From assembly GCA_965369605.1 (NCBI GenBank), contig CBDURE010000002.1, positions 72-64,071 of the forward strand: a stretch of DNA of 64,000 nt, given 5' to 3'. Position numbers and translations under genes: made by a program. The notes beneath the pieces were generated by a model. The model ran no database searches. It was not told the origin of the DNA and worked only from the letters and a program-made list of their open reading frames with translations. This DNA is from an uncultured bacterium. GTDB taxonomy: Bacteria > JAJVIF01 > JAGGVT01. Below, piece after piece: positions 1-64,000 of this stretch (its first letter is position 1; every line of letters begins with the position of its first letter).

Positions 1-195
1 GTGTTTGATGTCGTGGGACGGCTTGTGGTCGCTATCGCTTTAATCCACAAGCCTAGGGTCGGATCGGCTTTGAATGCGGTTCGTCGGATGAAGAATATCC
101 TTCTCACCGCGCCGACAGAATGCGGGGGGAATTTAGAACAAGAAAAGATCCACCCGGTGAAGGATAGATTAATGAAGGTTCAAAGAAAATTTTAA
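1..195 (+). CDS. C-terminal fragment of an unidentified protein (ORF enters from the left edge)
   Basis: Frame open from base 1 to TAA at 193-195. No motif I recognise. Confidence 0.2.
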   Translation: MFDVVGRLVVAIALIHKPRVGSALNAVRRMKNILLTAPTECGGNLEQEKIHPVKDRLMKVQRKF

Positions 196-549
196 AATTA
201 TGAATTAGTCTTAATTATCTTTTCTTAGCCAACCAATTCAAAATAAGATGTGCCTAAGTTGGTACATGTTTAATAACTCCATCCTTGTACTTAAGAACGA
301 ATGTGGATAAGATGACCACACCAAACAACGCAATTAGAATCACGAGTCCTAGTCATGGCGTTAAACTTTTGTCAACCATCATAAAGGTAACCATTGGCAT
401 ATCAGCAATAGAGGCTAATAGTAGAAGTGGATCTATTCTCATCTGACCTCCGATATTCGTTTTTTTATAAGACTGAAAGACATTCCGCTAACAAGCTATT
501 AGGATTATAAACGTTGTGCTGTACTGCACCCTTAAAGTGAGACAGAAAG

Positions 550-1428
550 TTAAGGTGGTACAGTAGGATTTTTAGTAATTAAAAGGTCCTCGAACTCAGC
601 AGGTGGGAGATAGCCCAGAGCTGAGTGTAGTCTATTCTCATTATAGACTTCACTTATGAACTTGCTGATACTTCGTCTGGCATCTTCCAGATCATCATAT
701 TCCGTAAGATGAATCTCTTCGTACTTCAATGTCTTAATAAATCTTTCAGCCTTGGCATTGTCATAAGGATTACCTGTGCGACTCATACTGATTCGGATAT
801 CCCATTTTTTCAGCAAGCCGGTGTACTCTCTGGATGCGTATTGAACGCCGCGATCAGAATGATGAATAAGCCCGGGCTTCACATCCCGTGATGAAAAGGC
901 TTTCCTGAGAGCCTCGACTGTAAGACCGGTAGTCAGACGTCGCCCAATCGACCATCCGATGCAGCGGCGAGAATAAGCATCCATCAATACCGCAAGGTAA
1001 ACAAATTCTCTCTTTAATCTGATGTAAGTAATGTCCGCAACCCATGCTCTGTTAATGCCGGTTATCTCAGCATCTCTCAGAAGGTTCGGATACACGGGTA
1101 AACCATGATCGGAATCAGTTGTACGGATAAAACGTTTTTTCCGAACACACAGCAGATTTTCCTCTCTCATCAGGCGCATTGTCCGCTTGTGGTTGACACT
1201 GTAACCGCGGCGTTTCAACTCCGCTGCAATTCGCCTGTATCCATATGACGGCATCTCAAGCGCGATTCGATATATCTCTTTACGAATATTTGCATCGTAA
1301 TCCTCATCAACCCAGTCATGTTTCATGTATCGATAATATGTGCTCCTGGGAATCCCCAATGTCGCGCACATCTCTCTGATGCCGGGAGCATCCCTTTTCG
1401 ATTTGTATTCGCTAATCACCATGATCAT
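550..1428 (-). CDS. IS3-family transposase OrfB (DDE / rve integrase core)
   Basis: DDE triad contexts: WVADITY, HHSDRGVQY, NAKAERFIKTLK. C-terminal YNENRLHSALGYLPP is typical of IS3 OrfB. Confidence 0.9.
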   Translation of the reverse strand: MIMVISEYKSKRDAPGIREMCATLGIPRSTYYRYMKHDWVDEDYDANIRKEIYRIALEMPSYGYRRIAAELKRRGYSVNHKRTMRLMREENLLCVRKKRFIRTTDSDHGLPVYPNLLRDAEITGINRAWVADITYIRLKREFVYLAVLMDAYSRRCIGWSIGRRLTTGLTVEALRKAFSSRDVKPGLIHHSDRGVQYASREYTGLLKKWDIRISMSRTGNPYDNAKAERFIKTLKYEEIHLTEYDDLEDARRSISKFISEVYNENRLHSALGYLPPAEFEDLLITKNPTVPP

Positions 1429-1433
1429 CTGCT

Positions 1434-1753
1434 TTATCCACTCCCGTTTACTCTCTTTCGCAATTCCTCCATGTGCGACATAGCTTTTTTTAACAAATCT
1501 ATCTCCATTGTCAACTGCCCAATCTTGCGCTCCAGCTTGGCAACCACTGCCTCATCCTTGTAACTCGAACCGTTTCTCGAAACGCATCTGACCCATGCTT
1601 CTCTTATAAAGCCAGCCATTTGTGAATGAGATTCGGGTGTATTTCATGTTCCCGACCTGCTCTCACCACAGGCTTGCCCATCTCAATCTCGTGCAGCAAA
1701 CCCAGTTTGAATTCCTTGCTGAATCTTCTTCTTTTCTTTCTCATTGGTGGCAT
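1434..1753 (-). pseudogene. IS3 orfA (HTH + leucine zipper), broken by an in-frame TAA and a frameshift
   Basis: ATG at 1753 gives MPPMRKKRRRFSKEFKLGLLHEIEMGKPVVRAGREHEIHPNLIHKWLAL, then TAA at 1604-1606. The same frame continues EKHGSDAFRE. The leucine-zipper part (NGSSYKDEAVVAKLERKIGQLTMEIDLLKKA) lies in another frame (track ORF 1434-1619). Confidence 0.6.
1485..1491 (-). promoter_or_regulatory. A7 slippery heptamer, candidate programmed -1 frameshift site orfA->orfB
   Basis: Minus-strand TTAAAAAAAGC sits inside the LLKKA codons near the end of orfA, just upstream of orfB. This is the canonical position and sequence type for IS3 elements. Confidence 0.5.
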
Positions 1754-1979
1754 CCTCTCCTTCATGATACCACCTTAACTCAGTGTCTCAAATCAGGGGT
1801 TCACTACACGCCCCCCTACTAAACAGTTTCCTTGAAAACTCACCATATCTGTCTATACTGCCATCGGATTAAAACGATGATTCCAATGTTGTGAAAAGTG
1901 GGATGTCGTCGAATATCCTACGATTTTGAATGGTGTAAATGTTATTGGAACATTTCAATTCGTTTTTTTAGATCTGGGA

Positions 1980-3188
1980 TTAACCAATACATACTTCTAC
2001 TGGAAATCCGAAACTAAGAAAGCGACCGGGGCTTGCGGTGTACTGATAAGCACCAGCATGATAAATTGCCACAAGATCACCGATATCAACAGTTGGTAAT
2101 TCAACACTATGCGCCAGAATATCGAAAGGGGTGCATAATGGACCGCATAGAGTCACAACTGATTGAGGGCGATTGCTGGACAAAACTCTTATTGGGGGAG
2201 GTCTAAAAGCACTTGTTCGCCAAATTCCTCCATAACAGTTAATGCCACCATCAAGAATCGCGTATCTAATGCCATAAAGCTCTTTCACATCACTAACACG
2301 TGTTAAAAACACCCCTCCTCCCCCAACAATATATCGTCCCGACTCAAACAAGTATGTCGAATTCGCGAAACGCTTCTCATATGTAGCAAATACCGAAGTT
2401 AGTTCTTTCCTGAGGTCCGAAATATCAATAGAGTGTTCTTCGGTATGAATCGGGCTGCCGAAGCCTCCACCCACATCCACATATTGAGGAGTCTTACCGA
2501 CTTGTTCACCGATATCGGAAAATTCAACTAGAGCACGCCTAAACTCCTCTCCGATGCGACGCGAATCCAATATATTAGTACCCTGAAAGCAATGTAGACC
2601 AATGCATATGACATTTCTTTTGTCGTTCTTAAGCAATGTCTGCCAGCAATTGATAATTTCTTGTTTCATCATCCCGAACTGTGTTGTGCCGGACATTGAT
2701 AGAGAACCGCGGCTTCTTTTCCCTGGATTAAGACGGAACATAATGGCCTGAGGCCAATTAAGAAACTTGGTAGCTTCGACTACTTTTGTTAATTCCCCTG
2801 GAGAATCGACAACAATTGCCTTGATGCCTGCTAAAATTGCTTCCTTGATGTCTTTGAGTAGTTTCCCTGGTGCGATATAATATATTTTTTGAGGATTAAC
2901 TCCGAGTTTAAGCAACATCCTAATTTCGCCTATAGAAGCAGCATCGAAGTGGCTTCCTATTGCATTAAGAGTCTCGATTATCCTATAATTAGGATTGGCC
3001 TTCACAGAGTAACACAATTTAGAACCATCAGGCAGAATCACTTTAAGTTCACGCCAACGTTTGGAAACCCATTTTAAATCGTAGACATAGCACGGTGTTC
3101 CATGTGTCTCAGCACATTGAAAAAGGTCTTTATCTCCGATTGAAAGATCACTTGGAATCAAATGTAGTGGGGAAAGGTTTTTATCCAT
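1980..3188 (-). CDS. PLP-dependent decarboxylase, Orn/DAP/Arg decarboxylase family (fold-type III)
   Basis: YSVKANPN (PLP-lysine motif), VDVGGGFGSP glycine loop, ESGRYIVGG, and LCGPLCTPFD (active-site Cys region as in diaminopimelate decarboxylases). Confidence 0.85.
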   Translation of the reverse strand: MDKNLSPLHLIPSDLSIGDKDLFQCAETHGTPCYVYDLKWVSKRWRELKVILPDGSKLCYSVKANPNYRIIETLNAIGSHFDAASIGEIRMLLKLGVNPQKIYYIAPGKLLKDIKEAILAGIKAIVVDSPGELTKVVEATKFLNWPQAIMFRLNPGKRSRGSLSMSGTTQFGMMKQEIINCWQTLLKNDKRNVICIGLHCFQGTNILDSRRIGEEFRRALVEFSDIGEQVGKTPQYVDVGGGFGSPIHTEEHSIDISDLRKELTSVFATYEKRFANSTYLFESGRYIVGGGGVFLTRVSDVKELYGIRYAILDGGINCYGGIWRTSAFRPPPIRVLSSNRPQSVVTLCGPLCTPFDILAHSVELPTVDIGDLVAIYHAGAYQYTASPGRFLSFGFPVEVCIG

Positions 3189-3195
3189 TTCTTTA

Positions 3196-4188
3196 CTATC
3201 CTTCTACTTCATCGGAAACCGAAATAATGGCGCACAGAGCATTCTCGTAGCGTTCCCAGTAATTCGAAAGACGATAAAGTCCTTCTTCTTCATACCATAC
3301 TTCAGTCTGAGTAGCATACAAGGTCGCGCAGCTTTTTAGTACATCAATGAGTGGTTGACGTAGATCACAGACTACGGAATCGGTTATTAGCGTAGCACTC
3401 TGATACTGCATAAGATGACGCACAAGTTCAAGAACCATTTGGAGGTTTATTGACATCTGCGATAATCCTAACCGCAAGGATATTTCAGATTTAACCTTGA
3501 GTTTAGGGGTGACGGCGCCCACAATACATTTCAGAAAAGCCGCTGGTCCATGTATTTCCCTTAAGCTTTGAACTAATTTTGCACCGGCAATAAGGGTGAG
3601 TTCCATAAGATGCTGAATTGGTCGTACCACACTCGCTCTTCGTAATGAAATGAGTAACGCGGTGTTTGTTGGAGTAACCCGATGAAATTCTAGAAGCTGT
3701 TCAATAGACTTAGTGTATGGAAGACCATCGGGATGTAAAAGGAGAAACTTATTTTCGCAAAATGCCACACACACTAAACAGTGATTGGGCTCACTCCGGT
3801 AAGCATGCGCAAATTCGTTTTCAAAAAGATTGGCACTAAAAGGTCCAATCAATACCGGACCTTCAACAAGTAAATCTTTCATCTTTTGAGAATACATTTT
3901 AGAGGTAAGTTTCGAATTATCTAGTATATACATATATGCATTATTATTTAACTCAAGAACACTTAATGCATGTTTTATTCCCTCTACAAAAGAATAATAC
4001 GGAGTAAGCCATTCATTCGGGTGGATCGTCACCCGATAATAGAAAGGACGACCCGTCAAACAATGATAAAGACAAAGAGGACCGCACGCATATCTATCGA
4101 TTAGCATTTGCAACCCAACACCAGTGTAGTCCACTTGTCGACCAGCATAGCTAGTACGAAAAAAACCGCATCTATCTAACCTGTTCAT
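3196..4188 (-). CDS. Hypothetical protein, paralogue of 11915-12886; possible BtrH_N/DUF4872-like Cys/His acyltransferase
   Basis: ATGA start/stop overlap with the upstream methyltransferase gene (4185-4188). Shares the block VEGPVLIGPFSANLF...NHCLVCVAFCENKFLLLHPDG with LDDGPVVLGPLNMGLL...DHYIVAVCYEPVLDEVTILDPER in the other copy. Family assignment rests on size and pattern only. Confidence 0.5.
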   Translation of the reverse strand: MNRLDRCGFFRTSYAGRQVDYTGVGLQMLIDRYACGPLCLYHCLTGRPFYYRVTIHPNEWLTPYYSFVEGIKHALSVLELNNNAYMYILDNSKLTSKMYSQKMKDLLVEGPVLIGPFSANLFENEFAHAYRSEPNHCLVCVAFCENKFLLLHPDGLPYTKSIEQLLEFHRVTPTNTALLISLRRASVVRPIQHLMELTLIAGAKLVQSLREIHGPAAFLKCIVGAVTPKLKVKSEISLRLGLSQMSINLQMVLELVRHLMQYQSATLITDSVVCDLRQPLIDVLKSCATLYATQTEVWYEEEGLYRLSNYWERYENALCAIISVSDEVEG

Positions 4189-4964
4189 AACTTACCCTTT
4201 CGTAACATCCAAATTTGGTTTTTTGATTCTTCTGTCCATTTTTGACCATCGAAATCACCATAGAGAGCCTCTATGATTAATCCACTTTCTGAAACAAGCT
4301 CATGCACTTGCGCGGGGGTTATCCAAGAAAAGTCAAACTGTATATAATGCTTTTTAATCAAGACCCCAGATGCATTGACATCTTCAATAGCGATTCTACA
4401 ATCCATCAATTGTTGTTTATATTTGTAAAGATAAACATCATATACATACCGAGTCACATCATCTTCACTCAACATTGTGCACATCAAACGAGGCTTCCGA
4501 TCATTCGATCTTGCCCACGACTCGTTAAAAACATAATGATCGAAGATGAAACGCCCCCCATCACATAAATTGCGACTTACCGAATAAAGCATGTTCAGCC
4601 GGTCATCACGAGTTAAAAGATGTCCAAATGTTCGAAACGGCAAGTAAATTAGGCTGGCAGGGCTTTCAAGGTCGAACTGTCGAATATCGCTTTGCACGAG
4701 GTTGATCCTATCCATTACTCCGAGCTCTAACGCTTTATCTCGGCAGGTCATGAGCATGCGATGTGATATGTCAAGCCCAATAATCTTCTTGCCTTCACTG
4801 GCAAGCTGAAGCGCAATTCGTCCGGTACCTACTCCAAGTTCGACTATGGTTCCACTCTCTTTCCGAGCCATATCTAAGTAAAATTCTGCTGTAGGCTCGG
4901 CAGAAGGGTCTGCTAATAACCAGGCATCGTAAATAAAAGCGAGGTCATCGTAAACGGTCGTCAT
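4185..4964 (-). CDS. Class I SAM-dependent methyltransferase
   Basis: Motif I IVELGVGTGRIALQLA, post-I GLDISHRML. I prefer the ATG at 4964 (MTTVYDD), which is preceded by GGAGG at 4976-4980, over the TTG at 4997 used by the track. Confidence 0.85.
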   Translation of the reverse strand: MTTVYDDLAFIYDAWLLADPSAEPTAEFYLDMARKESGTIVELGVGTGRIALQLASEGKKIIGLDISHRMLMTCRDKALELGVMDRINLVQSDIRQFDLESPASLIYLPFRTFGHLLTRDDRLNMLYSVSRNLCDGGRFIFDHYVFNESWARSNDRKPRLMCTMLSEDDVTRYVYDVYLYKYKQQLMDCRIAIEDVNASGVLIKKHYIQFDFSWITPAQVHELVSESGLIIEALYGDFDGQKWTEESKNQIWMLRKGKL

Positions 4965-5467
4965 AAGTCGATAAACCTCCAAATTTGTTTGGTTCAAATT
5001 CTACTTCGTTTCTGATCAGATCAGAGGTAAAAAGACACATTGCCATAGCTTCCAACAACGAATTCAGGCTTAACATCCCAATGCTTGCGGCTCAATCAAT
5101 ACATAGGTCAGTGGGAAGGCATCCACGAGTAAAAACCATAGTTGTGATTTATATCCCGCACTCACTTGCCCAATTACCTTTATAAGATATTCCCGAGATC
5201 AGGTCCCCATTAGCGTATTAGACCAGTCTCTGACTCTAAAGCTAACGTTTGAAACCGTCAATATCCTAGCACTTTTTTACGTACTTAATCTGGCATACAA
5301 AAACATATCGAGGAAAAACCGCGACCATAAAGTCGCTTTCTAATACTAGGCCTAACTCTGCATATGCCATTCCTGCTTCACACAATTTACGCTGAGAGAG
5401 TTCTTTCAATGGCATCGCACGCCTTACAACCTTGTAAACGTATGAAAATACGACTTTAAGAACCTGT

Positions 5468-6640
5468 TCAGCTATGAAATTCAACCTCGTTGAGAGCTGA
5501 TAGTTGTTTAGATATACGATTTCTGTTTTCCAGTACCCATTTTTCACCAAAGGCTTCTCGAGCAATCGCAAAATAAGTCTTTTGAAGTCGTTTGCGTAGA
5601 GGAGTAGGATCGTCGTATGAGAGTTCACGCTCCCAATCGTATCGACACTTGCAACGCATCGAAATAAGTCGTTGCACTTCTATGCAGCGAATTTGTGGGT
5701 TTATAGCGAATCTGACCAAGGAATCGTTCACCTTTTGGGCACAATTAGGACAAGTTGACGGAATAATATTTGCCTCATCGTAATGTGGATGCTGGATTTG
5801 ATCCATACCAGGATACCAAGATAGTTCAATGTTTTGAAACATGCTAGGCTTAAAACCAGCAAGGACATCGATAAGAGACCAAAGCGAAGCCTGGTTGTAG
5901 AATCCGTGGTGATTCAACCAGTGCAGTGTCGTATACGGTTTTATGTTTACTGGAAAAAGCACACACGTTGAAACACCATTTGCGAAACACCAGCGGACGG
6001 TATTCTGGGAGTCTGATACGATCTCGACAGCAGTTAGGAAAGGTAATCCAATCAGTACATTTGCCAAAACCTCTATGCCCTGCGATTGCAGTTGCCTTAT
6101 AACAGATGGAATCGCCGAAATATCTAATCCCTTGTTACAGCAAAACAGGCTGATTATGGGTGAAGCTGTCTCCACACCGACTTCGATCCTTATCCTATCA
6201 GCTGGAAACATCTCCAAGTCTTTCAGCACGGTCTCGTCAATTGTATCCGCCCTCGTCTCAATGATCAATATCGTATCCGGAAGCCGACTAAGGAGTTCTT
6301 CGATAATATAGATGCGGACCTCTCTCTCTAATTCGTGTATATCAAAAACACTTCCATTAGTGTTAAGTAGGAGTAGACGAGGAGGATCTTTTTCAAGTCG
6401 CTTCACCTCTTGAGTTAATGCGTTCCGCTGTTCATCAGGAGTGATTTCATCGCCAACCCAGTAGTCACATGGTACACAACCTCCATTCTTGATGGAGTGG
6501 TTACAGCCGTGAGTTCTAATCCATAAACGTGCAAAATCCTTCGAGTGACGAACTATAGAGGAGTTCATCAGCTTTGGGATAGGAGGACGTGAAGCACCTG
6601 CCATAAGACCGATTTGTTTTAAAAGGTAGTTAATTCTCAT
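5468..6640 (-). CDS. Radical-SAM-like enzyme with non-canonical cluster spacing (CX8CX2C)
   Basis: HGCNHSIKNGGCVPCDYW near the N-terminus, followed by TIM-barrel-like alternating strands (LLLLNTNGSVF, ILIIETRAD, RIEVGVETA). The start overlaps the uvrA-like stop by 11 nt. Confidence 0.55.
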   Translation of the reverse strand: MRINYLLKQIGLMAGASRPPIPKLMNSSIVRHSKDFARLWIRTHGCNHSIKNGGCVPCDYWVGDEITPDEQRNALTQEVKRLEKDPPRLLLLNTNGSVFDIHELEREVRIYIIEELLSRLPDTILIIETRADTIDETVLKDLEMFPADRIRIEVGVETASPIISLFCCNKGLDISAIPSVIRQLQSQGIEVLANVLIGLPFLTAVEIVSDSQNTVRWCFANGVSTCVLFPVNIKPYTTLHWLNHHGFYNQASLWSLIDVLAGFKPSMFQNIELSWYPGMDQIQHPHYDEANIIPSTCPNCAQKVNDSLVRFAINPQIRCIEVQRLISMRCKCRYDWERELSYDDPTPLRKRLQKTYFAIAREAFGEKWVLENRNRISKQLSALNEVEFHS

Positions 6641-8891
6641 GGCTGTTCTCCCTAAAATAATCAGCGAGGAATCGTCCTGTATATGAATCTTTGGATTTTG
6701 CGATTAGCTCCGGCGGTCCTTCTGTAATAATATAACCGCCAGCCTCACCCCCTTCTGGACCAAGATCTATCACCCAGTCTGCATTGGCTATAATATCAAG
6801 ATTATGCTCAACAATAATTACCGTATTGTTTTTCTTCACAAGTTTATGGAGCAGTTTCAACAAGCGATCTATATCTGCAATATGAAGCCCTGAAGTTGGT
6901 TCATCAAGAACATAAATTTCACCTTTTTTCCTTAGGCGGCTAGCCAGTTTTACACGTTGTGCCTCACCCCCTGAAAGGGTACTCAAAGGTTGCCCCAGTG
7001 TCAAATAGCCAAGTCCCACGGATTCAAGAATCCTCAATGCTGTAACAATAGAGCTATCGTTAAAATATTGGAGAGCCTCGTCGACAGTCAAATCCAAAAC
7101 ATCGGCTATTGTTTTTCCTTTATATTTAGACTGAAGGACATCAGAGATATACCTCTTTCCCTTGCAAACATGGCACAACTCTCGTATGTCCCCGAGAAAG
7201 TGCATATCAATAACTTTGTATCCTAACCCATCACATTCTTTGCACGCTCCCAGCCCATTAAATGTGAGTAAAGATGGGTCAACACCTGTCCCTTTCGAGA
7301 ACTCTTTTCTCATTGCATTAAAAGCTTTAATATAGGTTGCCACAATTGATCTAGCGTTTACACCCGCCGGACTCTGATCAACAACAGTAGCTTTTGGGTA
7401 CTTTTTGAGGAAAACATCTACAAAAGAACTTTTTCCACAACCAGAGACACCTGTCAGGCAGGTTAGCGCGTTTCGAGGGATCTGGACATTTATGTTTTTT
7501 AGATTATGTAGTGTCGCGTTTTCAACTAGCAAGAAGCTATCTGCACCCTTTAGACATTGAGTGTATCTGCGAACTCGTCTTCGTCCTGACAAATATTGTC
7601 CCGTAAGAGTATCCAGTCCTTGAATTTCTGTGGGACTTCCTTGACCTACAACTTCACCTCCTTTTCTTCCTGCTCCTGGACCGATATCAATTATGTAATC
7701 AGCTTTTTGCATTAAGGCCATATCATGTTCGACGACCAATACCGAATTACCCTTATCCTTAAGCTGCTTCAATATGTCAATCAGTTTTTCTGTATCTCTT
7801 GGATGCAGTCCCCTTGTTGGCTCATCCAGAACGTAAATAAGCCCAGTGAGAGAGCTGCCCAACTGCCTAGCCAATTTTAACCTCTGTGCTTCACCACTCG
7901 AAAGTGTTCCAATTGATCTATTGATAGTTAGGTAGCCTATGCCAGCATCAATCATATGGTGTAGCAGTTTGTTCATGTAAGGTAAAACAGTATCCGCGAC
8001 GTTTCCTCTTATATTTCCCAAGTAGTCATATAGCTCGACAATCTCCATATTTACTAGATCGATAATACTGCGATTATTCACCAGAACTGCACGCGCGCGT
8101 GCATTGATTCGAGCCCCTCTACAGGCTTGGCAAGGTCTTTTTAATAAGAATTGTTCGTCATATGAAGTTCCAGTTAATCCCCTGCTATCATTTTGTCTCT
8201 TTAAAAGACGAGACACTACCCCCTCATATGAAAAAGATTGTACATATCCAGGTTGCTCATTTTCAGCTCTTATAGGCTCACTATAAAATAGTTTGTGCTT
8301 TTCATATTCCGAAAAGTCTTTTAATTTTTTATCCATATTAAAATAGCGGGTTGCCAAAATAATATTCCAATACCGACTATTCACTTTCCAGGTTTTGTGT
8401 TTGATTGCATTCTGATTAAGAGTTTTATTAAAATCAAAAAGTGCATCAAAATCCGGAACAATCTCAAAGCCAAGCCCTTTGCACGTTTCGCAAGCTCCAG
8501 AAGGGCGATTGAAAGAAAAGTCTGAGGCGTTTTGAGCCGGTGTTCCCAATCGTGAATAAAGCAGTCTCAAATAAGTATAGATTTCTGTGACAGTACCCAC
8601 AGTGGATCTCGGATTTCGCCCGAGTGGGTGCTGATCGACTACAATGCAAGGAGAGAGCCCTTCGATAGCATCAACATCCGCTTTTGAAACTCTTGGAATA
8701 GACCTTCTTGCGTATGAACTTAGAGAATCGAGAAATTCACGCTGAGCCTCAGAAAATATAGTGTCAAAAGCGAGTGATGATTTTCCGGAGCCTGAAACAC
8801 CCGTTATAATAACAAACTGGTTTTTAGGTATAGATAATGAAATATTTTTTAGATTGTTTTGTCTTGCGCCAAAAATGTTAAGCTTATTCAT
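6630..8891 (-). CDS. UvrA-like ABC ATPase lacking the UvrB-binding domain (class II UvrA / DrrC-like)
   Basis: [33 protein letters not shown], two LSGGEAQR signatures, and zinc modules [39 protein letters not shown] runs straight into [13 protein letters not shown], with no intervening ~140-aa UvrB-binding insert. Likely start is the ATG at 8891 ([17 protein letters not shown]); the track uses GTG at 8939. Confidence 0.9.
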
Positions 8892-9018
8892 TACTCTCCT
8901 AGAAAAATGACAACTGTGATTATTATTTAATATTTCCACAGTGCTCTGCTGAGAACATCAGAGAACACTGCATATGATTTTCTATTCCGGTCTGATGGTA
9001 GCGTAAATGTCAATTGCA

Positions 9019-10008
9019 TTATAGTGCCCCCGAATATGGTTGTAAAGAAACCTCATCTGGTTTTCGTGGGGGCAGTCCGAGGAGCTGTTTTATTGACGCC
9101 TTATAATGTTTCCCGCTATCAGCCGATACAACTACAACCGAACTCCTCGTTCTTCTACAAAGTAGCGAGGCAACGGCCAAATTGTGTCCTGTGGTCAACC
9201 CGACATTGAATCCCTCCAGTTCCTCGAATCGTCTGCATTCCAAAGCAGCCAAGTAGTCCGAAACCTGTGCGAAGTAATCGATGCAACTCCCATATCGACG
9301 GAGTAGTTCCGATGCCCCCAACATGCCAGCACCTGCGGCAACATATGGGAGACTTCTCCCCCCGAATGATGTTGAGCCAAGAGGCTCTACGCCCACAACA
9401 TTTATATCCGGATTTACCTGTTTTAAGAATTTACCGACGCCGCATATAGATCCAGCAGATCCTACCGAGATTACGATCCATCGTACGGTTTCCTTTGTTT
9501 GTTCCCATATCTCTGGGCCTGTCGTTTCATAATGGGCTCGAAAATTCGCAGGATTTGCATACTGATTAATCCAAACGTAGTCAGGTTGCTCCCCAAAGCG
9601 GGAAGCCGCTGCAATCCTTGCTGAGCGGAAATCTGGATAATCACCTTTCGGGATAAATTGCACGTTTACACCTTCTTCGAGCAGCTCCCTTTGTTTGCTC
9701 ACAGGCGTCGTTTTGTCAGACAAACAAAGAAAAGAGACACCAAAGTGTCCAGATAACTTGTGGAGAGCAATTGCAAGATTGCCAGACGATGATTCTACAA
9801 TGCAGATTTGTTGACCTGTGACGGTATATTTTTGGACAGCATCATGTAACATATAAAAAGCACTTCTTGCCTTGATGCTACGCAACCGATTCTCCCCTTC
9901 ACATTTAACAAACATATTTCCCCTTGGACAGTATCTGTTCACAGGTATTAATGGGGAATCAGTGAGACCAAATCTTTGACATTCTTCATGTAATAGATTA
10001 TTGCCCAT
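9019..10008 (-). CDS. PLP-dependent beta-replacement enzyme (cysteine synthase / CBS / SbnA-like, fold-type II)
   Basis: RSIKARSAFYML (PLP lysine), ESSSGNLAIALH, GVGSAGSICGVGKFLK. In-frame ATG at 10008 (MGNNLLHEE) overlaps the upstream stop by 11 nt. The track start at 10104 would overlap it by 107 nt. Confidence 0.8.
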   Translation of the reverse strand: MGNNLLHEECQRFGLTDSPLIPVNRYCPRGNMFVKCEGENRLRSIKARSAFYMLHDAVQKYTVTGQQICIVESSSGNLAIALHKLSGHFGVSFLCLSDKTTPVSKQRELLEEGVNVQFIPKGDYPDFRSARIAAASRFGEQPDYVWINQYANPANFRAHYETTGPEIWEQTKETVRWIVISVGSAGSICGVGKFLKQVNPDINVVGVEPLGSTSFGGRSLPYVAAGAGMLGASELLRRYGSCIDYFAQVSDYLAALECRRFEELEGFNVGLTTGHNLAVASLLCRRTRSSVVVVSADSGKHYKASIKQLLGLPPRKPDEVSLQPYSGAL

Positions 10009-10966
10009 TGCATCTCCTAATAATGCTGGCTGCACTGCAGAAGTCACAGTCGTGATATAGGATATCCTGGTGGAGCATATGAGAAATATAGGATGTAAAG
10101 TCATTAGGCCACTGATCTGAAAGTATAGTCTTAAACGGTCTCCATGGACATAATCCTAAGCTGCCATTCCAATTGAGTGTAATGGAGGGTATCCTGCAAA
10201 AGACTATACTAAGCCCCTTTTGCTCCAAAATAGGGGACAATCGTTCAAGAAGAACGATGCGTCTTTTGGAGAGGTTCAGACTCATGCGATTAATCCCGTC
10301 GGGAATGGTGTCTGTAGCGAACTTTTGTACAGCTGACTCAAAGGATTTATCATCTGGAACAAGCCAACGATTTTCAGGTAATGAGCCTCTTCCAACAGTT
10401 TGGAATTCAAGAAACTGTAACTCGTTCGCACCGGTAGCCGCAAATGTGGCGATCATCTCTTTCATGTACTGAATATTGCCTGAGTGTAGAGTTGTCCGGA
10501 TAACCACCTTAGCGTTAGCACGTACTCCATGTTCTATACAGTGTAATACGTCGATTAGCCTATTAGCGCGAATCAATCCGTGAATCTTTTCCGTATGTCC
10601 TTCAGCGGATATGCGAAGGCGGAATGGTCCGAATTGTCCTGTCATCCGTATCTCGTCAAACGGAAAAGGAATGGAACCGTTAGTAGTCATTGTTACGCGT
10701 GGCAGAATTTCTTCGCGAAGTCCATTTATAATTGTCTTGAATTGGGGGTGCAAAAGGATCTCGCCACCTTCAATCTCAAATTCTGCATGCGGTGTTACAT
10801 CTTCTATTTCACTCAATGCACGCAAGAGAATGTCGGCAGGTAAATCATATTTGCTTGTCGAATCAGATGATGTATCAATAAAGCAATGAGTGCAATTTAA
10901 ATTACAGCGAGATGTAGCAAAAACATGTACGGAAAGAGGATGTTTGGCAACGGTACCGTCAAGCAT
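9998..10966 (-). CDS. Radical SAM enzyme with Cys-rich (SPASM/twitch-like) C-terminus
   Basis: Canonical CX3CX2C in ATSRCNLNCTHCF. C-terminal cysteines in GLCPWRP...HDCDFCSAASIIRRC. Confidence 0.85.
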   Translation of the reverse strand: MLDGTVAKHPLSVHVFATSRCNLNCTHCFIDTSSDSTSKYDLPADILLRALSEIEDVTPHAEFEIEGGEILLHPQFKTIINGLREEILPRVTMTTNGSIPFPFDEIRMTGQFGPFRLRISAEGHTEKIHGLIRANRLIDVLHCIEHGVRANAKVVIRTTLHSGNIQYMKEMIATFAATGANELQFLEFQTVGRGSLPENRWLVPDDKSFESAVQKFATDTIPDGINRMSLNLSKRRIVLLERLSPILEQKGLSIVFCRIPSITLNWNGSLGLCPWRPFKTILSDQWPNDFTSYISHMLHQDILYHDCDFCSAASIIRRCNGQ

Positions 10967-11912
10967 TGCTTTCCCCTCCTCGTTGCAGAATAGTAACTCC
11001 CCTGCTTCCCCCGAATCCAGGGTTAATCAAGATAGATACATCACCGCACGCGATCTTGCCCTCCGCACATGCTCTGATGTAATGACAGAAAGAATCATTA
11101 GAATTAAGATGCCCTGTATCTGGAAGGTAATCCATGAGCAACTTACCGCTGGGGAACCTGAGGACATCAGCGATGATCTGCCCCATTTTTTTGTAAGGGG
11201 TGTGTGGCACTATCCAATCAACGTCTGATAGACAAATACTGGATTGAGATAGGCAAAGCTCAATGGCATTTCGAATGTAGGACGGATTAGCCGCACGAAA
11301 TCTGGCTATAGATTCAGTGGTCGAGTCCTCACCCAGAGTGGCAATGACGTGTGTCTCTGACAGTGTGCCAAGGATTCTATGCGTAACGTTCACAGCACCA
11401 ACACATCCAACAACAATACTGTCCCCCATGGCTGAGCCAAAAAAGAACCGACTCTCCGCAGAAGGAGCTACATCTATCCCAACAAGAACAACGACAGTGC
11501 TCTTGTTCATCTGCTCAAGATAACGAAGCGCTAACCAGACACCGTAATGAAAAATAGAACACGGTTGGCCACTGATAGGAATTATTGGAGTTCGTTCGAA
11601 GGATGTGCCATGCACACAACGTTCGAGGATAGAAGGAAACCGCAAGATCATTCCAGGTATAGAGTGAAGCAAGAGAACAACCTTAGCGTGAGTAGAAATA
11701 CAAGGATGGTTAGCAGCGAGATTTTTAAGGGTTGCTCGAACAAGAACCCCAGGATCAGTTTGCTCACATACTGGAATCCGCGACAAACCGTTTTCAACTA
11801 GTAGAGACATGCTATCATTACTCAATCCGACCTCTTTCGCGAGCTTAATGACGGGCTGTTCATTCAGTCTCACATTTTCAAGGTATTTGAAACCAATCTC
11901 AGAAATTTTCAT
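10959..11912 (-). CDS. KAS III (FabH)-like thiolase-fold condensing enzyme / acyltransferase, divergent
   Basis: Candidate nucleophile in ISGQPCSIFHYG. VPHTPYKKMGQ aligns with the FabH HQAN region, GHLNSNDS with the GNTSAAS region, and the C-terminal FGGSRGVTIL is FabH-like. ATG at 11912 sits 2 nt after the upstream TAA; the track uses TTG at 11927. Confidence 0.65.
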   Translation of the reverse strand: MKISEIGFKYLENVRLNEQPVIKLAKEVGLSNDSMSLLVENGLSRIPVCEQTDPGVLVRATLKNLAANHPCISTHAKVVLLLHSIPGMILRFPSILERCVHGTSFERTPIIPISGQPCSIFHYGVWLALRYLEQMNKSTVVVLVGIDVAPSAESRFFFGSAMGDSIVVGCVGAVNVTHRILGTLSETHVIATLGEDSTTESIARFRAANPSYIRNAIELCLSQSSICLSDVDWIVPHTPYKKMGQIIADVLRFPSGKLLMDYLPDTGHLNSNDSFCHYIRACAEGKIACGDVSILINPGFGGSRGVTILQRGGESNA

Positions 11913-11914
11913 TG

Positions 11915-12886
11915 TTAAGTGATCCAATTCAGGAAGTTTCCAAGTTCCAATTCAGCATTAACGACATCAATAATCTCACTAGGTATTAGTTCGTTTTCAG
12001 TGCTAAGTCGATAAATAAGCTTTCGACATGACAATATTGCCTGTTCCGCCCACTGGAATGACTGTCTGGAACCGTCGCTTCTACAACCGAGTATTTCCTT
12101 GATCAAAGAACAGCAACAAATAATACGACGAATACGTGTTTCCAGGCAGAATGTCAAACCACTCCAAAGTGACCGATTCTTCCTTTTATCCAGTGTTGTG
12201 TTACAAAAGATTTGCAGGACAGGAAGTGTTTCGATACGCAAGCGATTTAGATTCCGTTGCACATTGTGGACAACTGTCTTCGAACCTGTCTGCCAGTCGA
12301 GGACTGGTGGCACATCCTTCACTTGACGCATTGTGTATGGACCTCTTCCTTCTAGCAGATCCTCAGCTCCCCAGGCTGGAATCAGGTTCTGGAGCTCCGT
12401 ATGAACGAGTCCAACCCGTTCGGGATCTAGAATTGTCACTTCATCCAAAACGGGTTCGTAACATACTGCGACAATGTAGTGGTCCAACCCTATGAATTGT
12501 TGCCTGTTTCTTAGGTAGGGTAGAAGTCCCATATTTAAAGGACCTAAGACAACCGGCCCATCATCGAGCAATCTTATCAGTTCTCCAATGGCTTTATTGT
12601 GGTCGTTTTGCGTTCGAAAACACCGGCGCACGGTTTTGATTCCTAATGCGGAACAGGCTAGGTCAAGACCGATATCTGGGTCAACGATGGAGTTGAGTAA
12701 ACGATTCGGGTCTGCCGGGACATGAGCAATACCAAAAGGCACAGTCGTGCAGGCCTCGAACAAAGCAGGTACAGTTCTGTCTATAAGGGCACTTGAGCTT
12801 GATAACAAAGCCTGTGTGTGGCAACCTACAACCCGAAGCCCGGAATTTAGAAATGGCAGAATATTATGTTCAATGCATATCTTCAC
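11915..12886 (-). CDS. Hypothetical protein, paralogue of 3196-4188; possible BtrH_N/DUF4872-like Cys/His acyltransferase
   Basis: GTGA start/stop overlap with the adenylating-enzyme gene (12883-12886). N-terminal GCHTQALL cysteine and DHYIVAVCY histidine block. Paralogy to 3196-4188 is visible by eye. Confidence 0.5.
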   Translation of the reverse strand: MKICIEHNILPFLNSGLRVVGCHTQALLSSSSALIDRTVPALFEACTTVPFGIAHVPADPNRLLNSIVDPDIGLDLACSALGIKTVRRCFRTQNDHNKAIGELIRLLDDGPVVLGPLNMGLLPYLRNRQQFIGLDHYIVAVCYEPVLDEVTILDPERVGLVHTELQNLIPAWGAEDLLEGRGPYTMRQVKDVPPVLDWQTGSKTVVHNVQRNLNRLRIETLPVLQIFCNTTLDKRKNRSLWSGLTFCLETRIRRIICCCSLIKEILGCRSDGSRQSFQWAEQAILSCRKLIYRLSTENELIPSEIIDVVNAELELGNFLNWIT

Positions 12887-14442
12887 ATTTCTACCAACCT
12901 ATAGGCTATATTGCTGAGCTGTTTACGGTCGATTTTTCCATTTTGCGTAACTGGAAAGATATCTCTGGTAATGTGGACATGTTTGGGGGGGAGAGGCCCT
13001 GGAAGAAGATTTCGGGCTGCGTCTGATACGGTGCGAGCATTGATTTGTCTACCGTGTTTGGGACGAACAAAAGCGAATAGCGCGTCACCTCCCAATGAAT
13101 CCTTGACACCCACAATCACAACTTGCTGTATACCAGGCAACGTTGATAGGCTCCGTTCCAAGGTAATCGGGCTGACTCGTTGATCTCGCACTTTAAGGAA
13201 ACTTTGCCCCCGTCCTTCGAAGTAGAGAAACTCGTCGAAGGTTATTCTAAAATAATCCCCTGTGAACAACCATGTGTCACGGGTCTCAGAATCGTATTTG
13301 AAACGATTGGATGTTGCTGCGGGATTGTTTAAGTATCCTCGCATTACATGCGGACCACGCACAACCAGTTCGCCGACCTCATTAACGGGAAGACGTTTCC
13401 CTTTGTCGTCAACTACAGTGACCATGGTTCCGGGCAGCGGTTTGCCGACAGATTCCTCGTGACCGATAAAATTGTGGGGGAGTAAAATACTTACCCTCTT
13501 ACATTCTGTCAGACCGTACATGGGGAAAACCGAGCATGATGGAAGATATCTCTTGAGCGTCAATATAGTCTCGAGTGAAAAAACATCTCCCGTGGAACAG
13601 ACATACCGAAGTTGATCGAAGCGACTCCGACTCAAAAGATTCGATTCAACCAACATGTTAAACAAAGATGGTACTCCGGGGAGTGCCGTTACTCCATATT
13701 TACCCATCCAATAAGGGATGGCCATAGGCATAGAGAAATCCGGTGAGACCACCAATGTCGCTCCGCTGTGCAAGGCCAAGAAAAGCTGATATAATCCATA
13801 GTCGAACGAGAAGGGAAGACCGCAGAGAAGAACGTCTTCCGGTGCATTGCCGAGAATGGAATTGATCGCGTTTACCGCAAAAAGGATTTGTCTATGCGGG
13901 CAAATAACCCCTCGTGGCTCGGAGGTCGATCCCGAAGTATAGATAATCAAAGCTATATCTTCAGACGCTTTAGCTGAATCATTTAGTAGAGGTGTTTGTT
14001 CACTTGTGGAAGAGAGACCTTTTATTTCCTCTTGAATGTACTGTAGAGCGACAGCATCGCAACCAGCTTCAACGTAGGGTGTACTAGAATTCTCATTGAT
14101 AAGATCATCATCCACCAAGCCCAATAGCGGATGGCAGTCCTTGAGCACAAATGATAGTGATTGTGAATCCATCTTGAGTCCAAGGGGAACCATCGTTTTT
14201 CCAGCAATGAAACCTCCGAACAGTGCGCACGCATAGGAATAGCTGTTTTTCGCTTGAAGCGACACACACCCCGGTCTATCACCCGTCCTCATCAAGAGCC
14301 ACCGGGCAAAAAGCATTGAATCAGCGAGCCACATTGCGAAGGAAACACAACGATCATCAGAGACTGAAATCAAACCGGGTTTCTCCCCATAACGTGCGGA
14401 AGCATTGATAAGTAGATCTTCGATGCGCTCAGTATTCCTCAT
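12883..14442 (-). CDS. Adenylate-forming enzyme (acyl/aminoacyl-AMP ligase, ANL superfamily)
   Basis: Core motifs IIYTSGSTSEPRGV (A3), YGLTE (A5), FTGDYF (A7), PVTQNGKIDRKQL (A10). Confidence 0.9.
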   Translation of the reverse strand: MRNTERIEDLLINASARYGEKPGLISVSDDRCVSFAMWLADSMLFARWLLMRTGDRPGCVSLQAKNSYSYACALFGGFIAGKTMVPLGLKMDSQSLSFVLKDCHPLLGLVDDDLINENSSTPYVEAGCDAVALQYIQEEIKGLSSTSEQTPLLNDSAKASEDIALIIYTSGSTSEPRGVICPHRQILFAVNAINSILGNAPEDVLLCGLPFSFDYGLYQLFLALHSGATLVVSPDFSMPMAIPYWMGKYGVTALPGVPSLFNMLVESNLLSRSRFDQLRYVCSTGDVFSLETILTLKRYLPSCSVFPMYGLTECKRVSILLPHNFIGHEESVGKPLPGTMVTVVDDKGKRLPVNEVGELVVRGPHVMRGYLNNPAATSNRFKYDSETRDTWLFTGDYFRITFDEFLYFEGRGQSFLKVRDQRVSPITLERSLSTLPGIQQVVIVGVKDSLGGDALFAFVRPKHGRQINARTVSDAARNLLPGPLPPKHVHITRDIFPVTQNGKIDRKQLSNIAYRLVEM

Positions 14443-15355
14443 GAATCCCGGACCTCCAAGCGGAGCGCGGTTCCAATTTCACATTGTAAGGTTTGCATTT
14501 TTGATTTTCAGCAGCCAACATCAGCTTGCGAAATCTCTGAATAGTTTTAATTGAGAGTCCTGTATGGCTTCTTAATTCTTCGTCCCCCATGCGGAACCCC
14601 TTAATGCCAAATAGAACCAAGTCCACACACTCTGTGGTAAGTTCTGCCTTTATAGTATCCACCTCACGCTCATCATCATCCGAAAAGGATCTCTCCTGCT
14701 GAATCGGTGCTTCGTTAACCAGCCAATATGCGAGATCTTCCAAGTCGGTTTCGCCTTTCCAAAATCCAGCTGAAGCGGGTTGATGAATCACAGAAGATCG
14801 AGTATTTAATAGGTGGGCAACCTGCCGTACTTGGGTTTTGTATAAATGAGAGATAGGTTTCAGATGAGCAATGCCATCACCGAATGGCAGGAAAAATCCC
14901 AACTCGTACTCTGTGCGGTTGGATGTTCCAATAACGACGAATCCACGATCCTGATAGGTTGAAAGAACTGGGGTTCGTAATGAGCACTTCGCTCGGGAAG
15001 GATCCAGAAGACCGTCGGGAAGAAAATTTTGTTGCGGATCAGCTAACGCTAGTCGTCGGATAAACTCCGAAGGGAAATTCCTCAAATCTATCTCATGCAA
15101 ACTGACCGATAGATCATAGGCAAGTTCGCGAGCATACTTAATGTGTGTTTCCTCCATTTCATCTTGGAGTATGACAAACAGCTTCAAATTTTGGGGATCA
15201 ATAGCCAATGCTAGCAAACGCGCCACAACGTCTGAATCAAGTCCTCCAGACACCCCGACAACGGCTTTTTCACTTTTAATGCTTCTCCTCAAGAACCTGA
15301 TGATTCTAACCTTCTCAGCCCTTGCGTCTTTATCAGTAAAAGCAACGCATATCAT
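14429..15355 (-). CDS. PP-loop ATP pyrophosphatase, NAD synthetase (NadE)-like
   Basis: VVGVSGGLDSDVVARLLA (SGGxDS PP-loop). Stop overlaps the next gene's start by 14 nt. Confidence 0.75.
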   Translation of the reverse strand: MICVAFTDKDARAEKVRIIRFLRRSIKSEKAVVGVSGGLDSDVVARLLALAIDPQNLKLFVILQDEMEETHIKYARELAYDLSVSLHEIDLRNFPSEFIRRLALADPQQNFLPDGLLDPSRAKCSLRTPVLSTYQDRGFVVIGTSNRTEYELGFFLPFGDGIAHLKPISHLYKTQVRQVAHLLNTRSSVIHQPASAGFWKGETDLEDLAYWLVNEAPIQQERSFSDDDEREVDTIKAELTTECVDLVLFGIKGFRMGDEELRSHTGLSIKTIQRFRKLMLAAENQKCKPYNVKLEPRSAWRSGIHEEY

Positions 15356-15416
15356 TGGTTATTTACTCCTTCAAGCACGAATTATTTCAATTTCATAAGC
15401 AACATCTATAAAGTTG

Positions 15417-16151
15417 TTACGTTACTAACAGCAATCCTTTTCCCTTCATTTCAGTGGATGCCAGAGTTGCGGGTAACTTCTTAAGCAGATTAAAGCAAGA
15501 GTCACAACAAATAGTTTTCAACTGTTTGCTTACGCTAGACTGGATGTTTAATTTTTCCAGAGCTGTAGGAGACACATTCACATCTCTCGTGTTTAGAAGC
15601 CATGTAGAGAACGGCATTATAGGCACCGAATGGAAAGCAAGGTCATTATCGTTTTCGATTTTTAACAGGCTGTAAAGGTCAGTTTTAGAATTGACAGGCG
15701 TAGCAATAACAAGCAAAGTATCAGAATCTCTCGCTGGTTGTTGCAATGACAATCTAACGACCCGGAAATTATCGATAGTCCCATGTTTCTTGACTTCTCC
15801 GAGTGCCGATTTTGAAGAGACACTCGATGTGGCAGAAGCAACAATAATTACCGATGCAGTACTACCTATGAGGTGATAGTGTGCTATAAACAATGCATTT
15901 AGAAAAGGGTGTATACCATATCCTTCAATGGAAACAGTCAATGCTGTTGGAATACCCAAGAGGTCTGCGATCTCGTAGGCGGACGCTGGCTTCCCCGCAT
16001 CGTATTCGTTTTTACATTCAATCAGCACTACATTATTGTGCATCTCTAGGGCTTCGTGTTGAATCGAAGCGAGGAAGGGTAGAGATGAAACAAAAGTAGG
16101 GCTAGCACTCCTTCGTTGTCGATTGCACTTTGTAATCTCCATCCAAATCAT
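15417..16151 (-). CDS. Hypothetical protein (244 aa)
   Basis: ATGA overlap with the ACP stop (16148-16151) argues for real translation. No motif recognised. Confidence 0.55.
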   Translation of the reverse strand: MIWMEITKCNRQRRSASPTFVSSLPFLASIQHEALEMHNNVVLIECKNEYDAGKPASAYEIADLLGIPTALTVSIEGYGIHPFLNALFIAHYHLIGSTASVIIVASATSSVSSKSALGEVKKHGTIDNFRVVRLSLQQPARDSDTLLVIATPVNSKTDLYSLLKIENDNDLAFHSVPIMPFSTWLLNTRDVNVSPTALEKLNIQSSVSKQLKTICCDSCFNLLKKLPATLASTEMKGKGLLLVT

Positions 16152-16423
16152 AATTGCTCCTCACTATCAATGCCAGCCTTGATTAAAAAAGTCACCAAGC
16201 TTCCTGCTGTGTTAAATATAGAAATAAAATCCGTTTGAACGGGATCAAAGCGAAACCCAAACTCATCCTCAATCGCAATTTGCAAGTTGACAAAAGCCAA
16301 TGAATCAAACCCTAAATCGTTTGAAAGGGAATCGCTTAGGCTAATCTCCTGGTTGTTCGGCAGCCAATCTGCAATTGCACCTAGAACCTGATAAACTCTT
16401 TGTTCAATGGTCATCTTATACAT
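16148..16423 (-). CDS. Acyl/peptidyl carrier protein
   Basis: 91 aa with DLGFDSLAFVNLQIAIEDEFG (DSL phosphopantetheine attachment serine). AGGAG lies 5 nt upstream of the ATG. Confidence 0.9.
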   Translation of the reverse strand: MYKMTIEQRVYQVLGAIADWLPNNQEISLSDSLSNDLGFDSLAFVNLQIAIEDEFGFRFDPVQTDFISIFNTAGSLVTFLIKAGIDSEEQL

Positions 16424-16551
16424 TCTACTCCTGGGGTTAATAAACCGTAAACCATACGACCTCTTTCAGCCAGATTCCTGTTTCAAGGCAACCAATAAGA
16501 ATCTGTAGAAATTAGTGTTCGAAGCTGTTCTGGGAAAATTAGTACGAGACA

Positions 16552-16740
16552 CTATCCCTTAACCTGCGGATCACCAATGCCGGAGCTACCATGGATGAAC
16601 CCCCGGATGTCATTGAAGAATCGTACTATTTCTTCGTTTGTCTTACCTTCGGACCTTTCACACTTAATATGTAGTGAGCCTTCGAAGTTTAGCAAAAGTC
16701 GACTATTAATCTGCATCTGTTCCTGATGGCTCTCCTTCAA
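16552..16740 (-). CDS. Small hypothetical ORF (62 aa, TTG start), doubtful
   Basis: ORF only. Its first codons overlap the tail of the vsr relic in another frame. No motif recognised. Confidence 0.2.
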   Translation of the reverse strand: MKESHQEQMQINSRLLLNFEGSLHIKCERSEGKTNEEIVRFFNDIRGFIHGSSGIGDPQVKG

Positions 16741-16990
16741 TTATTTCTATAGCCAGCTCTTTCAAAAAATAATCAATTCTGTTTTGACATTCCCTGATTA
16801 GGAGACCCCACCATCCTAGCTTCCGAAGTTGCTCAATGTTACGTTGATCTCTTACTCGATTACTCGAAACATTCTCTTTCCAAAATCAGATATTCGATTT
16901 TGGCAATCAAGTAAGTCTGCAGTTAGGATCGAAGTGGCTATACTATAAACACCCATGTACAAACAAATCTGTTTTATATTTAGGCTGTCT
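16706..16990 (-). pseudogene. vsr: vsr (very-short-patch repair endonuclease) relic with three in-frame stops
   Basis: One minus-strand frame reads DLFVHGCL*YSHFDPNCRLT*LPKSNI*FWKENVSSNRVRDQRNIEQLRKLGWWGLLIRECQ. This is collinear with E. coli Vsr FTHGCFWHHHHCYLFKVPATRTEFWLEKIGKNVERDRRDISRLQELGWRVLIVWEC. Stops are at 16943-16945 (TAG, at the conserved W), 16907-16909 and 16886-16888 (TGA). The N-terminal part is not recoverable. Confidence 0.6.
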
Positions 16991-17852
16991 CGCTACAGTT
17001 TCTTACCACCTGTTCACAGATTTGTTTGCCAAGAATAAGATTATGAGACATTTCATCATTATAAACCAGAATAAATAAGGATACAAGATAGATTATATCA
17101 GGAAAAGCCCCTTAGTCAATGGGATTCATTTCCGATGTCTTTGAATTTAGAAGCATCTATTAAACTATATTTGCATCCTTGTGTAAACATGAATAGTTGA
17201 ATTTATTCAACTTGTATTGAGTTATTCTCCTCGGGAAGGAAATTGGTATGTGGTCTTAGTATTAAGCGTAAAAAATACACTGATTAAAACCATTGAACTC
17301 CACCATTTCAAAAATTCCCGTACTCATTCCTCAAGGGGTTTACTCAAATGGCTTCAAGTGAGTAAAAAAAGAAAAATTCACTGCTTTGTTAAAAAAATAC
17401 AGTAAAGAATTGCAGGATTCAAGTTTAAACAGGAGCAACCGTTTTAAAATAGAAAAAAACGCTGATTCGCTCAATGTTGAATGTTTACATGTTATTACAT
17501 ATTTCAGTTGGAGAAAGTACTTTTAATCACAATTGCATACACTTCATCAAATTAAATTATTTGACGTCAGTCAAAATGAAATTCTACTTGAAAGAGTGTC
17601 ACTTGCATTCAATAGTAGCATGAAACTTGGTGATTTATTTGATGTGTTCTATCTTAGTAAAGGAAACCTCTGAAAGAGGTTGCGAACTTCCTGTTCAACC
17701 TCACCACCTATCATGTATAAACCTGTGCAAACTCTGATAATTCATGGCTAAACTAAAGTTCAGGTTCGTGAACTTTACACTAAGCATCCTGTGGACATTC
17801 TCGATAGAAGATATAGACAGGTTTCGAATTTTCATAAGGCATCGCATCTATA

Positions 17853-20800
17853 TTATTTCTGGTTATCATCTTCCCGAATCTCTTTATACACATCCTTTGT
17901 CATCAGTTTGGTCAGAACTTTTCTGAACTCCTTGTCATCATTATATCTAGCAAAGATGGAGGAATTTTGCTCCATTCGCTCAATGAAAAATCCCTCCAGA
18001 GCTTTCTTGAAAACCAGTCCGAAATTGTCCAGGCTATTTACTATTGCTTTCTCTCGTATGTTCTCATTGGATTTTGCATCTTCTTTGATCTGATCGAGGA
18101 ATAGCTGGTCAGCAGGCCTGAAATCTGTCCCGAATCTTTCATTCAGCACTTCAATGATTTCAGAAAGAGAAATCATATCTCCCTTTGGCTTACCGGTACC
18201 CACTTCAATGGGGCCTGAAACTTCTCCGCGTCTGCTTTCCTCAAGTGCGATTTTACCCTCACTGACCTTTTCAAGCCTGTAATATTTCAATGTGATCTCA
18301 TCATCGAAAAAGTATCTTTCCCCTGAACCCCTTCTGGGTATTTTGGAAAGGAACATGCGAATGTACGCATAAAGTTTCTCTAAATCAGAATCGTGATACG
18401 GGATCACCTGAGAGAGAAATGCATACAGATTCTTATATGTCATCAGAAGTTTTTTGAAACTTTCCTGATCCTTTTCCGACAAATCGTTAAATCTGACAAT
18501 CGCAGGATCTATAATCGAGTTCATTCGGGCATGATCTGTAGCGGTTTGCGAGGTTTTTGGCTTGAAGAAAATTTCACAAAATGCGTGAACCTCCTCTTTA
18601 TGATAAACCTGATATTCATCGAGTTTCTTGGAAATATCATACAGCTGTTGTGGATCAGCATCTTCACCAACAGTGGTTTCTTCATAATAAGGTTGGAAAG
18701 CTTCTTTTATTTCTTCAGCATCGTTTACGAAATCCAGAATGAAAGTATCATCTTTTCCGGGATGTTTGCGGTTCAAGCGAGATAGCGTCTGCACTGCTCG
18801 AATCCCTGACAGCCTTTTATCCACATACATTGTGTGAAGCAATGGTTGGTCATAACCTGTCTGATACTTGTCCGCTACTATCAAGACCTGATATTCGTCA
18901 GTGGCAAACTGCTTAGGGAGTTCGCTTTCACGGATACCTTTGTTCATTCCCTCCTCTGTATATGACATTTCAGCACCTTTTTCACCAATGCTTAGTTTTC
19001 CCGAAAACGCTACAAGTGTTCTTATGTAATTGTAACCTTGCTCTTTTATGTATTTATCAAAAGCTTGCTTGTAAAGTACTGCCTGAGATCGAGAACTGGT
19101 TACCAGCATTGCCTTGGATGTTCCGCCTATTTTATGTCGTGTAAACTGGTTGAAATGTTCTATCATCACCTCTGTTTTTTGAGCGATGTTGTGAGGATGA
19201 AGAGTCATAAAACGTGCAAGAGCGCGTTGAGCCTTTTTCTTATCGACTTGAGGATCATCCGGGATTGCTTTTATCAGTTTGTAGTATGTTTTGTAAGTGG
19301 TGTAATTCTTAAGTACATCGAGAATAAAATTCTCCTCAATGGCTTGTCTCATGCTGTAAAGATGGAACGGAACAGGCTTGCCATCCTCACCTTTTCTACC
19401 GAATACCTGTAATGTTTTATATTTTGGTGTTGCCGTAAAAGCAAAGAAACTGATATTGGGTTGCTTTTGCCGTGCAAGCATCGTGCGAAGAATTTCCTCT
19501 TCATAATCAGGCGTTTCTTCAGTTATTTCCATTTCGACAGCTTCTTCGAGTGAACTTGCGGATAGCACTTTTTTCATTTTGATTGCACTTTCACCGGATT
19601 GCGAACTGTGCGCTTCATCGATTATTACAGCATATTTCCTCTTTGGAAGTTCGCTTGCCAGTTCTGTAATGAACGGAAATTTTTGAAGTGTGGTGATTAT
19701 TATCGAGCCACCTGATTTTAACGCTTCCCCAAGTTGCTTGGAGCGTTTGTCTATCCGTTGGACAACCCCCTGTTTGTGCTCAAACTGATAGATGTTATCC
19801 TGTAACTGTTTATCGAGGACACGTCGATCCGTAACAACAATCACGGCATCAAAGACCTTCTCATCCGATTCAGTATGAAGATTAAACAACCTGTGAGCAA
19901 GCCAGCCGATTGAATTGCTCTTACCGCTTCCCGCACTGTGCTGGACAAGGTAATTATGGCCTGCCATTTCCTCTCGTGATGCGGATTCAAGTTTCCTGAC
20001 TGAATCCAGCTGGTGATATCGCGGGAAGATCATCTTCTCTTTAATAACTACCTTTCGACCAATCTTCCTTTCCTCTTTTTGCATGTGGATAAATCTTGAG
20101 ATAATATCCAGCCAACTATCCCGGTGCCATACCTGTTCCCATAGGTAGTGGGTTTTGTGCTTCCCATCAACAGGAGGATTTCCAGAGCCATGCTCGTATC
20201 CAAGATTGAAGGGAAGGAAAAACGTATCCTTTCCTTCAAGTTTCGTGGTCATGTAAACCTGGTCGGTGTCAACTACGAAATGAACCAGTGAACGTTTCTT
20301 GAACTGGAAAAGTTTTTCCCGCGGATCGCGTGTTGTCTTGTACTGCTTCATCCCATCCTCAACTGACTGTCCGGTCATCTGGTTTTTAAGCTCAGCCGTA
20401 GCGACCGGAATACCGTTAAGGCTAAGCACAAGATCAACCGACTTGTCATTATCCCTGCTGAAATGAATCTGACGTGCTACTCCCAGACGGTTCTTCGAGT
20501 AAAGCTCAATCGTTTCGGGATTCAGGTTAAATGCGGGTTTGAAGAATGCCATCTTGATTTTATTGCCATAAACCTTGAATCCATGGCGGATAACATCGAG
20601 GCTGTGATGCTCATCCGAATCAAGGAACTTAATCAACGAATCGATTATTGCCTTTTCTGTATCCTCTCCAAGTTGAGCCTCAAGCTTATCCCAGGTATCG
20701 GGTTGAGTGTCGCGGATAAAGCGGATAACCTCATCCGGGAATAATGCAAGTCCGCGGTCATATTCTGATTCAGGCAACTGAATGTACTTCTCGACTACGA

Positions 20801-20855
20801 GAAGATATGTCTCGATAAAATCCTCAAATGCTTCTTCTTTGTATGACTCAACCAT
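17853..20855 (-). CDS. hsdR: Type I restriction enzyme R subunit
   Basis: N-terminal PD-(D/E)XK block VDLVLSLNGIPVATAELKN, helicase motif I QHSAGSGKSNS, DEAH box VIIDEAHSSQSG, motif VI-like QTLSRLNR. 1000 aa. Confidence 0.92.
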   Translation of the reverse strand: MVESYKEEAFEDFIETYLLVVEKYIQLPESEYDRGLALFPDEVIRFIRDTQPDTWDKLEAQLGEDTEKAIIDSLIKFLDSDEHHSLDVIRHGFKVYGNKIKMAFFKPAFNLNPETIELYSKNRLGVARQIHFSRDNDKSVDLVLSLNGIPVATAELKNQMTGQSVEDGMKQYKTTRDPREKLFQFKKRSLVHFVVDTDQVYMTTKLEGKDTFFLPFNLGYEHGSGNPPVDGKHKTHYLWEQVWHRDSWLDIISRFIHMQKEERKIGRKVVIKEKMIFPRYHQLDSVRKLESASREEMAGHNYLVQHSAGSGKSNSIGWLAHRLFNLHTESDEKVFDAVIVVTDRRVLDKQLQDNIYQFEHKQGVVQRIDKRSKQLGEALKSGGSIIITTLQKFPFITELASELPKRKYAVIIDEAHSSQSGESAIKMKKVLSASSLEEAVEMEITEETPDYEEEILRTMLARQKQPNISFFAFTATPKYKTLQVFGRKGEDGKPVPFHLYSMRQAIEENFILDVLKNYTTYKTYYKLIKAIPDDPQVDKKKAQRALARFMTLHPHNIAQKTEVMIEHFNQFTRHKIGGTSKAMLVTSSRSQAVLYKQAFDKYIKEQGYNYIRTLVAFSGKLSIGEKGAEMSYTEEGMNKGIRESELPKQFATDEYQVLIVADKYQTGYDQPLLHTMYVDKRLSGIRAVQTLSRLNRKHPGKDDTFILDFVNDAEEIKEAFQPYYEETTVGEDADPQQLYDISKKLDEYQVYHKEEVHAFCEIFFKPKTSQTATDHARMNSIIDPAIVRFNDLSEKDQESFKKLLMTYKNLYAFLSQVIPYHDSDLEKLYAYIRMFLSKIPRRGSGERYFFDDEITLKYYRLEKVSEGKIALEESRRGEVSGPIEVGTGKPKGDMISLSEIIEVLNERFGTDFRPADQLFLDQIKEDAKSNENIREKAIVNSLDNFGLVFKKALEGFFIERMEQNSSIFARYNDDKEFRKVLTKLMTKDVYKEIREDDNQK

Positions 20856-20910
20856 GTTTTATCATTCCAATATGTATATTATAGATTAATTCATCTCTAA
20901 GTAGTAATCT

Positions 20911-21396
20911 CTATTCTATTCGTGCGGTAAATTTAATTCCTAATTCATTTACAAAAGTTATATCGCTTATACATCTAATTTCAAAATGTTTACATACATC
21001 GGGAATCTTAATTCTTTTACTTTTCGGATCTACTATTGGATATTCCTTGCTAACTACAACAGCATCGTCCACTGCAGCTTGTGCAATCACCCAAGGATCA
21101 GCCATTGACCTGTTTGCCCCAACACTTATTAAGCGAGGGAAAATTTTTAATATCTCTCGTACCTTTAACTGGATGGGTTGTAAAGCTGGTTTAAAGAAAT
21201 AAGGTCTTTGAATTAACCACTCATTTAAAAGATCGTCAACTTTCAAAATTTCTTGTTTGACCTCATCTGGGCTGAATATTACATTGTTTTGTGCAAGTTC
21301 ATCAAGAATAATCCAGTAATCAGGAATTAACTGAGGAGAATAATAAAAGTTCCATGGTTGAATATAGGCGTTTGAATCTAAACAATATTTGGTCAT
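20911..21396 (-). CDS. DUF4411-family (PIN-like) protein
   Basis: N-terminal YCLDSNAYIQPWNFYY...PDYWIILDEL...SPDEVKQEI matches my memory of the DUF4411 consensus. 1-nt overlap with the upstream peptidase gene. Confidence 0.6.
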   Translation of the reverse strand: MTKYCLDSNAYIQPWNFYYSPQLIPDYWIILDELAQNNVIFSPDEVKQEILKVDDLLNEWLIQRPYFFKPALQPIQLKVREILKIFPRLISVGANRSMADPWVIAQAAVDDAVVVSKEYPIVDPKSKRIKIPDVCKHFEIRCISDITFVNELGIKFTARIE

Positions 21397-22619
21397 TATA
21401 TCTCTCCTCCTTCAATTTCTTGATTGGTCAGATGAAGACCTGCATGTTTAGCTAGTTTAGGAAAATTATTTATTTTCCAATCAAGAAGGCGCGATGCTTC
21501 CAATCCTGATACCCTACCCTCAAAATAGGCGATCAAAACTGTTCGAGAGAAAGTTCGTCCATTTTTAATAACTCTCAACAGATGTGGAGGAGGGCCATAT
21601 TCGCTTTCCTGCATTTTTTTTCTTTCATCATCCCGCAGGTTTTTCCACCTTTCAATATAATGTTTGCGTAGTAAATTATACTGAGCATTATCAATAATTC
21701 GATGATTCAGTAATCGACGTGCAACTACTTCTTCACTAACTTGAATGTTATTAGATACTGAAGTGATGCGTTTTTCGATTGTTCCTCGATCATCTGTTTC
21801 TTTCCAAAGATTTATGAAATCACACTCTTCTAAAAGTGTTAAGCTTGCCACAGAATTACAGAAGATTTCAATCCTATCCTTTTCGGAATCGACGTTCGAA
21901 CCAATATTTTCGAGATTTGAAATCCCGGTAGTATTTATCCAGATATGAGCCAACTCATGAGTTAATGTAAATAATCGTCCAGCTCTTGCATCAGAGCTAT
22001 TAATCCAGATAAAAGGCGCATATTTGTCGTTAAGTGAGAATCCTCTTGCTTCTTCGCATTCTATTTCCCCCGTAAAACAAACATTTATACCAATTTCTTC
22101 TACTCTCTCTGCCCAGAAATTTAATGCATTTCGTCGTGTTCTTAGTGTTTTTTGATCTTGGAATGTAATATTTAATTTTTCACGAATTGCATGCGCAACT
22201 GATGATGGTTCGGAATTTATATTTGCGGAACCAATATAATCAAGGGGATCTTCTCCTGTTGAAGAGCGCCATTCACTCAGCCAACTTCGACGGTTATCAA
22301 CCATACGTATTAAAAAAGCAAGTTCCGGAGTATATCCTGAACTTCTTTCTGATGGAAGGCAACGAAAGTCGCGCAAAACCTCCATTCCTTCGGGTGGTTC
22401 GGGTAGAAAGAAGACAGCTAGAGCACTTTTATAAACTTCAGCTGCTTTACGTAATTGGGCAAGTGTTGGTTTTATTTCACCATCCTCACTTTCCCATTGT
22501 TGAATCACGTCTTCCGTTCTTCCTATGCGCTTTGCAGCAGCACTTATGTCTAATCGACTTCTCTCACGAGCCCATTTCATAACGGATGGTGTAACAAGCG
22601 CTTCTATGCTTTGAGACAT
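21396..22619 (-). CDS. XRE-type HTH fused to ImmA/IrrE (M78-like) zinc metallopeptidase
   Basis: N-terminal HTH (AAAKRIGRTEDVIQQWESEDGEIKPTLAQLRKAAEVY). HEXXH in TLTHELAHIWIN. Confidence 0.8.
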   Translation of the reverse strand: MSQSIEALVTPSVMKWARERSRLDISAAAKRIGRTEDVIQQWESEDGEIKPTLAQLRKAAEVYKSALAVFFLPEPPEGMEVLRDFRCLPSERSSGYTPELAFLIRMVDNRRSWLSEWRSSTGEDPLDYIGSANINSEPSSVAHAIREKLNITFQDQKTLRTRRNALNFWAERVEEIGINVCFTGEIECEEARGFSLNDKYAPFIWINSSDARAGRLFTLTHELAHIWINTTGISNLENIGSNVDSEKDRIEIFCNSVASLTLLEECDFINLWKETDDRGTIEKRITSVSNNIQVSEEVVARRLLNHRIIDNAQYNLLRKHYIERWKNLRDDERKKMQESEYGPPPHLLRVIKNGRTFSRTVLIAYFEGRVSGLEASRLLDWKINNFPKLAKHAGLHLTNQEIEGGEI

Positions 22620-22621
22620 TA

Positions 22622-23980
22622 TTAACCATCTCCCTTACATGGGTTAGCGAAAACAGCAATTTTACCTGTCACCACAGCTGAAATCAATGCTGATCTATAT
22701 TCCTTAAATTTCTCGATTGATTCTGTCGTTTTCTTTATGATTGAATCAAGTTTAGTGGTTTCCCGGTCAAGGAAAACAGCGATAGCTTTCTGTTCCTCAA
22801 AAGGAGGAATTCCGATTTTGAAATTTTCAATGAATTCAGCAGGGACACGTTTTTGACCTGCTGCCCCTTTCATTTCCATTTCACCATACTTCATAAATTG
22901 ATTAGATTTCGTGATGCAGTACAAATAATGAGGGTCAATATTCTGATTGGCCCTCAAAACATGGAGTTCCGTTGTTCCAAAACCAACACCATTTAACAAT
23001 CCTTTAGCTAATGAACCTTTTCCATTTTCAAAACATGGAGTGATTTTAGCGATGATAATATCACCATCTTCAAAATATGTAAAACTTGAATAAACATCAT
23101 CTATTGGGCGTTCTTCTTCAAGTAATAACTGACCTTCTGTTGAAATATTTTCCATCGGTAAAAAGGAAACATCATAGCCATACTTTAATTTCAATTGTGA
23201 TTTCACAGGATTTATCAGAGCAGCATACCTTAACCTCTTCACTTCCCAATGACTCGGAATCTCCCCCAGCCACTCGACACCAGAATCCTTCATCGGCACG
23301 GATAGATCAAGCCCTTTCGTAACCGCCTGACTTATCAAAGCAGTGCGTTTCTCGCTGAGCAGTTGGATAAGTTTTTGCTTTTTCTCGATAAGAGCGTCGA
23401 GTTTAGAAAGTTTCAATCTGAGAAAATCAACTATTAGAATTTGTTCTTCGAATGGAGGTCTTGTAATCAAAACTTCATTAATTAAACCACTGCTTAGATT
23501 TGTTAAACCAGTTGTGGAATTACCCAATAGATTGAATTGTTCTCTACCGATACATGAATTTAAGATATATCTTAGAAATATTGGGTTGTAGTTTTTATTA
23601 GTTCTTAGTCTTTGCATGAAATTAGAAAAGCAACATTTTAAATCTTCGATTTCTTTCGAAACTAGAGCAGTTTTCCCCAAATGTAATGCACTCCCACTTG
23701 ATTTGGTTATCAATAAATCTCCTTCCTTTAGTAATCCAGAGGCGATTTCATGTGAGCTAAGTTTACGTTTGGCAGGCTCTTTTATCTTCCATTCACCAGC
23801 AACATTCATTTCTGTTGACCTTAACACAATTGTTCCGTCATCATCAAAATCCTCACCCCATACACCCCCGTCATTTCTTTGTAAAATGCGTTTAGTCGGT
23901 GCGACTTCCCAATGACTTGGGATCTTTCCTAACCATTCAACGCCGGAATCCTTATACTTAGGATAAGGTTTATATTTCAC
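22622..23980 (-). CDS. hsdS: Type I restriction-modification specificity subunit
   Basis: Two target-recognition halves, each opened by a near-identical DSGVEWLGKIPSHWEV / DSGVEWLGEIPSHWEV. Conserved coiled-coil spacers: LIEKKQKLIQLLSEKRTALISQAVTKG and KFKEYRSALISAVVTGKI. Confidence 0.92.
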   Translation of the reverse strand: MKYKPYPKYKDSGVEWLGKIPSHWEVAPTKRILQRNDGGVWGEDFDDDGTIVLRSTEMNVAGEWKIKEPAKRKLSSHEIASGLLKEGDLLITKSSGSALHLGKTALVSKEIEDLKCCFSNFMQRLRTNKNYNPIFLRYILNSCIGREQFNLLGNSTTGLTNLSSGLINEVLITRPPFEEQILIVDFLRLKLSKLDALIEKKQKLIQLLSEKRTALISQAVTKGLDLSVPMKDSGVEWLGEIPSHWEVKRLRYAALINPVKSQLKLKYGYDVSFLPMENISTEGQLLLEEERPIDDVYSSFTYFEDGDIIIAKITPCFENGKGSLAKGLLNGVGFGTTELHVLRANQNIDPHYLYCITKSNQFMKYGEMEMKGAAGQKRVPAEFIENFKIGIPPFEEQKAIAVFLDRETTKLDSIIKKTTESIEKFKEYRSALISAVVTGKIAVFANPCKGDG

Positions 23981-26013
23981 TTCAAGACCTCCTTCAAAAG
24001 CCTGTCAGTATCCGCTTCAAGTGCCTTTATCTCCCCTTCAATCTCCTCCAATGGTCTCAATGGCTTGTACTCATAGAAATGCCGCGTTAGAGGTATCTCA
24101 TAGCCTTTCTTTGTCTTGTCGTGGTCAATCCATGCGTCCGGGACATGCGGAATGACCTCCCGTTGGAAATAATCCTCGATATCCTCTTTTACGGGAATAT
24201 TCTCATTATCCCGCAGTTCCTTGTCAGGTTCAGGATTGCGCTTTTTATCGAGGCAAATATCAGCGGTCTCATCCCGTTCGGAAAGCCCCGCAAGAATCGC
24301 CTTTTTAATGGGAGCTTTCAGGATGATTCCCTTTTCCTTGACCGCAATATCAATTGCTTTTTCAAACTCATCCCGATTTTTGTAAACCTTGCCACTCTTG
24401 ATGGTTTCCAGAGCGCCGATAATCCGCTCTTGAAGTTTCTGCCCCTCCTCGATTTCCTTTTGTGCAATCTCATTTTTCTTTTTACGCGCCTTTGCCAGGT
24501 TCTTAAACGCATTCTCCTCTTTCAGTATTTCAATCCGCTCAGGTGTTATCTGGAAGTTAAGGCGCAGCGGACGTTCAACAGTAATTCGCCAGTATGCAAA
24601 ATCATCATTATCGAAAATCTTGCAATTCCCGGTCTCCTTGAATGCGCCTAGAATCCGGGTTATCTCCTCAATTTGCTTATCTGAGATATAGTTACGCTTG
24701 TTTCCAAGTGATTTACGCATCTTCTTGAAATAATCAACCGCATTGATTAATTGAATTTTGCCCTTTCGCTTTTTAGTCTTACGATTTGTGAGAATCCAAA
24801 TATAGGTGAAAATGCCTGTGTTATAGAACAGTTGATCGGGCAACGCGATGATTGCCTCAAGCAAGTCATTCTCAATAATCCATTGACGGATATTGCTCTC
24901 CCCTGAACCTGCTGACCCGGTGAACAGAGGTGATCCATTAAAAACAATAGCTAGCCGAGAACCGTTGTTGGTCTCCTTCATTTTGGATATCATGTGCTGA
25001 AGGAACATAAACGAGCCATCATTGATTCGAGGAAGCCCGGCGCCGAATCGCCCATTGTAACCAAGTTTATCAAATTCATCGCGGATGAAATTCTCAATTT
25101 TTTTCCACTCGACACCAAATGGCGGATTGGAGAGCATGTAATCAAACTTGCTACCAGCGAAGCCATCCCTGGTAAAACTATTTCCAAATTTTATGTTGTC
25201 GGGGTCTTCCCCTTTGATCATGATGTCGGAGTTGCAAATTGCGAATGACTCATCATTAAGTTCCTGACCGAACAAATTTAATTCAGCATTCGGGTTCAGT
25301 TCCTTCAAGTACTCATCGGCGATAGACAGCATTCCACCTGTACCGCATGCCGGATCATACAGAGTTTTGATTATTCCCTTTCGAGTCAGGATGTCATGAT
25401 CTTCAATAAACAGCAGGTTCACCATTAATCGGATAACTTCGCGAGGAGTGAAGTGCTCACCAGCAGTTTCATTTGATTGCTCTGAGAAACGTCGGATTAA
25501 CTCCTCGAAGATATATCCCATCTCCTCATTGGAGACTTTATCAGGATGCATATCGATTTCATTGAAGCGTTTGACAATCATGAAAAGCGAATCCACTTCA
25601 TCCAATTTATCAATCTGCGTGTCAAAATCAAACCTTTCGATAATCTCTCTTGCCCTGGTTGAAAAACCATTGATATACGCCTTCAGATTCTCAGCAATCT
25701 TGTTTGGGTCAGCGGTGAGTTTGTCAAAATCGAGTTTACTCCGATTGTGGAAAGATTTCCGCCCTGATTCCTTGTTAAGAATAGGATCAAGGTTCTTCAA
25801 CTTCCCCTTTTTCAACTGCTCATATTTTTTAAGAACTTTGTCCTTGGTTGGAGCCAGAACGCAATCAAGGCGACGTAGCACGGTCATAGGCAGGATAACC
25901 TTACCGTAGTCCGCACGTTTGTAATCGCCACGCAATATCTCAGCGAGACTCCAGATAAATTGCACTTTGTCATTAAAGTTATTTTTCATAGGTTTCATCT
26001 CTTTCTTTTTCAC
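23977..26013 (-). CDS. hsdM: Type I restriction-modification N6-adenine DNA methyltransferase subunit
   Basis: HsdM N-terminal FIWSLAEILRGDYKRADYGKVILPMTVLRRLD, motif I YDPACGTGGML, motif IV LSNPPFGVEW. 4-nt overlap with hsdS. Confidence 0.92.
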   Translation of the reverse strand: MKKKEMKPMKNNFNDKVQFIWSLAEILRGDYKRADYGKVILPMTVLRRLDCVLAPTKDKVLKKYEQLKKGKLKNLDPILNKESGRKSFHNRSKLDFDKLTADPNKIAENLKAYINGFSTRAREIIERFDFDTQIDKLDEVDSLFMIVKRFNEIDMHPDKVSNEEMGYIFEELIRRFSEQSNETAGEHFTPREVIRLMVNLLFIEDHDILTRKGIIKTLYDPACGTGGMLSIADEYLKELNPNAELNLFGQELNDESFAICNSDIMIKGEDPDNIKFGNSFTRDGFAGSKFDYMLSNPPFGVEWKKIENFIRDEFDKLGYNGRFGAGLPRINDGSFMFLQHMISKMKETNNGSRLAIVFNGSPLFTGSAGSGESNIRQWIIENDLLEAIIALPDQLFYNTGIFTYIWILTNRKTKKRKGKIQLINAVDYFKKMRKSLGNKRNYISDKQIEEITRILGAFKETGNCKIFDNDDFAYWRITVERPLRLNFQITPERIEILKEENAFKNLAKARKKKNEIAQKEIEEGQKLQERIIGALETIKSGKVYKNRDEFEKAIDIAVKEKGIILKAPIKKAILAGLSERDETADICLDKKRNPEPDKELRDNENIPVKEDIEDYFQREVIPHVPDAWIDHDKTKKGYEIPLTRHFYEYKPLRPLEEIEGEIKALEADTDRLLKEVLK

Positions 26014-26016
26014 TTT

Positions 26017-29001
26017 TCATTTAACGCTCTCATTATTATGTACTGATCTGTATTTAAGATCTCTATTATCGAAAGCAGGTCTTGTGCCCTCCAAAACATC
26101 AACTAACTTTTTGTTGATTTTAGGATTTTCTATAGAACCACTTAAATATGTTACGTTAAAATTATTTTTCTTATCTATTTCGGAGTATATTATTTGTTCT
26201 GCATCACAAACAACTGCAAGGTTAGGATTATGGGTTACAATAATAATCTGCCTTCTTTTTTTTGCATGTTTAATACATTTTACTAAAATCCTAAAAACAG
26301 TTTCATTATCAAGATTTTCTTCTGGTTGATCAATCACCAGAGGAATATCATTTTTATCTATTAAAAGATAAAACACTAACAGGAGAGTTCCTTTTTCTCC
26401 TGGTGATAGCTGATCAAGAGTTTTATCATCCCATGTAAGATTGTACCTCGGTTTTAAATATTCTAAAGAAAATAAGAAATCATAGAATTCTTGGACAGAG
26501 CGATTTTTCCGAATGCTCTGATCAATGTTAACACCGAGCTTTTCTTTATTATCGGATAACTCCATCAATATACCATTAAGGAAATCTATGACTTCATCTG
26601 CATTATTATAATCAGTAAGCTCCATAAGATTAAGAAGTTGTTTATTGCCTTCTTCTATTCCTAAAAACTTACCGCTCCTATCATGTCTAATAAATTCAAA
26701 GAAAATGTCTTTGAAATTTGAAGGTTCTATAATTGCATTGAAACCCAATTTGATATTGTCATCATCACCTGCATGTTTTGTTAAATATTCCTCAACAGGT
26801 TTATACAATTCTTGATACATTATTACAAGGCTTAAGAGAATGGAATGGATTTCTTTAACCTTCTCTTTTCTTTTCTGTCGCAAATTGCTAACGATTTCAG
26901 GCACATTTTCAATTTCTGTTATTTTGGATTCCAAGAACTTGATAGTGCCAATTTTTATTTTATCACCGATAATTTCTTGTCTAGCATCTTCCCATGCCGA
27001 TAACTTCTTAATGTATGTCTGATATTTTTGCTTTGGTATATCTAACTGAGCCTCTAGCTCTGATAACTCTTTTTTATATTTATTTAACTGACTTAACTTA
27101 CTATCAACATTATTTTCATCTAATTGATCCTCAATAGCCTCCAATTCTTTATCATAAATAGATACGAGGTTTTCCAATTTAGACAGATTAATCTCATAGG
27201 TAAAGATATCACTTAAAGATATATCCAAATCATTAAGTTCGTCCGATACATCCTCCTTTAACTTGTCTATTCCTCTCTCAAAATTTCTAAATCTATCAAT
27301 AATTGAACATGCTTTCGCATGATTATTTTTCAATTCAAATTTCTTTTTCTTAGATTTTGATATTTCTTCATTTAATCCCTCAATTAACTTTTCTGCCTTT
27401 TCAATATTTATATTTAACTCTTGAGAATCCTTAGATGGTGATTCATCTGATGGTTGGATTACCTCCTGTGGTTTGGAATCATTCAGACTTAGTAGCTCTT
27501 TGTTTTTTTCCTGAAGTTTGTTTTTAAGCTTCTCAATGTAGGTGTCAGACAATATTGACTCATATTCTATAATCTGATGGTTTAATTCTTTGATGTCCAC
27601 TTTTATCAATTGAATTGATTCATGTGCCTCTGAGGTTCTTTTATCTATAAGTGATCTAAGAGAATCAGTGCCAAGTTTATCTGAATCATCAATATGTGAA
27701 AAAATAACCTCTTGGAGTTCATCATTAAATTTACCACTTGAAGATTCGGTGATTTCATTACAAATCTCCTCTAAGTAGTTTTGTGGTATATATTTAATAG
27801 TCTCATACGAGGAACAATCGACATGTGAATCTAGTGTTTTACTTTCACTTTCTCCACTTATCCAAGTTAATGAGGCCTCAAAGTATTTAGATTTATTGCA
27901 TTTTCGATCTCTAAACTTATTTTTATTGAGAAATGAAAAATTGCTTTCAAGTTTACTATTGCCTAATAAACCAAGAATATCTGAAAAAGCACTTTTACCA
28001 CTTCCTTTGTTACCAATGATTGCAATTAAACCTGGATTTATAGGAGTGGTTGAGTTAAACCAAATCTCCTGAAAACCACTGTTGTCCAATTTTTTAATTT
28101 CTAATGAAGTAACGTACTTGGTCTTATTTGTGTTAATACGATTAAAAATTGGAGGACATTTACCTATATAAACTCTCTCCTTAGGCTCATTTTTAATTTG
28201 CATTAAACCATAAAACGTTGGATCTGCTTTAATCCAGCAATATTTCTCAATTGGACTTGAAGATTCATCCTTCAATTGACCAATTGGGTAAGTGTGATCG
28301 TGAGAATCACTACCCTTGATACAAGCTTTTGGTGCGTTGAACCAATCCTCATAATCCTCGATTTCAAATTTATCATCCATCCAGTGAAAAAAGTCAATCT
28401 GTTTTTGACGAGAGGTAACTATAATATCAGCCTTTGAAATGATGGCAGCTTTAAAGAAGGAACTCTGTGGATCAATGCCATCTATTCCACCATATCCTTC
28501 ATATTCCACCAATACTAAATAATTGTTTATAAAATCTGTCGCGGAATTTAACATCTCAATGACATCGAAATAGTCAACGTCAATTTTAGACAATTCATCA
28601 AGATCAGTATAAACTGATTCAATAAGTTTATAATTACCTGTTCCGTCCTTAAATCTTAACGATTTGATAAATCCTTCAATTCTATCGATTCCGATAGCGG
28701 GATTAAAAAGCACATGAAAATTCATTCTAGTTGCAGATTTTGGATTTCTTCTATCACCAATAATGTTATGTCCCCTGAATTCCACAACAGGTAATAAAAT
28801 TTTGTCCAATTCAGAGCCTTTCGACATTAAATATTTATATCCTGCAACTGTAAAGTAGTCGTTAATGCCAATCACATCACAATCACAATTGTTGATTTGT
28901 GTGATTAACTGCTCGTATGAACCATTGAAATTAATCGAAGCAGGAGTGTGAACATGTAGATCCCACTTTCTCCATTCTGCACCTTTTGGATAATCATTCA
29001 T
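26017..29001 (-). CDS. PHP-domain phosphoesterase fused to a Rad50/SMC-like ABC ATPase with long coiled coil (Ppl-like)
   Basis: PHP signatures WDLHVHTP (aa 13-20) and GSDSHD (~aa 230). Walker A IIGNKGSGKS (~aa 328-337). About 400 aa of K/E/L-rich heptad sequence. C-terminal LSPGEKG signature, Walker B VIDQPEENLD, and IIIVTHNPNL. Stops 3 nt before hsdM. Confidence 0.8.
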   Translation of the reverse strand: MNDYPKGAEWRKWDLHVHTPASINFNGSYEQLITQINNCDCDVIGINDYFTVAGYKYLMSKGSELDKILLPVVEFRGHNIIGDRRNPKSATRMNFHVLFNPAIGIDRIEGFIKSLRFKDGTGNYKLIESVYTDLDELSKIDVDYFDVIEMLNSATDFINNYLVLVEYEGYGGIDGIDPQSSFFKAAIISKADIIVTSRQKQIDFFHWMDDKFEIEDYEDWFNAPKACIKGSDSHDHTYPIGQLKDESSSPIEKYCWIKADPTFYGLMQIKNEPKERVYIGKCPPIFNRINTNKTKYVTSLEIKKLDNSGFQEIWFNSTTPINPGLIAIIGNKGSGKSAFSDILGLLGNSKLESNFSFLNKNKFRDRKCNKSKYFEASLTWISGESESKTLDSHVDCSSYETIKYIPQNYLEEICNEITESSSGKFNDELQEVIFSHIDDSDKLGTDSLRSLIDKRTSEAHESIQLIKVDIKELNHQIIEYESILSDTYIEKLKNKLQEKNKELLSLNDSKPQEVIQPSDESPSKDSQELNINIEKAEKLIEGLNEEISKSKKKKFELKNNHAKACSIIDRFRNFERGIDKLKEDVSDELNDLDISLSDIFTYEINLSKLENLVSIYDKELEAIEDQLDENNVDSKLSQLNKYKKELSELEAQLDIPKQKYQTYIKKLSAWEDARQEIIGDKIKIGTIKFLESKITEIENVPEIVSNLRQKRKEKVKEIHSILLSLVIMYQELYKPVEEYLTKHAGDDDNIKLGFNAIIEPSNFKDIFFEFIRHDRSGKFLGIEEGNKQLLNLMELTDYNNADEVIDFLNGILMELSDNKEKLGVNIDQSIRKNRSVQEFYDFLFSLEYLKPRYNLTWDDKTLDQLSPGEKGTLLLVFYLLIDKNDIPLVIDQPEENLDNETVFRILVKCIKHAKKRRQIIIVTHNPNLAVVCDAEQIIYSEIDKKNNFNVTYLSGSIENPKINKKLVDVLEGTRPAFDNRDLKYRSVHNNESVK

Positions 29002-29004
29002 AAT

Positions 29005-29355
29005 TTACCTCACTCTCATTGTAAACCCACAGGATGAACAATCAATATAGTCTGGATGGCTTAGGCATTTGGGACAGCGTCCGAAGTAACTGCCGGGACG
29101 CTTGAACCCGCATCCGCATTTCCATGATCCGAGTAATGGGATTGGGTCTCCGCAGAATCGGCAGATAAGATGTTCTCTGGATAATTGCTGGTGTCGAATC
29201 GTCCCGGGAAACTTCATTAGGATGAGATCTAAAGTGTAAAGCGCAAGTCTGGTAGCCAGGATCTTTTTAAAGAATCCGACTGCATCATCAATAAAACCTC
29301 TGAAGTCCTGTATATCTTTTTTAAGACTGGCATTGAATGTTTCCTGCATAATCAA
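29005..29355 (-). CDS. Small double zinc-ribbon protein (116 aa)
   Basis: Four Cys pairs in the C-terminal half: CRFC, CGC, CPKC, CSSC. ATGA overlap with the upstream gene and a 3-nt spacer to the downstream ATPase gene. Confidence 0.65.
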   Translation of the reverse strand: MIMQETFNASLKKDIQDFRGFIDDAVGFFKKILATRLALYTLDLILMKFPGTIRHQQLSREHLICRFCGDPIPLLGSWKCGCGFKRPGSYFGRCPKCLSHPDYIDCSSCGFTMRVR

Positions 29356-30311
29356 CCTCCGATGGAATCTAAAATGCTGACCTTCTCAGCGAGATCATAC
29401 TTGTCAATTTGATGTGTTCCCTCGTCGTAGCCCTGATAGAGATCGCTTGCGCGAGTCCAAATATTATCCAAAACTTCATCAGGATTAATATGGTTGGAGA
29501 CAGTATACCAGAAACCCCGCTTGCCTCCTATGGAAACAGTGCTTTTAGCCAGTGACATGACTCGTTTACTGCCTGTGGTAATTGTCAGCACAATAAACCA
29601 GTTCGTTTTGAATCGTTCGATTAATTCTGAACTTCGAGCGTATTCGTGATACACAATCACCTTATCCTGCCATCGTTTGGTGGTCATGGTGGCACGATCC
29701 ACCTCAACAAAAAAGAGTCCAAATTCATCGTTGGTGAATTTCAAACCGACAATAGCATCAGGAATAATCGCTGATTCAAACCTTGCGCCATCTTTATCTT
29801 TTAGAGTAACGGCAATTTTATGATTGTCAGGATTAGTTCCGATAACCTTGAATAATTTTATTTTACCTTTCTCTTGCGACTTTGATAGTGCTATCTCGAA
29901 AGAGATCATGGCATTGTTAATTGCCATAAGATGTTGAATATGAGTGACGCTAATCTTGTTCAGATGTCTCCGCCAAGGGATTTCATCACGGGCGACATCA
30001 TCCGTTCGCGCGAGAAGTTTTGCACCTTTTTCAGTCATAACGTAAATCATCTTGTGTGAATGAAGGCTGTCTGAAAGGATGATTCTATCGAGATACTTGT
30101 TGTGGTAAAGGTAACGCAGACGGTTTTCCATCCCACGTCTGCTGGCTTTCGGAAAAAGCCATTCCAACTGTGAGAGATAGAGAAATCGATATTTGAGAAT
30201 AGCTCGGATAAACTCAATATCTCTTTCAGTCAATTGAAAACGAGGAGGGCTTTTTGTTCTCCTGACTTTAGGCAATCTTTCCTGATCTGTTTTTCTTTTT
30301 CTAGGACTCAT
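29352..30311 (-). CDS. Replication-relaxation (Replic_Relax)-like protein: wHTH plus PD-(D/E)XK-like core
   Basis: N-terminal LTERDIEFIRAILKYRFLYLSQLEWLF...RLRYLYHNKYLDR (winged-helix pattern of the family). IIPDAIVGL...FFVEVDRAT resembles a PD..ExD/K nuclease motif. Confidence 0.6.
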   Translation of the reverse strand: MSPRKRKTDQERLPKVRRTKSPPRFQLTERDIEFIRAILKYRFLYLSQLEWLFPKASRRGMENRLRYLYHNKYLDRIILSDSLHSHKMIYVMTEKGAKLLARTDDVARDEIPWRRHLNKISVTHIQHLMAINNAMISFEIALSKSQEKGKIKLFKVIGTNPDNHKIAVTLKDKDGARFESAIIPDAIVGLKFTNDEFGLFFVEVDRATMTTKRWQDKVIVYHEYARSSELIERFKTNWFIVLTITTGSKRVMSLAKSTVSIGGKRGFWYTVSNHINPDEVLDNIWTRASDLYQGYDEGTHQIDKYDLAEKVSILDSIGG

Positions 30312-30362
30312 AAGCGATTCAATTATCGCATATACTTAACGCAATTTGAAATATGAGTTTTA

Positions 30363-30450
30363 CATACGCTAACCCAACTCATCTTAGGGACAAGATACAT
30401 TGGTTAGTATACAGAATATACAACATTTGGGAATTGGTGTTTCGTTCGAC
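30363..30450. repeat. 88-nt intergenic element, copy 1 (upstream of the defence operon)
   Basis: Roughly three-quarters identical, gap-free, to 38968-39055. Longest shared runs are CTTAGGGA, ATACAGAAT, TACAACA, TGGGAAT. Confidence 0.8.
30406..30433 (-). promoter_or_regulatory. Candidate sigma70-type promoter inside the 88-nt element
   Basis: Minus strand TTCCCA-16 nt-TATACT. The second copy keeps TTCCCA-16 nt-TATGCT at the same offset. It lies about 95 nt upstream of the ATG at 30311. Confidence 0.3.
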
Positions 30451-30487
30451 TAAAACGAGGATAGATTGAGTGCTTTAATTTATAAGA

Positions 30488-33211
30488 TTAATAGTATCCA
30501 TCTGAGTTCAATTTTATCACATAAGCATCAATACTTTCTGAATAATGAGGATCATAACCAGTGCCAGGATCTAAATCAGAAAATCCTTGAAAGTGACCTG
30601 GAATTATAATATTGAGATCATTGTCGATTACTATTCCTACAGAAGCTTGATATTGTGAACTACCCCAGGTTCTCACCCACTGATAGTTTCCATCCCCGTC
30701 AAACTTGCTTAGGTAAGCACTCTTTGCCCCCTCCTCCGCAGCTGTATGCCAGTCTTCTCCAGGTCCGGGATCAAAATCTCTTGTATAATCGAATGAACCC
30801 GTGACGAAAATGTTTCCTGAATAATCTAAACTTACATATCCTGAACCTGACCTCCATGTTTGAACCCAATCAAAAGTGCCATTTTCACTAAATTTACTTA
30901 GAAAAACATGTGTTGCCAGTTCAAAACCATGTAATTCGATCCCCGGTCCCGGATCAAAATCTACTTCACCAATAAATTGACCTGTTACAAATATACTACC
31001 CGTACTATCAACAACAATCCCTCGACCGGAATCGTTCTCTGCACCACCCCAAACCAATACATATTCAAACTCACCTGTTGAATCGAATTTACTGACAAAA
31101 ACGTCATCACTATAAACCTCACTCGAACAATGCTCCTCAATTCCTGGTCCAGGATCGAAATCAACGACACCTCGAAAATTGCCTGTAATATAAGTATTTC
31201 CTGAATTATCTGAAGCAATCCCTACACACTCTTCAGATGTTTCTCCTCCCCATGCTCTAGCTAATAATAAATTACCTGATGAATCAAATTTGCTCAGGAA
31301 GCAATCGTACCAGCTTGTGCTGACGTGTCTTTCCTCGTCAGGACCAGGATCGAAATCAACTGATCCCTTGAATATTCCCGATATACTAATATTTCCCATT
31401 ATGTCAACAGCAATATCTGAAGGAATTGCATATCCCCAATGCCTGACCCATAGGAAATTCCCGTTTGAGTCAAACTTACTTATAAAAGCATCCAAACTGG
31501 AATCTGAAGAAACATAATGTTCACCAATTCCGGGATCAAAATCAACTGTCTGCATAAAATAACCAGTTACATATATATTGTCATTAGTATCTACTGCTAA
31601 TGCTATCCCAACGTCATTCTTTGTACTTCCCCATGTATATGCATAAATAAAATTCCCATTAGAGTCAAATTTACTTAAGTAACACTCTTCCCAACCATTT
31701 CCCTGATGCCAATCTTCATCTTGTCCGGGATTAAAATCCAGACCAGATATAAATTTACCTGTAACATAAACGTTTCCCGAACTATCAATCACCACACCAT
31801 TAGCAGTTTCCTCTTCTTCGTCATTTCCCCAAATTCTTGCCCAACCTCTGTTGTTTAATGTTGGAGTTACAGAAATAACAACTTCATTTGTATCTATATT
31901 TGGTGGGTCACAATTGTCCTGGCATCTAACAGCAAACCAACAGGTTTCGCCATCGAAAAGACCTGTAAATGTGGTTGGCTCATTTGTCGATGCAATTCCA
32001 TAAACCTGATCCCACGGATAATCATCAGAATCCTTAAAAATCAAATATTCAACAGGTGGTGTCTGTTCATCTGTAGCTGTACCCCAATAAACAGTAACTT
32101 CACCATTGCCTTCGACAATATCAGCAATGCCTACAATATCATCCCAGATGGGTGGTTGATCATCTTTACCGCCTGCCAGCACTATTATATTAGAATCAAT
32201 GTTAGGTGGGCTGGCGCTATCACGGCAGCGAACACCAAACCAGTATGTATGTCTTTCGAGACCCTTAAATGTATATGAGCTAGCTGATGATCTTACAACA
32301 GGTGATTTATCCCAGGGATCATTATCTGAATCCATATATAATAGATACCAGACATCAGGAGTATCAACATCAGTTGCACTACCATAGTAAACTGTTACCT
32401 GATCACCATCGGTTTCAGTACGAGTGATACCGATTGTATCATCCCAAACCGGTGGATAAACATCAGGAGCATCGCCGAGTAAAGGTTTTGCAGATAAAAC
32501 AACAAAATTTGCATCAATATTCTCCGGGTTGGCACTATCTGAACATCTGACACCAAACCAGTAGGTTTGCCCATTAATAAGTTCATAGAAAGTGTATTGC
32601 TCATTTGAATATAAATAAATCGGTATTTGGTCCCAAGGATTATCATCATTATCCATGTACAACAGGTATCGAACCGGAGGGGATGAAGTATCTGTCGCTG
32701 TTCCCCAATTAAGTGTTAATTCGTGATTACCGGGCAATACATTTGTTATTCCTATTGTACTATCCCAGATCGGGGGTTGAGTATCTGGAATGTCACCCTC
32801 AGTAAATGGTATTGCGGATAACACATTAATATTTGTATCTATGTTAGGTGGATTAGCGCCATCTTGGCATCTTACACCGAACCAATATGTATTTCCGTTT
32901 ATTAAAGAAGCAAATGTATATGGTTTGTTTGTTGCCTGAATGATCGGGATTTGATCCCAGGGATTGTCATCAGTGTCCATGAAAATGAGGTAACTTGCAG
33001 GAGGACTGGCAATGTCTGTTGAAGTTCCCCAGTGTACATTGACTGAGCTGTTGCCGGGAACAACACTGCTAATACCTGCATAATTATCCCAAACTGGATG
33101 CTCAGTGTCGGGATCTGGCGGTGTAACAGGTTGCCTGTTTCCATGACAACCGGTAACCAAATAAGCGATACATAGAGAAAGAAACAGGATTGCTAATAAA
33201 ACCTTTTTCAT
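30488..33211 (-). CDS. Lipoprotein: 4 tandem FN3-like modules + SBBP-type beta-propeller repeats
   Basis: Signal peptide/lipobox LVTGC. Four ~105-aa repeats (PPIWD..G...V.WGTATD...PP..YL.....D.PWD....YTF..L..G.TYWFGVRC.D...P.NID). About 10 repeats then follow, of type Y.TG.F.G.VDFDPGPG......S...DAF.SKFDS.G.F.W. ATG at 33211 preferred over TTG at 33226. Confidence 0.8.
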   Translation of the reverse strand: MKKVLLAILFLSLCIAYLVTGCHGNRQPVTPPDPDTEHPVWDNYAGISSVVPGNSSVNVHWGTSTDIASPPASYLIFMDTDDNPWDQIPIIQATNKPYTFASLINGNTYWFGVRCQDGANPPNIDTNINVLSAIPFTEGDIPDTQPPIWDSTIGITNVLPGNHELTLNWGTATDTSSPPVRYLLYMDNDDNPWDQIPIYLYSNEQYTFYELINGQTYWFGVRCSDSANPENIDANFVVLSAKPLLGDAPDVYPPVWDDTIGITRTETDGDQVTVYYGSATDVDTPDVWYLLYMDSDNDPWDKSPVVRSSASSYTFKGLERHTYWFGVRCRDSASPPNIDSNIIVLAGGKDDQPPIWDDIVGIADIVEGNGEVTVYWGTATDEQTPPVEYLIFKDSDDYPWDQVYGIASTNEPTTFTGLFDGETCWFAVRCQDNCDPPNIDTNEVVISVTPTLNNRGWARIWGNDEEEETANGVVIDSSGNVYVTGKFISGLDFNPGQDEDWHQGNGWEECYLSKFDSNGNFIYAYTWGSTKNDVGIALAVDTNDNIYVTGYFMQTVDFDPGIGEHYVSSDSSLDAFISKFDSNGNFLWVRHWGYAIPSDIAVDIMGNISISGIFKGSVDFDPGPDEERHVSTSWYDCFLSKFDSSGNLLLARAWGGETSEECVGIASDNSGNTYITGNFRGVVDFDPGPGIEEHCSSEVYSDDVFVSKFDSTGEFEYVLVWGGAENDSGRGIVVDSTGSIFVTGQFIGEVDFDPGPGIELHGFELATHVFLSKFSENGTFDWVQTWRSGSGYVSLDYSGNIFVTGSFDYTRDFDPGPGEDWHTAAEEGAKSAYLSKFDGDGNYQWVRTWGSSQYQASVGIVIDNDLNIIIPGHFQGFSDLDPGTGYDPHYSESIDAYVIKLNSDGYY

Positions 33212-33237
33212 CTTCCATTTCCCCAAAACGGGCTGAT

Positions 33238-35895
33238 TTAATATGCCCCATCGGGCTTAATTTTTAACAGGAAAGCGTCTCTGTCACCATTGGATATTCT
33301 GATATCCTGACCTGAGCCAGGATCAAAATCAACGTCACTCTCATAAGCCCCCGAAAGGTAAATGCTGCCAGAATTATCGGAGGTTACGCCGTAACCATAG
33401 TCACCATTGATATAAGCGTCCCCGCCCCAGGTTTGTGACCATATATAATTACCATTCGGATCGAGTTTGCTAAGAAAAATATCCATATCACCGTTTGATA
33501 TTTTCCAATCACTTTCAGTGCCAGGATCGAAATCGCATGAATCACAGAAATAACCAGTTACAAGGAAATTTCCTGAAATATCGATACTGATTCCCCTGGG
33601 GACTGCACCACCTGTTCCACCCCAATGAATTGCATTTATATAATTACCATTCTCGTCAAATCTACTAATGAATACATCAGCATATTGTGAATACGAAGCG
33701 CGATAATCACTTCCTGATCCTGGGTCAAAATCAACGACGTACATGAACGCACCTAATACATTGACATTATTTAAACTGTCGCAGATGACTGCATATGCTT
33801 CATCAATTTCCACACCACCCCATGCTCGAGACCATAGAAAGTTCCCATCCAAGTTATATTTAGCTAGAAAAACATCATAATTACCATTTGATGTATGCTC
33901 ATCTACGCCTAAACCTGGATCAAAATCTGCAATTCCTCTAAATGCACCAGTAATGTAAATATTTCCATCATTTTCAAAAGTCAGTCCCAAACCACGATCT
34001 TTATCTGGTCCTCCTGAAGTTTGCACCCATAGAAAGTTGCCATCTGAATCAAATTTATTCACGAATATATCATCACTATCAGCAGTAGATGTCCTAATTT
34101 CCTGATTGATACCAGGATCAAAATCAACTGTCCCCAAAAAACGCCCAGTTGCATAGATATTTCCCATGGTGTCTTTGTCAATTTCTGCAGCACTTCCCCG
34201 TCCCCAGACACGTACCCATAAATAGTTTCCATCATTATCGAATTTGCTAATATATGCATATGTTGACCACCATCCGGGTGTAGAATATTCATCCACCCCA
34301 GGACCTGGATCGAAATCAACATCTCGAACAAAACTCCCGGAAATATATATTTCATCATTCTCTGTTATTAATATATCAATTGCAGATGCAAACAATCCCC
34401 AGGTTCTCCCCCAGTAATAGTTACCATCTATATCATATTTGCACAAAAACGGTCCACCATGTTTTTCGTCGATCTTTGCACCGGGATCAAGATCAGCAAC
34501 TCTTGAATTATATCCATCTATTTTCCCGACCAAATAAATAAGACCGTCATCATCCGTGACTATTGTGCCACAATAATCATGGCCTGCGTTACCCCATGAC
34601 CTCACCCATCCGCCATCGGTTACAACAGTTGCAACAAAGGTCTGGTAAGATGAGAACTCAGATATATTATGATATTCGATAATGTTCCCATCAGGTGAAT
34701 GAACAAGCGTATCAGTCTCTCCACCATATTCAATCACTGTAGGGACTCTTGAATCGAGAACTTTTACCAATCCTAAATATTCACCTGCGCCAAGACCATT
34801 TTCATTGGCAAAACTTGCAACATATTCCAAAGGATCATTCCAACCATTTGTAATTTCATCGATTATTGTTGCTTCAATTGGTGAATCAGTCATGCCGGGT
34901 ATTTCAACCTGAACAAGAGTCACATCACTGGCTGCACTGATAAAATCGGTATTTTCAGGTTCAGGGAAATTGTCAGCCACAATTGCACCGTGATTCCAGT
35001 CATATATATCAATTACAACTGGATATTCTGTAATCGCATCGTGGTATTCCCAGGTATTTCCAATAGCAGGTGGATCATCACCCTCAGGTGGTGTAATTTC
35101 AATCTTCCAAGCAGCTTTCCTGTTAAACTCAGGTAGATAGTACACAGGCTCTAATCTGTCATGTAATTCAGCGCTCCAGCCATATCCCATAGTAAGATAG
35201 ACAACAAATCGTTGCTCCAATTTCTTTGGAAAAGCAACGTCAAAGTTCTTCTCAATTGTTCCCATTTGAAAACGATTATTTTGAGGATTTTTTGAACAAA
35301 TTATGAAAGGAAAAACTCCCCCTCCGTGAATACCAGCTAAATCTGACGTAAGACCATCTGCATTTAGAATCGAATTCACATAAACGTCCTGCTCAACAAG
35401 GGAGTATGGTGATGTTACATCACAAACAGGTGCAACCACAAGCGTGACATCAAAAAGATCGAGGTCCAATCGATTATATCGGGAAGGTGGCTGACAAATA
35501 TCACCTTTTGGAAAAGGATGTCTAATCGTAAATTCTACAACGATGTTCTCATTATCATCCAGCCTGATGCTTTTCAATTTCAGGCAATCATAACAAGGGG
35601 TGATTGTAAAGAAAGCGCCTCCACTTACAGTGTATGATTCCCCTATAGCTGATGTCCTTATTGGAATTAATGCACAATCTGTTCCTTCAGATGTTAAAAC
35701 CAAACTAAATGAACCCAGAATACCAGTAGCATATGTTTCATTACATTCAATTATGGGAATTGTTGTTGCCAGCATGTTTCCAGGATTACCTAATGAGTAA
35801 TCCGTGGCTACCATGTCAGAGCTGATATTTGAGCATCCAGCTATGAACAACAGTACTAAAACAAATATACAGATTTGAGATGCAAATCCTTTCAA
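33238..35895 (-). CDS. Lipoprotein: unknown ~430-aa N-terminal domain + SBBP-type beta-propeller repeats
   Basis: TTG start with AAGGAG 9 nt upstream. Lipobox FIAGC. C-terminal half repeats the GxFxGxxDFDPG...DxFxxKxDxxGNxxW unit about 9 times. Confidence 0.8.
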   Translation of the reverse strand: MKGFASQICIFVLVLLFIAGCSNISSDMVATDYSLGNPGNMLATTIPIIECNETYATGILGSFSLVLTSEGTDCALIPIRTSAIGESYTVSGGAFFTITPCYDCLKLKSIRLDDNENIVVEFTIRHPFPKGDICQPPSRYNRLDLDLFDVTLVVAPVCDVTSPYSLVEQDVYVNSILNADGLTSDLAGIHGGGVFPFIICSKNPQNNRFQMGTIEKNFDVAFPKKLEQRFVVYLTMGYGWSAELHDRLEPVYYLPEFNRKAAWKIEITPPEGDDPPAIGNTWEYHDAITEYPVVIDIYDWNHGAIVADNFPEPENTDFISAASDVTLVQVEIPGMTDSPIEATIIDEITNGWNDPLEYVASFANENGLGAGEYLGLVKVLDSRVPTVIEYGGETDTLVHSPDGNIIEYHNISEFSSYQTFVATVVTDGGWVRSWGNAGHDYCGTIVTDDDGLIYLVGKIDGYNSRVADLDPGAKIDEKHGGPFLCKYDIDGNYYWGRTWGLFASAIDILITENDEIYISGSFVRDVDFDPGPGVDEYSTPGWWSTYAYISKFDNDGNYLWVRVWGRGSAAEIDKDTMGNIYATGRFLGTVDFDPGINQEIRTSTADSDDIFVNKFDSDGNFLWVQTSGGPDKDRGLGLTFENDGNIYITGAFRGIADFDPGLGVDEHTSNGNYDVFLAKYNLDGNFLWSRAWGGVEIDEAYAVICDSLNNVNVLGAFMYVVDFDPGSGSDYRASYSQYADVFISRFDENGNYINAIHWGGTGGAVPRGISIDISGNFLVTGYFCDSCDFDPGTESDWKISNGDMDIFLSKLDPNGNYIWSQTWGGDAYINGDYGYGVTSDNSGSIYLSGAYESDVDFDPGSGQDIRISNGDRDAFLLKIKPDGAY

Positions 35896-36082
35896 AAATA
35901 AATCTCCTTTTCCTAATTAGCGATCTAAATAATTTAAGGTCGCTGCAAGAAGAGAAATACTAGGTCTAATACAAACAACTTCCTGTCATCTCTTTTTTCC
36001 TCTTATGCAGCGACCTCAATCTTTATCATGAATAACACTCTTAATTATATCATAAACCCATATGGGGATTTATGCAAGAGCA

Positions 36083-38455
36083 CTACTCCAACTCTAGATA
36101 TGTGATATAGTCGTATTCAAATGCTGTTGATAATAGTGTTCGGTCACCATCCCTCCATTCACATGTCCCACCATATTTATCCTCATCATTTGAGAGTCCA
36201 AAAACCCCTTTATAATCCCATTCTGGCGAACCATCATCTTCAATATCCCATACCCAAACGGCAGGAACAATATCAGAGGTGCATGTTGAACCCCCGATGA
36301 ACGCAATTCGTGCATCATTCCCACTCTCGATGGCTGCAATTTGAAGATTGAAATCTGGATCATATGAAAAATGGAATGAGTTTTCGTCCTGGTATAAGTC
36401 AATTTCACCATCTGTTAAGGAATTAACTTTGCCACTTGTATAGCCTATAGCATAGACTTTTACCTTTAAATAATAATGTGAGCTTACTTGATATACACCT
36501 AAGATAAAAACAATATCCGCATAGTTACCCTGGTAGATTTCAATAGCTCTTGGTAGGAAGGCGCCACTATCCGTATCAATTAAAATGTCTTCTTCAAGAT
36601 CATCTAAGTCGATTGAATACACATAATCTTCATCATCATAATTAAGATTATAGAAGTCTAAAGAATAGGCACCAGTGAGAAGGGTTTTTTTAAGTAGGAC
36701 AATATAATCATCATCTCCTCGATTGAGGGGGCTATCCAAATAACTTACATCATAAAAAACTTTTCCACCTGCCGAGATGATTTCTGACTTGCCAGCCACA
36801 GTTAATCTTTCATCATCTTCTCCAGCATCCGGATCGAACCTTAATCCCCAAATTCTGTATCCTTCCATGTTTGTGTCAATTATCGAGAAAATGTGATCGT
36901 ACACTGGAGATGGATCTTCATCTATTCGTGTTGTATCCAATCCAACAATATTATCAATAGTGTATGTTACATCTGCTACATGATCAGTGAAATCATCGTA
37001 TTGATCCGGGTCACCTGAGGTTCCAGGCTCATGAGTCCAAAACCCCCTTTGACTATTTGAAGGACCAACTGTGTCTGAATATACCACCAATTCTTCCTCG
37101 TCCAAATACTGAGTTTTTCTGGCGTTGAAATCAGTAACTGGACCGATACTCCAAGTCTCATCATCGTAAGCAGGAACTATATTATCAAAACTGCCAGTGT
37201 AAGTGTAGTGGGCCATATATGCTTTTGTAACGCAGGATGATAGATTAGTATCTGTTTCAAAAGCAACAGTTCCGCCGTCTGTGTTCAATTTACGCCATCC
37301 AAGAAAAGTCCAACGTGAACCTGCTGATTGAGAATAATCATAATCATACAGGTAGATGTATGCATTATCATCCCAATTTTGATCTGGTCTGCCGGCAATA
37401 AAACTAACTCGATAAACATCACTCCCCAATGACCTTACCGCAATTTCCGGCTGCATTGTACTTACATAATCGAAATCAACTCCCTGCCAATCATCTAGTG
37501 TATCATCAGTAATCGCAGTTAGAGCCCAACCAGAACCACTTGTAGCAATGGAATAAACCTTCACATACGTTTTAGTTCCTCCATTGTCTTTCTCTAATAG
37601 AAAGAACAGATCATCAACAGTGTCAATTGCCAGAGCATCATCCTCATCAGTAGAAATTTCATTCAAGGGTGCTCTATATTCCCATTTAATAAGACCGTCA
37701 GGATGTGTTCCGTTTTCAACTAGGAAATACTGGTTCATCTTTGATGTGTTGGAATCCCACCAGATTAAAGCAAGAGTTTCCTTATCATCGTTAAATGCGA
37801 CGTCAATAGCTGGATGATCAGTGGGACCATTATAATAACCAATACATTCTACATGATCATATTGTGCTTGCTGTGTTTCTGTGATAACAAGGTGATAAAT
37901 GTAATAATATTGAGACCGTAGCTGCCCATGCCACGGTGGAAATATCTTATCCTCCTTTTCATCATCACCTCTATCCTGAGGTTCGACTTTCACTGAAGAA
38001 AAGAACCAGTCGTAGGTTTCAGAGTTATAATCACCCTCCGTGTGAGCTAGCCCTTTGAGTTTATCAAAATCATACTCGTTTGCTGCAACATGTGCACTGT
38101 TGTATTCTACATCAGTATTTGACTGGGCTTCATGTTCCCAGAAGCCGGGGTCGGTAGATGGAGAAGCATGTTTGTCCCCGGACCAGAGTAAATTCTCCCT
38201 TTCAGTAAGGTATTCGCATTTATCAGCCCAGAAATCTGTACCCGGAGTATAGTATGAATAATTACCTGGTCGAGGAATAATCCCCCACATTGTGGGAACT
38301 TGAAGATGCCTCATCATAGAATCAGATTGTTCATCCGAGTAATTATCAAATCCTGGAAGACCTCCTATTGGGTCTAATCCCCCTTGTGAACAGCCAGAAA
38401 CAAAAAGTACTGCTGCTACCACAATCAATCCTTTCACAAAGATCCACAATTTCAT
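36083..38455 (-). CDS. Large lipoprotein of unknown function
   Basis: MKLWIFVKGLIVVAAVLFVSGCSQ (signal peptide + lipobox) from the ATG at 38455, with GGAG upstream. Acidic, D/Y/T-rich. No recognisable repeats. Confidence 0.7.
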   Translation of the reverse strand: MKLWIFVKGLIVVAAVLFVSGCSQGGLDPIGGLPGFDNYSDEQSDSMMRHLQVPTMWGIIPRPGNYSYYTPGTDFWADKCEYLTERENLLWSGDKHASPSTDPGFWEHEAQSNTDVEYNSAHVAANEYDFDKLKGLAHTEGDYNSETYDWFFSSVKVEPQDRGDDEKEDKIFPPWHGQLRSQYYYIYHLVITETQQAQYDHVECIGYYNGPTDHPAIDVAFNDDKETLALIWWDSNTSKMNQYFLVENGTHPDGLIKWEYRAPLNEISTDEDDALAIDTVDDLFFLLEKDNGGTKTYVKVYSIATSGSGWALTAITDDTLDDWQGVDFDYVSTMQPEIAVRSLGSDVYRVSFIAGRPDQNWDDNAYIYLYDYDYSQSAGSRWTFLGWRKLNTDGGTVAFETDTNLSSCVTKAYMAHYTYTGSFDNIVPAYDDETWSIGPVTDFNARKTQYLDEEELVVYSDTVGPSNSQRGFWTHEPGTSGDPDQYDDFTDHVADVTYTIDNIVGLDTTRIDEDPSPVYDHIFSIIDTNMEGYRIWGLRFDPDAGEDDERLTVAGKSEIISAGGKVFYDVSYLDSPLNRGDDDYIVLLKKTLLTGAYSLDFYNLNYDDEDYVYSIDLDDLEEDILIDTDSGAFLPRAIEIYQGNYADIVFILGVYQVSSHYYLKVKVYAIGYTSGKVNSLTDGEIDLYQDENSFHFSYDPDFNLQIAAIESGNDARIAFIGGSTCTSDIVPAVWVWDIEDDGSPEWDYKGVFGLSNDEDKYGGTCEWRDGDRTLLSTAFEYDYITYLELE

Positions 38456-38967
38456 CTGAATCACTCCATGTCTTTTGATGTTTAAAAATAAATAAGATAA
38501 CTGATGAATCAATATCTAAAACAAAGACATCTCGATTTTTTGTATAACTCTGAGATATCATTGTGTTGTTTGCTATAATTCACCTTTAAATCAACGCGTT
38601 GTTTCGTTATTCTTTGTGGCATATATCATCCTCAATCTTGATGTAGATTAGTAACTCACATGAGAATGACCAGCCATCGGTACAAACAACGAAAAGGGAT
38701 CATAATTCCAAAATCCCTGAATACCAGTGGTTGAAGACATAGCGAACCTCCAGAATAAGTAAAAACTAAATACCCCTAAAATACTGAGAAAATCAATCTT
38801 TAGGACAGCGAAGTTAGTACGATGAAACCAATATTCTCCTCTCAGTATTAAGAATTATACAATCTGATTTAGTTTTTCACAAGGTCTCATTAAAAGAAAA
38901 AGTACATTTTCTTAAGATAAAGTACAATATGCACTGTTGCCTACATAATGTAATATATCTGCCTTCT

Positions 38968-39055
38968 CATATGCTAATCCGACCTACCTTAGGGATAAGA
39001 TAAGTTGGTCAGCATACAGAATCTACAACACATGGGAATCTGTGTTTGGTTTGTC
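38968..39055. repeat. 88-nt intergenic element, copy 2 (upstream of the lipoprotein block)
   Basis: See copy 1. Same orientation. Confidence 0.8.
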
Positions 39056-39118
39056 ATTTGGGTTTACACTTATTCATTGAGCTATATCTATCATCTGGGA
39101 ATGCGCGATTATAGATTA

Positions 39119-39601
39119 CTAACTCTCTGCAAGTTCCTTCTCTAAATCCTTGATTTTAATGGTCGCTTGTTTTTGAGTAAGTTTGGATATCTCCTTGTAA
39201 TCAGGCTTATCGCCCAACTGGTGCTGGAGGTATCCGAGGTATCGAAGTTGTTTAACTGAAATCTTATCTCCTTTACTTTTCTGTTTGGGTTCAGAATTAT
39301 CATTATCGTCAGGACTTTTCTTGTTCTTCGGTATGGCTTTCCTGACGTGATTCGACAAGAGTTTCCCATTACCCGCAGACTTGCGAGAGTTACCATCAAG
39401 AATCTGTTTGATCTTATTGGCAACTGTTTGCTTGCAACCATTAATGCACTCAGTATAAACTTCATCGAGATCAAAATCTGAACCTTCAAATTCTGTAGAC
39501 ACAAGAGCGAACTGAAGAAGCGGATTAACCTCCTCATCCATTAATCCGAATGCTTGCGGATACCGCAAGATGGCGATCTCAAGTGATCCATGCATAACCA
39601 A
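39119..39601 (-). CDS. Hypothetical protein (160 aa), basic linker + C-terminal helical module
   Basis: ORF with a 23-nt overlap to the upstream DUF2958 gene. The C-terminal ISVKQLRYLGYLQHQLG..LTQKQATIKIKDLEKEL resembles small helical modules seen on plasmid proteins (from memory only). Confidence 0.5.
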   Translation of the reverse strand: MVMHGSLEIAILRYPQAFGLMDEEVNPLLQFALVSTEFEGSDFDLDEVYTECINGCKQTVANKIKQILDGNSRKSAGNGKLLSNHVRKAIPKNKKSPDDNDNSEPKQKSKGDKISVKQLRYLGYLQHQLGDKPDYKEISKLTQKQATIKIKDLEKELAES

Positions 39602-39932
39602 CCTCCTTCATTACTTCCTTGAGTGTTTTATCACGCCAGTAAAGATCACGCTCTATTGGAAGGTTGAACCTTCCACGAACTTTCTTTAACTCAGAAAGCC
39701 AGAAGTATCCGAGTTCGGTTTCCAAACCCTCAACCAGCCCAAAGAATTGGACATCACCTGACTTTGAGTCTTTTGATGCGCTACACGCGAACCACGTCCA
39801 GTCAGCATCAGGAGTGAAGAACTTAACAATAACAATCAATTTATCTGATGAAAGTTCACACCCAGGCCCGGACGGATGATGCGGGTCTTGGGCTTCGAGT
39901 CTCATCAAATCACTTTCCAGTAATAATTCCAT
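39579..39932 (-). CDS. DUF2958-family protein
   Basis: VKFFTPDADWTWFACS...FFGLVEGLETELGYFWLSELKKVRG..NLPIERDLYW matches the DUF2958 consensus as I remember it. This family is common on plasmids and ICEs. Confidence 0.65.
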   Translation of the reverse strand: MELLLESDLMRLEAQDPHHPSGPGCELSSDKLIVIVKFFTPDADWTWFACSASKDSKSGDVQFFGLVEGLETELGYFWLSELKKVRGRFNLPIERDLYWRDKTLKEVMKEVGYAWIT

Positions 39933-39970
39933 GAATTATCACCTCCGTAGTAGTTTTCAGTATCAAAAGA

Positions 39971-40267
39971 TTATGCGCTTATCTCAACGAAGTCCTCATC
40001 ATCAATGAAGAGTTCAAGTTGGAAACCCTCCAGAAAATCAGGAGGTTTGATTGATACAATTTCAAATCCAGATGAGCTTATCGATAAGCAGATATCAAAT
40101 CCACATAGTTCAATCGAGTGTTTTCCTTTCGGGAGATTGCCAACATCCGATAAAACCAAGTGATAGAGATTCGATAAATGTTCATCGTGGATTTCCTGTA
40201 TCCTGTCCGCTCTGCCATTATGCCAGCGCGAAAGCCAGAACAGGCTTCTAATATCTCCTATACGCAA
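39971..40267 (-). CDS. Hypothetical protein (98 aa)
   Basis: TTG start preceded by GGAGGTGG. No motif recognised. Confidence 0.45.
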   Translation of the reverse strand: MRIGDIRSLFWLSRWHNGRADRIQEIHDEHLSNLYHLVLSDVGNLPKGKHSIELCGFDICLSISSSGFEIVSIKPPDFLEGFQLELFIDDEDFVEISA

Positions 40268-40781
40268 GGTGAACCACCTCCATAGACCATACGAGATACA
40301 AGTTGTTTAGAGAGGGATTTTAAAGGGCAAACTGATTCTGTATGTCCAGCGTAACATGCTCTTCTAAAGGCATGTCAACCTTACATCTGTCAACATTTCT
40401 GAGAGTGGGTTTTTATTGATAAAATGTGATTATGCTGCTTTCCGTCGAGCCAGGGAATTGGTTCCGATCTGGTTCCACTTGCGGGTAACAGTCTCCCGTG
40501 AGCCAGCGATAGAGTCACAAGACTTTCTTCGAGGATATCTGCCCTTTGTACAATTCAGAATCCGCAAGGGGATATTTTTGTACTTTGAATCCTTTAAGGT
40601 GATCTGTCGGGAAGGCGGTATGAAATACTGGAATATTCTTTAAACAATTTTCGTTTAAAACAGTCTTATTTACAGTATGGTTGACAGATAGTTAGGCATA
40701 GCTTATAATTACATTATAGAAACTTGCAGATTGACAATAAAAATGCTTTAATATGCGACATTATTTAGGAGGTGAACAGTT

Positions 40782-41366
40782 TTGAATAATAAATCTTTCT
40801 TCATAACGCTTTTATGTATTGTGGTAATTTCTTTAGGACTTTGCCTAAAGGATTGTGTCTATTTTGGTCCGAATTCATCCGATTCTCAACGAATCGCTGA
40901 TGAAGCAGAAATGAAAGCCAATTATATCAGATTTATCATAGAAATTGAGAAATATGAAGAGAAAAACGGGGTTTACCCTACATCCATTGACCTTGTGATT
41001 CGGGATAGGATCAAAAACGTTTTCTCTGGAAAGCCAATTAAGCATATTAGCTTATTCAGTAATGAAGTCCGTAAAGGTGATTATACCTATATTCCAATCA
41101 AATATAATTACAAAAATCATGGTTATCATTTGTTCATTTATCATCAAGATATTCGCAACCTTACTGCGAACAATTGGAATGACTTGATTAACAGCCATGA
41201 AAAGGATTGTAATCTTTCTTATTTCAATTCCTCAAAAAATAGTACGTTACCAAAAGAAATTATCTATGAATCATTGCAACAATTCATAGATGAAGAGGTT
41301 GCATCATCTCATCAAGCAAGCGAACTCTCAAAAGGATTACACCTATTTATGGAGTCACACTATTAA
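40782..41366 (+). CDS. Hypothetical membrane-anchored/secreted protein (194 aa)
   Basis: TTG start preceded by AGGAGGTG. N-terminal hydrophobic segment FFITLLCIVVISLGLCL. It is the only plus-strand gene in the accessory block. Confidence 0.5.
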   Translation: MNNKSFFITLLCIVVISLGLCLKDCVYFGPNSSDSQRIADEAEMKANYIRFIIEIEKYEEKNGVYPTSIDLVIRDRIKNVFSGKPIKHISLFSNEVRKGDYTYIPIKYNYKNHGYHLFIYHQDIRNLTANNWNDLINSHEKDCNLSYFNSSKNSTLPKEIIYESLQQFIDEEVASSHQASELSKGLHLFMESHY

Positions 41367-41492
41367 CCCTAGTTTTTTCTAGGGTTTTTCTATTTCTCAA
41401 GAATTTAATAAATCATAAAGAGTTCGAAATTTTCAGGTTTACAATTTCCTGCAAACGGGGTATTTTCAATTTACATCTGTTATAAGGTAAGA

Positions 41493-42182
41493 TTAATCTC
41501 CACTATATGATGGTTGCCAACCATTAGGAACGATTTCCATTTTTGAAGGATTTACAGGACGCATGTATGGATCAATAACAATATGCCAATTCTCACCTTC
41601 AAAAAATAAAACAGCCCAGTTATGTACCCCTCTTACATGATCTTTTGATGGGTCTGATTGACTCGAACCTCTTTCGATGATTACAATTGGAAGAACTATA
41701 TTTACGTTGTCAAATTCACCTATTCGGGAGGCTAAGGATTCTTTATACTCTTCTGTTTTATCATTTAAAAACGAAATCGAGTCTGTCGCAATTTGGCTAC
41801 AAGAACGATAATTAGGCTTCAAACAACTCTTGTATCCTGTAGAATGATTGGATAAATACTCCTCAATAAAAGGTTTATACTCAAGCTGAATATGATCTAA
41901 ATATTTGATATATTCTTCTTCAATGAAAGCCGAATCCTGATAGTCATCAGTAAAAATTCCATATTCAGGACAATTATCGATAAATTGTTCAAAACTACAT
42001 GTATAGACATTCCACGGACAATGAATTGTATACCCATATGTGTATCCATTTTTAAAAGAAATGGCAGAGAATATAATGATAGAAATAACTGCCAAGAACC
42101 ATGGACTAATTTTATACCAAGCAGTTTTTCTCTGTGTAGCAATTCCTTGAGTGCTTCTTTTTCCTGTTCCCTTTTTTGGCAT
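41493..42182 (-). CDS. Hypothetical membrane-anchored protein (229 aa)
   Basis: Basic N-terminus followed by one TM segment (WFLAVISIIIFSAISF). Cys-rich ectodomain. No motif recognised. Confidence 0.5.
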   Translation of the reverse strand: MPKKGTGKRSTQGIATQRKTAWYKISPWFLAVISIIIFSAISFKNGYTYGYTIHCPWNVYTCSFEQFIDNCPEYGIFTDDYQDSAFIEEEYIKYLDHIQLEYKPFIEEYLSNHSTGYKSCLKPNYRSCSQIATDSISFLNDKTEEYKESLASRIGEFDNVNIVLPIVIIERGSSQSDPSKDHVRGVHNWAVLFFEGENWHIVIDPYMRPVNPSKMEIVPNGWQPSYSGD

Positions 42183-42324
42183 TCTTACTCAGATTAAGAT
42201 ATGAATTTTAATAAATGACGACAGATTTGTGGATTATACAAGGTGTAAACAGGTTTTTCAATGCCTTTTTCTATGTTTTGAAAATACTAGTAAATTTATT
42301 TGCTATTAAAACTGAAAGAGATCA

Positions 42325-43959
42325 TTACCTACTTCCTTCTAAATATTCCAAATCATCCGGTGTTTTTGTTTCCTGAGTATCCTCTTTTGGTTTAGGCTTC
42401 ATTCGCTCTTTAAGTATTTCCTCTATTCGCACTCTTCGCATTTTAACATTGCTTTCCATTAAAGTAAGCGATGAATACTTGTTATCGAATGGGAATTCAA
42501 TATCCGTACCTATTGGATTATCCAACGTTTTAATCATCTCAGGATGAGACATTGCTCCTTTAATCATCACATACGCTTGCCTGAATTCAAGCCGTGATAG
42601 ATTGTAGAATGCAATCTCCCATAGTTCCTGCAGTGTGAACTTCTTCTGCTCAACCTGCATTAAATCAACTTCCTGCTCCTCCATAGCCTCAACAATATTC
42701 GCAGTTTCTTTAGATAAGCGTTCGGCATCCTGCCGGGAAGTCCTGAAATAAATTTGAGTTTGAGCGTTACTTAAAATGAGAGATATTAATTTCTCATCCA
42801 GTTGCTTTAAACTCTGATGCGCCATGGTCAGGCACAATGCGAATTTCCTTGCTTCCGCAAGGACAGTTCCGAACGAGTCAGTAGCGATATTCTGAAACTC
42901 ATCGACATACAGCGCAAACGGAAAACGTTCCTCGACTTTTCTGGCCAGGAAACTCATCTCTATATCTGACATTATCAATGCGCCGAATAAATCTGCGGAG
43001 ATGGCAAGTTTGCCCTTTGCCAGATTTATTAGCAGAATTCCTCTTGTATCCATAATATGCTTGATGTTGAACGAGGATTTCTTTTGCGCCAGTCTTGCAC
43101 CAATCCGACCATCCGCCATAAATGCCGATACTTTGTTCAAAGACGATTCGATATACATTGACCTTTCTCTCGAAGACCAATTATTGTATCTATTTTTGAA
43201 AAACTCCTTCACCTGATCCTGATCTGTTTTTTCCAGAAGAGACCTTCTGAAATCCGCATCAGTAAGCACCTTCTCGAATTCCGCCAGTGTATATCCATGT
43301 TCTATGAGTAGGGCGAGAGTATTTCGGAGGATGTCCTCCATTCTTGGCCCCCACATATCTTCCCAGATGCGCTTGAACGCCAGTAGCAGTTTCGCTACCT
43401 GCTCTGCAATCAAAACTCCTTCTCGACGTTCAAGCGGATTATATGCAAGCATATGATCCATATCTTCCATATCAAGAATGTAGGTATTCTTGATTCTATC
43501 TCCGAGGAACGGGAGAACACCTTTTATCAAATCGCCGTGGGGATCAATTACGCATATACCCATGCCATTCGAAATATCTTGAATGATGAAGTTCATTAAC
43601 AGCGAACTTTTTCCTGAGCCGGATGCTCCAACGACATACATGTGAGTTGGGCGATATTTACCCGGCAGGACTAAAACATCACTCTGAATATCTTCACTAA
43701 ATCTGCCAACTTCCAAAGGAGGTTCATCATTACCTCCCCAAGGATTCTGGTCAGATAACTCCCAGACAAGAACTCGTTTTGCCTCCATCATCTTATTGCG
43801 GACTTTCGTATAACCGGAAGTGTGATCTTCAAGGAAGTAAAGGAATCGAACGAGAGCTTCACGAATGGAAGACCAGAAAATGAAGATAAGTACGATTATT
43901 CCAATCGTTACGCCGATTGAAAAAAGTTGCTCCCAAAAATCAGAGTCGAATATATTCAT
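42325..43959 (-). CDS. FtsK/HerA-superfamily ATPase resembling a type IV secretion coupling protein (TraD/VirD4-like)
   Basis: N-terminal TM segment (IGVTIGIIVLIFIFW), Walker [14 protein letters not shown], Walker B-like ALYVDEFQNIA. Confidence 0.55.
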   Translation of the reverse strand: MNIFDSDFWEQLFSIGVTIGIIVLIFIFWSSIREALVRFLYFLEDHTSGYTKVRNKMMEAKRVLVWELSDQNPWGGNDEPPLEVGRFSEDIQSDVLVLPGKYRPTHMYVVGASGSGKSSLLMNFIIQDISNGMGICVIDPHGDLIKGVLPFLGDRIKNTYILDMEDMDHMLAYNPLERREGVLIAEQVAKLLLAFKRIWEDMWGPRMEDILRNTLALLIEHGYTLAEFEKVLTDADFRRSLLEKTDQDQVKEFFKNRYNNWSSRERSMYIESSLNKVSAFMADGRIGARLAQKKSSFNIKHIMDTRGILLINLAKGKLAISADLFGALIMSDIEMSFLARKVEERFPFALYVDEFQNIATDSFGTVLAEARKFALCLTMAHQSLKQLDEKLISLILSNAQTQIYFRTSRQDAERLSKETANIVEAMEEQEVDLMQVEQKKFTLQELWEIAFYNLSRLEFRQAYVMIKGAMSHPEMIKTLDNPIGTDIEFPFDNKYSSLTLMESNVKMRRVRIEEILKERMKPKPKEDTQETKTPDDLEYLEGSR

Positions 43960-44200
43960 AGAACCTTCCTTGGAAAATTTGACGCTAATTATACATAAAT
44001 CTAAATTAAAAAACTAATTCCCCCCGCGCACTGTCGTTTGAATAGCCGATCCTCGACCGCTCCCGATCGTCGGGAGGGGCGGAGTCGGGGACAATTTTTG
44101 AATGAGAAAAAAGAGATATGCCAGTCAGAGACAGGGAAACGGAGATATCCAGCATATACTTTGCTCCTACAGGGTGTTAAGTAGACCCTTTAAATGATTT

Positions 44201-44983
44201 ATGGTAGAATTCAGAAGGTCGTTCGATAATCGTTCCAGAATGACCGATGCTATCCAGTATGAGATATTTATTCTGAGATTATCTAAAATGCCAAATCTCT
44301 CAAACGAATCCGCACGAAAAAAGCGCGTCAAATCGCTTATTAAAAATCTAAATGAATTCTATCCTGTGTTTAAATCCAAAAAACGCTACGATCCGCTCGA
44401 TGAACTTGTACTGACAATCCTCTCGCAAAACACAAACGACAACAATTCCTTCGAAGGCTATAAACGGCTTAAAAGCAAGTTTCCAACGTGGGATAAAGTC
44501 GCGAGGGCTAATCCCAAAACAATTGAGAAAGCGATCAGAATCGCGGGACTTGCTCCGACCAAGACCAAATATATCAAGGGTGTTCTGGATGGCATCGCCG
44601 CGGAGAATCGGGCAAAGAATCGTTTGAAAAAAGGTTCGCCATATCATCTGAATCATCTAAAAAAAATGACACTTGAGGAAGCTTTGGATTACCTGACATC
44701 GTTCAAGGGTGTCGGGCAGAAAACGGCCGCTTGTGTACTGGCATTTTCTCTGGATATGCCGTCCTTTCCAATCGACACACATGTGCGCAGAATCCTGGTC
44801 AGGCAGGGGATAATTCCCGCTAATATGGCCGCTGAAAATGCGCATCATGTGATGTATCGCCTGACAGTTCCTGATGAACGTTATCGATTCCACATGAGTT
44901 TGATACGATATGGCCGCGACATTTGCCACGCTCGTAATCCTGAGTGTGGTAAATGCGTTATCAAACGAAATTGCGAATATTGA
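44201..44983 (+). CDS. nth: Endonuclease III-like HhH-GPD DNA glycosylase/lyase with [4Fe-4S] cluster
   Basis: HhH GVGQKTAACVL, catalytic Asp context FPIDTHVRRI, and exact EndoIII cluster spacing C-X6-C-X2-C-X5-C (CHARNPECGKCVIKRNC). The true start may be the ATG at 44288 (MPNLSN). Confidence 0.85.
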   Translation: MVEFRRSFDNRSRMTDAIQYEIFILRLSKMPNLSNESARKKRVKSLIKNLNEFYPVFKSKKRYDPLDELVLTILSQNTNDNNSFEGYKRLKSKFPTWDKVARANPKTIEKAIRIAGLAPTKTKYIKGVLDGIAAENRAKNRLKKGSPYHLNHLKKMTLEEALDYLTSFKGVGQKTAACVLAFSLDMPSFPIDTHVRRILVRQGIIPANMAAENAHHVMYRLTVPDERYRFHMSLIRYGRDICHARNPECGKCVIKRNCEY

Positions 44984-45005
44984 ATAACCTCTAACTAACA
45001 ATATA

Positions 45006-45014
45006 TGGTATAAT
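45006..45014 (+). promoter_or_regulatory. Candidate extended -10 promoter element
   Basis: TGGTATAAT (TGnTATAAT consensus), 35 nt upstream of the ATG at 45049. Confidence 0.35.
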
Positions 45015-45048
45015 AAATGCGATTTATTTTACGTTTTATTCCAAAACC

Positions 45049-47718
45049 ATGGGTAATACACTCGAAACAAATGCCCTGAATCTATGTGCGTCCATCGCGC
45101 ACGGATTCGCATCCCACCCGGCGAATCATATCGAACTTGATAATCCCGACAATCTGCATCAGGCATCGCTAAGAACGCTTTTTATAATACTGCTCTCACT
45201 GTACCTTGAGGAAAACGGACTCCTCCCCGTTGATACTGATTTCCGCAATGACACAGGAATATTTGCCCTTCGCGAGGAACTTGCAAATAATCCGCGTAAA
45301 TCAGGCGGGAAAAAACTCAGCATTATCAAGCGTATTCGACGCACGATGGAGCAGATTCATTCCCCTGATTTGGCGTACGCGCCATTCAAAGCGAGGCTGT
45401 TTGACCCTGATAATCCTGCTAACCGGAATATTGCAAAGTGGAAACTTTATGATGGCGAAATAACGAATTCACTGAAACAGATTTTCTCAATCTGGGCGCA
45501 TCCCGGAACAAGTTTGATGTCATCCAATCCGCCCTGCATTTCAGAATTGATAGACATTTATACGTTTCTGCTCGATTTCGAACCGCGCGTTACAGATTGC
45601 GATGTTGTCCTTCTTAATAACGGAAAGCGTGTAATCGCTCTCTCGGAGGCTCATCCCGGGGATATCCGGCGGGGGCAGGTGCATGAAAAGGGCAGCGTTA
45701 TCTATGAATATGCCAAACGGAAATCACGTAAAAGCGGAACTGTCTATACTCCCGATAAAATAGTAAGGCGAATTGTAGAGCGAACTCTTGATCCGCTGAT
45801 TAACAACGCCGACACAAAAAAGCCTCTCAGAATTATCGATCCATCCTGCGGAACAGGGCGTTTTCTATCCGGTGCGGTCGATTATCTGATTGGGCATAAT
45901 AACAGTGCAAACGGCGTTGACACTCGAAATGTCGAATTTGAACGACAGATAATTTCAGACTCGATTTACGGCGTCGATCATGACAAACTCGCTGTTGAAC
46001 TTGCGGAAATCCCGCTAATGCTCAGAACGCACAGACGCGATAATCCGGCGCCGAATCTTGAAGCGAATATCCTCGCAGCTGATACATTAAAAGGCATCAA
46101 TTCACATTTTATTCGACGATTGATTCTAGGCAATGGGCAGATAGATAATAGCAGTGCCGACGCATCGCAGTACACGTTTGATGAAATCGATTGGCGGTCA
46201 GTATGGAAAACCGTGATTGCCCAAAATATAAAAGGCGCTCTTGCCGCGCAGTTCGAACTCTTTATTGATTATCTGGGCGGTAACAACGGAAACTTTAAAA
46301 CAGTATCTGATGAGTTTCACAATAAGCTGCGCAAACTAACCAGCGGGAATAAAAAACCTGTCGAATCGCAAAGCTGCGGTTTTCATCCTGAGGTGTTTTT
46401 CCCATCGCTTTATTTCACAACTGATGGCGAGATGCTTTCCGATAGTGGTTTCGATGCTGTAATCGGCAATCCTCCTTATGGCGATATTCTCGATACGGCA
46501 TCCAAGCGGCTTCTCGAAAACCTCGGATATAGATCCGGCGGCGGAGGCAACAACGATATCTTTCGTTTCTTTGTTGAACGTGGATTAAACCTGCTGCGGC
46601 GCGGCGGTATGCTCGGATTCATCCTTCCAAACACATTCCTCAAGGGGCGTAAATATCGTAACTTCAGAAAGCGAATTCTTGAAATGAGCTATCCTGAGGA
46701 GATTCTCGATTTCAATCATCAAAAAGTATTCCAGCGTGATGTCTATACATCACTTCTGTTTTTGCGAAAAAAACCCGCGGTAAAATCACAACCGAGATTT
46801 CTAACCAGCCTTGACGGCACTCTCGATTATCTTGAGCAGGAGGCGTTTGACCCATCGCAAAACGTCGATGATTCCTGGCTTCCAACGGGTGAACTCTACC
46901 AGCGGCTCAATTCTGACAAGCGTTACATGCGCATTGACCCGTTTTTTACGCAAATCGGGGATGTCGGAATTAACTATCAGCGACGGTCTGTCGGGTGGAG
47001 CGAAAGAACCAAAAGCCGTATCGCGAATGTTATTTTCTATGAGGGCGAAAAAGAGCATCCTGACGACAAGGAGTTTCTCAAGGGAGAGGATATCGAACAG
47101 TTCAGGATTAATCCCAAATCAAAACGATGGCTCAGGCATGACTGGCAAGCGCATATTCAGGACAGCGAAGTTGTTAATGTTAATTTTGAATGGGCGAATC
47201 GGCCTGTTAAAATACTTTCACGCCAGACTGGAGATTCACTTATCGCCGCGATTGACACAAACGGCATGCTGACCGGACGTTCACTGCATACATCAGTGGT
47301 ACGCGACATCAGATATTCACCTTACTACATTATCGCCCTCATGAATTCCGATGTTTTAACCAGGGTTTACAGGGAATTGACTCGTGAAACAGGGCGTCCG
47401 CAGGCGCAGGTCAAACTCTCTTTCCTAAGGAAAATCCCGATACGGCGAATCAACTTCACATTAAATGAAAGTGAACGAGAGGAGATGTTAAAAAAATCAA
47501 TTAAGAGCATTAACGAAAATCCAGCTAATCTTCCAAGCGCCGTTGAGGATTCACTTGAACACGACACTGAGGATATAGTTCACGATTTGATGGCTTATTC
47601 ATCCCGTTGGATAGAGAATCTGCTGGGGTCGAACGGCTCGAACGGAGCATCCACTGATTTGGAAAAGTGGCGTAACGCGCTGAACGTGTCTATTGATATG
47701 CTGTATGAAATAAGCTGA
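45049..47718 (+). CDS. Large gamma-class N6-adenine DNA methyltransferase (Eco57I/MmeI/PglX-like) with no recognisable nuclease domain
   Basis: Motif I IIDPSCGTGRFL precedes motif IV VIGNPPYGD. N-terminal helical region LRTLFIILLSLYLEENGLLP is typical of type IIG/IIL/BREX methyltransferases. Long C-terminal target-recognition-like region. Confidence 0.8.
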   Translation: MGNTLETNALNLCASIAHGFASHPANHIELDNPDNLHQASLRTLFIILLSLYLEENGLLPVDTDFRNDTGIFALREELANNPRKSGGKKLSIIKRIRRTMEQIHSPDLAYAPFKARLFDPDNPANRNIAKWKLYDGEITNSLKQIFSIWAHPGTSLMSSNPPCISELIDIYTFLLDFEPRVTDCDVVLLNNGKRVIALSEAHPGDIRRGQVHEKGSVIYEYAKRKSRKSGTVYTPDKIVRRIVERTLDPLINNADTKKPLRIIDPSCGTGRFLSGAVDYLIGHNNSANGVDTRNVEFERQIISDSIYGVDHDKLAVELAEIPLMLRTHRRDNPAPNLEANILAADTLKGINSHFIRRLILGNGQIDNSSADASQYTFDEIDWRSVWKTVIAQNIKGALAAQFELFIDYLGGNNGNFKTVSDEFHNKLRKLTSGNKKPVESQSCGFHPEVFFPSLYFTTDGEMLSDSGFDAVIGNPPYGDILDTASKRLLENLGYRSGGGGNNDIFRFFVERGLNLLRRGGMLGFILPNTFLKGRKYRNFRKRILEMSYPEEILDFNHQKVFQRDVYTSLLFLRKKPAVKSQPRFLTSLDGTLDYLEQEAFDPSQNVDDSWLPTGELYQRLNSDKRYMRIDPFFTQIGDVGINYQRRSVGWSERTKSRIANVIFYEGEKEHPDDKEFLKGEDIEQFRINPKSKRWLRHDWQAHIQDSEVVNVNFEWANRPVKILSRQTGDSLIAAIDTNGMLTGRSLHTSVVRDIRYSPYYIIALMNSDVLTRVYRELTRETGRPQAQVKLSFLRKIPIRRINFTLNESEREEMLKKSIKSINENPANLPSAVEDSLEHDTEDIVHDLMAYSSRWIENLLGSNGSNGASTDLEKWRNALNVSIDMLYEIS

Positions 47719-47826
47719 AATTTGTGGTGCGGGCATCCTGGGGCTGTTGAAATCTGAGACGCTTTCCAAGCAACGCCTCTACACATAATGGTTCATCTGT
47801 ATAAACAATTTTTTTCTCAGCGATTT

Positions 47827-50800
47827 CTATTTCCGCTTAAACGGTTTTTTAATTCCGCTCTTCATCGCGCTCGTACTCTCTTTAATAACGCCGCCAAGAG
47901 TCTTCGCGCGCTTTTTCGCCAGTTCCATTCCCTGCTGCGCATGTTTGTGATTGGGGCTAAGTTCAAGCGCGCGGGCGAAATGATTCATCGCCTGCCCATA
48001 TAGATTCTGTTTGAAATAGAACTGCCCAAGCGCTGTCCACGGTTCCGGATTCTCCATCCCGAGCTGGCAGGCGTAGAAATACTCCTCCTCGGCATCATCG
48101 ATTTTACCTTTCGCGTAGTAAATATCGCCGAGTTTGATATGCCCATCGACAAAGTTCGGGAACAGAGCAAGCGCTTTTAGGATAAACGAATTAGCCATGT
48201 CAACAGCGCCCTTGCCAAGATATGCCAGCGCGAGTTGATAGTTCACGCTGAAAGCATCCGGCGAAATATCATAAGCTTTGTTGAATTCATTGATTGCCTG
48301 ATCATGCAATCCGTTTTCGTAGTACGCGATACCTTTCTGCAAATAATGATGAATAACCGGCGCGGCGTGGAATCGGTGCGTTTTGGGCATCTGTGCCGTG
48401 ATTTCACCGAATTGAACGATGACCGTTGACGCTCCCGCTATTTCCTCTCTCTTGCCTTTGAATCGATTTGCGGCAAGCCCGATTATCCGTTCGCACGATT
48501 CCTGAACATCCTGTGTGGATAAAACTGTGTTGCGGATTTCCAAATCAGCCAGAACACGGGACATATTGCCGGTTCCCAGAACAAGAATATCGCCAAGCCT
48601 GAGATGGCGTTCCGTCGTGTCGATTTTTATCGTCATCTCCCTGCCAAGCATTCGCTTGTCCTCTGGTTTTCTGAGGAAAGTTCTGATGCTGTGCCCCCTG
48701 AAAAGATAAGCGAACGCGGCGCCAACTCGCCCTAGATAGAGGCGATTTCTGGTAATCAGTCCGAGTATAATCTCAGCGCCGAATTTGCCCAGCTGATTAA
48801 GCCTGAACGCCTCCTGGTTAATCGCGCCATTCGCCCTGTTGATTGCCTCATGTATCAGTGCCAGCGGGTCCTCATCCATAGGAAAATCAAGTAATCTTGA
48901 TGGTGAGAATATTTTTTCTATTTCCTCGATTGCGCGATTCTGCACGAGAGCTGACTGCTCGGGATTTCCGATTCCGGACACTATCGCGATAACTCCCCTT
49001 ATTCCGCTGGATGTTGCGGGAAGGCGGTTCGCGAATACGTGGCGAACGTCCTCTTCACCTTCGACTTCGCTTCTGAACGAACTTGAGCCTAGAAGGAAAC
49101 TCAGGGGCGCTTCTGTTTCATCCCCACCCGAGCGGCTTGCGAGATAATCGTCAAGATCATCTATCAATTCCTGCAAATCCGGGTACCGAATCATCATGTC
49201 CTTGTCAATGCACCTTGCCAGAATTCGCTTCAGGTTCGGATGAATATCCTCATCTTTCAGCAGTTCCTGAGGCTCGGCGAAAATATGCTTGTTGATTATT
49301 TCATGCGGCTCGCCGGTGATTAAATCACGGCCTGTTAAAATGAAATACAGAATCAGGGCAAGCGAATAGATATCCGATGGCGCTTCTTTTTTTCCAAGTC
49401 CGGTGATATGTTCCGGCGGCAGATAGGACGAGTTGTTCTGTTCATGCGGCGATGTGTAAAGGTAAACTCTCTCGTAACCCGCGATTTTTACAGTCAATAC
49501 AGGTGATTCCAGAACGAATATATTATCCGGATTGAGTGAACCGTAATATTTTCTTCCCTCATCATCTATATGCTTAAGCGCCTCCGTTGTCTGTTTTATC
49601 AGTTCTATCGCGGTTTCCTCATCCAGGAGATCGGTATTCGCGACAAACTCCCGGAGCGTCAGTTCGCGCAATTCAGTCACAAAAAAGAACGCGCCCTTGT
49701 CGTGGCCATGTTCCAGCACTCGAAGAATGTTTGGATGATTATATTTCGAAATACTCTTAACAGCTTTATTGAAAATATCCTCCATCTCTTTCGTGCGTGT
49801 GAATTTATAGAACCAGATCATAACAGGCGTCTCGGTTTGGGCATGAAATCCACGATAAAGCAGTGGCTGTCCGCCATACAGGGGGATACGCTCTTCAAGA
49901 ACATATTTCCCCTTGATTTTGGTTCCGGTTTCGATGAGTTTCAAGCCGCCGGCGGTTTCGCTGTCGCCTGTCAGCTGAACTATGTCCGCGAGAAACGCCG
50001 TGTAATCCGGGTATCTATCCTCAGGATTCTTCTCCAGCGCTTTTATAATAATGTCATGGAACACCATCGGGATATTCTGGTTATTTACTATCTCCTCCTT
50101 GGGATCCCACTCAAGATGCTTGTCCATGACATCCTGTGGAATTTCACCCTTGAAAAGATCCGCACCTGTAACAAGTTTGAAAAGGAGTGTCGCAAGAGCA
50201 TAGATATCTGCGGGGGGACCTATTTCACCCTCATCAGCGATTATTTCCGGCGCCGAATAATGATAGGAACTAAGCGGCAAACCGAATTCACTTTGAATAA
50301 ACCTTGATGTTTCCTCCAGCCTGAAATCAGTGAGGAAAATATCCTCGCCCTGTGGATTAATCAGGATATGTTCCGGCTTCAATTGCTGATGCGCTTTAAG
50401 GGTACCCTTTCGATGGAGATATTCGAGAATCGCGGTCGTTCGCCTGATAATTCTCAGCGCCTGTTCAGGAGTCAGCTGCGGTTCTTCCTCAAGAATGTTC
50501 GCAAGGGATGTCGAGACATGGTCAAAAACGAGATAGTATTTATCATCATGCCAGCCGGAAGCGATTAGATTTACAACCTGCGGATGCCGTATCTGCGTAC
50601 GTGCGAACATGTCGTTGTTCATCGCTCGCACAAATTCCTCTTTCTGCGATATCTGTTTGTCGAACAATTTCAGCGTGTATGTATTTTCCTTGCCCATCTC
50701 AAGCACTTTGAAAGTCGATGCGAAATGGCCATGCCCAAGGTCCTCAATTACCTCCCATTTTGAATCAAGAATTGTCCCAACAAGCGAGTCGGCTGGAATC

Positions 50801-51612
50801 TTTTTCTTATATGACGCAGCGCTGAGTGTGTATCCGACAGCATCCTTAAGTTCCTCCAGATTCGGATATCGTTTTGATGGGTCTTTCTCCAGGCAGTTCA
50901 GGATTATCTCCTGCACCATTGATGGAATCTGGGCGTAATACTCAACGTGTTTGCGCGGTGAGACATAAACCTGATGATACCGGACATCCTCATCCTCTCC
51001 CTGGTAAATCGGATATCCAACAAGCATCTGGTAAAGCAGGATTCCAATCTGGTAGATATCGGTATGTACGCCTGTATCGCCGATGCCGTGTATCTGCTCC
51101 GGCGCCATATAGCGGGGATCCTCCCATTCGGCGCGTTTCTGCTGTTCCAGCATTAACATTCCCGCAGACATAAACCAGTCAGCGATTTTCGGAATCTCAT
51201 CCTCGGAACTCATAAGAATATTATTGCTGCGAAGGTCAAGGTGAGGTTCCAGCTCATTTTCATAGCCATATAAAAGGCCGTCAATTATCTTCATCATCAT
51301 AGTAAGCGCCGGAACAAGGTCGAGTGTTTCATGTCGCTTGATATATTCTGTCAGGTTGATATCGAGAATTTCGGTCGCTATATACAGCCGGTCTGAATGA
51401 ACGCCGATTTCCTTGATTGTCACTATATTTTCGTGGTTAAGGTATTTGAGTTTGGTTGCGACTGAATCGACCTTGTCGGTGAAAACATCACTGGACGCAA
51501 ACGGGTCCTTGAAGAGTTTCATGATGCAGTCAAGCTTGGTTGTTTCATCGGTGCCCCGATATATTAACGCCGCCGGTGAACTACGAAGTCTTTCCCTTGG
51601 TAGATAAGGCAT
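47827..51612 (-). CDS. Multi-domain signalling protein: Ser/Thr kinase + two pseudokinase domains + degenerate PP2C-like domain + TPR repeats
   Basis: Domain 1: IMK, HLDLRSNN, ADW, YMAPE. Domain 2: HQQLKPEH, DFR, YSAPE. Domain 3: YGSLNPDN, AGY, YLPPE. PP2C-like region: SGIGNPEQ, GRVGAAFAY, GASTVIVQF. The C-terminus has TPR-like AxxxYxxA/LxxxP repeats. Confidence 0.8.
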   Translation of the reverse strand: MPYLPRERLRSSPAALIYRGTDETTKLDCIMKLFKDPFASSDVFTDKVDSVATKLKYLNHENIVTIKEIGVHSDRLYIATEILDINLTEYIKRHETLDLVPALTMMMKIIDGLLYGYENELEPHLDLRSNNILMSSEDEIPKIADWFMSAGMLMLEQQKRAEWEDPRYMAPEQIHGIGDTGVHTDIYQIGILLYQMLVGYPIYQGEDEDVRYHQVYVSPRKHVEYYAQIPSMVQEIILNCLEKDPSKRYPNLEELKDAVGYTLSAASYKKKIPADSLVGTILDSKWEVIEDLGHGHFASTFKVLEMGKENTYTLKLFDKQISQKEEFVRAMNNDMFARTQIRHPQVVNLIASGWHDDKYYLVFDHVSTSLANILEEEPQLTPEQALRIIRRTTAILEYLHRKGTLKAHQQLKPEHILINPQGEDIFLTDFRLEETSRFIQSEFGLPLSSYHYSAPEIIADEGEIGPPADIYALATLLFKLVTGADLFKGEIPQDVMDKHLEWDPKEEIVNNQNIPMVFHDIIIKALEKNPEDRYPDYTAFLADIVQLTGDSETAGGLKLIETGTKIKGKYVLEERIPLYGGQPLLYRGFHAQTETPVMIWFYKFTRTKEMEDIFNKAVKSISKYNHPNILRVLEHGHDKGAFFFVTELRELTLREFVANTDLLDEETAIELIKQTTEALKHIDDEGRKYYGSLNPDNIFVLESPVLTVKIAGYERVYLYTSPHEQNNSSYLPPEHITGLGKKEAPSDIYSLALILYFILTGRDLITGEPHEIINKHIFAEPQELLKDEDIHPNLKRILARCIDKDMMIRYPDLQELIDDLDDYLASRSGGDETEAPLSFLLGSSSFRSEVEGEEDVRHVFANRLPATSSGIRGVIAIVSGIGNPEQSALVQNRAIEEIEKIFSPSRLLDFPMDEDPLALIHEAINRANGAINQEAFRLNQLGKFGAEIILGLITRNRLYLGRVGAAFAYLFRGHSIRTFLRKPEDKRMLGREMTIKIDTTERHLRLGDILVLGTGNMSRVLADLEIRNTVLSTQDVQESCERIIGLAANRFKGKREEIAGASTVIVQFGEITAQMPKTHRFHAAPVIHHYLQKGIAYYENGLHDQAINEFNKAYDISPDAFSVNYQLALAYLGKGAVDMANSFILKALALFPNFVDGHIKLGDIYYAKGKIDDAEEEYFYACQLGMENPEPWTALGQFYFKQNLYGQAMNHFARALELSPNHKHAQQGMELAKKRAKTLGGVIKESTSAMKSGIKKPFKRK

Positions 51613-51953
51613 AACTGAACCTCACTGATTATGAATATGATGAAATGAATATATAAAATCTATAATTACCGATCTGAATTGTAACCCGACGTCCCTTCGC
51701 CGGGGTTTTCATTAATAAAATCAGCCATCCAGCTGAAAATATCGCCCACAAGGGACGGTCTCTACATATATATGACTGCATATTCGCGGCAATGTTCCCC
51801 ATTTCCCCATATTTGGATTATATCACATGGACTAAATCCGGCGGTTTAAATACATTTAATGAAATTACTCAGGCACATAGGGTATGAAGATGCTGCTTCT
51901 TACTAACGAGGATATCGGGAAAAGCTGTTTATAGATTCACTCCTCCCCTTAAT

Positions 51954-52184
51954 CCCCCCGCGAGCGGGCTTGTTGAAAAACCTCACTTTGCCGTAACCCG
52001 ACATGCCCTTATTAGAAAATGTGAATCCAGCCAAATAACCATCGTGGGCATGCCGGGGCTTCCGCATATTCAGCCACTTCCCCGGCATGCCTACGAAGAT
52101 AAGCGAGTTGAATTCACATTTATTCATAAAGGCATGTCGGGTTACGGTTCTAATACCTTTTTCAACAGCCCCGAAAGCGGGGGG
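51954..52184. repeat. Palindromic MITE/REP-like element, copy A (231 bp)
   Basis: Nested inverted repeats. 51954-51980 (CCCCCCGCGAGCGGGCTTGTTGAAAAA) pairs imperfectly with 52158-52184. 51991-52007 pairs with 52131-52147 (17-bp perfect arms CCGTAACCCGACATGCC / GGCATGTCGGGTTACGG). Inner 12-bp perfect arms are GGCATGCCGGGG / CCCCGGCATGCC. Confidence 0.8.
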
Positions 52185-52441
52185 AGATGTTTTTGTTATT
52201 CGCTCTGCCGGGTGGCGCCACCCGCACTTCGACAGGCTCAGTACATGAGAAATTTGGAAAACCAACAATCAAGATTAACAATAAAACTACTTTTCCCAAC
52301 ACCCTCTCGCGTGAAATGCACGTGAAAAGTCCAAATCAGAAAAAATATATTCATCATATATTTGAACTTTTTGTTGGAAATATGTGTTTTCATTAATAAA
52401 ATGACAGCTTATTAAATAACTAAAACAAAAGAGAGAAAGCA

Positions 52442-53374
52442 TTGACCGCGATTAGCGCATCGAATATTACAAAGGTTTATAAGCAGGGGCTTTTTAAAAA
52501 AGGCATTAAAGCCGTGGATAACCTTTCAATCGAAGTCAGTGAGGGCGAGGTGTTCGGATTCCTCGGCCCCAACGGCGCCGGGAAAACAACGTTTATAAAA
52601 GTCCTGCTGAATATCATTTATCCCACAAACGGAAACGCCAAACTTCTTGGGATTGACATTAACAATCCGAAAGCGCGCAGGAATGTCGGTTACCTTCCTG
52701 AAAGCCCTTATTTCAACGACAGGATGAACGCTTATCAACTGCTTGAATTCTACGGCGCTTTCTACTCAATGAATCGATACCATCTTGAAAAACGCCGTGA
52801 TGAAGTTTTAAAAATCACAGGCCTTACTGAAGCCGCGAAACGACCACTGCGAAGTTATTCAAAGGGAATGCTTCAGAGAATCGGGTTTTGCCAGGCGATT
52901 CTTTCCGAGCCGGAAATAGTCTTTCTCGATGAACCATCCACAGGGCTTGACCCTATGGGCAGGAGGAAAATCAAGGATGTCATCCATGATTTAAAAAAGC
53001 GCGGCACGACTGTTTTTCTCAATTCGCATATCCTCTCGGATGTTCAGGACACATGCGACAGAATTGGAATTGTCAAGGACGGCAAACTTATCAAGGTCGC
53101 GAATATCCAGGAACTTACTGTTGATCAGCATACTCTGCGGATTAACATCGCAAACCCGACGGATGAAATGATCAGCGCGATGGACACAATCGCGATTTCG
53201 TGCAGGAAAATAGATGACACCACGATTGAACTCGCGATTGACTCTCCACAGAACACACCTGATATTATCGCGAAACTCGTTGAACTTGGCGGAAGAATTT
53301 ACGATGTTCGATATCACGAATCGAGCCTTGAGGACACCTTTATCAGCATTATCGAAAATGAGGAGGTGCAATAA
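52442..53374 (+). CDS. ABC transporter ATP-binding protein (ABC-2 type)
   Basis: Walker A GPNGAGKTT, signature YSKGMLQR, Walker B VFLDEPSTGLD. TTG start. Confidence 0.9.
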   Translation: MTAISASNITKVYKQGLFKKGIKAVDNLSIEVSEGEVFGFLGPNGAGKTTFIKVLLNIIYPTNGNAKLLGIDINNPKARRNVGYLPESPYFNDRMNAYQLLEFYGAFYSMNRYHLEKRRDEVLKITGLTEAAKRPLRSYSKGMLQRIGFCQAILSEPEIVFLDEPSTGLDPMGRRKIKDVIHDLKKRGTTVFLNSHILSDVQDTCDRIGIVKDGKLIKVANIQELTVDQHTLRINIANPTDEMISAMDTIAISCRKIDDTTIELAIDSPQNTPDIIAKLVELGGRIYDVRYHESSLEDTFISIIENEEVQ

Positions 53375-54288
53375 TGCCGGGAGTTTTGACAGTAGCGAGA
53401 TTCAGTTTCGCTGAGATGGTTAAATCGAAAGTCTTTAAAACAATAATGATAATCGGGATTATCGCGTGTTTCCTCGTCTGCTTCATGGGATATTGGACTG
53501 TTTCACGCTCGCCATTATCAGATGACATCCTCTGGGATCAGCGCCACGAAGTAACCCACATTGAGGGCATGCCAACGGATATTTCCCAGATAACTGACCA
53601 GATGACGTTAACCTACATCACAACGTTCCTGCGGTGGTTCACCTACGCGATTTACATATTTTTCGGAAACCTTCTCGCAATATTTGTCGCGATAGGGCTT
53701 CTTGCGCCTGAACTGGAGCGGAGAAGCATATACACACTCATATCAAAACCGCTGTCGCGTTCGGGAATTATTATCGGAAAGCTCCTTGGCGCGTTCATGT
53801 GCCAGATTGTGTACGCACTCCTTATGCTGCTTGCAGCGCAGTTCTTTTTCCTCATAAGTGGAGCAAAATTCCAGCCGGAACTGTTTCCGGCATTCGCTGT
53901 CGGGTTTCTGAATTTCCTGATTTTCAGTTCACTCGCGATGTTCCTTTCCATTCATCTCAGGTCGATTCCATCCGCGGTTATCTCGATGATTGTCCTTTGG
54001 GTAAGCACTCACAGCGGAGTGTTTTTCATTACTACAATCGGGAAGGAACTTTTCAAATTCGGCGCGTGGCTTGATTATGCCCTATTAATCCTGCCGCAGC
54101 AGAAGAATATCGGATTTTACGCCCTTAGTTTTATCTTCGATAAATATCAACAAGCAATGCTTGGTGAAATGCCTGATATGTTCGAGCTTGTTTCCAATGA
54201 CCCAGGCATGCTTATTCAACCGGCAATCTGGCTTGCGTGTATAATAGTTCTGAATCTCCTGAGCTTCTATAGAAAGGAATTTGACTGA
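53374..54288 (+). CDS. ABC-2 type transporter permease
   Basis: TAATG overlap with the ATPase gene, AGGAGG upstream. About 6 hydrophobic segments. Confidence 0.75.
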   Translation: MPGVLTVARFSFAEMVKSKVFKTIMIIGIIACFLVCFMGYWTVSRSPLSDDILWDQRHEVTHIEGMPTDISQITDQMTLTYITTFLRWFTYAIYIFFGNLLAIFVAIGLLAPELERRSIYTLISKPLSRSGIIIGKLLGAFMCQIVYALLMLLAAQFFFLISGAKFQPELFPAFAVGFLNFLIFSSLAMFLSIHLRSIPSAVISMIVLWVSTHSGVFFITTIGKELFKFGAWLDYALLILPQQKNIGFYALSFIFDKYQQAMLGEMPDMFELVSNDPGMLIQPAIWLACIIVLNLLSFYRKEFD

Positions 54289-55556
54289 TGCCATCACTGT
54301 TAATCAAGAACGGCAGAATTGTTGACCCGGCGGGAAGCATCGACATAACCGGCGATATTCTTGTTCTTGACGGAGTAATTCACAGTGTTGGCGTTGTCGA
54401 TTCTGCAATCAAGCCGGATAAAATAATTGACGCTTCCAACTTGTGCGTTTTCCCCGGACTTATCGATGTCCACGTGCATTTCAGGGATCCCGGATTCACT
54501 CACAAGGAGGATTTCAAATCCGGTTCATCTGCTGCATTAGCTGGCGGATTCACATCCGTGATTCAGATGCCGAACACCAATCCGCCGCTTTCGACCGCCG
54601 AGTTGGTTTCTGAATATACCAGAAATGAACCAGTTCGTTCGTATGTCGCAGCTGCGGTTACATCTGATAGAGCAGGTAAACGGATAAACGACCTCGAAAC
54701 TCTTTTTAGCGCCGGCGCCGCAGCGTTCAGCGATGACGGTTCCCCTGTGCATGATGATGAAATCATGGCTGACGCGCTTATCAAATCAAAACAACTCGGA
54801 TTGAGAATCATGTCTCATGCTGAGAACCTCGAATTGGTAAAAGGAGGCGCGATTGTCAAGGGCGAGGTGGCGGATGAACTCGGATTGGCGGGAATCGAGC
54901 GGGAGGCTGAATCATCAATGGTTGAGCGGGATATCCAACTCGCTGCTAAAACACAGGGACTGCTGCATATCTGCCATGTTTCGACAAAAAAATCAGTTGA
55001 GCTTATTCGTAAAGCCAAATCCGATGGCGTGAATATAACCGCTGAGGTTACTCCGCATCACCTTTTACTGAATCATGAAGCTGTTTTAAAATATGGTTCG
55101 AACGCGAAAATGAATCCACCGCTTGCATATGAAGAGGACAGGCTGGCGTGCATTAATGGGTTAAAGGACGGTACGCTTGATATAATCGCCACCGACCACG
55201 CTCCACATTCGAAAGAGGAGAAATCCCAAAGCGTTTCCGATGCGCCGTTTGGAATAATCGGACTGGAGACATCGTTCGCGCTGATGTACACACACCTTGT
55301 GAAAACCGGCGAGTTAACGCTGATGCGGTTAATTGAGCGAATGAGTTTATTGCCATCCCGAATATTCAACCTCCCCGGAGGAAGCATCACTGCAGGCAAT
55401 CCCGCGGATATAACAATCGTCGATTTGAACGGCGAATATGCAATCGACGCCGACAAATTCCACTCCAAAAGCGCAAATACACCGTTTTACAACTGGAATG
55501 TCCAGGGCAAAATTAAATGGGCAATTGTCGATGGTGAAATCAGGTTTCCGTTTTAA
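54288..55556 (+). CDS. pyrC: Dihydroorotase (amidohydrolase superfamily)
   Basis: GLIDVHVHFRDPG (HxH metal site), MNPPL, IATDHAPH. TGATG overlap with the permease gene. Confidence 0.85.
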   Translation: MPSLLIKNGRIVDPAGSIDITGDILVLDGVIHSVGVVDSAIKPDKIIDASNLCVFPGLIDVHVHFRDPGFTHKEDFKSGSSAALAGGFTSVIQMPNTNPPLSTAELVSEYTRNEPVRSYVAAAVTSDRAGKRINDLETLFSAGAAAFSDDGSPVHDDEIMADALIKSKQLGLRIMSHAENLELVKGGAIVKGEVADELGLAGIEREAESSMVERDIQLAAKTQGLLHICHVSTKKSVELIRKAKSDGVNITAEVTPHHLLLNHEAVLKYGSNAKMNPPLAYEEDRLACINGLKDGTLDIIATDHAPHSKEEKSQSVSDAPFGIIGLETSFALMYTHLVKTGELTLMRLIERMSLLPSRIFNLPGGSITAGNPADITIVDLNGEYAIDADKFHSKSANTPFYNWNVQGKIKWAIVDGEIRFPF

Positions 55557-55635
55557 ATACTTGTCCCCATTCCAACACAGGTTGTCGTTTGTTTTGACAC
55601 ACTTTGAATAATTATTCCTTTAACAGCCAAGTTTC

Positions 55636-55816
55636 CCGTAACCCGGTCATGCCTTTATATGAAAATGTGAATCAAACCCGACAATCCTCGCAGGCATGCC
55701 GGGGTCCCGCGTATCTAGCCACCTCCCCGGAATGCCTACGAACATTGTATAATGAATTCACTCTTTTAATAAAGGCATTCCAGGTTACATTAAAACCTAT
55801 CCCTTTTTCAACGGCG
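55636..55816. repeat. Palindromic MITE/REP-like element, copy B
   Basis: Collinear with copy A. Shared blocks: CCGTAACCCG, GAAAATGTGAATC, GGCATGCCGGGG...CCCCGG-ATGCCTACGAA, GAATTCAC, TAAAGGCAT, CTTTTTCAAC. Confidence 0.75.
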
Positions 55817-55980
55817 CATAAAAAATAATCTTCCCCCAAAAAAAATCATGGCAAGAAAATTGAATGTATTTTTAACGATTACTTTAATAAATCGCTCAAG
55901 TGCATTAATATAAAATTCTATTGGATTTGCTCAGCAGTGCAAATAATTCATCAGACTCTTTGAGGGCGAGGTAAATCAGG

Positions 55981-58900
55981 ATGTCATTCCCCAAATTTAT
56001 TAAGATTGCGCTTACGTGCATCGCGGCAGGCTGCATTATTACTTCCCTTGTTACATGCAAGGAAAAACCATTGACTATTGGCAGCTTCAGCTCAACCGCA
56101 GTAACAATCGCATCCGTATTCCCAACGGGCGAGGTTTCTGTAACAGCGAATATCACAATTGATTTTACGCACAATATGGTGCCGGAGGATCAGGTCGGGA
56201 TTGAACTGCAGAACGATACGATTACTTTCACGCCTGAGATTATTGGGAAGTGCAGATGGGTCACGCCGAATAAACTTCGATTTCACCCGAAAGATCCCCT
56301 TGCGCCGGCGACAGGCTACGATGCTGAGGTTTCGCCTAAATTGAAATCACTCAAAGGGCTGCCGTTGAGAGGGCAGCGTATGTTCAGTTTCTACACAACG
56401 CCGCTAAAAGTAAAGACCGCTTATGGAAATGGGACTTTCTCAAAATCAACATCTTCGAATCTCACAACCGAATGGAAAGTTACTTTCAACCAGAAAGTCG
56501 ATCCTGTCCAGTTGAAACAACATCTAAGATTCTCTCCCGATTGGAATTTACGGCATAACCTGAAATACACTATCAGCCCTGGAACGCCCGACAAGGAGTT
56601 TACAATTACCTGCGCCTTACCGGACAAGACGCGGTTGAAGTGCAAGCGTATAAAGGTTTTTATCTCAAAACAACTGCGCGGCATTAATGGGCCTCTTGGT
56701 TTAAAATACGATTATAAATCATGGATTGGCATTGCGGCTGACCTGGTGGTGAAACAGATAAAATCGCAGCACCTGGAGAATTTGCTCTACATCAATATCG
56801 AATTTTCCGCAAAGGTTGATCCTGAAATCGCAAAAGGATATATAACGATTGAGCCTGAAATACCTTTCAAAGTTGAATCCTACAGCCGTTACCTGAATCT
56901 CAAGGGCGATTTCAAGGCGGGTAAATGGTATCTGGTCAAAATCAAAAGCGGACTTGCTGCCAATGGCGGCACCCGTCTTGAGAAGGATTTTGTCCAGAAT
57001 GTAAAAATCGGCGACCTTAAACCCTACATCAACTTCCAGCACGACGGAGTCTATCTGCCCGTAACGAATTCACAGCATATCGCGCTTGAAAGCGTAAACG
57101 TTGACAAGATAAACATTAAGATTGCCAAAATCTATAAAAATAACCTTGTTCAGTTTTTGAGAAGTTCCAACCGTTATAACGACTGGTACTCAATCGGGAA
57201 AACGGGAAAAATGGTGCATACCGAAGAGATTGAAATCGACTCGGTGAAAAACGAAACGGTAATCACTCCGATTGATGTCGGGCATTTCTTCGATGAGGGA
57301 GTACGCGGCATTTTTCAGGTTACCGCAAGGTCAGATAAGGAATACTGGGTTCGGAAGACGAACATTGCCATGATTACCGACATCGGCATCGTTGCGAGCC
57401 TCGCTGATGATGACCTTTTTGTGTGGGTCAATTCGCTTTCAACTCTGGCGCCAATTAAGAACGCTGAAATAACGCTCTACAGCAACAACAACCAGGTGAT
57501 AGCATCCGGTCGCACCAATAATAAAGGCGCATTGTTGATTAAAAATCTTGAATCGCTGAAGGAAGAAGAAGAGTATTACCCGTTTCTTATTACAGCCTCA
57601 TATCGCGATGATTTCTCGTTTATGCGCTTTGAATCCTGCCGTTTGCCGCTTGTGTCCCACGATATCGGCGGACGGCCTCTGCTGGCAAAAGGATACGAGG
57701 CTTTTCTATTTGCTGACCGTGATATTTTCCGCCCAAATGACAAAGCGCATATCGCGGCGGTGGTGCGTGGCGTGAATGTCAGCAATCCTGAATCATTCCC
57801 CGTGAAACTGAATATCATTGACCCAAGAAATAAATCATTCGATGTCATTCTCAAAACCCTCGATAAAAGCGGCATGCTCGATTTTGAAGTAATCATTCCC
57901 GATTACGCCATGACAGGAAACTATATCGCCTCGCTTTTAATCGCGGATGAGGAGATCGGCAGGATGGAATTCTTTGTCGAGGATTTCATCCCGGATAAAT
58001 CAAAAGTTGTAATTCAAACGGACAAGGAATCGTACCGTACGGGAGAGACGATCAAAATTAATGTTGCGGGAAATTACCTGTTCGGCCCTCCCGCCGCTAA
58101 CCAGAGAGTCCAATGCAAGCTGCTTGTTAAATCATATCCGTTCAGTTGCTTAAAATTCGCGGATTACACATTTGGAGATGCTGACAGAAAATTTGAGGAA
58201 ATTGAAATCGAACTCGGCGACGGGATACTGGATGAGAACGGTAAATACACATTTGAAGGCGAAATCCCGGACAATATCTCTCCGGCATCAACTCTCAAAT
58301 GCACAATCGCTGTAACCTTGAATGAAGAGGGCGGACGGGCTGTTAGCGCGTACACCGATGTTACTGTCCATCCCTGGCCTTTCTATATTGGATTGAGGCC
58401 GAAGTCTGACGATTACGCTGAAATCGGGAAAACTTACGATATCAACTTTGTGTATGTTAATCCTGACTGCACAGATAAAGAACCTGAAATCCTGGAAGCG
58501 AAAATCTACAGGGTCGTTTACAACACAACTCGCAGCCGTTACGGTTACGGCTACAGCAGATACACATCCGAAAGAAGCGATGAACTCCTGCACACAATCG
58601 AAATAGATCCCGCAACAACGAAAACAATCAGTTTCAAACCTGAGAAGTACGGCAGATATAAAATCCTTTTGGGCACGCCCGACGGCGGCACATCGAGCGC
58701 GATTATGTTTTACGCGTCCGGCTGGGGATACGCTCCGTGGTCGATGGAGAATCCCGGAAGGATTGAAATCGAAGTTGAAAAAGAGATTTATAAATCAGGC
58801 GACAAAGCGAAACTCCTTGTTAAATCCCCATTCCCGGGCAAACTTTTGCTGCTCGTCCAGCGTGAAAAGGTTTTTGATTACAGGATTGTCAATATGCCTG

Positions 58901-61371
58901 AAAACACGGCTACAATCACCATCCCGGTCAGATCGGAATACCTGCCCAATGTCTATGTTTCAGCTACGGTTATCAAATCGCTCGATGAATATGATGGCGA
59001 ATCGCCCATGAGGGCATTTGGAATCACGCCGCTGATGGTGAATGCATCCGGCAGAAAACTGGGCATTGAGATTTCATCGCCGGAGGAAATCCGTCCCGGC
59101 AAAAAACTGAATTTGAATGTAAAAGTAAATAACAGCAAAGGGGTGTCTCATATTGCAATTGCCGCTGTCGATGAGGGAATCCTGCAGCTTACGGGCTATC
59201 CAACACCGGACCCCTTTGAATTCTTCTATGGCAAAAAGCGCCTGAGCGCCGAGTATTTCGATATCTTCTCATTCGTGTTTCCCGAACTCGACAAGTTCAA
59301 AACCCAACCCGCCGGTGATGGCTATGATGAACAAAGAAAGAAGCATCTAACCCCTGTTGGAATCAAGCGTGTCGAGCCAATATCTCTCTGGTCGGGAATT
59401 GTTAAAACCGATTCCAAAGGCAACGCGAAAGTGAGTTTTGACATTCCCGAGTTCCAGGGACAGCTTCGAATCATGGCTGTCGCGGTTAATTCCTCACGTG
59501 TGGGAAATATGGAGAAAGATATTTTTGTTCGCGACAAGCTGATTCTCAAACCGACACTGCCCAGGTTCATTTCATCGCTGGATGATTTCATCCTGCCGGT
59601 CATGGTTTTCAATAACACCACCAAAGATGGCGATTTCGAGGTGAAACTCGATATCGACGGCGATGTGTCTATTTTAAATAACAGCGCGCAAAGCGTGCAA
59701 ATCGCGGATGGTGAATCAAAAGCGATCAGTTACAGGTTGAAAGTTGGAAATTCAATAGGGAAGGCATCCTTCACAATCTCAGCGTCAGGAGCGGATGAAA
59801 CCACCAAAACGACAATCAACGTACCGATTAGGCCGTCATCGCCGGTAATCACGAAAACGGGAAGCGCCGCCATTACCGAATCCGAACCGTTGGAAATCGA
59901 CCTGCCGGGCGGATTCCTCGAAAGCACACAAAACGCGAAACTGATTATCTCATCGTTCCCGCAGGTTCAATTCACAGCAAGTTTGCAATATCTTCTCAAA
60001 TATCCGCATGGATGCCTTGAACAGACAACATCGCGAGTCTTTCCACTTTTGTATTTCGATGAGATTGCCAGAAACGCTGAGCCAGAGCTTTTCGAGAAAA
60101 ACAGCGCGTGGTTTTTTGTCGAGAAAGGAATCAACAAGATAATCACAAAGCAGCGCTATGACGGCTCATTTACATACTGGTCCCGAGGAAATCGCGTTTG
60201 CACATGGAGTTCAATCTATGCCACGCACTTTCTGGTCGAGGCGAGAATAGCCGGATATCACATTCCGGACGGCGTATATGATGACATGCTCAAATATCTT
60301 AAAAATTATGTAAAGGAGCCTTTGGACCAGGATTATCTTTGGCAAAGGCAGATTTACGCGTGCTATGTTCTCTCTATTGCCGGCATGCCTCCCAAATCCA
60401 GCATCGATTATTTCAAGGAGAACAAACTTAAAAGTATGCCGCTGTCATCACAGTACCAGCTTGCCCAGTGCTACATAATAGCCGGCGATGAAAAAACCGC
60501 AAAGAAACTGCTACCGGACGACATCCATCCGGTAACGGTTGAGCGGGAGACAGGGCGCAACTTCAGATCATCGACACGTGAAAACGCGATTATGCTTAAC
60601 GCTCTGCATGAAATATCACCGGAGCATCCGGGAATCCCCATTCTTGTTAAAGAATTAAGCGACTCTGTTAATTTTGGCAGATGGTACACAACGCAGGAAA
60701 ACGCTTTCGCTCTGATAGCGATTGGCAAAGTAATGAAATCGCAGGAGGACGCGAATTACACCGGCAAGATTTTTGTCGACAGGGAAATGCATAGTGAATT
60801 CAATACAGACGGGTTGGAAATCCAAGGCAGTGAAATTGTCGGGAAGAATGTGAAAATCAGCATAAACGGGACAGGGCGATGTTATCTATACTGGCAGGCA
60901 TGGGGCGTTCCCGAAAAACCGGTCTTTGATGAGTATGACAAGGGAATCAGAGTCAAGAGAAGATATCTGGACATCGACGGCAATCCGCTTGATTACACGG
61001 CTGTTAAACGCGGCAGCCTGGTCGTTGCTGAAATAACAATGCATGCGTTGAACAAGAATCTCGATAATGTGATCATCGACGACATGCTGCCGGCTGGATT
61101 TGAAATTGAAAATCCCCGCCTTCAGTCGAGAGCGCAAATCGGCTGGGTGCAGAAAAAGAAGAAGGACTTCTATCAAGATTACATGGATATTCGTGATGAC
61201 CGCCTTCTTTTATACGTATCGCTGCAAAGATACAAACCGGCAACATTCTATTACTCGCTACGCGCGGTTACATGCGGCAATTTCGCGCTTCCGCCAATAT
61301 CCGCGGAATGCATGTATGACCCGACATACACCAGCGTGCAATCATCGGGGACGATTACAGTTGTTGATTAG
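55981..61371 (+). CDS. Bacterial alpha-2-macroglobulin family lipoprotein (1796 aa)
   Basis: Lipobox SLVTC. Thioester motif in YPHGCLEQTTSR (CLEQ at 60013-60024). Size and downstream pbpC match the known alpha-2-macroglobulin/PBP1C pairing. Confidence 0.9.
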   Translation: MSFPKFIKIALTCIAAGCIITSLVTCKEKPLTIGSFSSTAVTIASVFPTGEVSVTANITIDFTHNMVPEDQVGIELQNDTITFTPEIIGKCRWVTPNKLRFHPKDPLAPATGYDAEVSPKLKSLKGLPLRGQRMFSFYTTPLKVKTAYGNGTFSKSTSSNLTTEWKVTFNQKVDPVQLKQHLRFSPDWNLRHNLKYTISPGTPDKEFTITCALPDKTRLKCKRIKVFISKQLRGINGPLGLKYDYKSWIGIAADLVVKQIKSQHLENLLYINIEFSAKVDPEIAKGYITIEPEIPFKVESYSRYLNLKGDFKAGKWYLVKIKSGLAANGGTRLEKDFVQNVKIGDLKPYINFQHDGVYLPVTNSQHIALESVNVDKINIKIAKIYKNNLVQFLRSSNRYNDWYSIGKTGKMVHTEEIEIDSVKNETVITPIDVGHFFDEGVRGIFQVTARSDKEYWVRKTNIAMITDIGIVASLADDDLFVWVNSLSTLAPIKNAEITLYSNNNQVIASGRTNNKGALLIKNLESLKEEEEYYPFLITASYRDDFSFMRFESCRLPLVSHDIGGRPLLAKGYEAFLFADRDIFRPNDKAHIAAVVRGVNVSNPESFPVKLNIIDPRNKSFDVILKTLDKSGMLDFEVIIPDYAMTGNYIASLLIADEEIGRMEFFVEDFIPDKSKVVIQTDKESYRTGETIKINVAGNYLFGPPAANQRVQCKLLVKSYPFSCLKFADYTFGDADRKFEEIEIELGDGILDENGKYTFEGEIPDNISPASTLKCTIAVTLNEEGGRAVSAYTDVTVHPWPFYIGLRPKSDDYAEIGKTYDINFVYVNPDCTDKEPEILEAKIYRVVYNTTRSRYGYGYSRYTSERSDELLHTIEIDPATTKTISFKPEKYGRYKILLGTPDGGTSSAIMFYASGWGYAPWSMENPGRIEIEVEKEIYKSGDKAKLLVKSPFPGKLLLLVQREKVFDYRIVNMPENTATITIPVRSEYLPNVYVSATVIKSLDEYDGESPMRAFGITPLMVNASGRKLGIEISSPEEIRPGKKLNLNVKVNNSKGVSHIAIAAVDEGILQLTGYPTPDPFEFFYGKKRLSAEYFDIFSFVFPELDKFKTQPAGDGYDEQRKKHLTPVGIKRVEPISLWSGIVKTDSKGNAKVSFDIPEFQGQLRIMAVAVNSSRVGNMEKDIFVRDKLILKPTLPRFISSLDDFILPVMVFNNTTKDGDFEVKLDIDGDVSILNNSAQSVQIADGESKAISYRLKVGNSIGKASFTISASGADETTKTTINVPIRPSSPVITKTGSAAITESEPLEIDLPGGFLESTQNAKLIISSFPQVQFTASLQYLLKYPHGCLEQTTSRVFPLLYFDEIARNAEPELFEKNSAWFFVEKGINKIITKQRYDGSFTYWSRGNRVCTWSSIYATHFLVEARIAGYHIPDGVYDDMLKYLKNYVKEPLDQDYLWQRQIYACYVLSIAGMPPKSSIDYFKENKLKSMPLSSQYQLAQCYIIAGDEKTAKKLLPDDIHPVTVERETGRNFRSSTRENAIMLNALHEISPEHPGIPILVKELSDSVNFGRWYTTQENAFALIAIGKVMKSQEDANYTGKIFVDREMHSEFNTDGLEIQGSEIVGKNVKISINGTGRCYLYWQAWGVPEKPVFDEYDKGIRVKRRYLDIDGNPLDYTAVKRGSLVVAEITMHALNKNLDNVIIDDMLPAGFEIENPRLQSRAQIGWVQKKKKDFYQDYMDIRDDRLLLYVSLQRYKPATFYYSLRAVTCGNFALPPISAECMYDPTYTSVQSSGTITVVD

Positions 61372-61374
61372 TGC

Positions 61375-61406
61375 GATTAACAGAATGTCCGATTAACAGG
61401 ATGTCC
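61375..61406. repeat. Tandem 16-nt direct repeat
   Basis: GATTAACAGAATGTCC followed by GATTAACAGGATGTCC. A third partial copy, CAGAATGTCCG, is at 61560-61570. Confidence 0.8.
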
Positions 61407-61452
61407 GAGCCCCGAACGTAAGTGAGGGATAGGCGCCAATTTGATTCAAAAT

Positions 61453-61560
61453 GCCGGGTGCCGCCCATAAAGCCCTCCGGGCTTTATGGGTGAAATGTTA
61501 CGAAGTTACGCGTTTCACCCACAAATCACAAAAAGACGTGATGTGTGGGCGGCACCCGGC
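61453..61560 (+). other. 108-nt multi-hairpin (cloverleaf-like) GC-rich element in the alpha-2-macroglobulin/pbpC spacer
   Basis: Closing stem GCCGGGTGCCGCCCA (61453-61467) pairs with TGGGCGGCACCCGGC (61546-61560). Three internal hairpins: CATAAAGCCC-tcc-GGGCTTTATG, GGGTGAAA..TTTCACCC, and ACAAATCAC..GTGATGTGT. Confidence 0.6.
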
Positions 61561-61708
61561 AGAATGTCCGCCCCCACCCCAGCCCTCCCCGCGAGCGGGG
61601 AGGGAGAAAATAGTATCTATTGTTCGTGGGTGTATATATTGCACATGTGATTTACAACAAAAAAACAACATTTCCTCCCGCTCGCGGGGGGATTAAGGGG
61701 GGGAGGCA

Positions 61709-64000
61709 ATGAATCTGTTAAAAAAACATAACGAAACCCCTCTTCATCAACGGCTACAGCGACTCATCATCGCATTATTCCTGCTGCCGCTAATATCGTT
61801 CTTGATTCTCAATCTGCTATATCCGCTTCCAACCGGCAAACTCACACGCGATTCATCCACCGCTGTCTATGCGAAAAACGGTGAACTTCTAAGTTTGTAC
61901 CTGTCCGATGATGACTTCTGGCGCATCAGGACTGAGATTGATGACATTCCCCAGTTTATGCAAAAAGCGTTAATCGAGTATGAGGACAAATGGTTTTATT
62001 ATCATCCCGGAGTCAATCCGGTATCGCTGGCAAGGGCGTTTGCTGCAAATATAAAATCCGGCAGAAAGGCATGCGGCGGCTCGACTGTAACAATGCAGAT
62101 CGCGCGAATGATGAAGCCGAAACCGCGGACATACAAATCCAAACTGATTGAAATATTCCGGGCATTTCAAATTGAATCGAGATACACAAAAAAAGAAATA
62201 CTTGCAATTTATTTCAACCTGGCGCCTTATGGCGGCAACATAGAGGGAATCGGAGCAGCGTCATATTTCTACTTTGGGAAATCATCCGCGGTGTTGAGTA
62301 AAAGCGACTCGCTGGCACTTGTCGGGCTTCCGAATTCACCTAACCGCCTTCGCCCTGATCTGCATTATGAGCGGGCTGTGCGTCATCGCGACAAAATCGC
62401 CAATCTGATCAACCAAAAAGGATTGATTTCAAACGAGGAATTGGAGGATATCATTACGGACACGATTCCAGAAAAACGATTCCCCGCGCCATCATCAGCG
62501 CCCCACTATTCAAGGCTGATAAAGCGGAAGTACTGTAATGATGCGAAAATCAAAACAACTCTCGATATGCCTGTCCAGCGAATCTGCGAGGATTTGCTTG
62601 ATGAGCATTTGTCGCCGCTAATGAAACGCGGCATTTCAAACGGCGCGGTTGTTGTTATCGAAAACAAAACCCGCGCTGTTCGGGCGATGGTCGGATCGAA
62701 GGATTTTTACGATTCAATCAATTGTGGGCAGGTAAACGGCGCGACATCCCCGCGCTCCCCCGGGTCCGCGCTTAAACCGTTTGTATATGCTCTTGCTTAT
62801 AATGAGGGGCTTATTTCTCCGAGGACAATGTTGTCCGATGTGCCGATCAATTATTCAGGTTATACGCCGTCAAACTACAGTGATAATCACCTGGGCAGCG
62901 TTTCAGCAGAGGATGCGTTGAAGTTTTCATTAAATATTCCCGTAATCAATCTTCATTCCAAACTCGAAAACAGATTCTACAACCTGTTGAAATCAGGCGG
63001 AATCACGACCCTGGCAAAACCGTACGAGCATTACGGACTGCCCCTTGCGCTTGGCGCGGGTGAGGTTACACTTCTGGAACTGGCAAATTTGTATTCAACT
63101 CTGGCAAGTGATGGGAACTATCGGCCATACAGGCTTGTTGAATCTCAAATGCAAGACGACTCAAAGCCGCTATTTTCAGATGCCGCATCATATATCATTA
63201 CTGAAATACTGGCTGATATCAGGCGCCCTGACCTTCCCGACTGCTGGGAATCATCGGTTAATCGCCCCAAAATCGCGTGGAAAACCGGGACATCCTACGG
63301 CAACCGCGACGCTTGGAGCATCGGTTATAATCCCGAATACACAATCGGAGTCTGGATTGGGAATTTCTCAGCAAGGGAATCTGATAACCTTGTCGGCGCT
63401 GAGGTCGCGGCGCCATTGCTGTTCGATATTTTTAATTCACTTAACGTTTCATCATCATGGTTTGCCAAGCCGGAATCCACAGGCACACGCAAAGTCTGCT
63501 CAGTCAGCGGAATGCCAGTGAACGATTTCTGCCCACATTCAGTAACAGAGATGTATATCCCGGGAATCTCGCCATCAGTTAAATGCAACATGCACAAGAG
63601 ATTTTATATCGATGATGAAACCGGCATGAGGCTGACGATGGCAAATCGGCATGAACACAAGCATTCACAAAAGGTTTATGAAATCCTGCCGCAGAAAATA
63701 GCATCATGGCGAAAACAGATGGGATATCCCGTCGATGAAATCCCACCTCTGCTGCAGGATTCCTCATTCCATTCAAGCGAAAGCAATCCCGTGATTCTCT
63801 CTCCACAAAACACGTCATCTTTCGTGCTGCAGAAGTACGTTCCGGTGGAGCATCAGCGAATTCTTCTGAAGGCATCGGTTTCAAACACCATTAAGCAATT
63901 GTTCTGGTTTGTGGATGGCGAGCTTTTAACAAAGTGCGCTCCCCATGATGACCAGTTCTACTATCCAACGCCGGGGAATCATAAAATCGCCTGCATGGAC
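61709..64000 (+). CDS. pbpC: Penicillin-binding protein 1C (bifunctional glycosyltransferase/transpeptidase), 3-prime end beyond the window
   Basis: Not in the ORF track because there is no stop in the window. ATG at 61709 is open to 64000 (764 codons). GT51 motifs EDKWFYYHPGVNP, GGSTVTMQIARM, KKEILAIYFNLAPYG. Transpeptidase motifs SPGSALKP, YTPSNY, WKTGTS. Confidence 0.85.
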   Translation, partial: MNLLKKHNETPLHQRLQRLIIALFLLPLISFLILNLLYPLPTGKLTRDSSTAVYAKNGELLSLYLSDDDFWRIRTEIDDIPQFMQKALIEYEDKWFYYHPGVNPVSLARAFAANIKSGRKACGGSTVTMQIARMMKPKPRTYKSKLIEIFRAFQIESRYTKKEILAIYFNLAPYGGNIEGIGAASYFYFGKSSAVLSKSDSLALVGLPNSPNRLRPDLHYERAVRHRDKIANLINQKGLISNEELEDIITDTIPEKRFPAPSSAPHYSRLIKRKYCNDAKIKTTLDMPVQRICEDLLDEHLSPLMKRGISNGAVVVIENKTRAVRAMVGSKDFYDSINCGQVNGATSPRSPGSALKPFVYALAYNEGLISPRTMLSDVPINYSGYTPSNYSDNHLGSVSAEDALKFSLNIPVINLHSKLENRFYNLLKSGGITTLAKPYEHYGLPLALGAGEVTLLELANLYSTLASDGNYRPYRLVESQMQDDSKPLFSDAASYIITEILADIRRPDLPDCWESSVNRPKIAWKTGTSYGNRDAWSIGYNPEYTIGVWIGNFSARESDNLVGAEVAAPLLFDIFNSLNVSSSWFAKPESTGTRKVCSVSGMPVNDFCPHSVTEMYIPGISPSVKCNMHKRFYIDDETGMRLTMANRHEHKHSQKVYEILPQKIASWRKQMGYPVDEIPPLLQDSSFHSSESNPVILSPQNTSSFVLQKYVPVEHQRILLKASVSNTIKQLFWFVDGELLTKCAPHDDQFYYPTPGNHKIACMD

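Follow-up and report, generated by a model that had tools for sequence, protein, structure and literature searches.

A candidate NRPS- and PKS-independent thiotemplated gene cluster, present as a reduced copy on an island in an uncultured bacterium

The window analyzed here is a 64,000-nucleotide stretch of contig CBDURE010000002.1 from an uncultured bacterium (assembly GCA_965369605.1). An earlier note had described a thirteen-gene operon at positions 1980-16423, and ORF calling returned 13 intact, co-oriented, minus-strand ORFs in that interval (Table 1). All seven of the claimed start/stop overlaps were found (16148-16151, 14429-14442, 12883-12886, 10959-10966, 9998-10008, 6630-6640, and 4185-4188); the one at 9998-10008 holds if the PLP enzyme starts at the ATG at 10008, a start that fits the orthologue length. 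Uncoupled junctions measured 61 nt (15417 to 15355), 79-127 nt (PLP gene to UvrA-like gene), ca. 500 nt (5468 to 4964), and 7 nt (3196 to 3188). The true starts of the KAS III-like and UvrA-like proteins are likely the ATGs at 11912 and 8891, respectively, the latter yielding 753 aa. The methyltransferase start (ATG 4964) is preceded by GGAGG, and the resulting length agrees with that of 259-aa orthologues. Domain searches recovered the gene content as it had been listed: an ACP, a PP-loop NadE-like enzyme, an ANL, a KAS III-like enzyme, two radical SAM enzymes, two PLP enzymes, a methyltransferase, and a UvrA-like protein. The 1.4-kb leader (16300-17900) gave no match to an Rfam family, and no exporter, regulator, or phosphopantetheinyl transferase was found in the window operon or its closest relatives. 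The gene order is kept in Maridesulfovibrio hydrothermalis, a Deferribacteres MAG, Lachnospiraceae MAGs, and several metagenomes. Because synteny was seen again in at least 10 independent loci (individual loci are given L numbers below) and dN/dS against the nearest relatives was 0.08-0.26 for the 10 genes tested, indicating purifying selection, the ORFs were taken to be real genes.

Table 1. Features of the operon and its surroundings, in window coordinates
Feature	Coordinates	Strand	Basis
Best sigma-70-like promoter match upstream of the operon	17092..17119	minus	TTGACT-16-TATAAT, TG extended; consensus match only
Free-standing acyl carrier protein (ACP), 91 aa	16148..16423	minus	PF00550 at 1.5e-10; DSL phosphopantetheine site
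Degenerate thiolase-fold protein, 244 aa	15417..16151	minus	Gly in place of catalytic Cys
NadE-like PP-loop ATP pyrophosphatase	14429..15355	minus	PF02540 (NAD_synthase) at 3e-30; SGGLDS motif
VinN-like stand-alone adenylating enzyme (ANL)	12883..14442	minus	AMP-binding; PDB match VinN
CtaG/BtrH/CcbD-type papain-like thiotemplated transacylase	11915..12886	minus	Weak BtrH_N match; AF2 model
KAS III-like (DpsC-like) enzyme	10959..11927	minus	PF08541 (ACP_syn_III_C), C-terminal part only
Radical SAM enzyme 1	9998..10966	minus	PF04055 at 1e-12; CxxxCxxC and three conserved C-terminal Cys
SbnA/CysK-like PLP beta-replacement enzyme	9019..10008	minus	PF00291 (PALP) at 4e-50
150-nt segment in place of Y1 and Y2	8894..9043	minus	DNA alignment to L019 and L018
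Class II UvrA-like ABC ATPase	6630..8939	minus	Alignment to E. coli UvrA and Ecm16
RaSEA-like (TIGR01210-like) radical SAM enzyme 2	5468..6640	minus	TIGR01210 at 4e-32, below cut-off
ATP-grasp ligase pseudogene remnant (X1)	5027..5477	minus	tblastn and blastn vs. L003; three-frame translation
SAM-dependent methyltransferase	4185..4964	minus	Top family daptide-type N-methyltransferase, below cut-off
Cys-less transacylase paralogue	3196..4188	minus	Pairwise E 0.002 to transacylase
BtrK-like PLP decarboxylase	1980..3188	minus	Orn/DAP/Arg decarboxylase domain; BtrK PDB matches
Cluster 3' breakpoint, then IS3-family element	550..1948	minus	L003 homology ends at 1948; rve, HTH_21 matches

The ACP residues D40-S41 are conserved among orthologues. 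In the PDB, the closest solved relative of the ANL was VinN (3wvn, 5e-67). The FDYGLY and TECKR motifs, which are invariant in 11 ANL orthologues, align with VinN D230/F231 and K330/R331; the VinN residues responsible for recognition of aspartate or 3-methyl-aspartate were taken from the literature (PMC11253843). From these similarities, the ANL is predicted to load Asp or 3-methyl-Asp on the ACP via the side-chain carboxylate. Natural fusions of the ANL to the transacylase were present among database proteins. For the decarboxylase, the closest solved relative was BtrK (7ru7, 2j66; 5e-47), ahead of LysA. BtrK is the L-glutamyl-[BtrI ACP] decarboxylase, and the window enzyme, being nearest to it, is predicted to act on an ACP-tethered aminodicarboxylate.

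Two paralogous Cys/His proteins had been reported in the operon; the paralogy was upheld, but the nucleophilic Cys is present in only one of the two. In that protein, the putative transacylase, the triad is Cys22-His136-Asp154, conserved among the closest orthologues and spaced like C11/H128/D144 of CtaG (CtaG residues from PMC12865890). Its AF2 model (pLDDT 82, pTM 0.80) gave AziU3/U2, CtaG (TM 0.61-0.64), and CcbD as top Foldseek matches. The Cys-less paralogue retains a His136/Asp154-like pair in alignments, and the top five matches of its low-confidence model (pLDDT 59) were again CtaG, AziU3/U2, and CcbD; it is proposed to be a partner subunit or a non-acyl-enzyme catalyst. A comparable arrangement was encountered with the KAS III-like enzyme, which carries invariant Cys123 and His242 and a TGHLNSND motif and whose nearest PDB match was DpsC. 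The 244-aa protein, formerly classed as unknown and having no Pfam, NCBIfam, or PDB sequence match, is instead a degenerate thiolase-fold paralogue of this enzyme: hhalign against the KAS III-like family returned E 4.6e-5 at a moderate probability (69%), with EGxG aligned to GQPC. In most loci whose view covers this region, longer homologues of the 244-aa protein accompany the KAS III-like gene, and the protein is proposed to be the non-catalytic partner of the enzyme. Both degenerate paralogues were always found with their active partners.

The best PDB match of the NadE-like enzyme was an NH3-dependent NAD synthetase (2e18, 4e-23), and it scored under every NCBIfam NadE cut-off; ATP- and NH3-dependent amidation of a carboxylate is predicted. 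Assignment as a CtaC/TtuA-type Fe-S enzyme was rejected because a conserved Cys cluster is absent. Radical SAM enzyme 1 has only generic MoaA, SPASM, and viperin-like similarity. The PLP beta-replacement enzyme scored 193 bits against the SbnA family TIGR03945, below the 350-bit cut-off. Radical SAM enzyme 2 is the sole RaSEA-like copy left here, two to four paralogues being present in relatives, and a search of 5.8 billion protein clusters recovered only 17 homologues.

The likenesses to BtrK, VinN, and CtaG/CcbD/AziU support the earlier proposal that a free-standing ACP carries an amino-acyl unit during its assembly and decarboxylation, before a BtrH-type transferase passes it on. Precedent for the overall logic is afforded by closthioamide and butirosin (PMC7183216). 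The statement that the operon matches no recognized pathway also holds: only uncharacterized syntenic clusters were found, and a characterized match was encountered neither in these searches nor in the literature searched. On balance, it is considered somewhat probable that the genes form a biosynthetic gene cluster for a small molecule, rare and horizontally mobile, which relies on thiotemplated chemistry independent of NRPS and PKS, and that the window carries a reduced copy of it.

An island of 44 kb or more carries the cluster; a related genome is without everything left of ca. 44285. The flank opposite the IS3 element holds a type I R-M system with DUF4411 and M78 genes, an SMC-like ATPase, Replic_Relax, and a T4 coupling protein. 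The absence from the related genome, the conjugation and relaxase genes, and a patchy spread across phyla strengthen the earlier suggestion of horizontal acquisition. Sequence-level homologues numbered 7-17 per marker among 5.8 billion clusters, and a profile search yielded 45 representatives at E<=1e-30 among 1.84 billion. All identified carriers are MAGs or isolates of anaerobic lineages. Across rearranged loci a core module recurs, consisting of the ACP, the ANL, the decarboxylase, both papain-like proteins, and the KAS III-like enzyme with its degenerate partner. The high-GC contig L027 holds this module as a minimal set, next to a DrrA-type ABC exporter, luciferase-like and FAD monooxygenases, and a GyrI-like protein, a typical secondary-metabolite setting.

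A role in cell-envelope polymer decoration or cofactor synthesis was also considered, in which the operon would resemble the uncharacterized ACP/ligase/decarboxylase trio linked by NCBIfam to exosortase A systems, the product would be no antibiotic-like metabolite, and the UvrA-like protein would be incidental or a general repair paralogue. The ANL indeed had TIGR03098 (exosortase A-associated acyl-CoA ligase) as its top NCBIfam model (3e-85), and the decarboxylase had TIGR03099 (4e-77); the operon has neither exporter nor regulator. Given that the carriers belong to anaerobic lineages and that the cluster encodes several radical SAM enzymes, an anaerobe-specific cofactor route is conceivable. 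However, both matches fall far under the curated cut-offs (287 vs. 592 bits and 260 vs. 478 bits), and no exosortase, PEP-CTERM, glycosyltransferase, or polysaccharide genes were present in any locus examined. The extreme rarity and patchiness of the family would be unexpected for a cofactor or envelope function, and the cluster lies on a mobile island absent from a close relative. This role is therefore judged very improbable.

The UvrA-like protein has the class II (Ecm16-type) architecture and no UvrB-binding domain (E. coli UvrA residues ca. 121-263 are missing in the alignment), as is also the case for the self-resistance protein Ecm16 (PMC10192343). A single end-to-end alignment was obtained only with Ecm16 (7sh1), and scores were higher against canonical UvrAs than against Ecm16. 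Although gene order varies, the gene remains with the cluster in 10 independent loci, whether syntenic or rearranged, and in L007 it has a RarA/MgsA-like gene as its neighbor; none was seen in the partial views of two Lachnospiraceae-type loci (L009, L014). uvrA-like genes are established markers of DNA-intercalator clusters (PMC10413001).

The same gene bears on another reading, in which the cluster would serve for nucleic-acid hypermodification or phage defence instead of making a secreted metabolite. The ACP-assembled amino-acyl group would be joined to DNA or RNA bases, the RaSEA-like enzymes, decarboxylase, and methyltransferase would process it on the polymer, and the UvrA-like ATPase would scan or target DNA. 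The ATPase is the most conserved gene of the cluster, matches mad3, a phage-defence model from PADLOC (1e-82), and adjoins a RarA/MgsA-like gene in L007, but no other PADLOC model matches any core protein, and class II UvrAs have documented self-resistance roles (PMC10192343, PMC10413001). RaSEA, the nearest characterized relative of radical SAM enzyme 2, acts on a tRNA-bound base (PMC11298593), and radical SAM enzyme 1 is weakly MoaA- and viperin-like. In contrast, the well-resolved enzymes (VinN-, BtrK-, CtaG-, and DpsC-like) are all nearest to small-molecule-pathway relatives, and the conserved core has no base-exchanging, base-flipping, glycosylase, TET/JBP, thymidylate-synthase-like, or nuclease component. 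Two extra genes of M. hydrothermalis and L019 (Y1 and Y2) match a nucleoside 2-deoxyribosyltransferase or TIR and a 5-hmdU DNA kinase, but these matches are weak (E 1e-3 to 4e-6), and both genes are dispensable accessories. Finally, the operon lacks an exporter, and the mobile island places the window copy next to R-M systems, whereas the seven-gene core also occurs with the DrrA-type exporter of L027. Taken together, hypermodification or defence is regarded as improbable, though less so than an envelope or cofactor role.

The window copy of the putative small-molecule cluster has lost five or six genes that the nearest relatives retain. The interval 4965-5467 is more than plain spacer and contains a pseudogene and deletion scars; this erosion had gone unnoticed in the earlier note. 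The pseudogene is a remnant of X1, whose profile had the ATP-grasp ligase BesA as its best PDB match (8yi6, 1e-11). Three-frame translation revealed a lost start, several stops, and frameshifts; the damage is thus not recent. The scars correspond to deletions of ca. 0.2 kb and ca. 3.0 kb, and the larger also took out two RaSEA-like genes (X2, X3). A terminator-like hairpin (5336-5321) lies between radical SAM enzyme 2 and the methyltransferase, upstream of the last three genes. Elsewhere, 150 nt stand where the nearest relative has Y1 and Y2 (about 1.6 kb), and a promoter-like site (9046-9018) is directly upstream of the UvrA-like gene. At the 3' end, only the first 11 codons are left of the next gene of L003 (weak GNAT match). 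The neighboring IS3 element had been called dead; its orfA is interrupted by a stop as well as a frameshift, and its orfB is intact.

These losses, together with the RaSEA-like gene count, which is down to one in no other locus seen, raise the possibility that the cluster is non-functional here, the surviving ORFs having not yet decayed. In this organism, the pathway may have been put out of action by the deletion and the terminator-like hairpin. Against this, all 13 remaining ORFs are full-length with intact catalytic motifs, and the three genes downstream of the deletion have dN/dS values of 0.10-0.26. In addition, X1-X3 are missing from the corresponding position in L007 and Y1-Y2 are missing from L006, both natural variants, so that a smaller gene complement can still be functional. 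A relic, as applied to the window copy only, is considered possible but doubtful; it overlaps with the small-molecule interpretation, and its likelihood is not additive with those of the other readings.

For the small-molecule cluster, a six-step scheme is proposed. Judging by homology and the conserved specificity residues, the VinN-like enzyme would activate L-aspartate or 3-methyl-aspartate at the side-chain carboxylate and load the ACP. The BtrK-like decarboxylase, by homology, would then strip the carrier-bound substrate of its alpha-carboxylate and leave a beta-alanyl-type thioester. The Cys-His-Asp enzyme, as its fold and triad suggest, would accept the ACP-bound acyl group on its cysteine and hand it to an amine, and it may pair with the Cys-less paralogue in the manner of heteromeric AziU3/U2. 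By analogy to PqsBC-type heterodimers, the DpsC-like KAS III and its Cys-less thiolase-fold partner may prime or extend the chain. More speculatively, the SbnA-like enzyme, both kinds of radical SAM enzyme, the NadE-like enzyme, and the N-methyltransferase could make or tailor a second building block, and the tailoring enzymes may install an amine, amide, or amidine nitrogen. In the sixth step, the class II UvrA-like ATPase would protect the producer's DNA, as the Ecm16 and DrrC precedents and the persistent linkage of its gene suggest.

The cluster most likely builds a small molecule from ACP-held aspartate. Self-protection by the UvrA-like protein would imply a DNA-binding or DNA-damaging product, and, judging by this protection gene, the product may target DNA. 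Given the gene losses of the window copy, this organism would make a simpler congener, or nothing.

Thirteen uninterrupted open reading frames were found on the minus strand between 1980 and 16423, confirming the thirteen co-oriented genes described in the earlier note. All seven start/stop overlaps claimed for them were present (16148-16151, 14429-14442, 12883-12886, 10959-10966, 9998-10008, 6630-6640 and 4185-4188), that at 9998-10008 being valid only if the PLP-enzyme gene starts at the ATG at 10008; this start gives a protein of 329 aa, as in the orthologues. At the other junctions the genes are separated by 61 nt, 79-127 nt, 7 nt and about 500 nt. Scans of the encoded proteins against Pfam and NCBIfam bore out the gene content that had been listed, and three proteins had either no match or a sub-threshold match only.

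Proteins encoded by the cluster, with window coordinates, strand and family evidence
Protein	Coordinates	Strand	Evidence
ACP	16148-16423	-	DSL serine present (Pfam/NCBIfam)
244-aa protein	15417-16151	-	
NadE-like PP-loop protein	14429-15355	-	motif SGGLDS
ANL (adenylating) enzyme	12883-14442	-	Pfam/NCBIfam
Papain-like protein (putative transacylase)	11915-12886	-	
KAS III-like protein	10959-11927	-	family match confined to C-terminal half
Radical SAM protein 1	9998-10966	-	Pfam/NCBIfam
SbnA/CysK-like PLP enzyme	9019-10008	-	Pfam/NCBIfam
UvrA-like ABC ATPase	6630-8939	-	Pfam/NCBIfam
Radical SAM protein 2	5468-6640	-	Pfam/NCBIfam
SAM methyltransferase	4185-4964	-	Pfam/NCBIfam
Cys-less papain-like paralogue	3196-4188	-	
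Orn/DAP/Arg-family decarboxylase	1980-3188	-	PF02784 + PF00278

The best solved relative of the ANL enzyme was VinN (3wvn, 5e-67), an activator of 3-methyl-Asp or Asp as a beta-amino acid that loads the ACP VinL. In VinN, D230 binds the amino group, and K330 and R331 are located on a shortened beta13-beta14 loop (PMC11253843). In the HMMER alignment, the stretch spanning D230 and F231 reads FSFDYGLY in the window protein and SWDFGLY in VinN; that spanning K330 and R331 reads YGLTECKRVSI and YGQTECKRISI, respectively. Both motifs were invariant in the orthologues (11/11), and the features of a VinN-type adenylating enzyme (Asp230, a bulky residue at 231, K330/R331 and the shortened loop) were all found. 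The decarboxylase was closer to BtrK, the L-glutamyl-[BtrI ACP] decarboxylase (7ru7, 5e-47), than to the best LysA (6e-39). In addition to its two Pfam domains it contains a KANPN motif, and it has the fold and PLP lysine of the BtrK/VinO/CtaF-type enzymes. Its gene co-occurs with those of the ACP and the ANL enzyme in every locus, and on this basis we infer that it acts on an ACP-tethered substrate rather than on a free amino acid. In the scheme predicted from homology and specificity residues, Asp or 3-methyl-Asp would be tethered via its side-chain carboxylate and then decarboxylated on the carrier to yield a beta-alanyl-type thioester. The same on-carrier logic has been demonstrated for closthioamide (CtaD/E/F) and butirosin (PMC7183216).

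The putative transacylase had a BtrH_N match below threshold. Profile searches of PDB sequences with this protein, its Cys-less paralogue and the 244-aa protein returned noise only, and structure prediction and profile-profile comparison were therefore needed. The AF2 model of the transacylase, calculated with nine homologues (pLDDT 82, pTM 0.80), features a strand core at residues 84-191 and four long C-terminal helices, i.e. the bipartite fold of CtaG, BtrH and CcbD (an N-terminal papain-like alpha/beta domain and a C-terminal helical domain). Its top PDB matches in Foldseek were exclusively AziU3/U2, CtaG (TM 0.61-0.64) and CcbD, with E-values of 1e-6 to 1e-4; the CcbD structure among them was crystallised with a PCP domain. 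A Cys-His-Asp triad (Cys22/His136/Asp154) is kept among the closest orthologues. Its spacing is 114/18, compared to 117/16 in CtaG, for which the triad is proven as Cys11/His128/Asp144 (PMC12865890); identity to CtaG in the structural alignment was about 11-12%. The transacylase gene overlaps the adjacent ANL gene by 4 nt. Among P0057, P0061, P0062, P0063 and P0065, a domain scan covered P0057, P0062 and P0065; these three proteins (825-864 aa) were found to be natural fusions of an N-terminal ANL domain with a C-terminal CtaG/BtrH1-like domain, and they lend Rosetta-stone support to a coupling of the two window genes. Given the overlap and the fusions, the enzyme is predicted to transfer the acyl group from a carrier-protein thioester via an acyl-enzyme intermediate.

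The Cys-less paralogue is distant from the transacylase (pairwise E 0.002). It keeps the His/Asp region and lacks the triad because the nucleophile Cys is missing. Its model was poor (pLDDT 59) and was used for fold-family assignment only; the five best Foldseek matches were CtaG, AziU3/U2 and CcbD. The top structural matches of both models thus include AziU3/U2, the aziridine-forming heterocomplex of azinomycin biosynthesis, and CcbD, the celesticetin amide synthase. Like the cluster, the former has two divergent paralogues side by side; identities to these proteins are 10-15%, however, and the cluster is devoid of amino-group carrier protein and sulfotransferase genes. Both papain-like proteins were encountered together in most loci in which both regions were visible. 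As AziU3/U2 likewise consists of two homologous chains in complex, the two proteins may reasonably be regarded as a putative catalytic/non-catalytic pair.

The closest relative of the KAS III-like protein was DpsC. Cys123 (in GQPC), His242 and TGHLNSND are invariant in this family, and the last of these aligns with TGHLGGGD of DpsC. The homologues of the 244-aa protein in other loci are longer (304-314 aa), the window version being the shortest and most degenerate. When the two families were compared profile to profile (E 4.6e-5, probability 69%), Gly occupied the Cys position and the flanking motifs were in register; accordingly, the 244-aa protein appears to be a thiolase-fold partner of the KAS III-like protein, degenerate and non-catalytic. 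PqsBC and KS/CLF are heterodimers and offer an analogy for such a pair.

The remaining enzymes are only loosely constrained. The NadE-like protein has an intact PP-loop and was closest to NH3-dependent NAD synthetases (4e-23). It scored above the cut-off of the TIGR00552 domain model (109 vs. 63.65 bits) and below those of all full-length equivalogs (e.g. 131 vs. 255 bits). A housekeeping NadE is argued against by the biosynthetic context and by a duplicate copy in the metagenome contig L020, and a CtaC-type thioamide synthetase was ruled out by the absence of the conserved cysteine cluster. Carboxylate amidation is the default prediction. The two NadE-like paralogues of L020 (6553-8437) lie in tandem and share 53% and 42% identity with the window protein, an arrangement that points to two distinct amidation-type steps in certain variants. 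The SbnA-like PLP enzyme reached 192.9 bits with TIGR03945 (cut-off 349.95), and none of the loci showed an SbnB gene or an ornithine-cyclodeaminase-like one; on both counts, a genuine SbnA of the 2,3-diaminopropionate pathway was rejected. Radical SAM protein 1 displayed generic similarity only (MoaA, SPASM, viperin-like). Radical SAM protein 2 is RaSEA-like (TIGR01210, 4e-32), but at 111.6 bits it lies below the curated cut-off of 212; no ArcS or TGT homologue was found in any locus, and a genuine RaSEA was rejected for these reasons. RaSEA, the partner of ArcS, converts a lysine adduct on tRNA to an amidine, the amino acid serving as nitrogen donor (PMC11298593). No other family matches radical SAM protein 2 and its paralogues as well as RaSEA does; these proteins differ from it in their setting, a bacterial multi-paralogue cluster with no ArcS, TGT or 7-deazaguanine genes. 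The methyltransferase was closest to daptide N-methyltransferases, below cut-off. Conceivably, the SbnA-like, NadE-like and radical SAM enzymes and the methyltransferase introduce or unmask nitrogen in the form of an amine, amide or amidine, and the SbnA-like and RaSEA-like enzymes might form an NAD-independent counterpart of SbnA/SbnB.

The proposal of the earlier note that an aminoacyl group is handled on a carrier protein was supported and became more specific with the VinN-, BtrK- and CtaG-like relatives. The butirosin AHBA pathway (BtrI ACP, BtrJ ATP-grasp, BtrK and BtrH) shares with the cluster a free-standing carrier protein, an Orn/DAP/Arg-family PLP decarboxylase for a tethered aminodicarboxylate (BtrK being the best solved relative) and a Cys-His-Asp transferase of the BtrH_N/CtaG fold; an ATP-grasp ligase, too, is present in intact relatives of the cluster. 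The cluster differs in that loading would be carried out by a VinN-like ANL enzyme and not only by an ATP-grasp enzyme, and in that aminoglycoside genes are absent. The window and its close relatives also lack the BtrO/BtrV monooxygenase and BtrG. The KAS III pair, the NadE-like, SbnA-like and radical SAM enzymes and the class II UvrA are extras compared to butirosin. Closthioamide (CtaD, E, F, G, C and I; PMC7183216, PMC12865890) is likewise assembled by stand-alone enzymes in an anaerobe, among them an ANL enzyme and a PP-loop enzyme of the adenine-nucleotide alpha-hydrolase superfamily. Asp on its carrier is decarboxylated in situ to beta-Ala (PMC7183216), and a papain-like Cys-His-Asp ligase transfers between thioester and amine (PMC12865890). 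In contrast, the cluster has a single carrier protein, no CtaA, CtaB, CtaK or CtaJ equivalents were found in Pfam scans, and its PP-loop enzyme is NadE-like without Fe-S cysteines; thioamidation is thus not predicted. Vicenistatin biosynthesis (VinN/VinL/VinO) has in common with the cluster the VinN-type ANL residues and the logic of ACP-tethered decarboxylation. It differs in its type I PKS, in its VinM/VinK/VinJ set for protection, transfer and deprotection, and in the use of an acyltransferase where the cluster has a papain-like enzyme. FlvN/L/O of fluvirucin constitute a similar beta-amino-acid starter route of a macrolactam. Membership in an exosortase A trio was rejected on scores (TIGR03098, 286.7 vs. 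592 bits; TIGR03099, 260 vs. 478 bits), and no exosortase or PEP-CTERM genes were found in the loci examined. The cluster belongs to the NRPS-independent thiotemplated class, together with butirosin, closthioamide and the petrobactin-type ligases; its tailoring set is without precedent, and it carries a class II UvrA as well. No published description of it was found in literature searches.

The cluster family is very rare. Among 5.8 billion protein clusters, there were 17 homologues of radical SAM protein 2, 10 of the BtrH_N-like transacylase and 7 of the Cys-less paralogue, and a profile search of 1.84 billion representatives yielded 45 proteins at E<=1e-30. Near homologues, the same gene set was found in Maridesulfovibrio hydrothermalis AM13 (L001; FO203522.1, about 283-304 kb), in metagenome contigs (L003/L004, L006, L007 and L018/L019) and in a Deferribacteres MAG (L008). 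Lachnospiraceae and Dorea MAGs (L009, L012 and L014) have the same genes in a reshuffled order, and further metagenome contigs with the set are L020, L021 and L025-L029, one of these being from human gut. Wherever the carrier organism was identified, it belonged to an anaerobic lineage: one is a sulfate reducer, and the others are MAGs of Deferribacteres and Lachnospiraceae. With the whole cluster as megablast query, neither E. coli genomes nor PLSDB plasmids gave a match. Comparison of window genes with their nearest relatives gave dN/dS values of 0.08-0.26 in all genes tested (10/10). These are real genes under selection in a conserved cluster.

Judging from alignments to its relatives, the window cluster is an eroded copy, a point absent from the earlier note. 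Window segments 5699-5132, 5081-5030 and 5026-4801 align to 2494-3072, 3323-3374 and 6390-6616, respectively, of L003, a relative at 75-90% protein identity; two stretches, of about 0.2 kb and about 3.0 kb, are thus missing from the window. The gap at 4965-5467 is no plain spacer, as it keeps the N-terminal third of X1, a gene of roughly 456 aa that encodes an ATP-grasp ligase (the best solved relative of its profile is BesA, L-propargylglycine--L-glutamate ligase, 1e-11). The remnant has lost its start codon and has several stops and frameshifts. Also removed by the deletion were X2 and X3, paralogues of radical SAM protein 2 at about 30% identity. The family range is one to four RaSEA-like genes, and among the loci seen only the window has a single one. 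A terminator-like hairpin is located at 5336-5321, upstream of the last three genes.

In the nearest relative, L019 (5554-7111), and in M. hydrothermalis (L001 6233-7762), two further genes, Y1 and Y2, separate the UvrA-like gene from the PLP gene; the window has an unrelated 150 nt in their place (9043-8894). Weak matches were noted for Y1 to nucleoside 2-deoxyribosyltransferase and TIR models and for Y2 to the P-loop of 5-hmdU DNA kinase, a hint of a nucleotide-derived building block or of self-protection at the nucleotide level. A near-consensus promoter-like site (TTTACA-17-TATAAT; 9018-9046, minus strand) was observed inside the replacement, directly upstream of the UvrA-like gene, and could be that gene's own transcription start. 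No Rfam families were found in the 1.4-kb leader, and no tRNA genes in the window. At the 3' end of the cluster, homology to L003 ends at 1948, and 11 codons are left of the next gene of L003 (weak GNAT match); beyond the breakpoint there is an IS3-family element with a stop and a frameshift in orfA and an intact orfB. L007 has no X1-X3 at the position of the window's 4965-5467 gap, and L006 is devoid of Y1-Y2. Because these natural variants also miss some of the genes, the reduced set is not necessarily dead. The window copy is, by these alignments, a reduced derivative and possibly inactive.

When the UvrA-like protein and two orthologues were aligned with E. coli UvrA, all (3/3) had a gap across residues about 121-263, which correspond to the UvrB-binding domain and zinc module. 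Only with Ecm16 (7sh1) did the window protein align in one end-to-end stretch. With two ABC ATPase modules and neither the UvrB-binding domain nor the zinc module, it has the class II UvrA architecture. The UvrB-binding domain is also missing from Ecm16, which protects its producer against echinomycin (PMC10192343), and uvrA-like genes are used as markers of DNA-intercalator clusters (PMC10413001). As with Ecm16, DrrC and UvrA2, the gene is encoded within a biosynthetic cluster; its hosts are Gram-negative and Firmicute anaerobes, whereas those of the class II self-resistance proteins are actinomycetes. The gene occurs in 10 independent loci (the window, L001, L003, L018, L006, L007, L008, L025, L026 and L029), and it stays linked even though gene order varies among them and its orientation in L029 is reversed. 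Because of this architecture and linkage, a product that binds or damages DNA is proposed, and the UvrA-like protein may, given the linkage, confer resistance to it. There are counterpoints: its bit scores were higher against canonical UvrAs than against Ecm16, PADLOC matched it to mad3, and the gene was not visible in two Lachnospiraceae-type loci, the views of which are incomplete. Among the core proteins, PADLOC had matches only for the UvrA-like protein (mad3 and mad8) and radical SAM protein 1 (weak pVip). A MADS defence system was ruled out, since the other mad components are absent.

That the cluster is a nucleic-acid system rather than a small-molecule pathway was considered quite unlikely. 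In one specific form, judged slightly more improbable still, the ACP machinery would build an amino-acyl group that is put on DNA or RNA, with no diffusible metabolite; the UvrA-like ATPase would scan or target DNA, and the RaSEA-like enzymes would trim the adduct as on tRNA. Such a system would be in keeping with the RaSEA similarity of radical SAM protein 2, the UvrA-like and RarA-like genes (in L007, a RarA/MgsA-like gene precedes the UvrA-like gene, and nothing follows it), the weak matches of Y1 and Y2 given above, the absence of an exporter and the R-M neighbourhood; if true, it would represent a hitherto undescribed type of hypermodification or defence system that depends on a carrier protein. 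However, the core contains no base-exchange, glycosylase or nuclease component, there was no further defence-model match, Y1 and Y2 are dispensable, and the nearest relatives of the well-resolved enzymes are all found in small-molecule pathways. Further, a minimal seven-gene module (ACP, ANL enzyme, decarboxylase, both papain-like proteins and the KAS III pair) occurs on the high-GC contig L027 (1-20510 of JGI contig Ga0307374_10002327) in a typical secondary-metabolite setting, with a DrrAB-type ABC exporter, luciferase-like and FAD monooxygenases and a GyrI-like/Cass2 protein as neighbours. In L027, the decarboxylase and a class I/II aminotransferase form a single fusion protein.

To the right of the cluster (higher coordinates) are hsdR, DUF4411, M78 peptidase, hsdS and hsdM genes; in this type I R-M operon (17853-26013), hsdR and hsdS are separated by the inserted DUF4411 and M78/IrrE-like peptidase genes. 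In the stretch from hsdR to the cluster, the minus-strand translation of 16722-16870 contains RDQRNIEQLRKLGWWGLLIRECQNRIDYF, which resembles the C-terminus of Vsr (very-short-patch repair endonuclease), going by the E. coli Vsr motif; the segment appears to be a truncated Vsr remnant. A 994-aa SMC/AAA_21-like ATPase is encoded at 26017-29001 in AT-rich DNA (30% GC), and three large proteins (912, 885 and 809 aa; one with a beta-propeller repeat, two without a Pfam match) at 30488-38512. These could be defence or mobile-element cargo. The flank also includes a Replic_Relax gene (29352-30311) and a T4 coupling protein. L023, a related MAG contig, shares window 44285-54994 at 84-92% DNA identity and has unrelated housekeeping-type genes to the left of that point. 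Because L023 matches only from 44285, the cluster is part of an island that measures at least 44 kb and continues beyond the left end of the window. Horizontal acquisition, suspected earlier from the neighbouring genes, is supported by this island, which the related contig replaces with other genes; the cluster moves on mobile elements. The right boundary of the island is at about 44260-44285. Homology to L023 begins inside the 5' end of an HhH-GPD glycosylase gene, the product of which has an N-terminus 23 aa longer in the window (260 vs. 237 aa). A type IIG Eco57I-like R-M enzyme is encoded at 45049-47718, and the conserved non-island flank also contains, at 47827-51612, a gene whose 1261-aa product combines repeated Ser/Thr kinase domains with TPR repeats at its C-terminus.

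Butirosin and closthioamide exemplify NRPS-independent carrier-protein pathways, which were discovered only recently and are largely missed by standard genome-mining rules. To these the present cluster family adds a tailoring set without precedent, in which one to four RaSEA-like radical SAM enzymes are joined by an SbnA-like PLP enzyme and a NadE-like amidating enzyme, and it carries two catalytic/degenerate pairs, one KAS III and one papain-like. The window copy illustrates how such a cluster is pared down after transfer. The intact relatives, above all the cultured M. hydrothermalis AM13, are a better experimental entry, and the idea of a DNA-targeting product is directly testable there. 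If the class II UvrA does mark such a product, the cluster family would provide a new chemotype of DNA binder or genotoxin from anaerobic communities.
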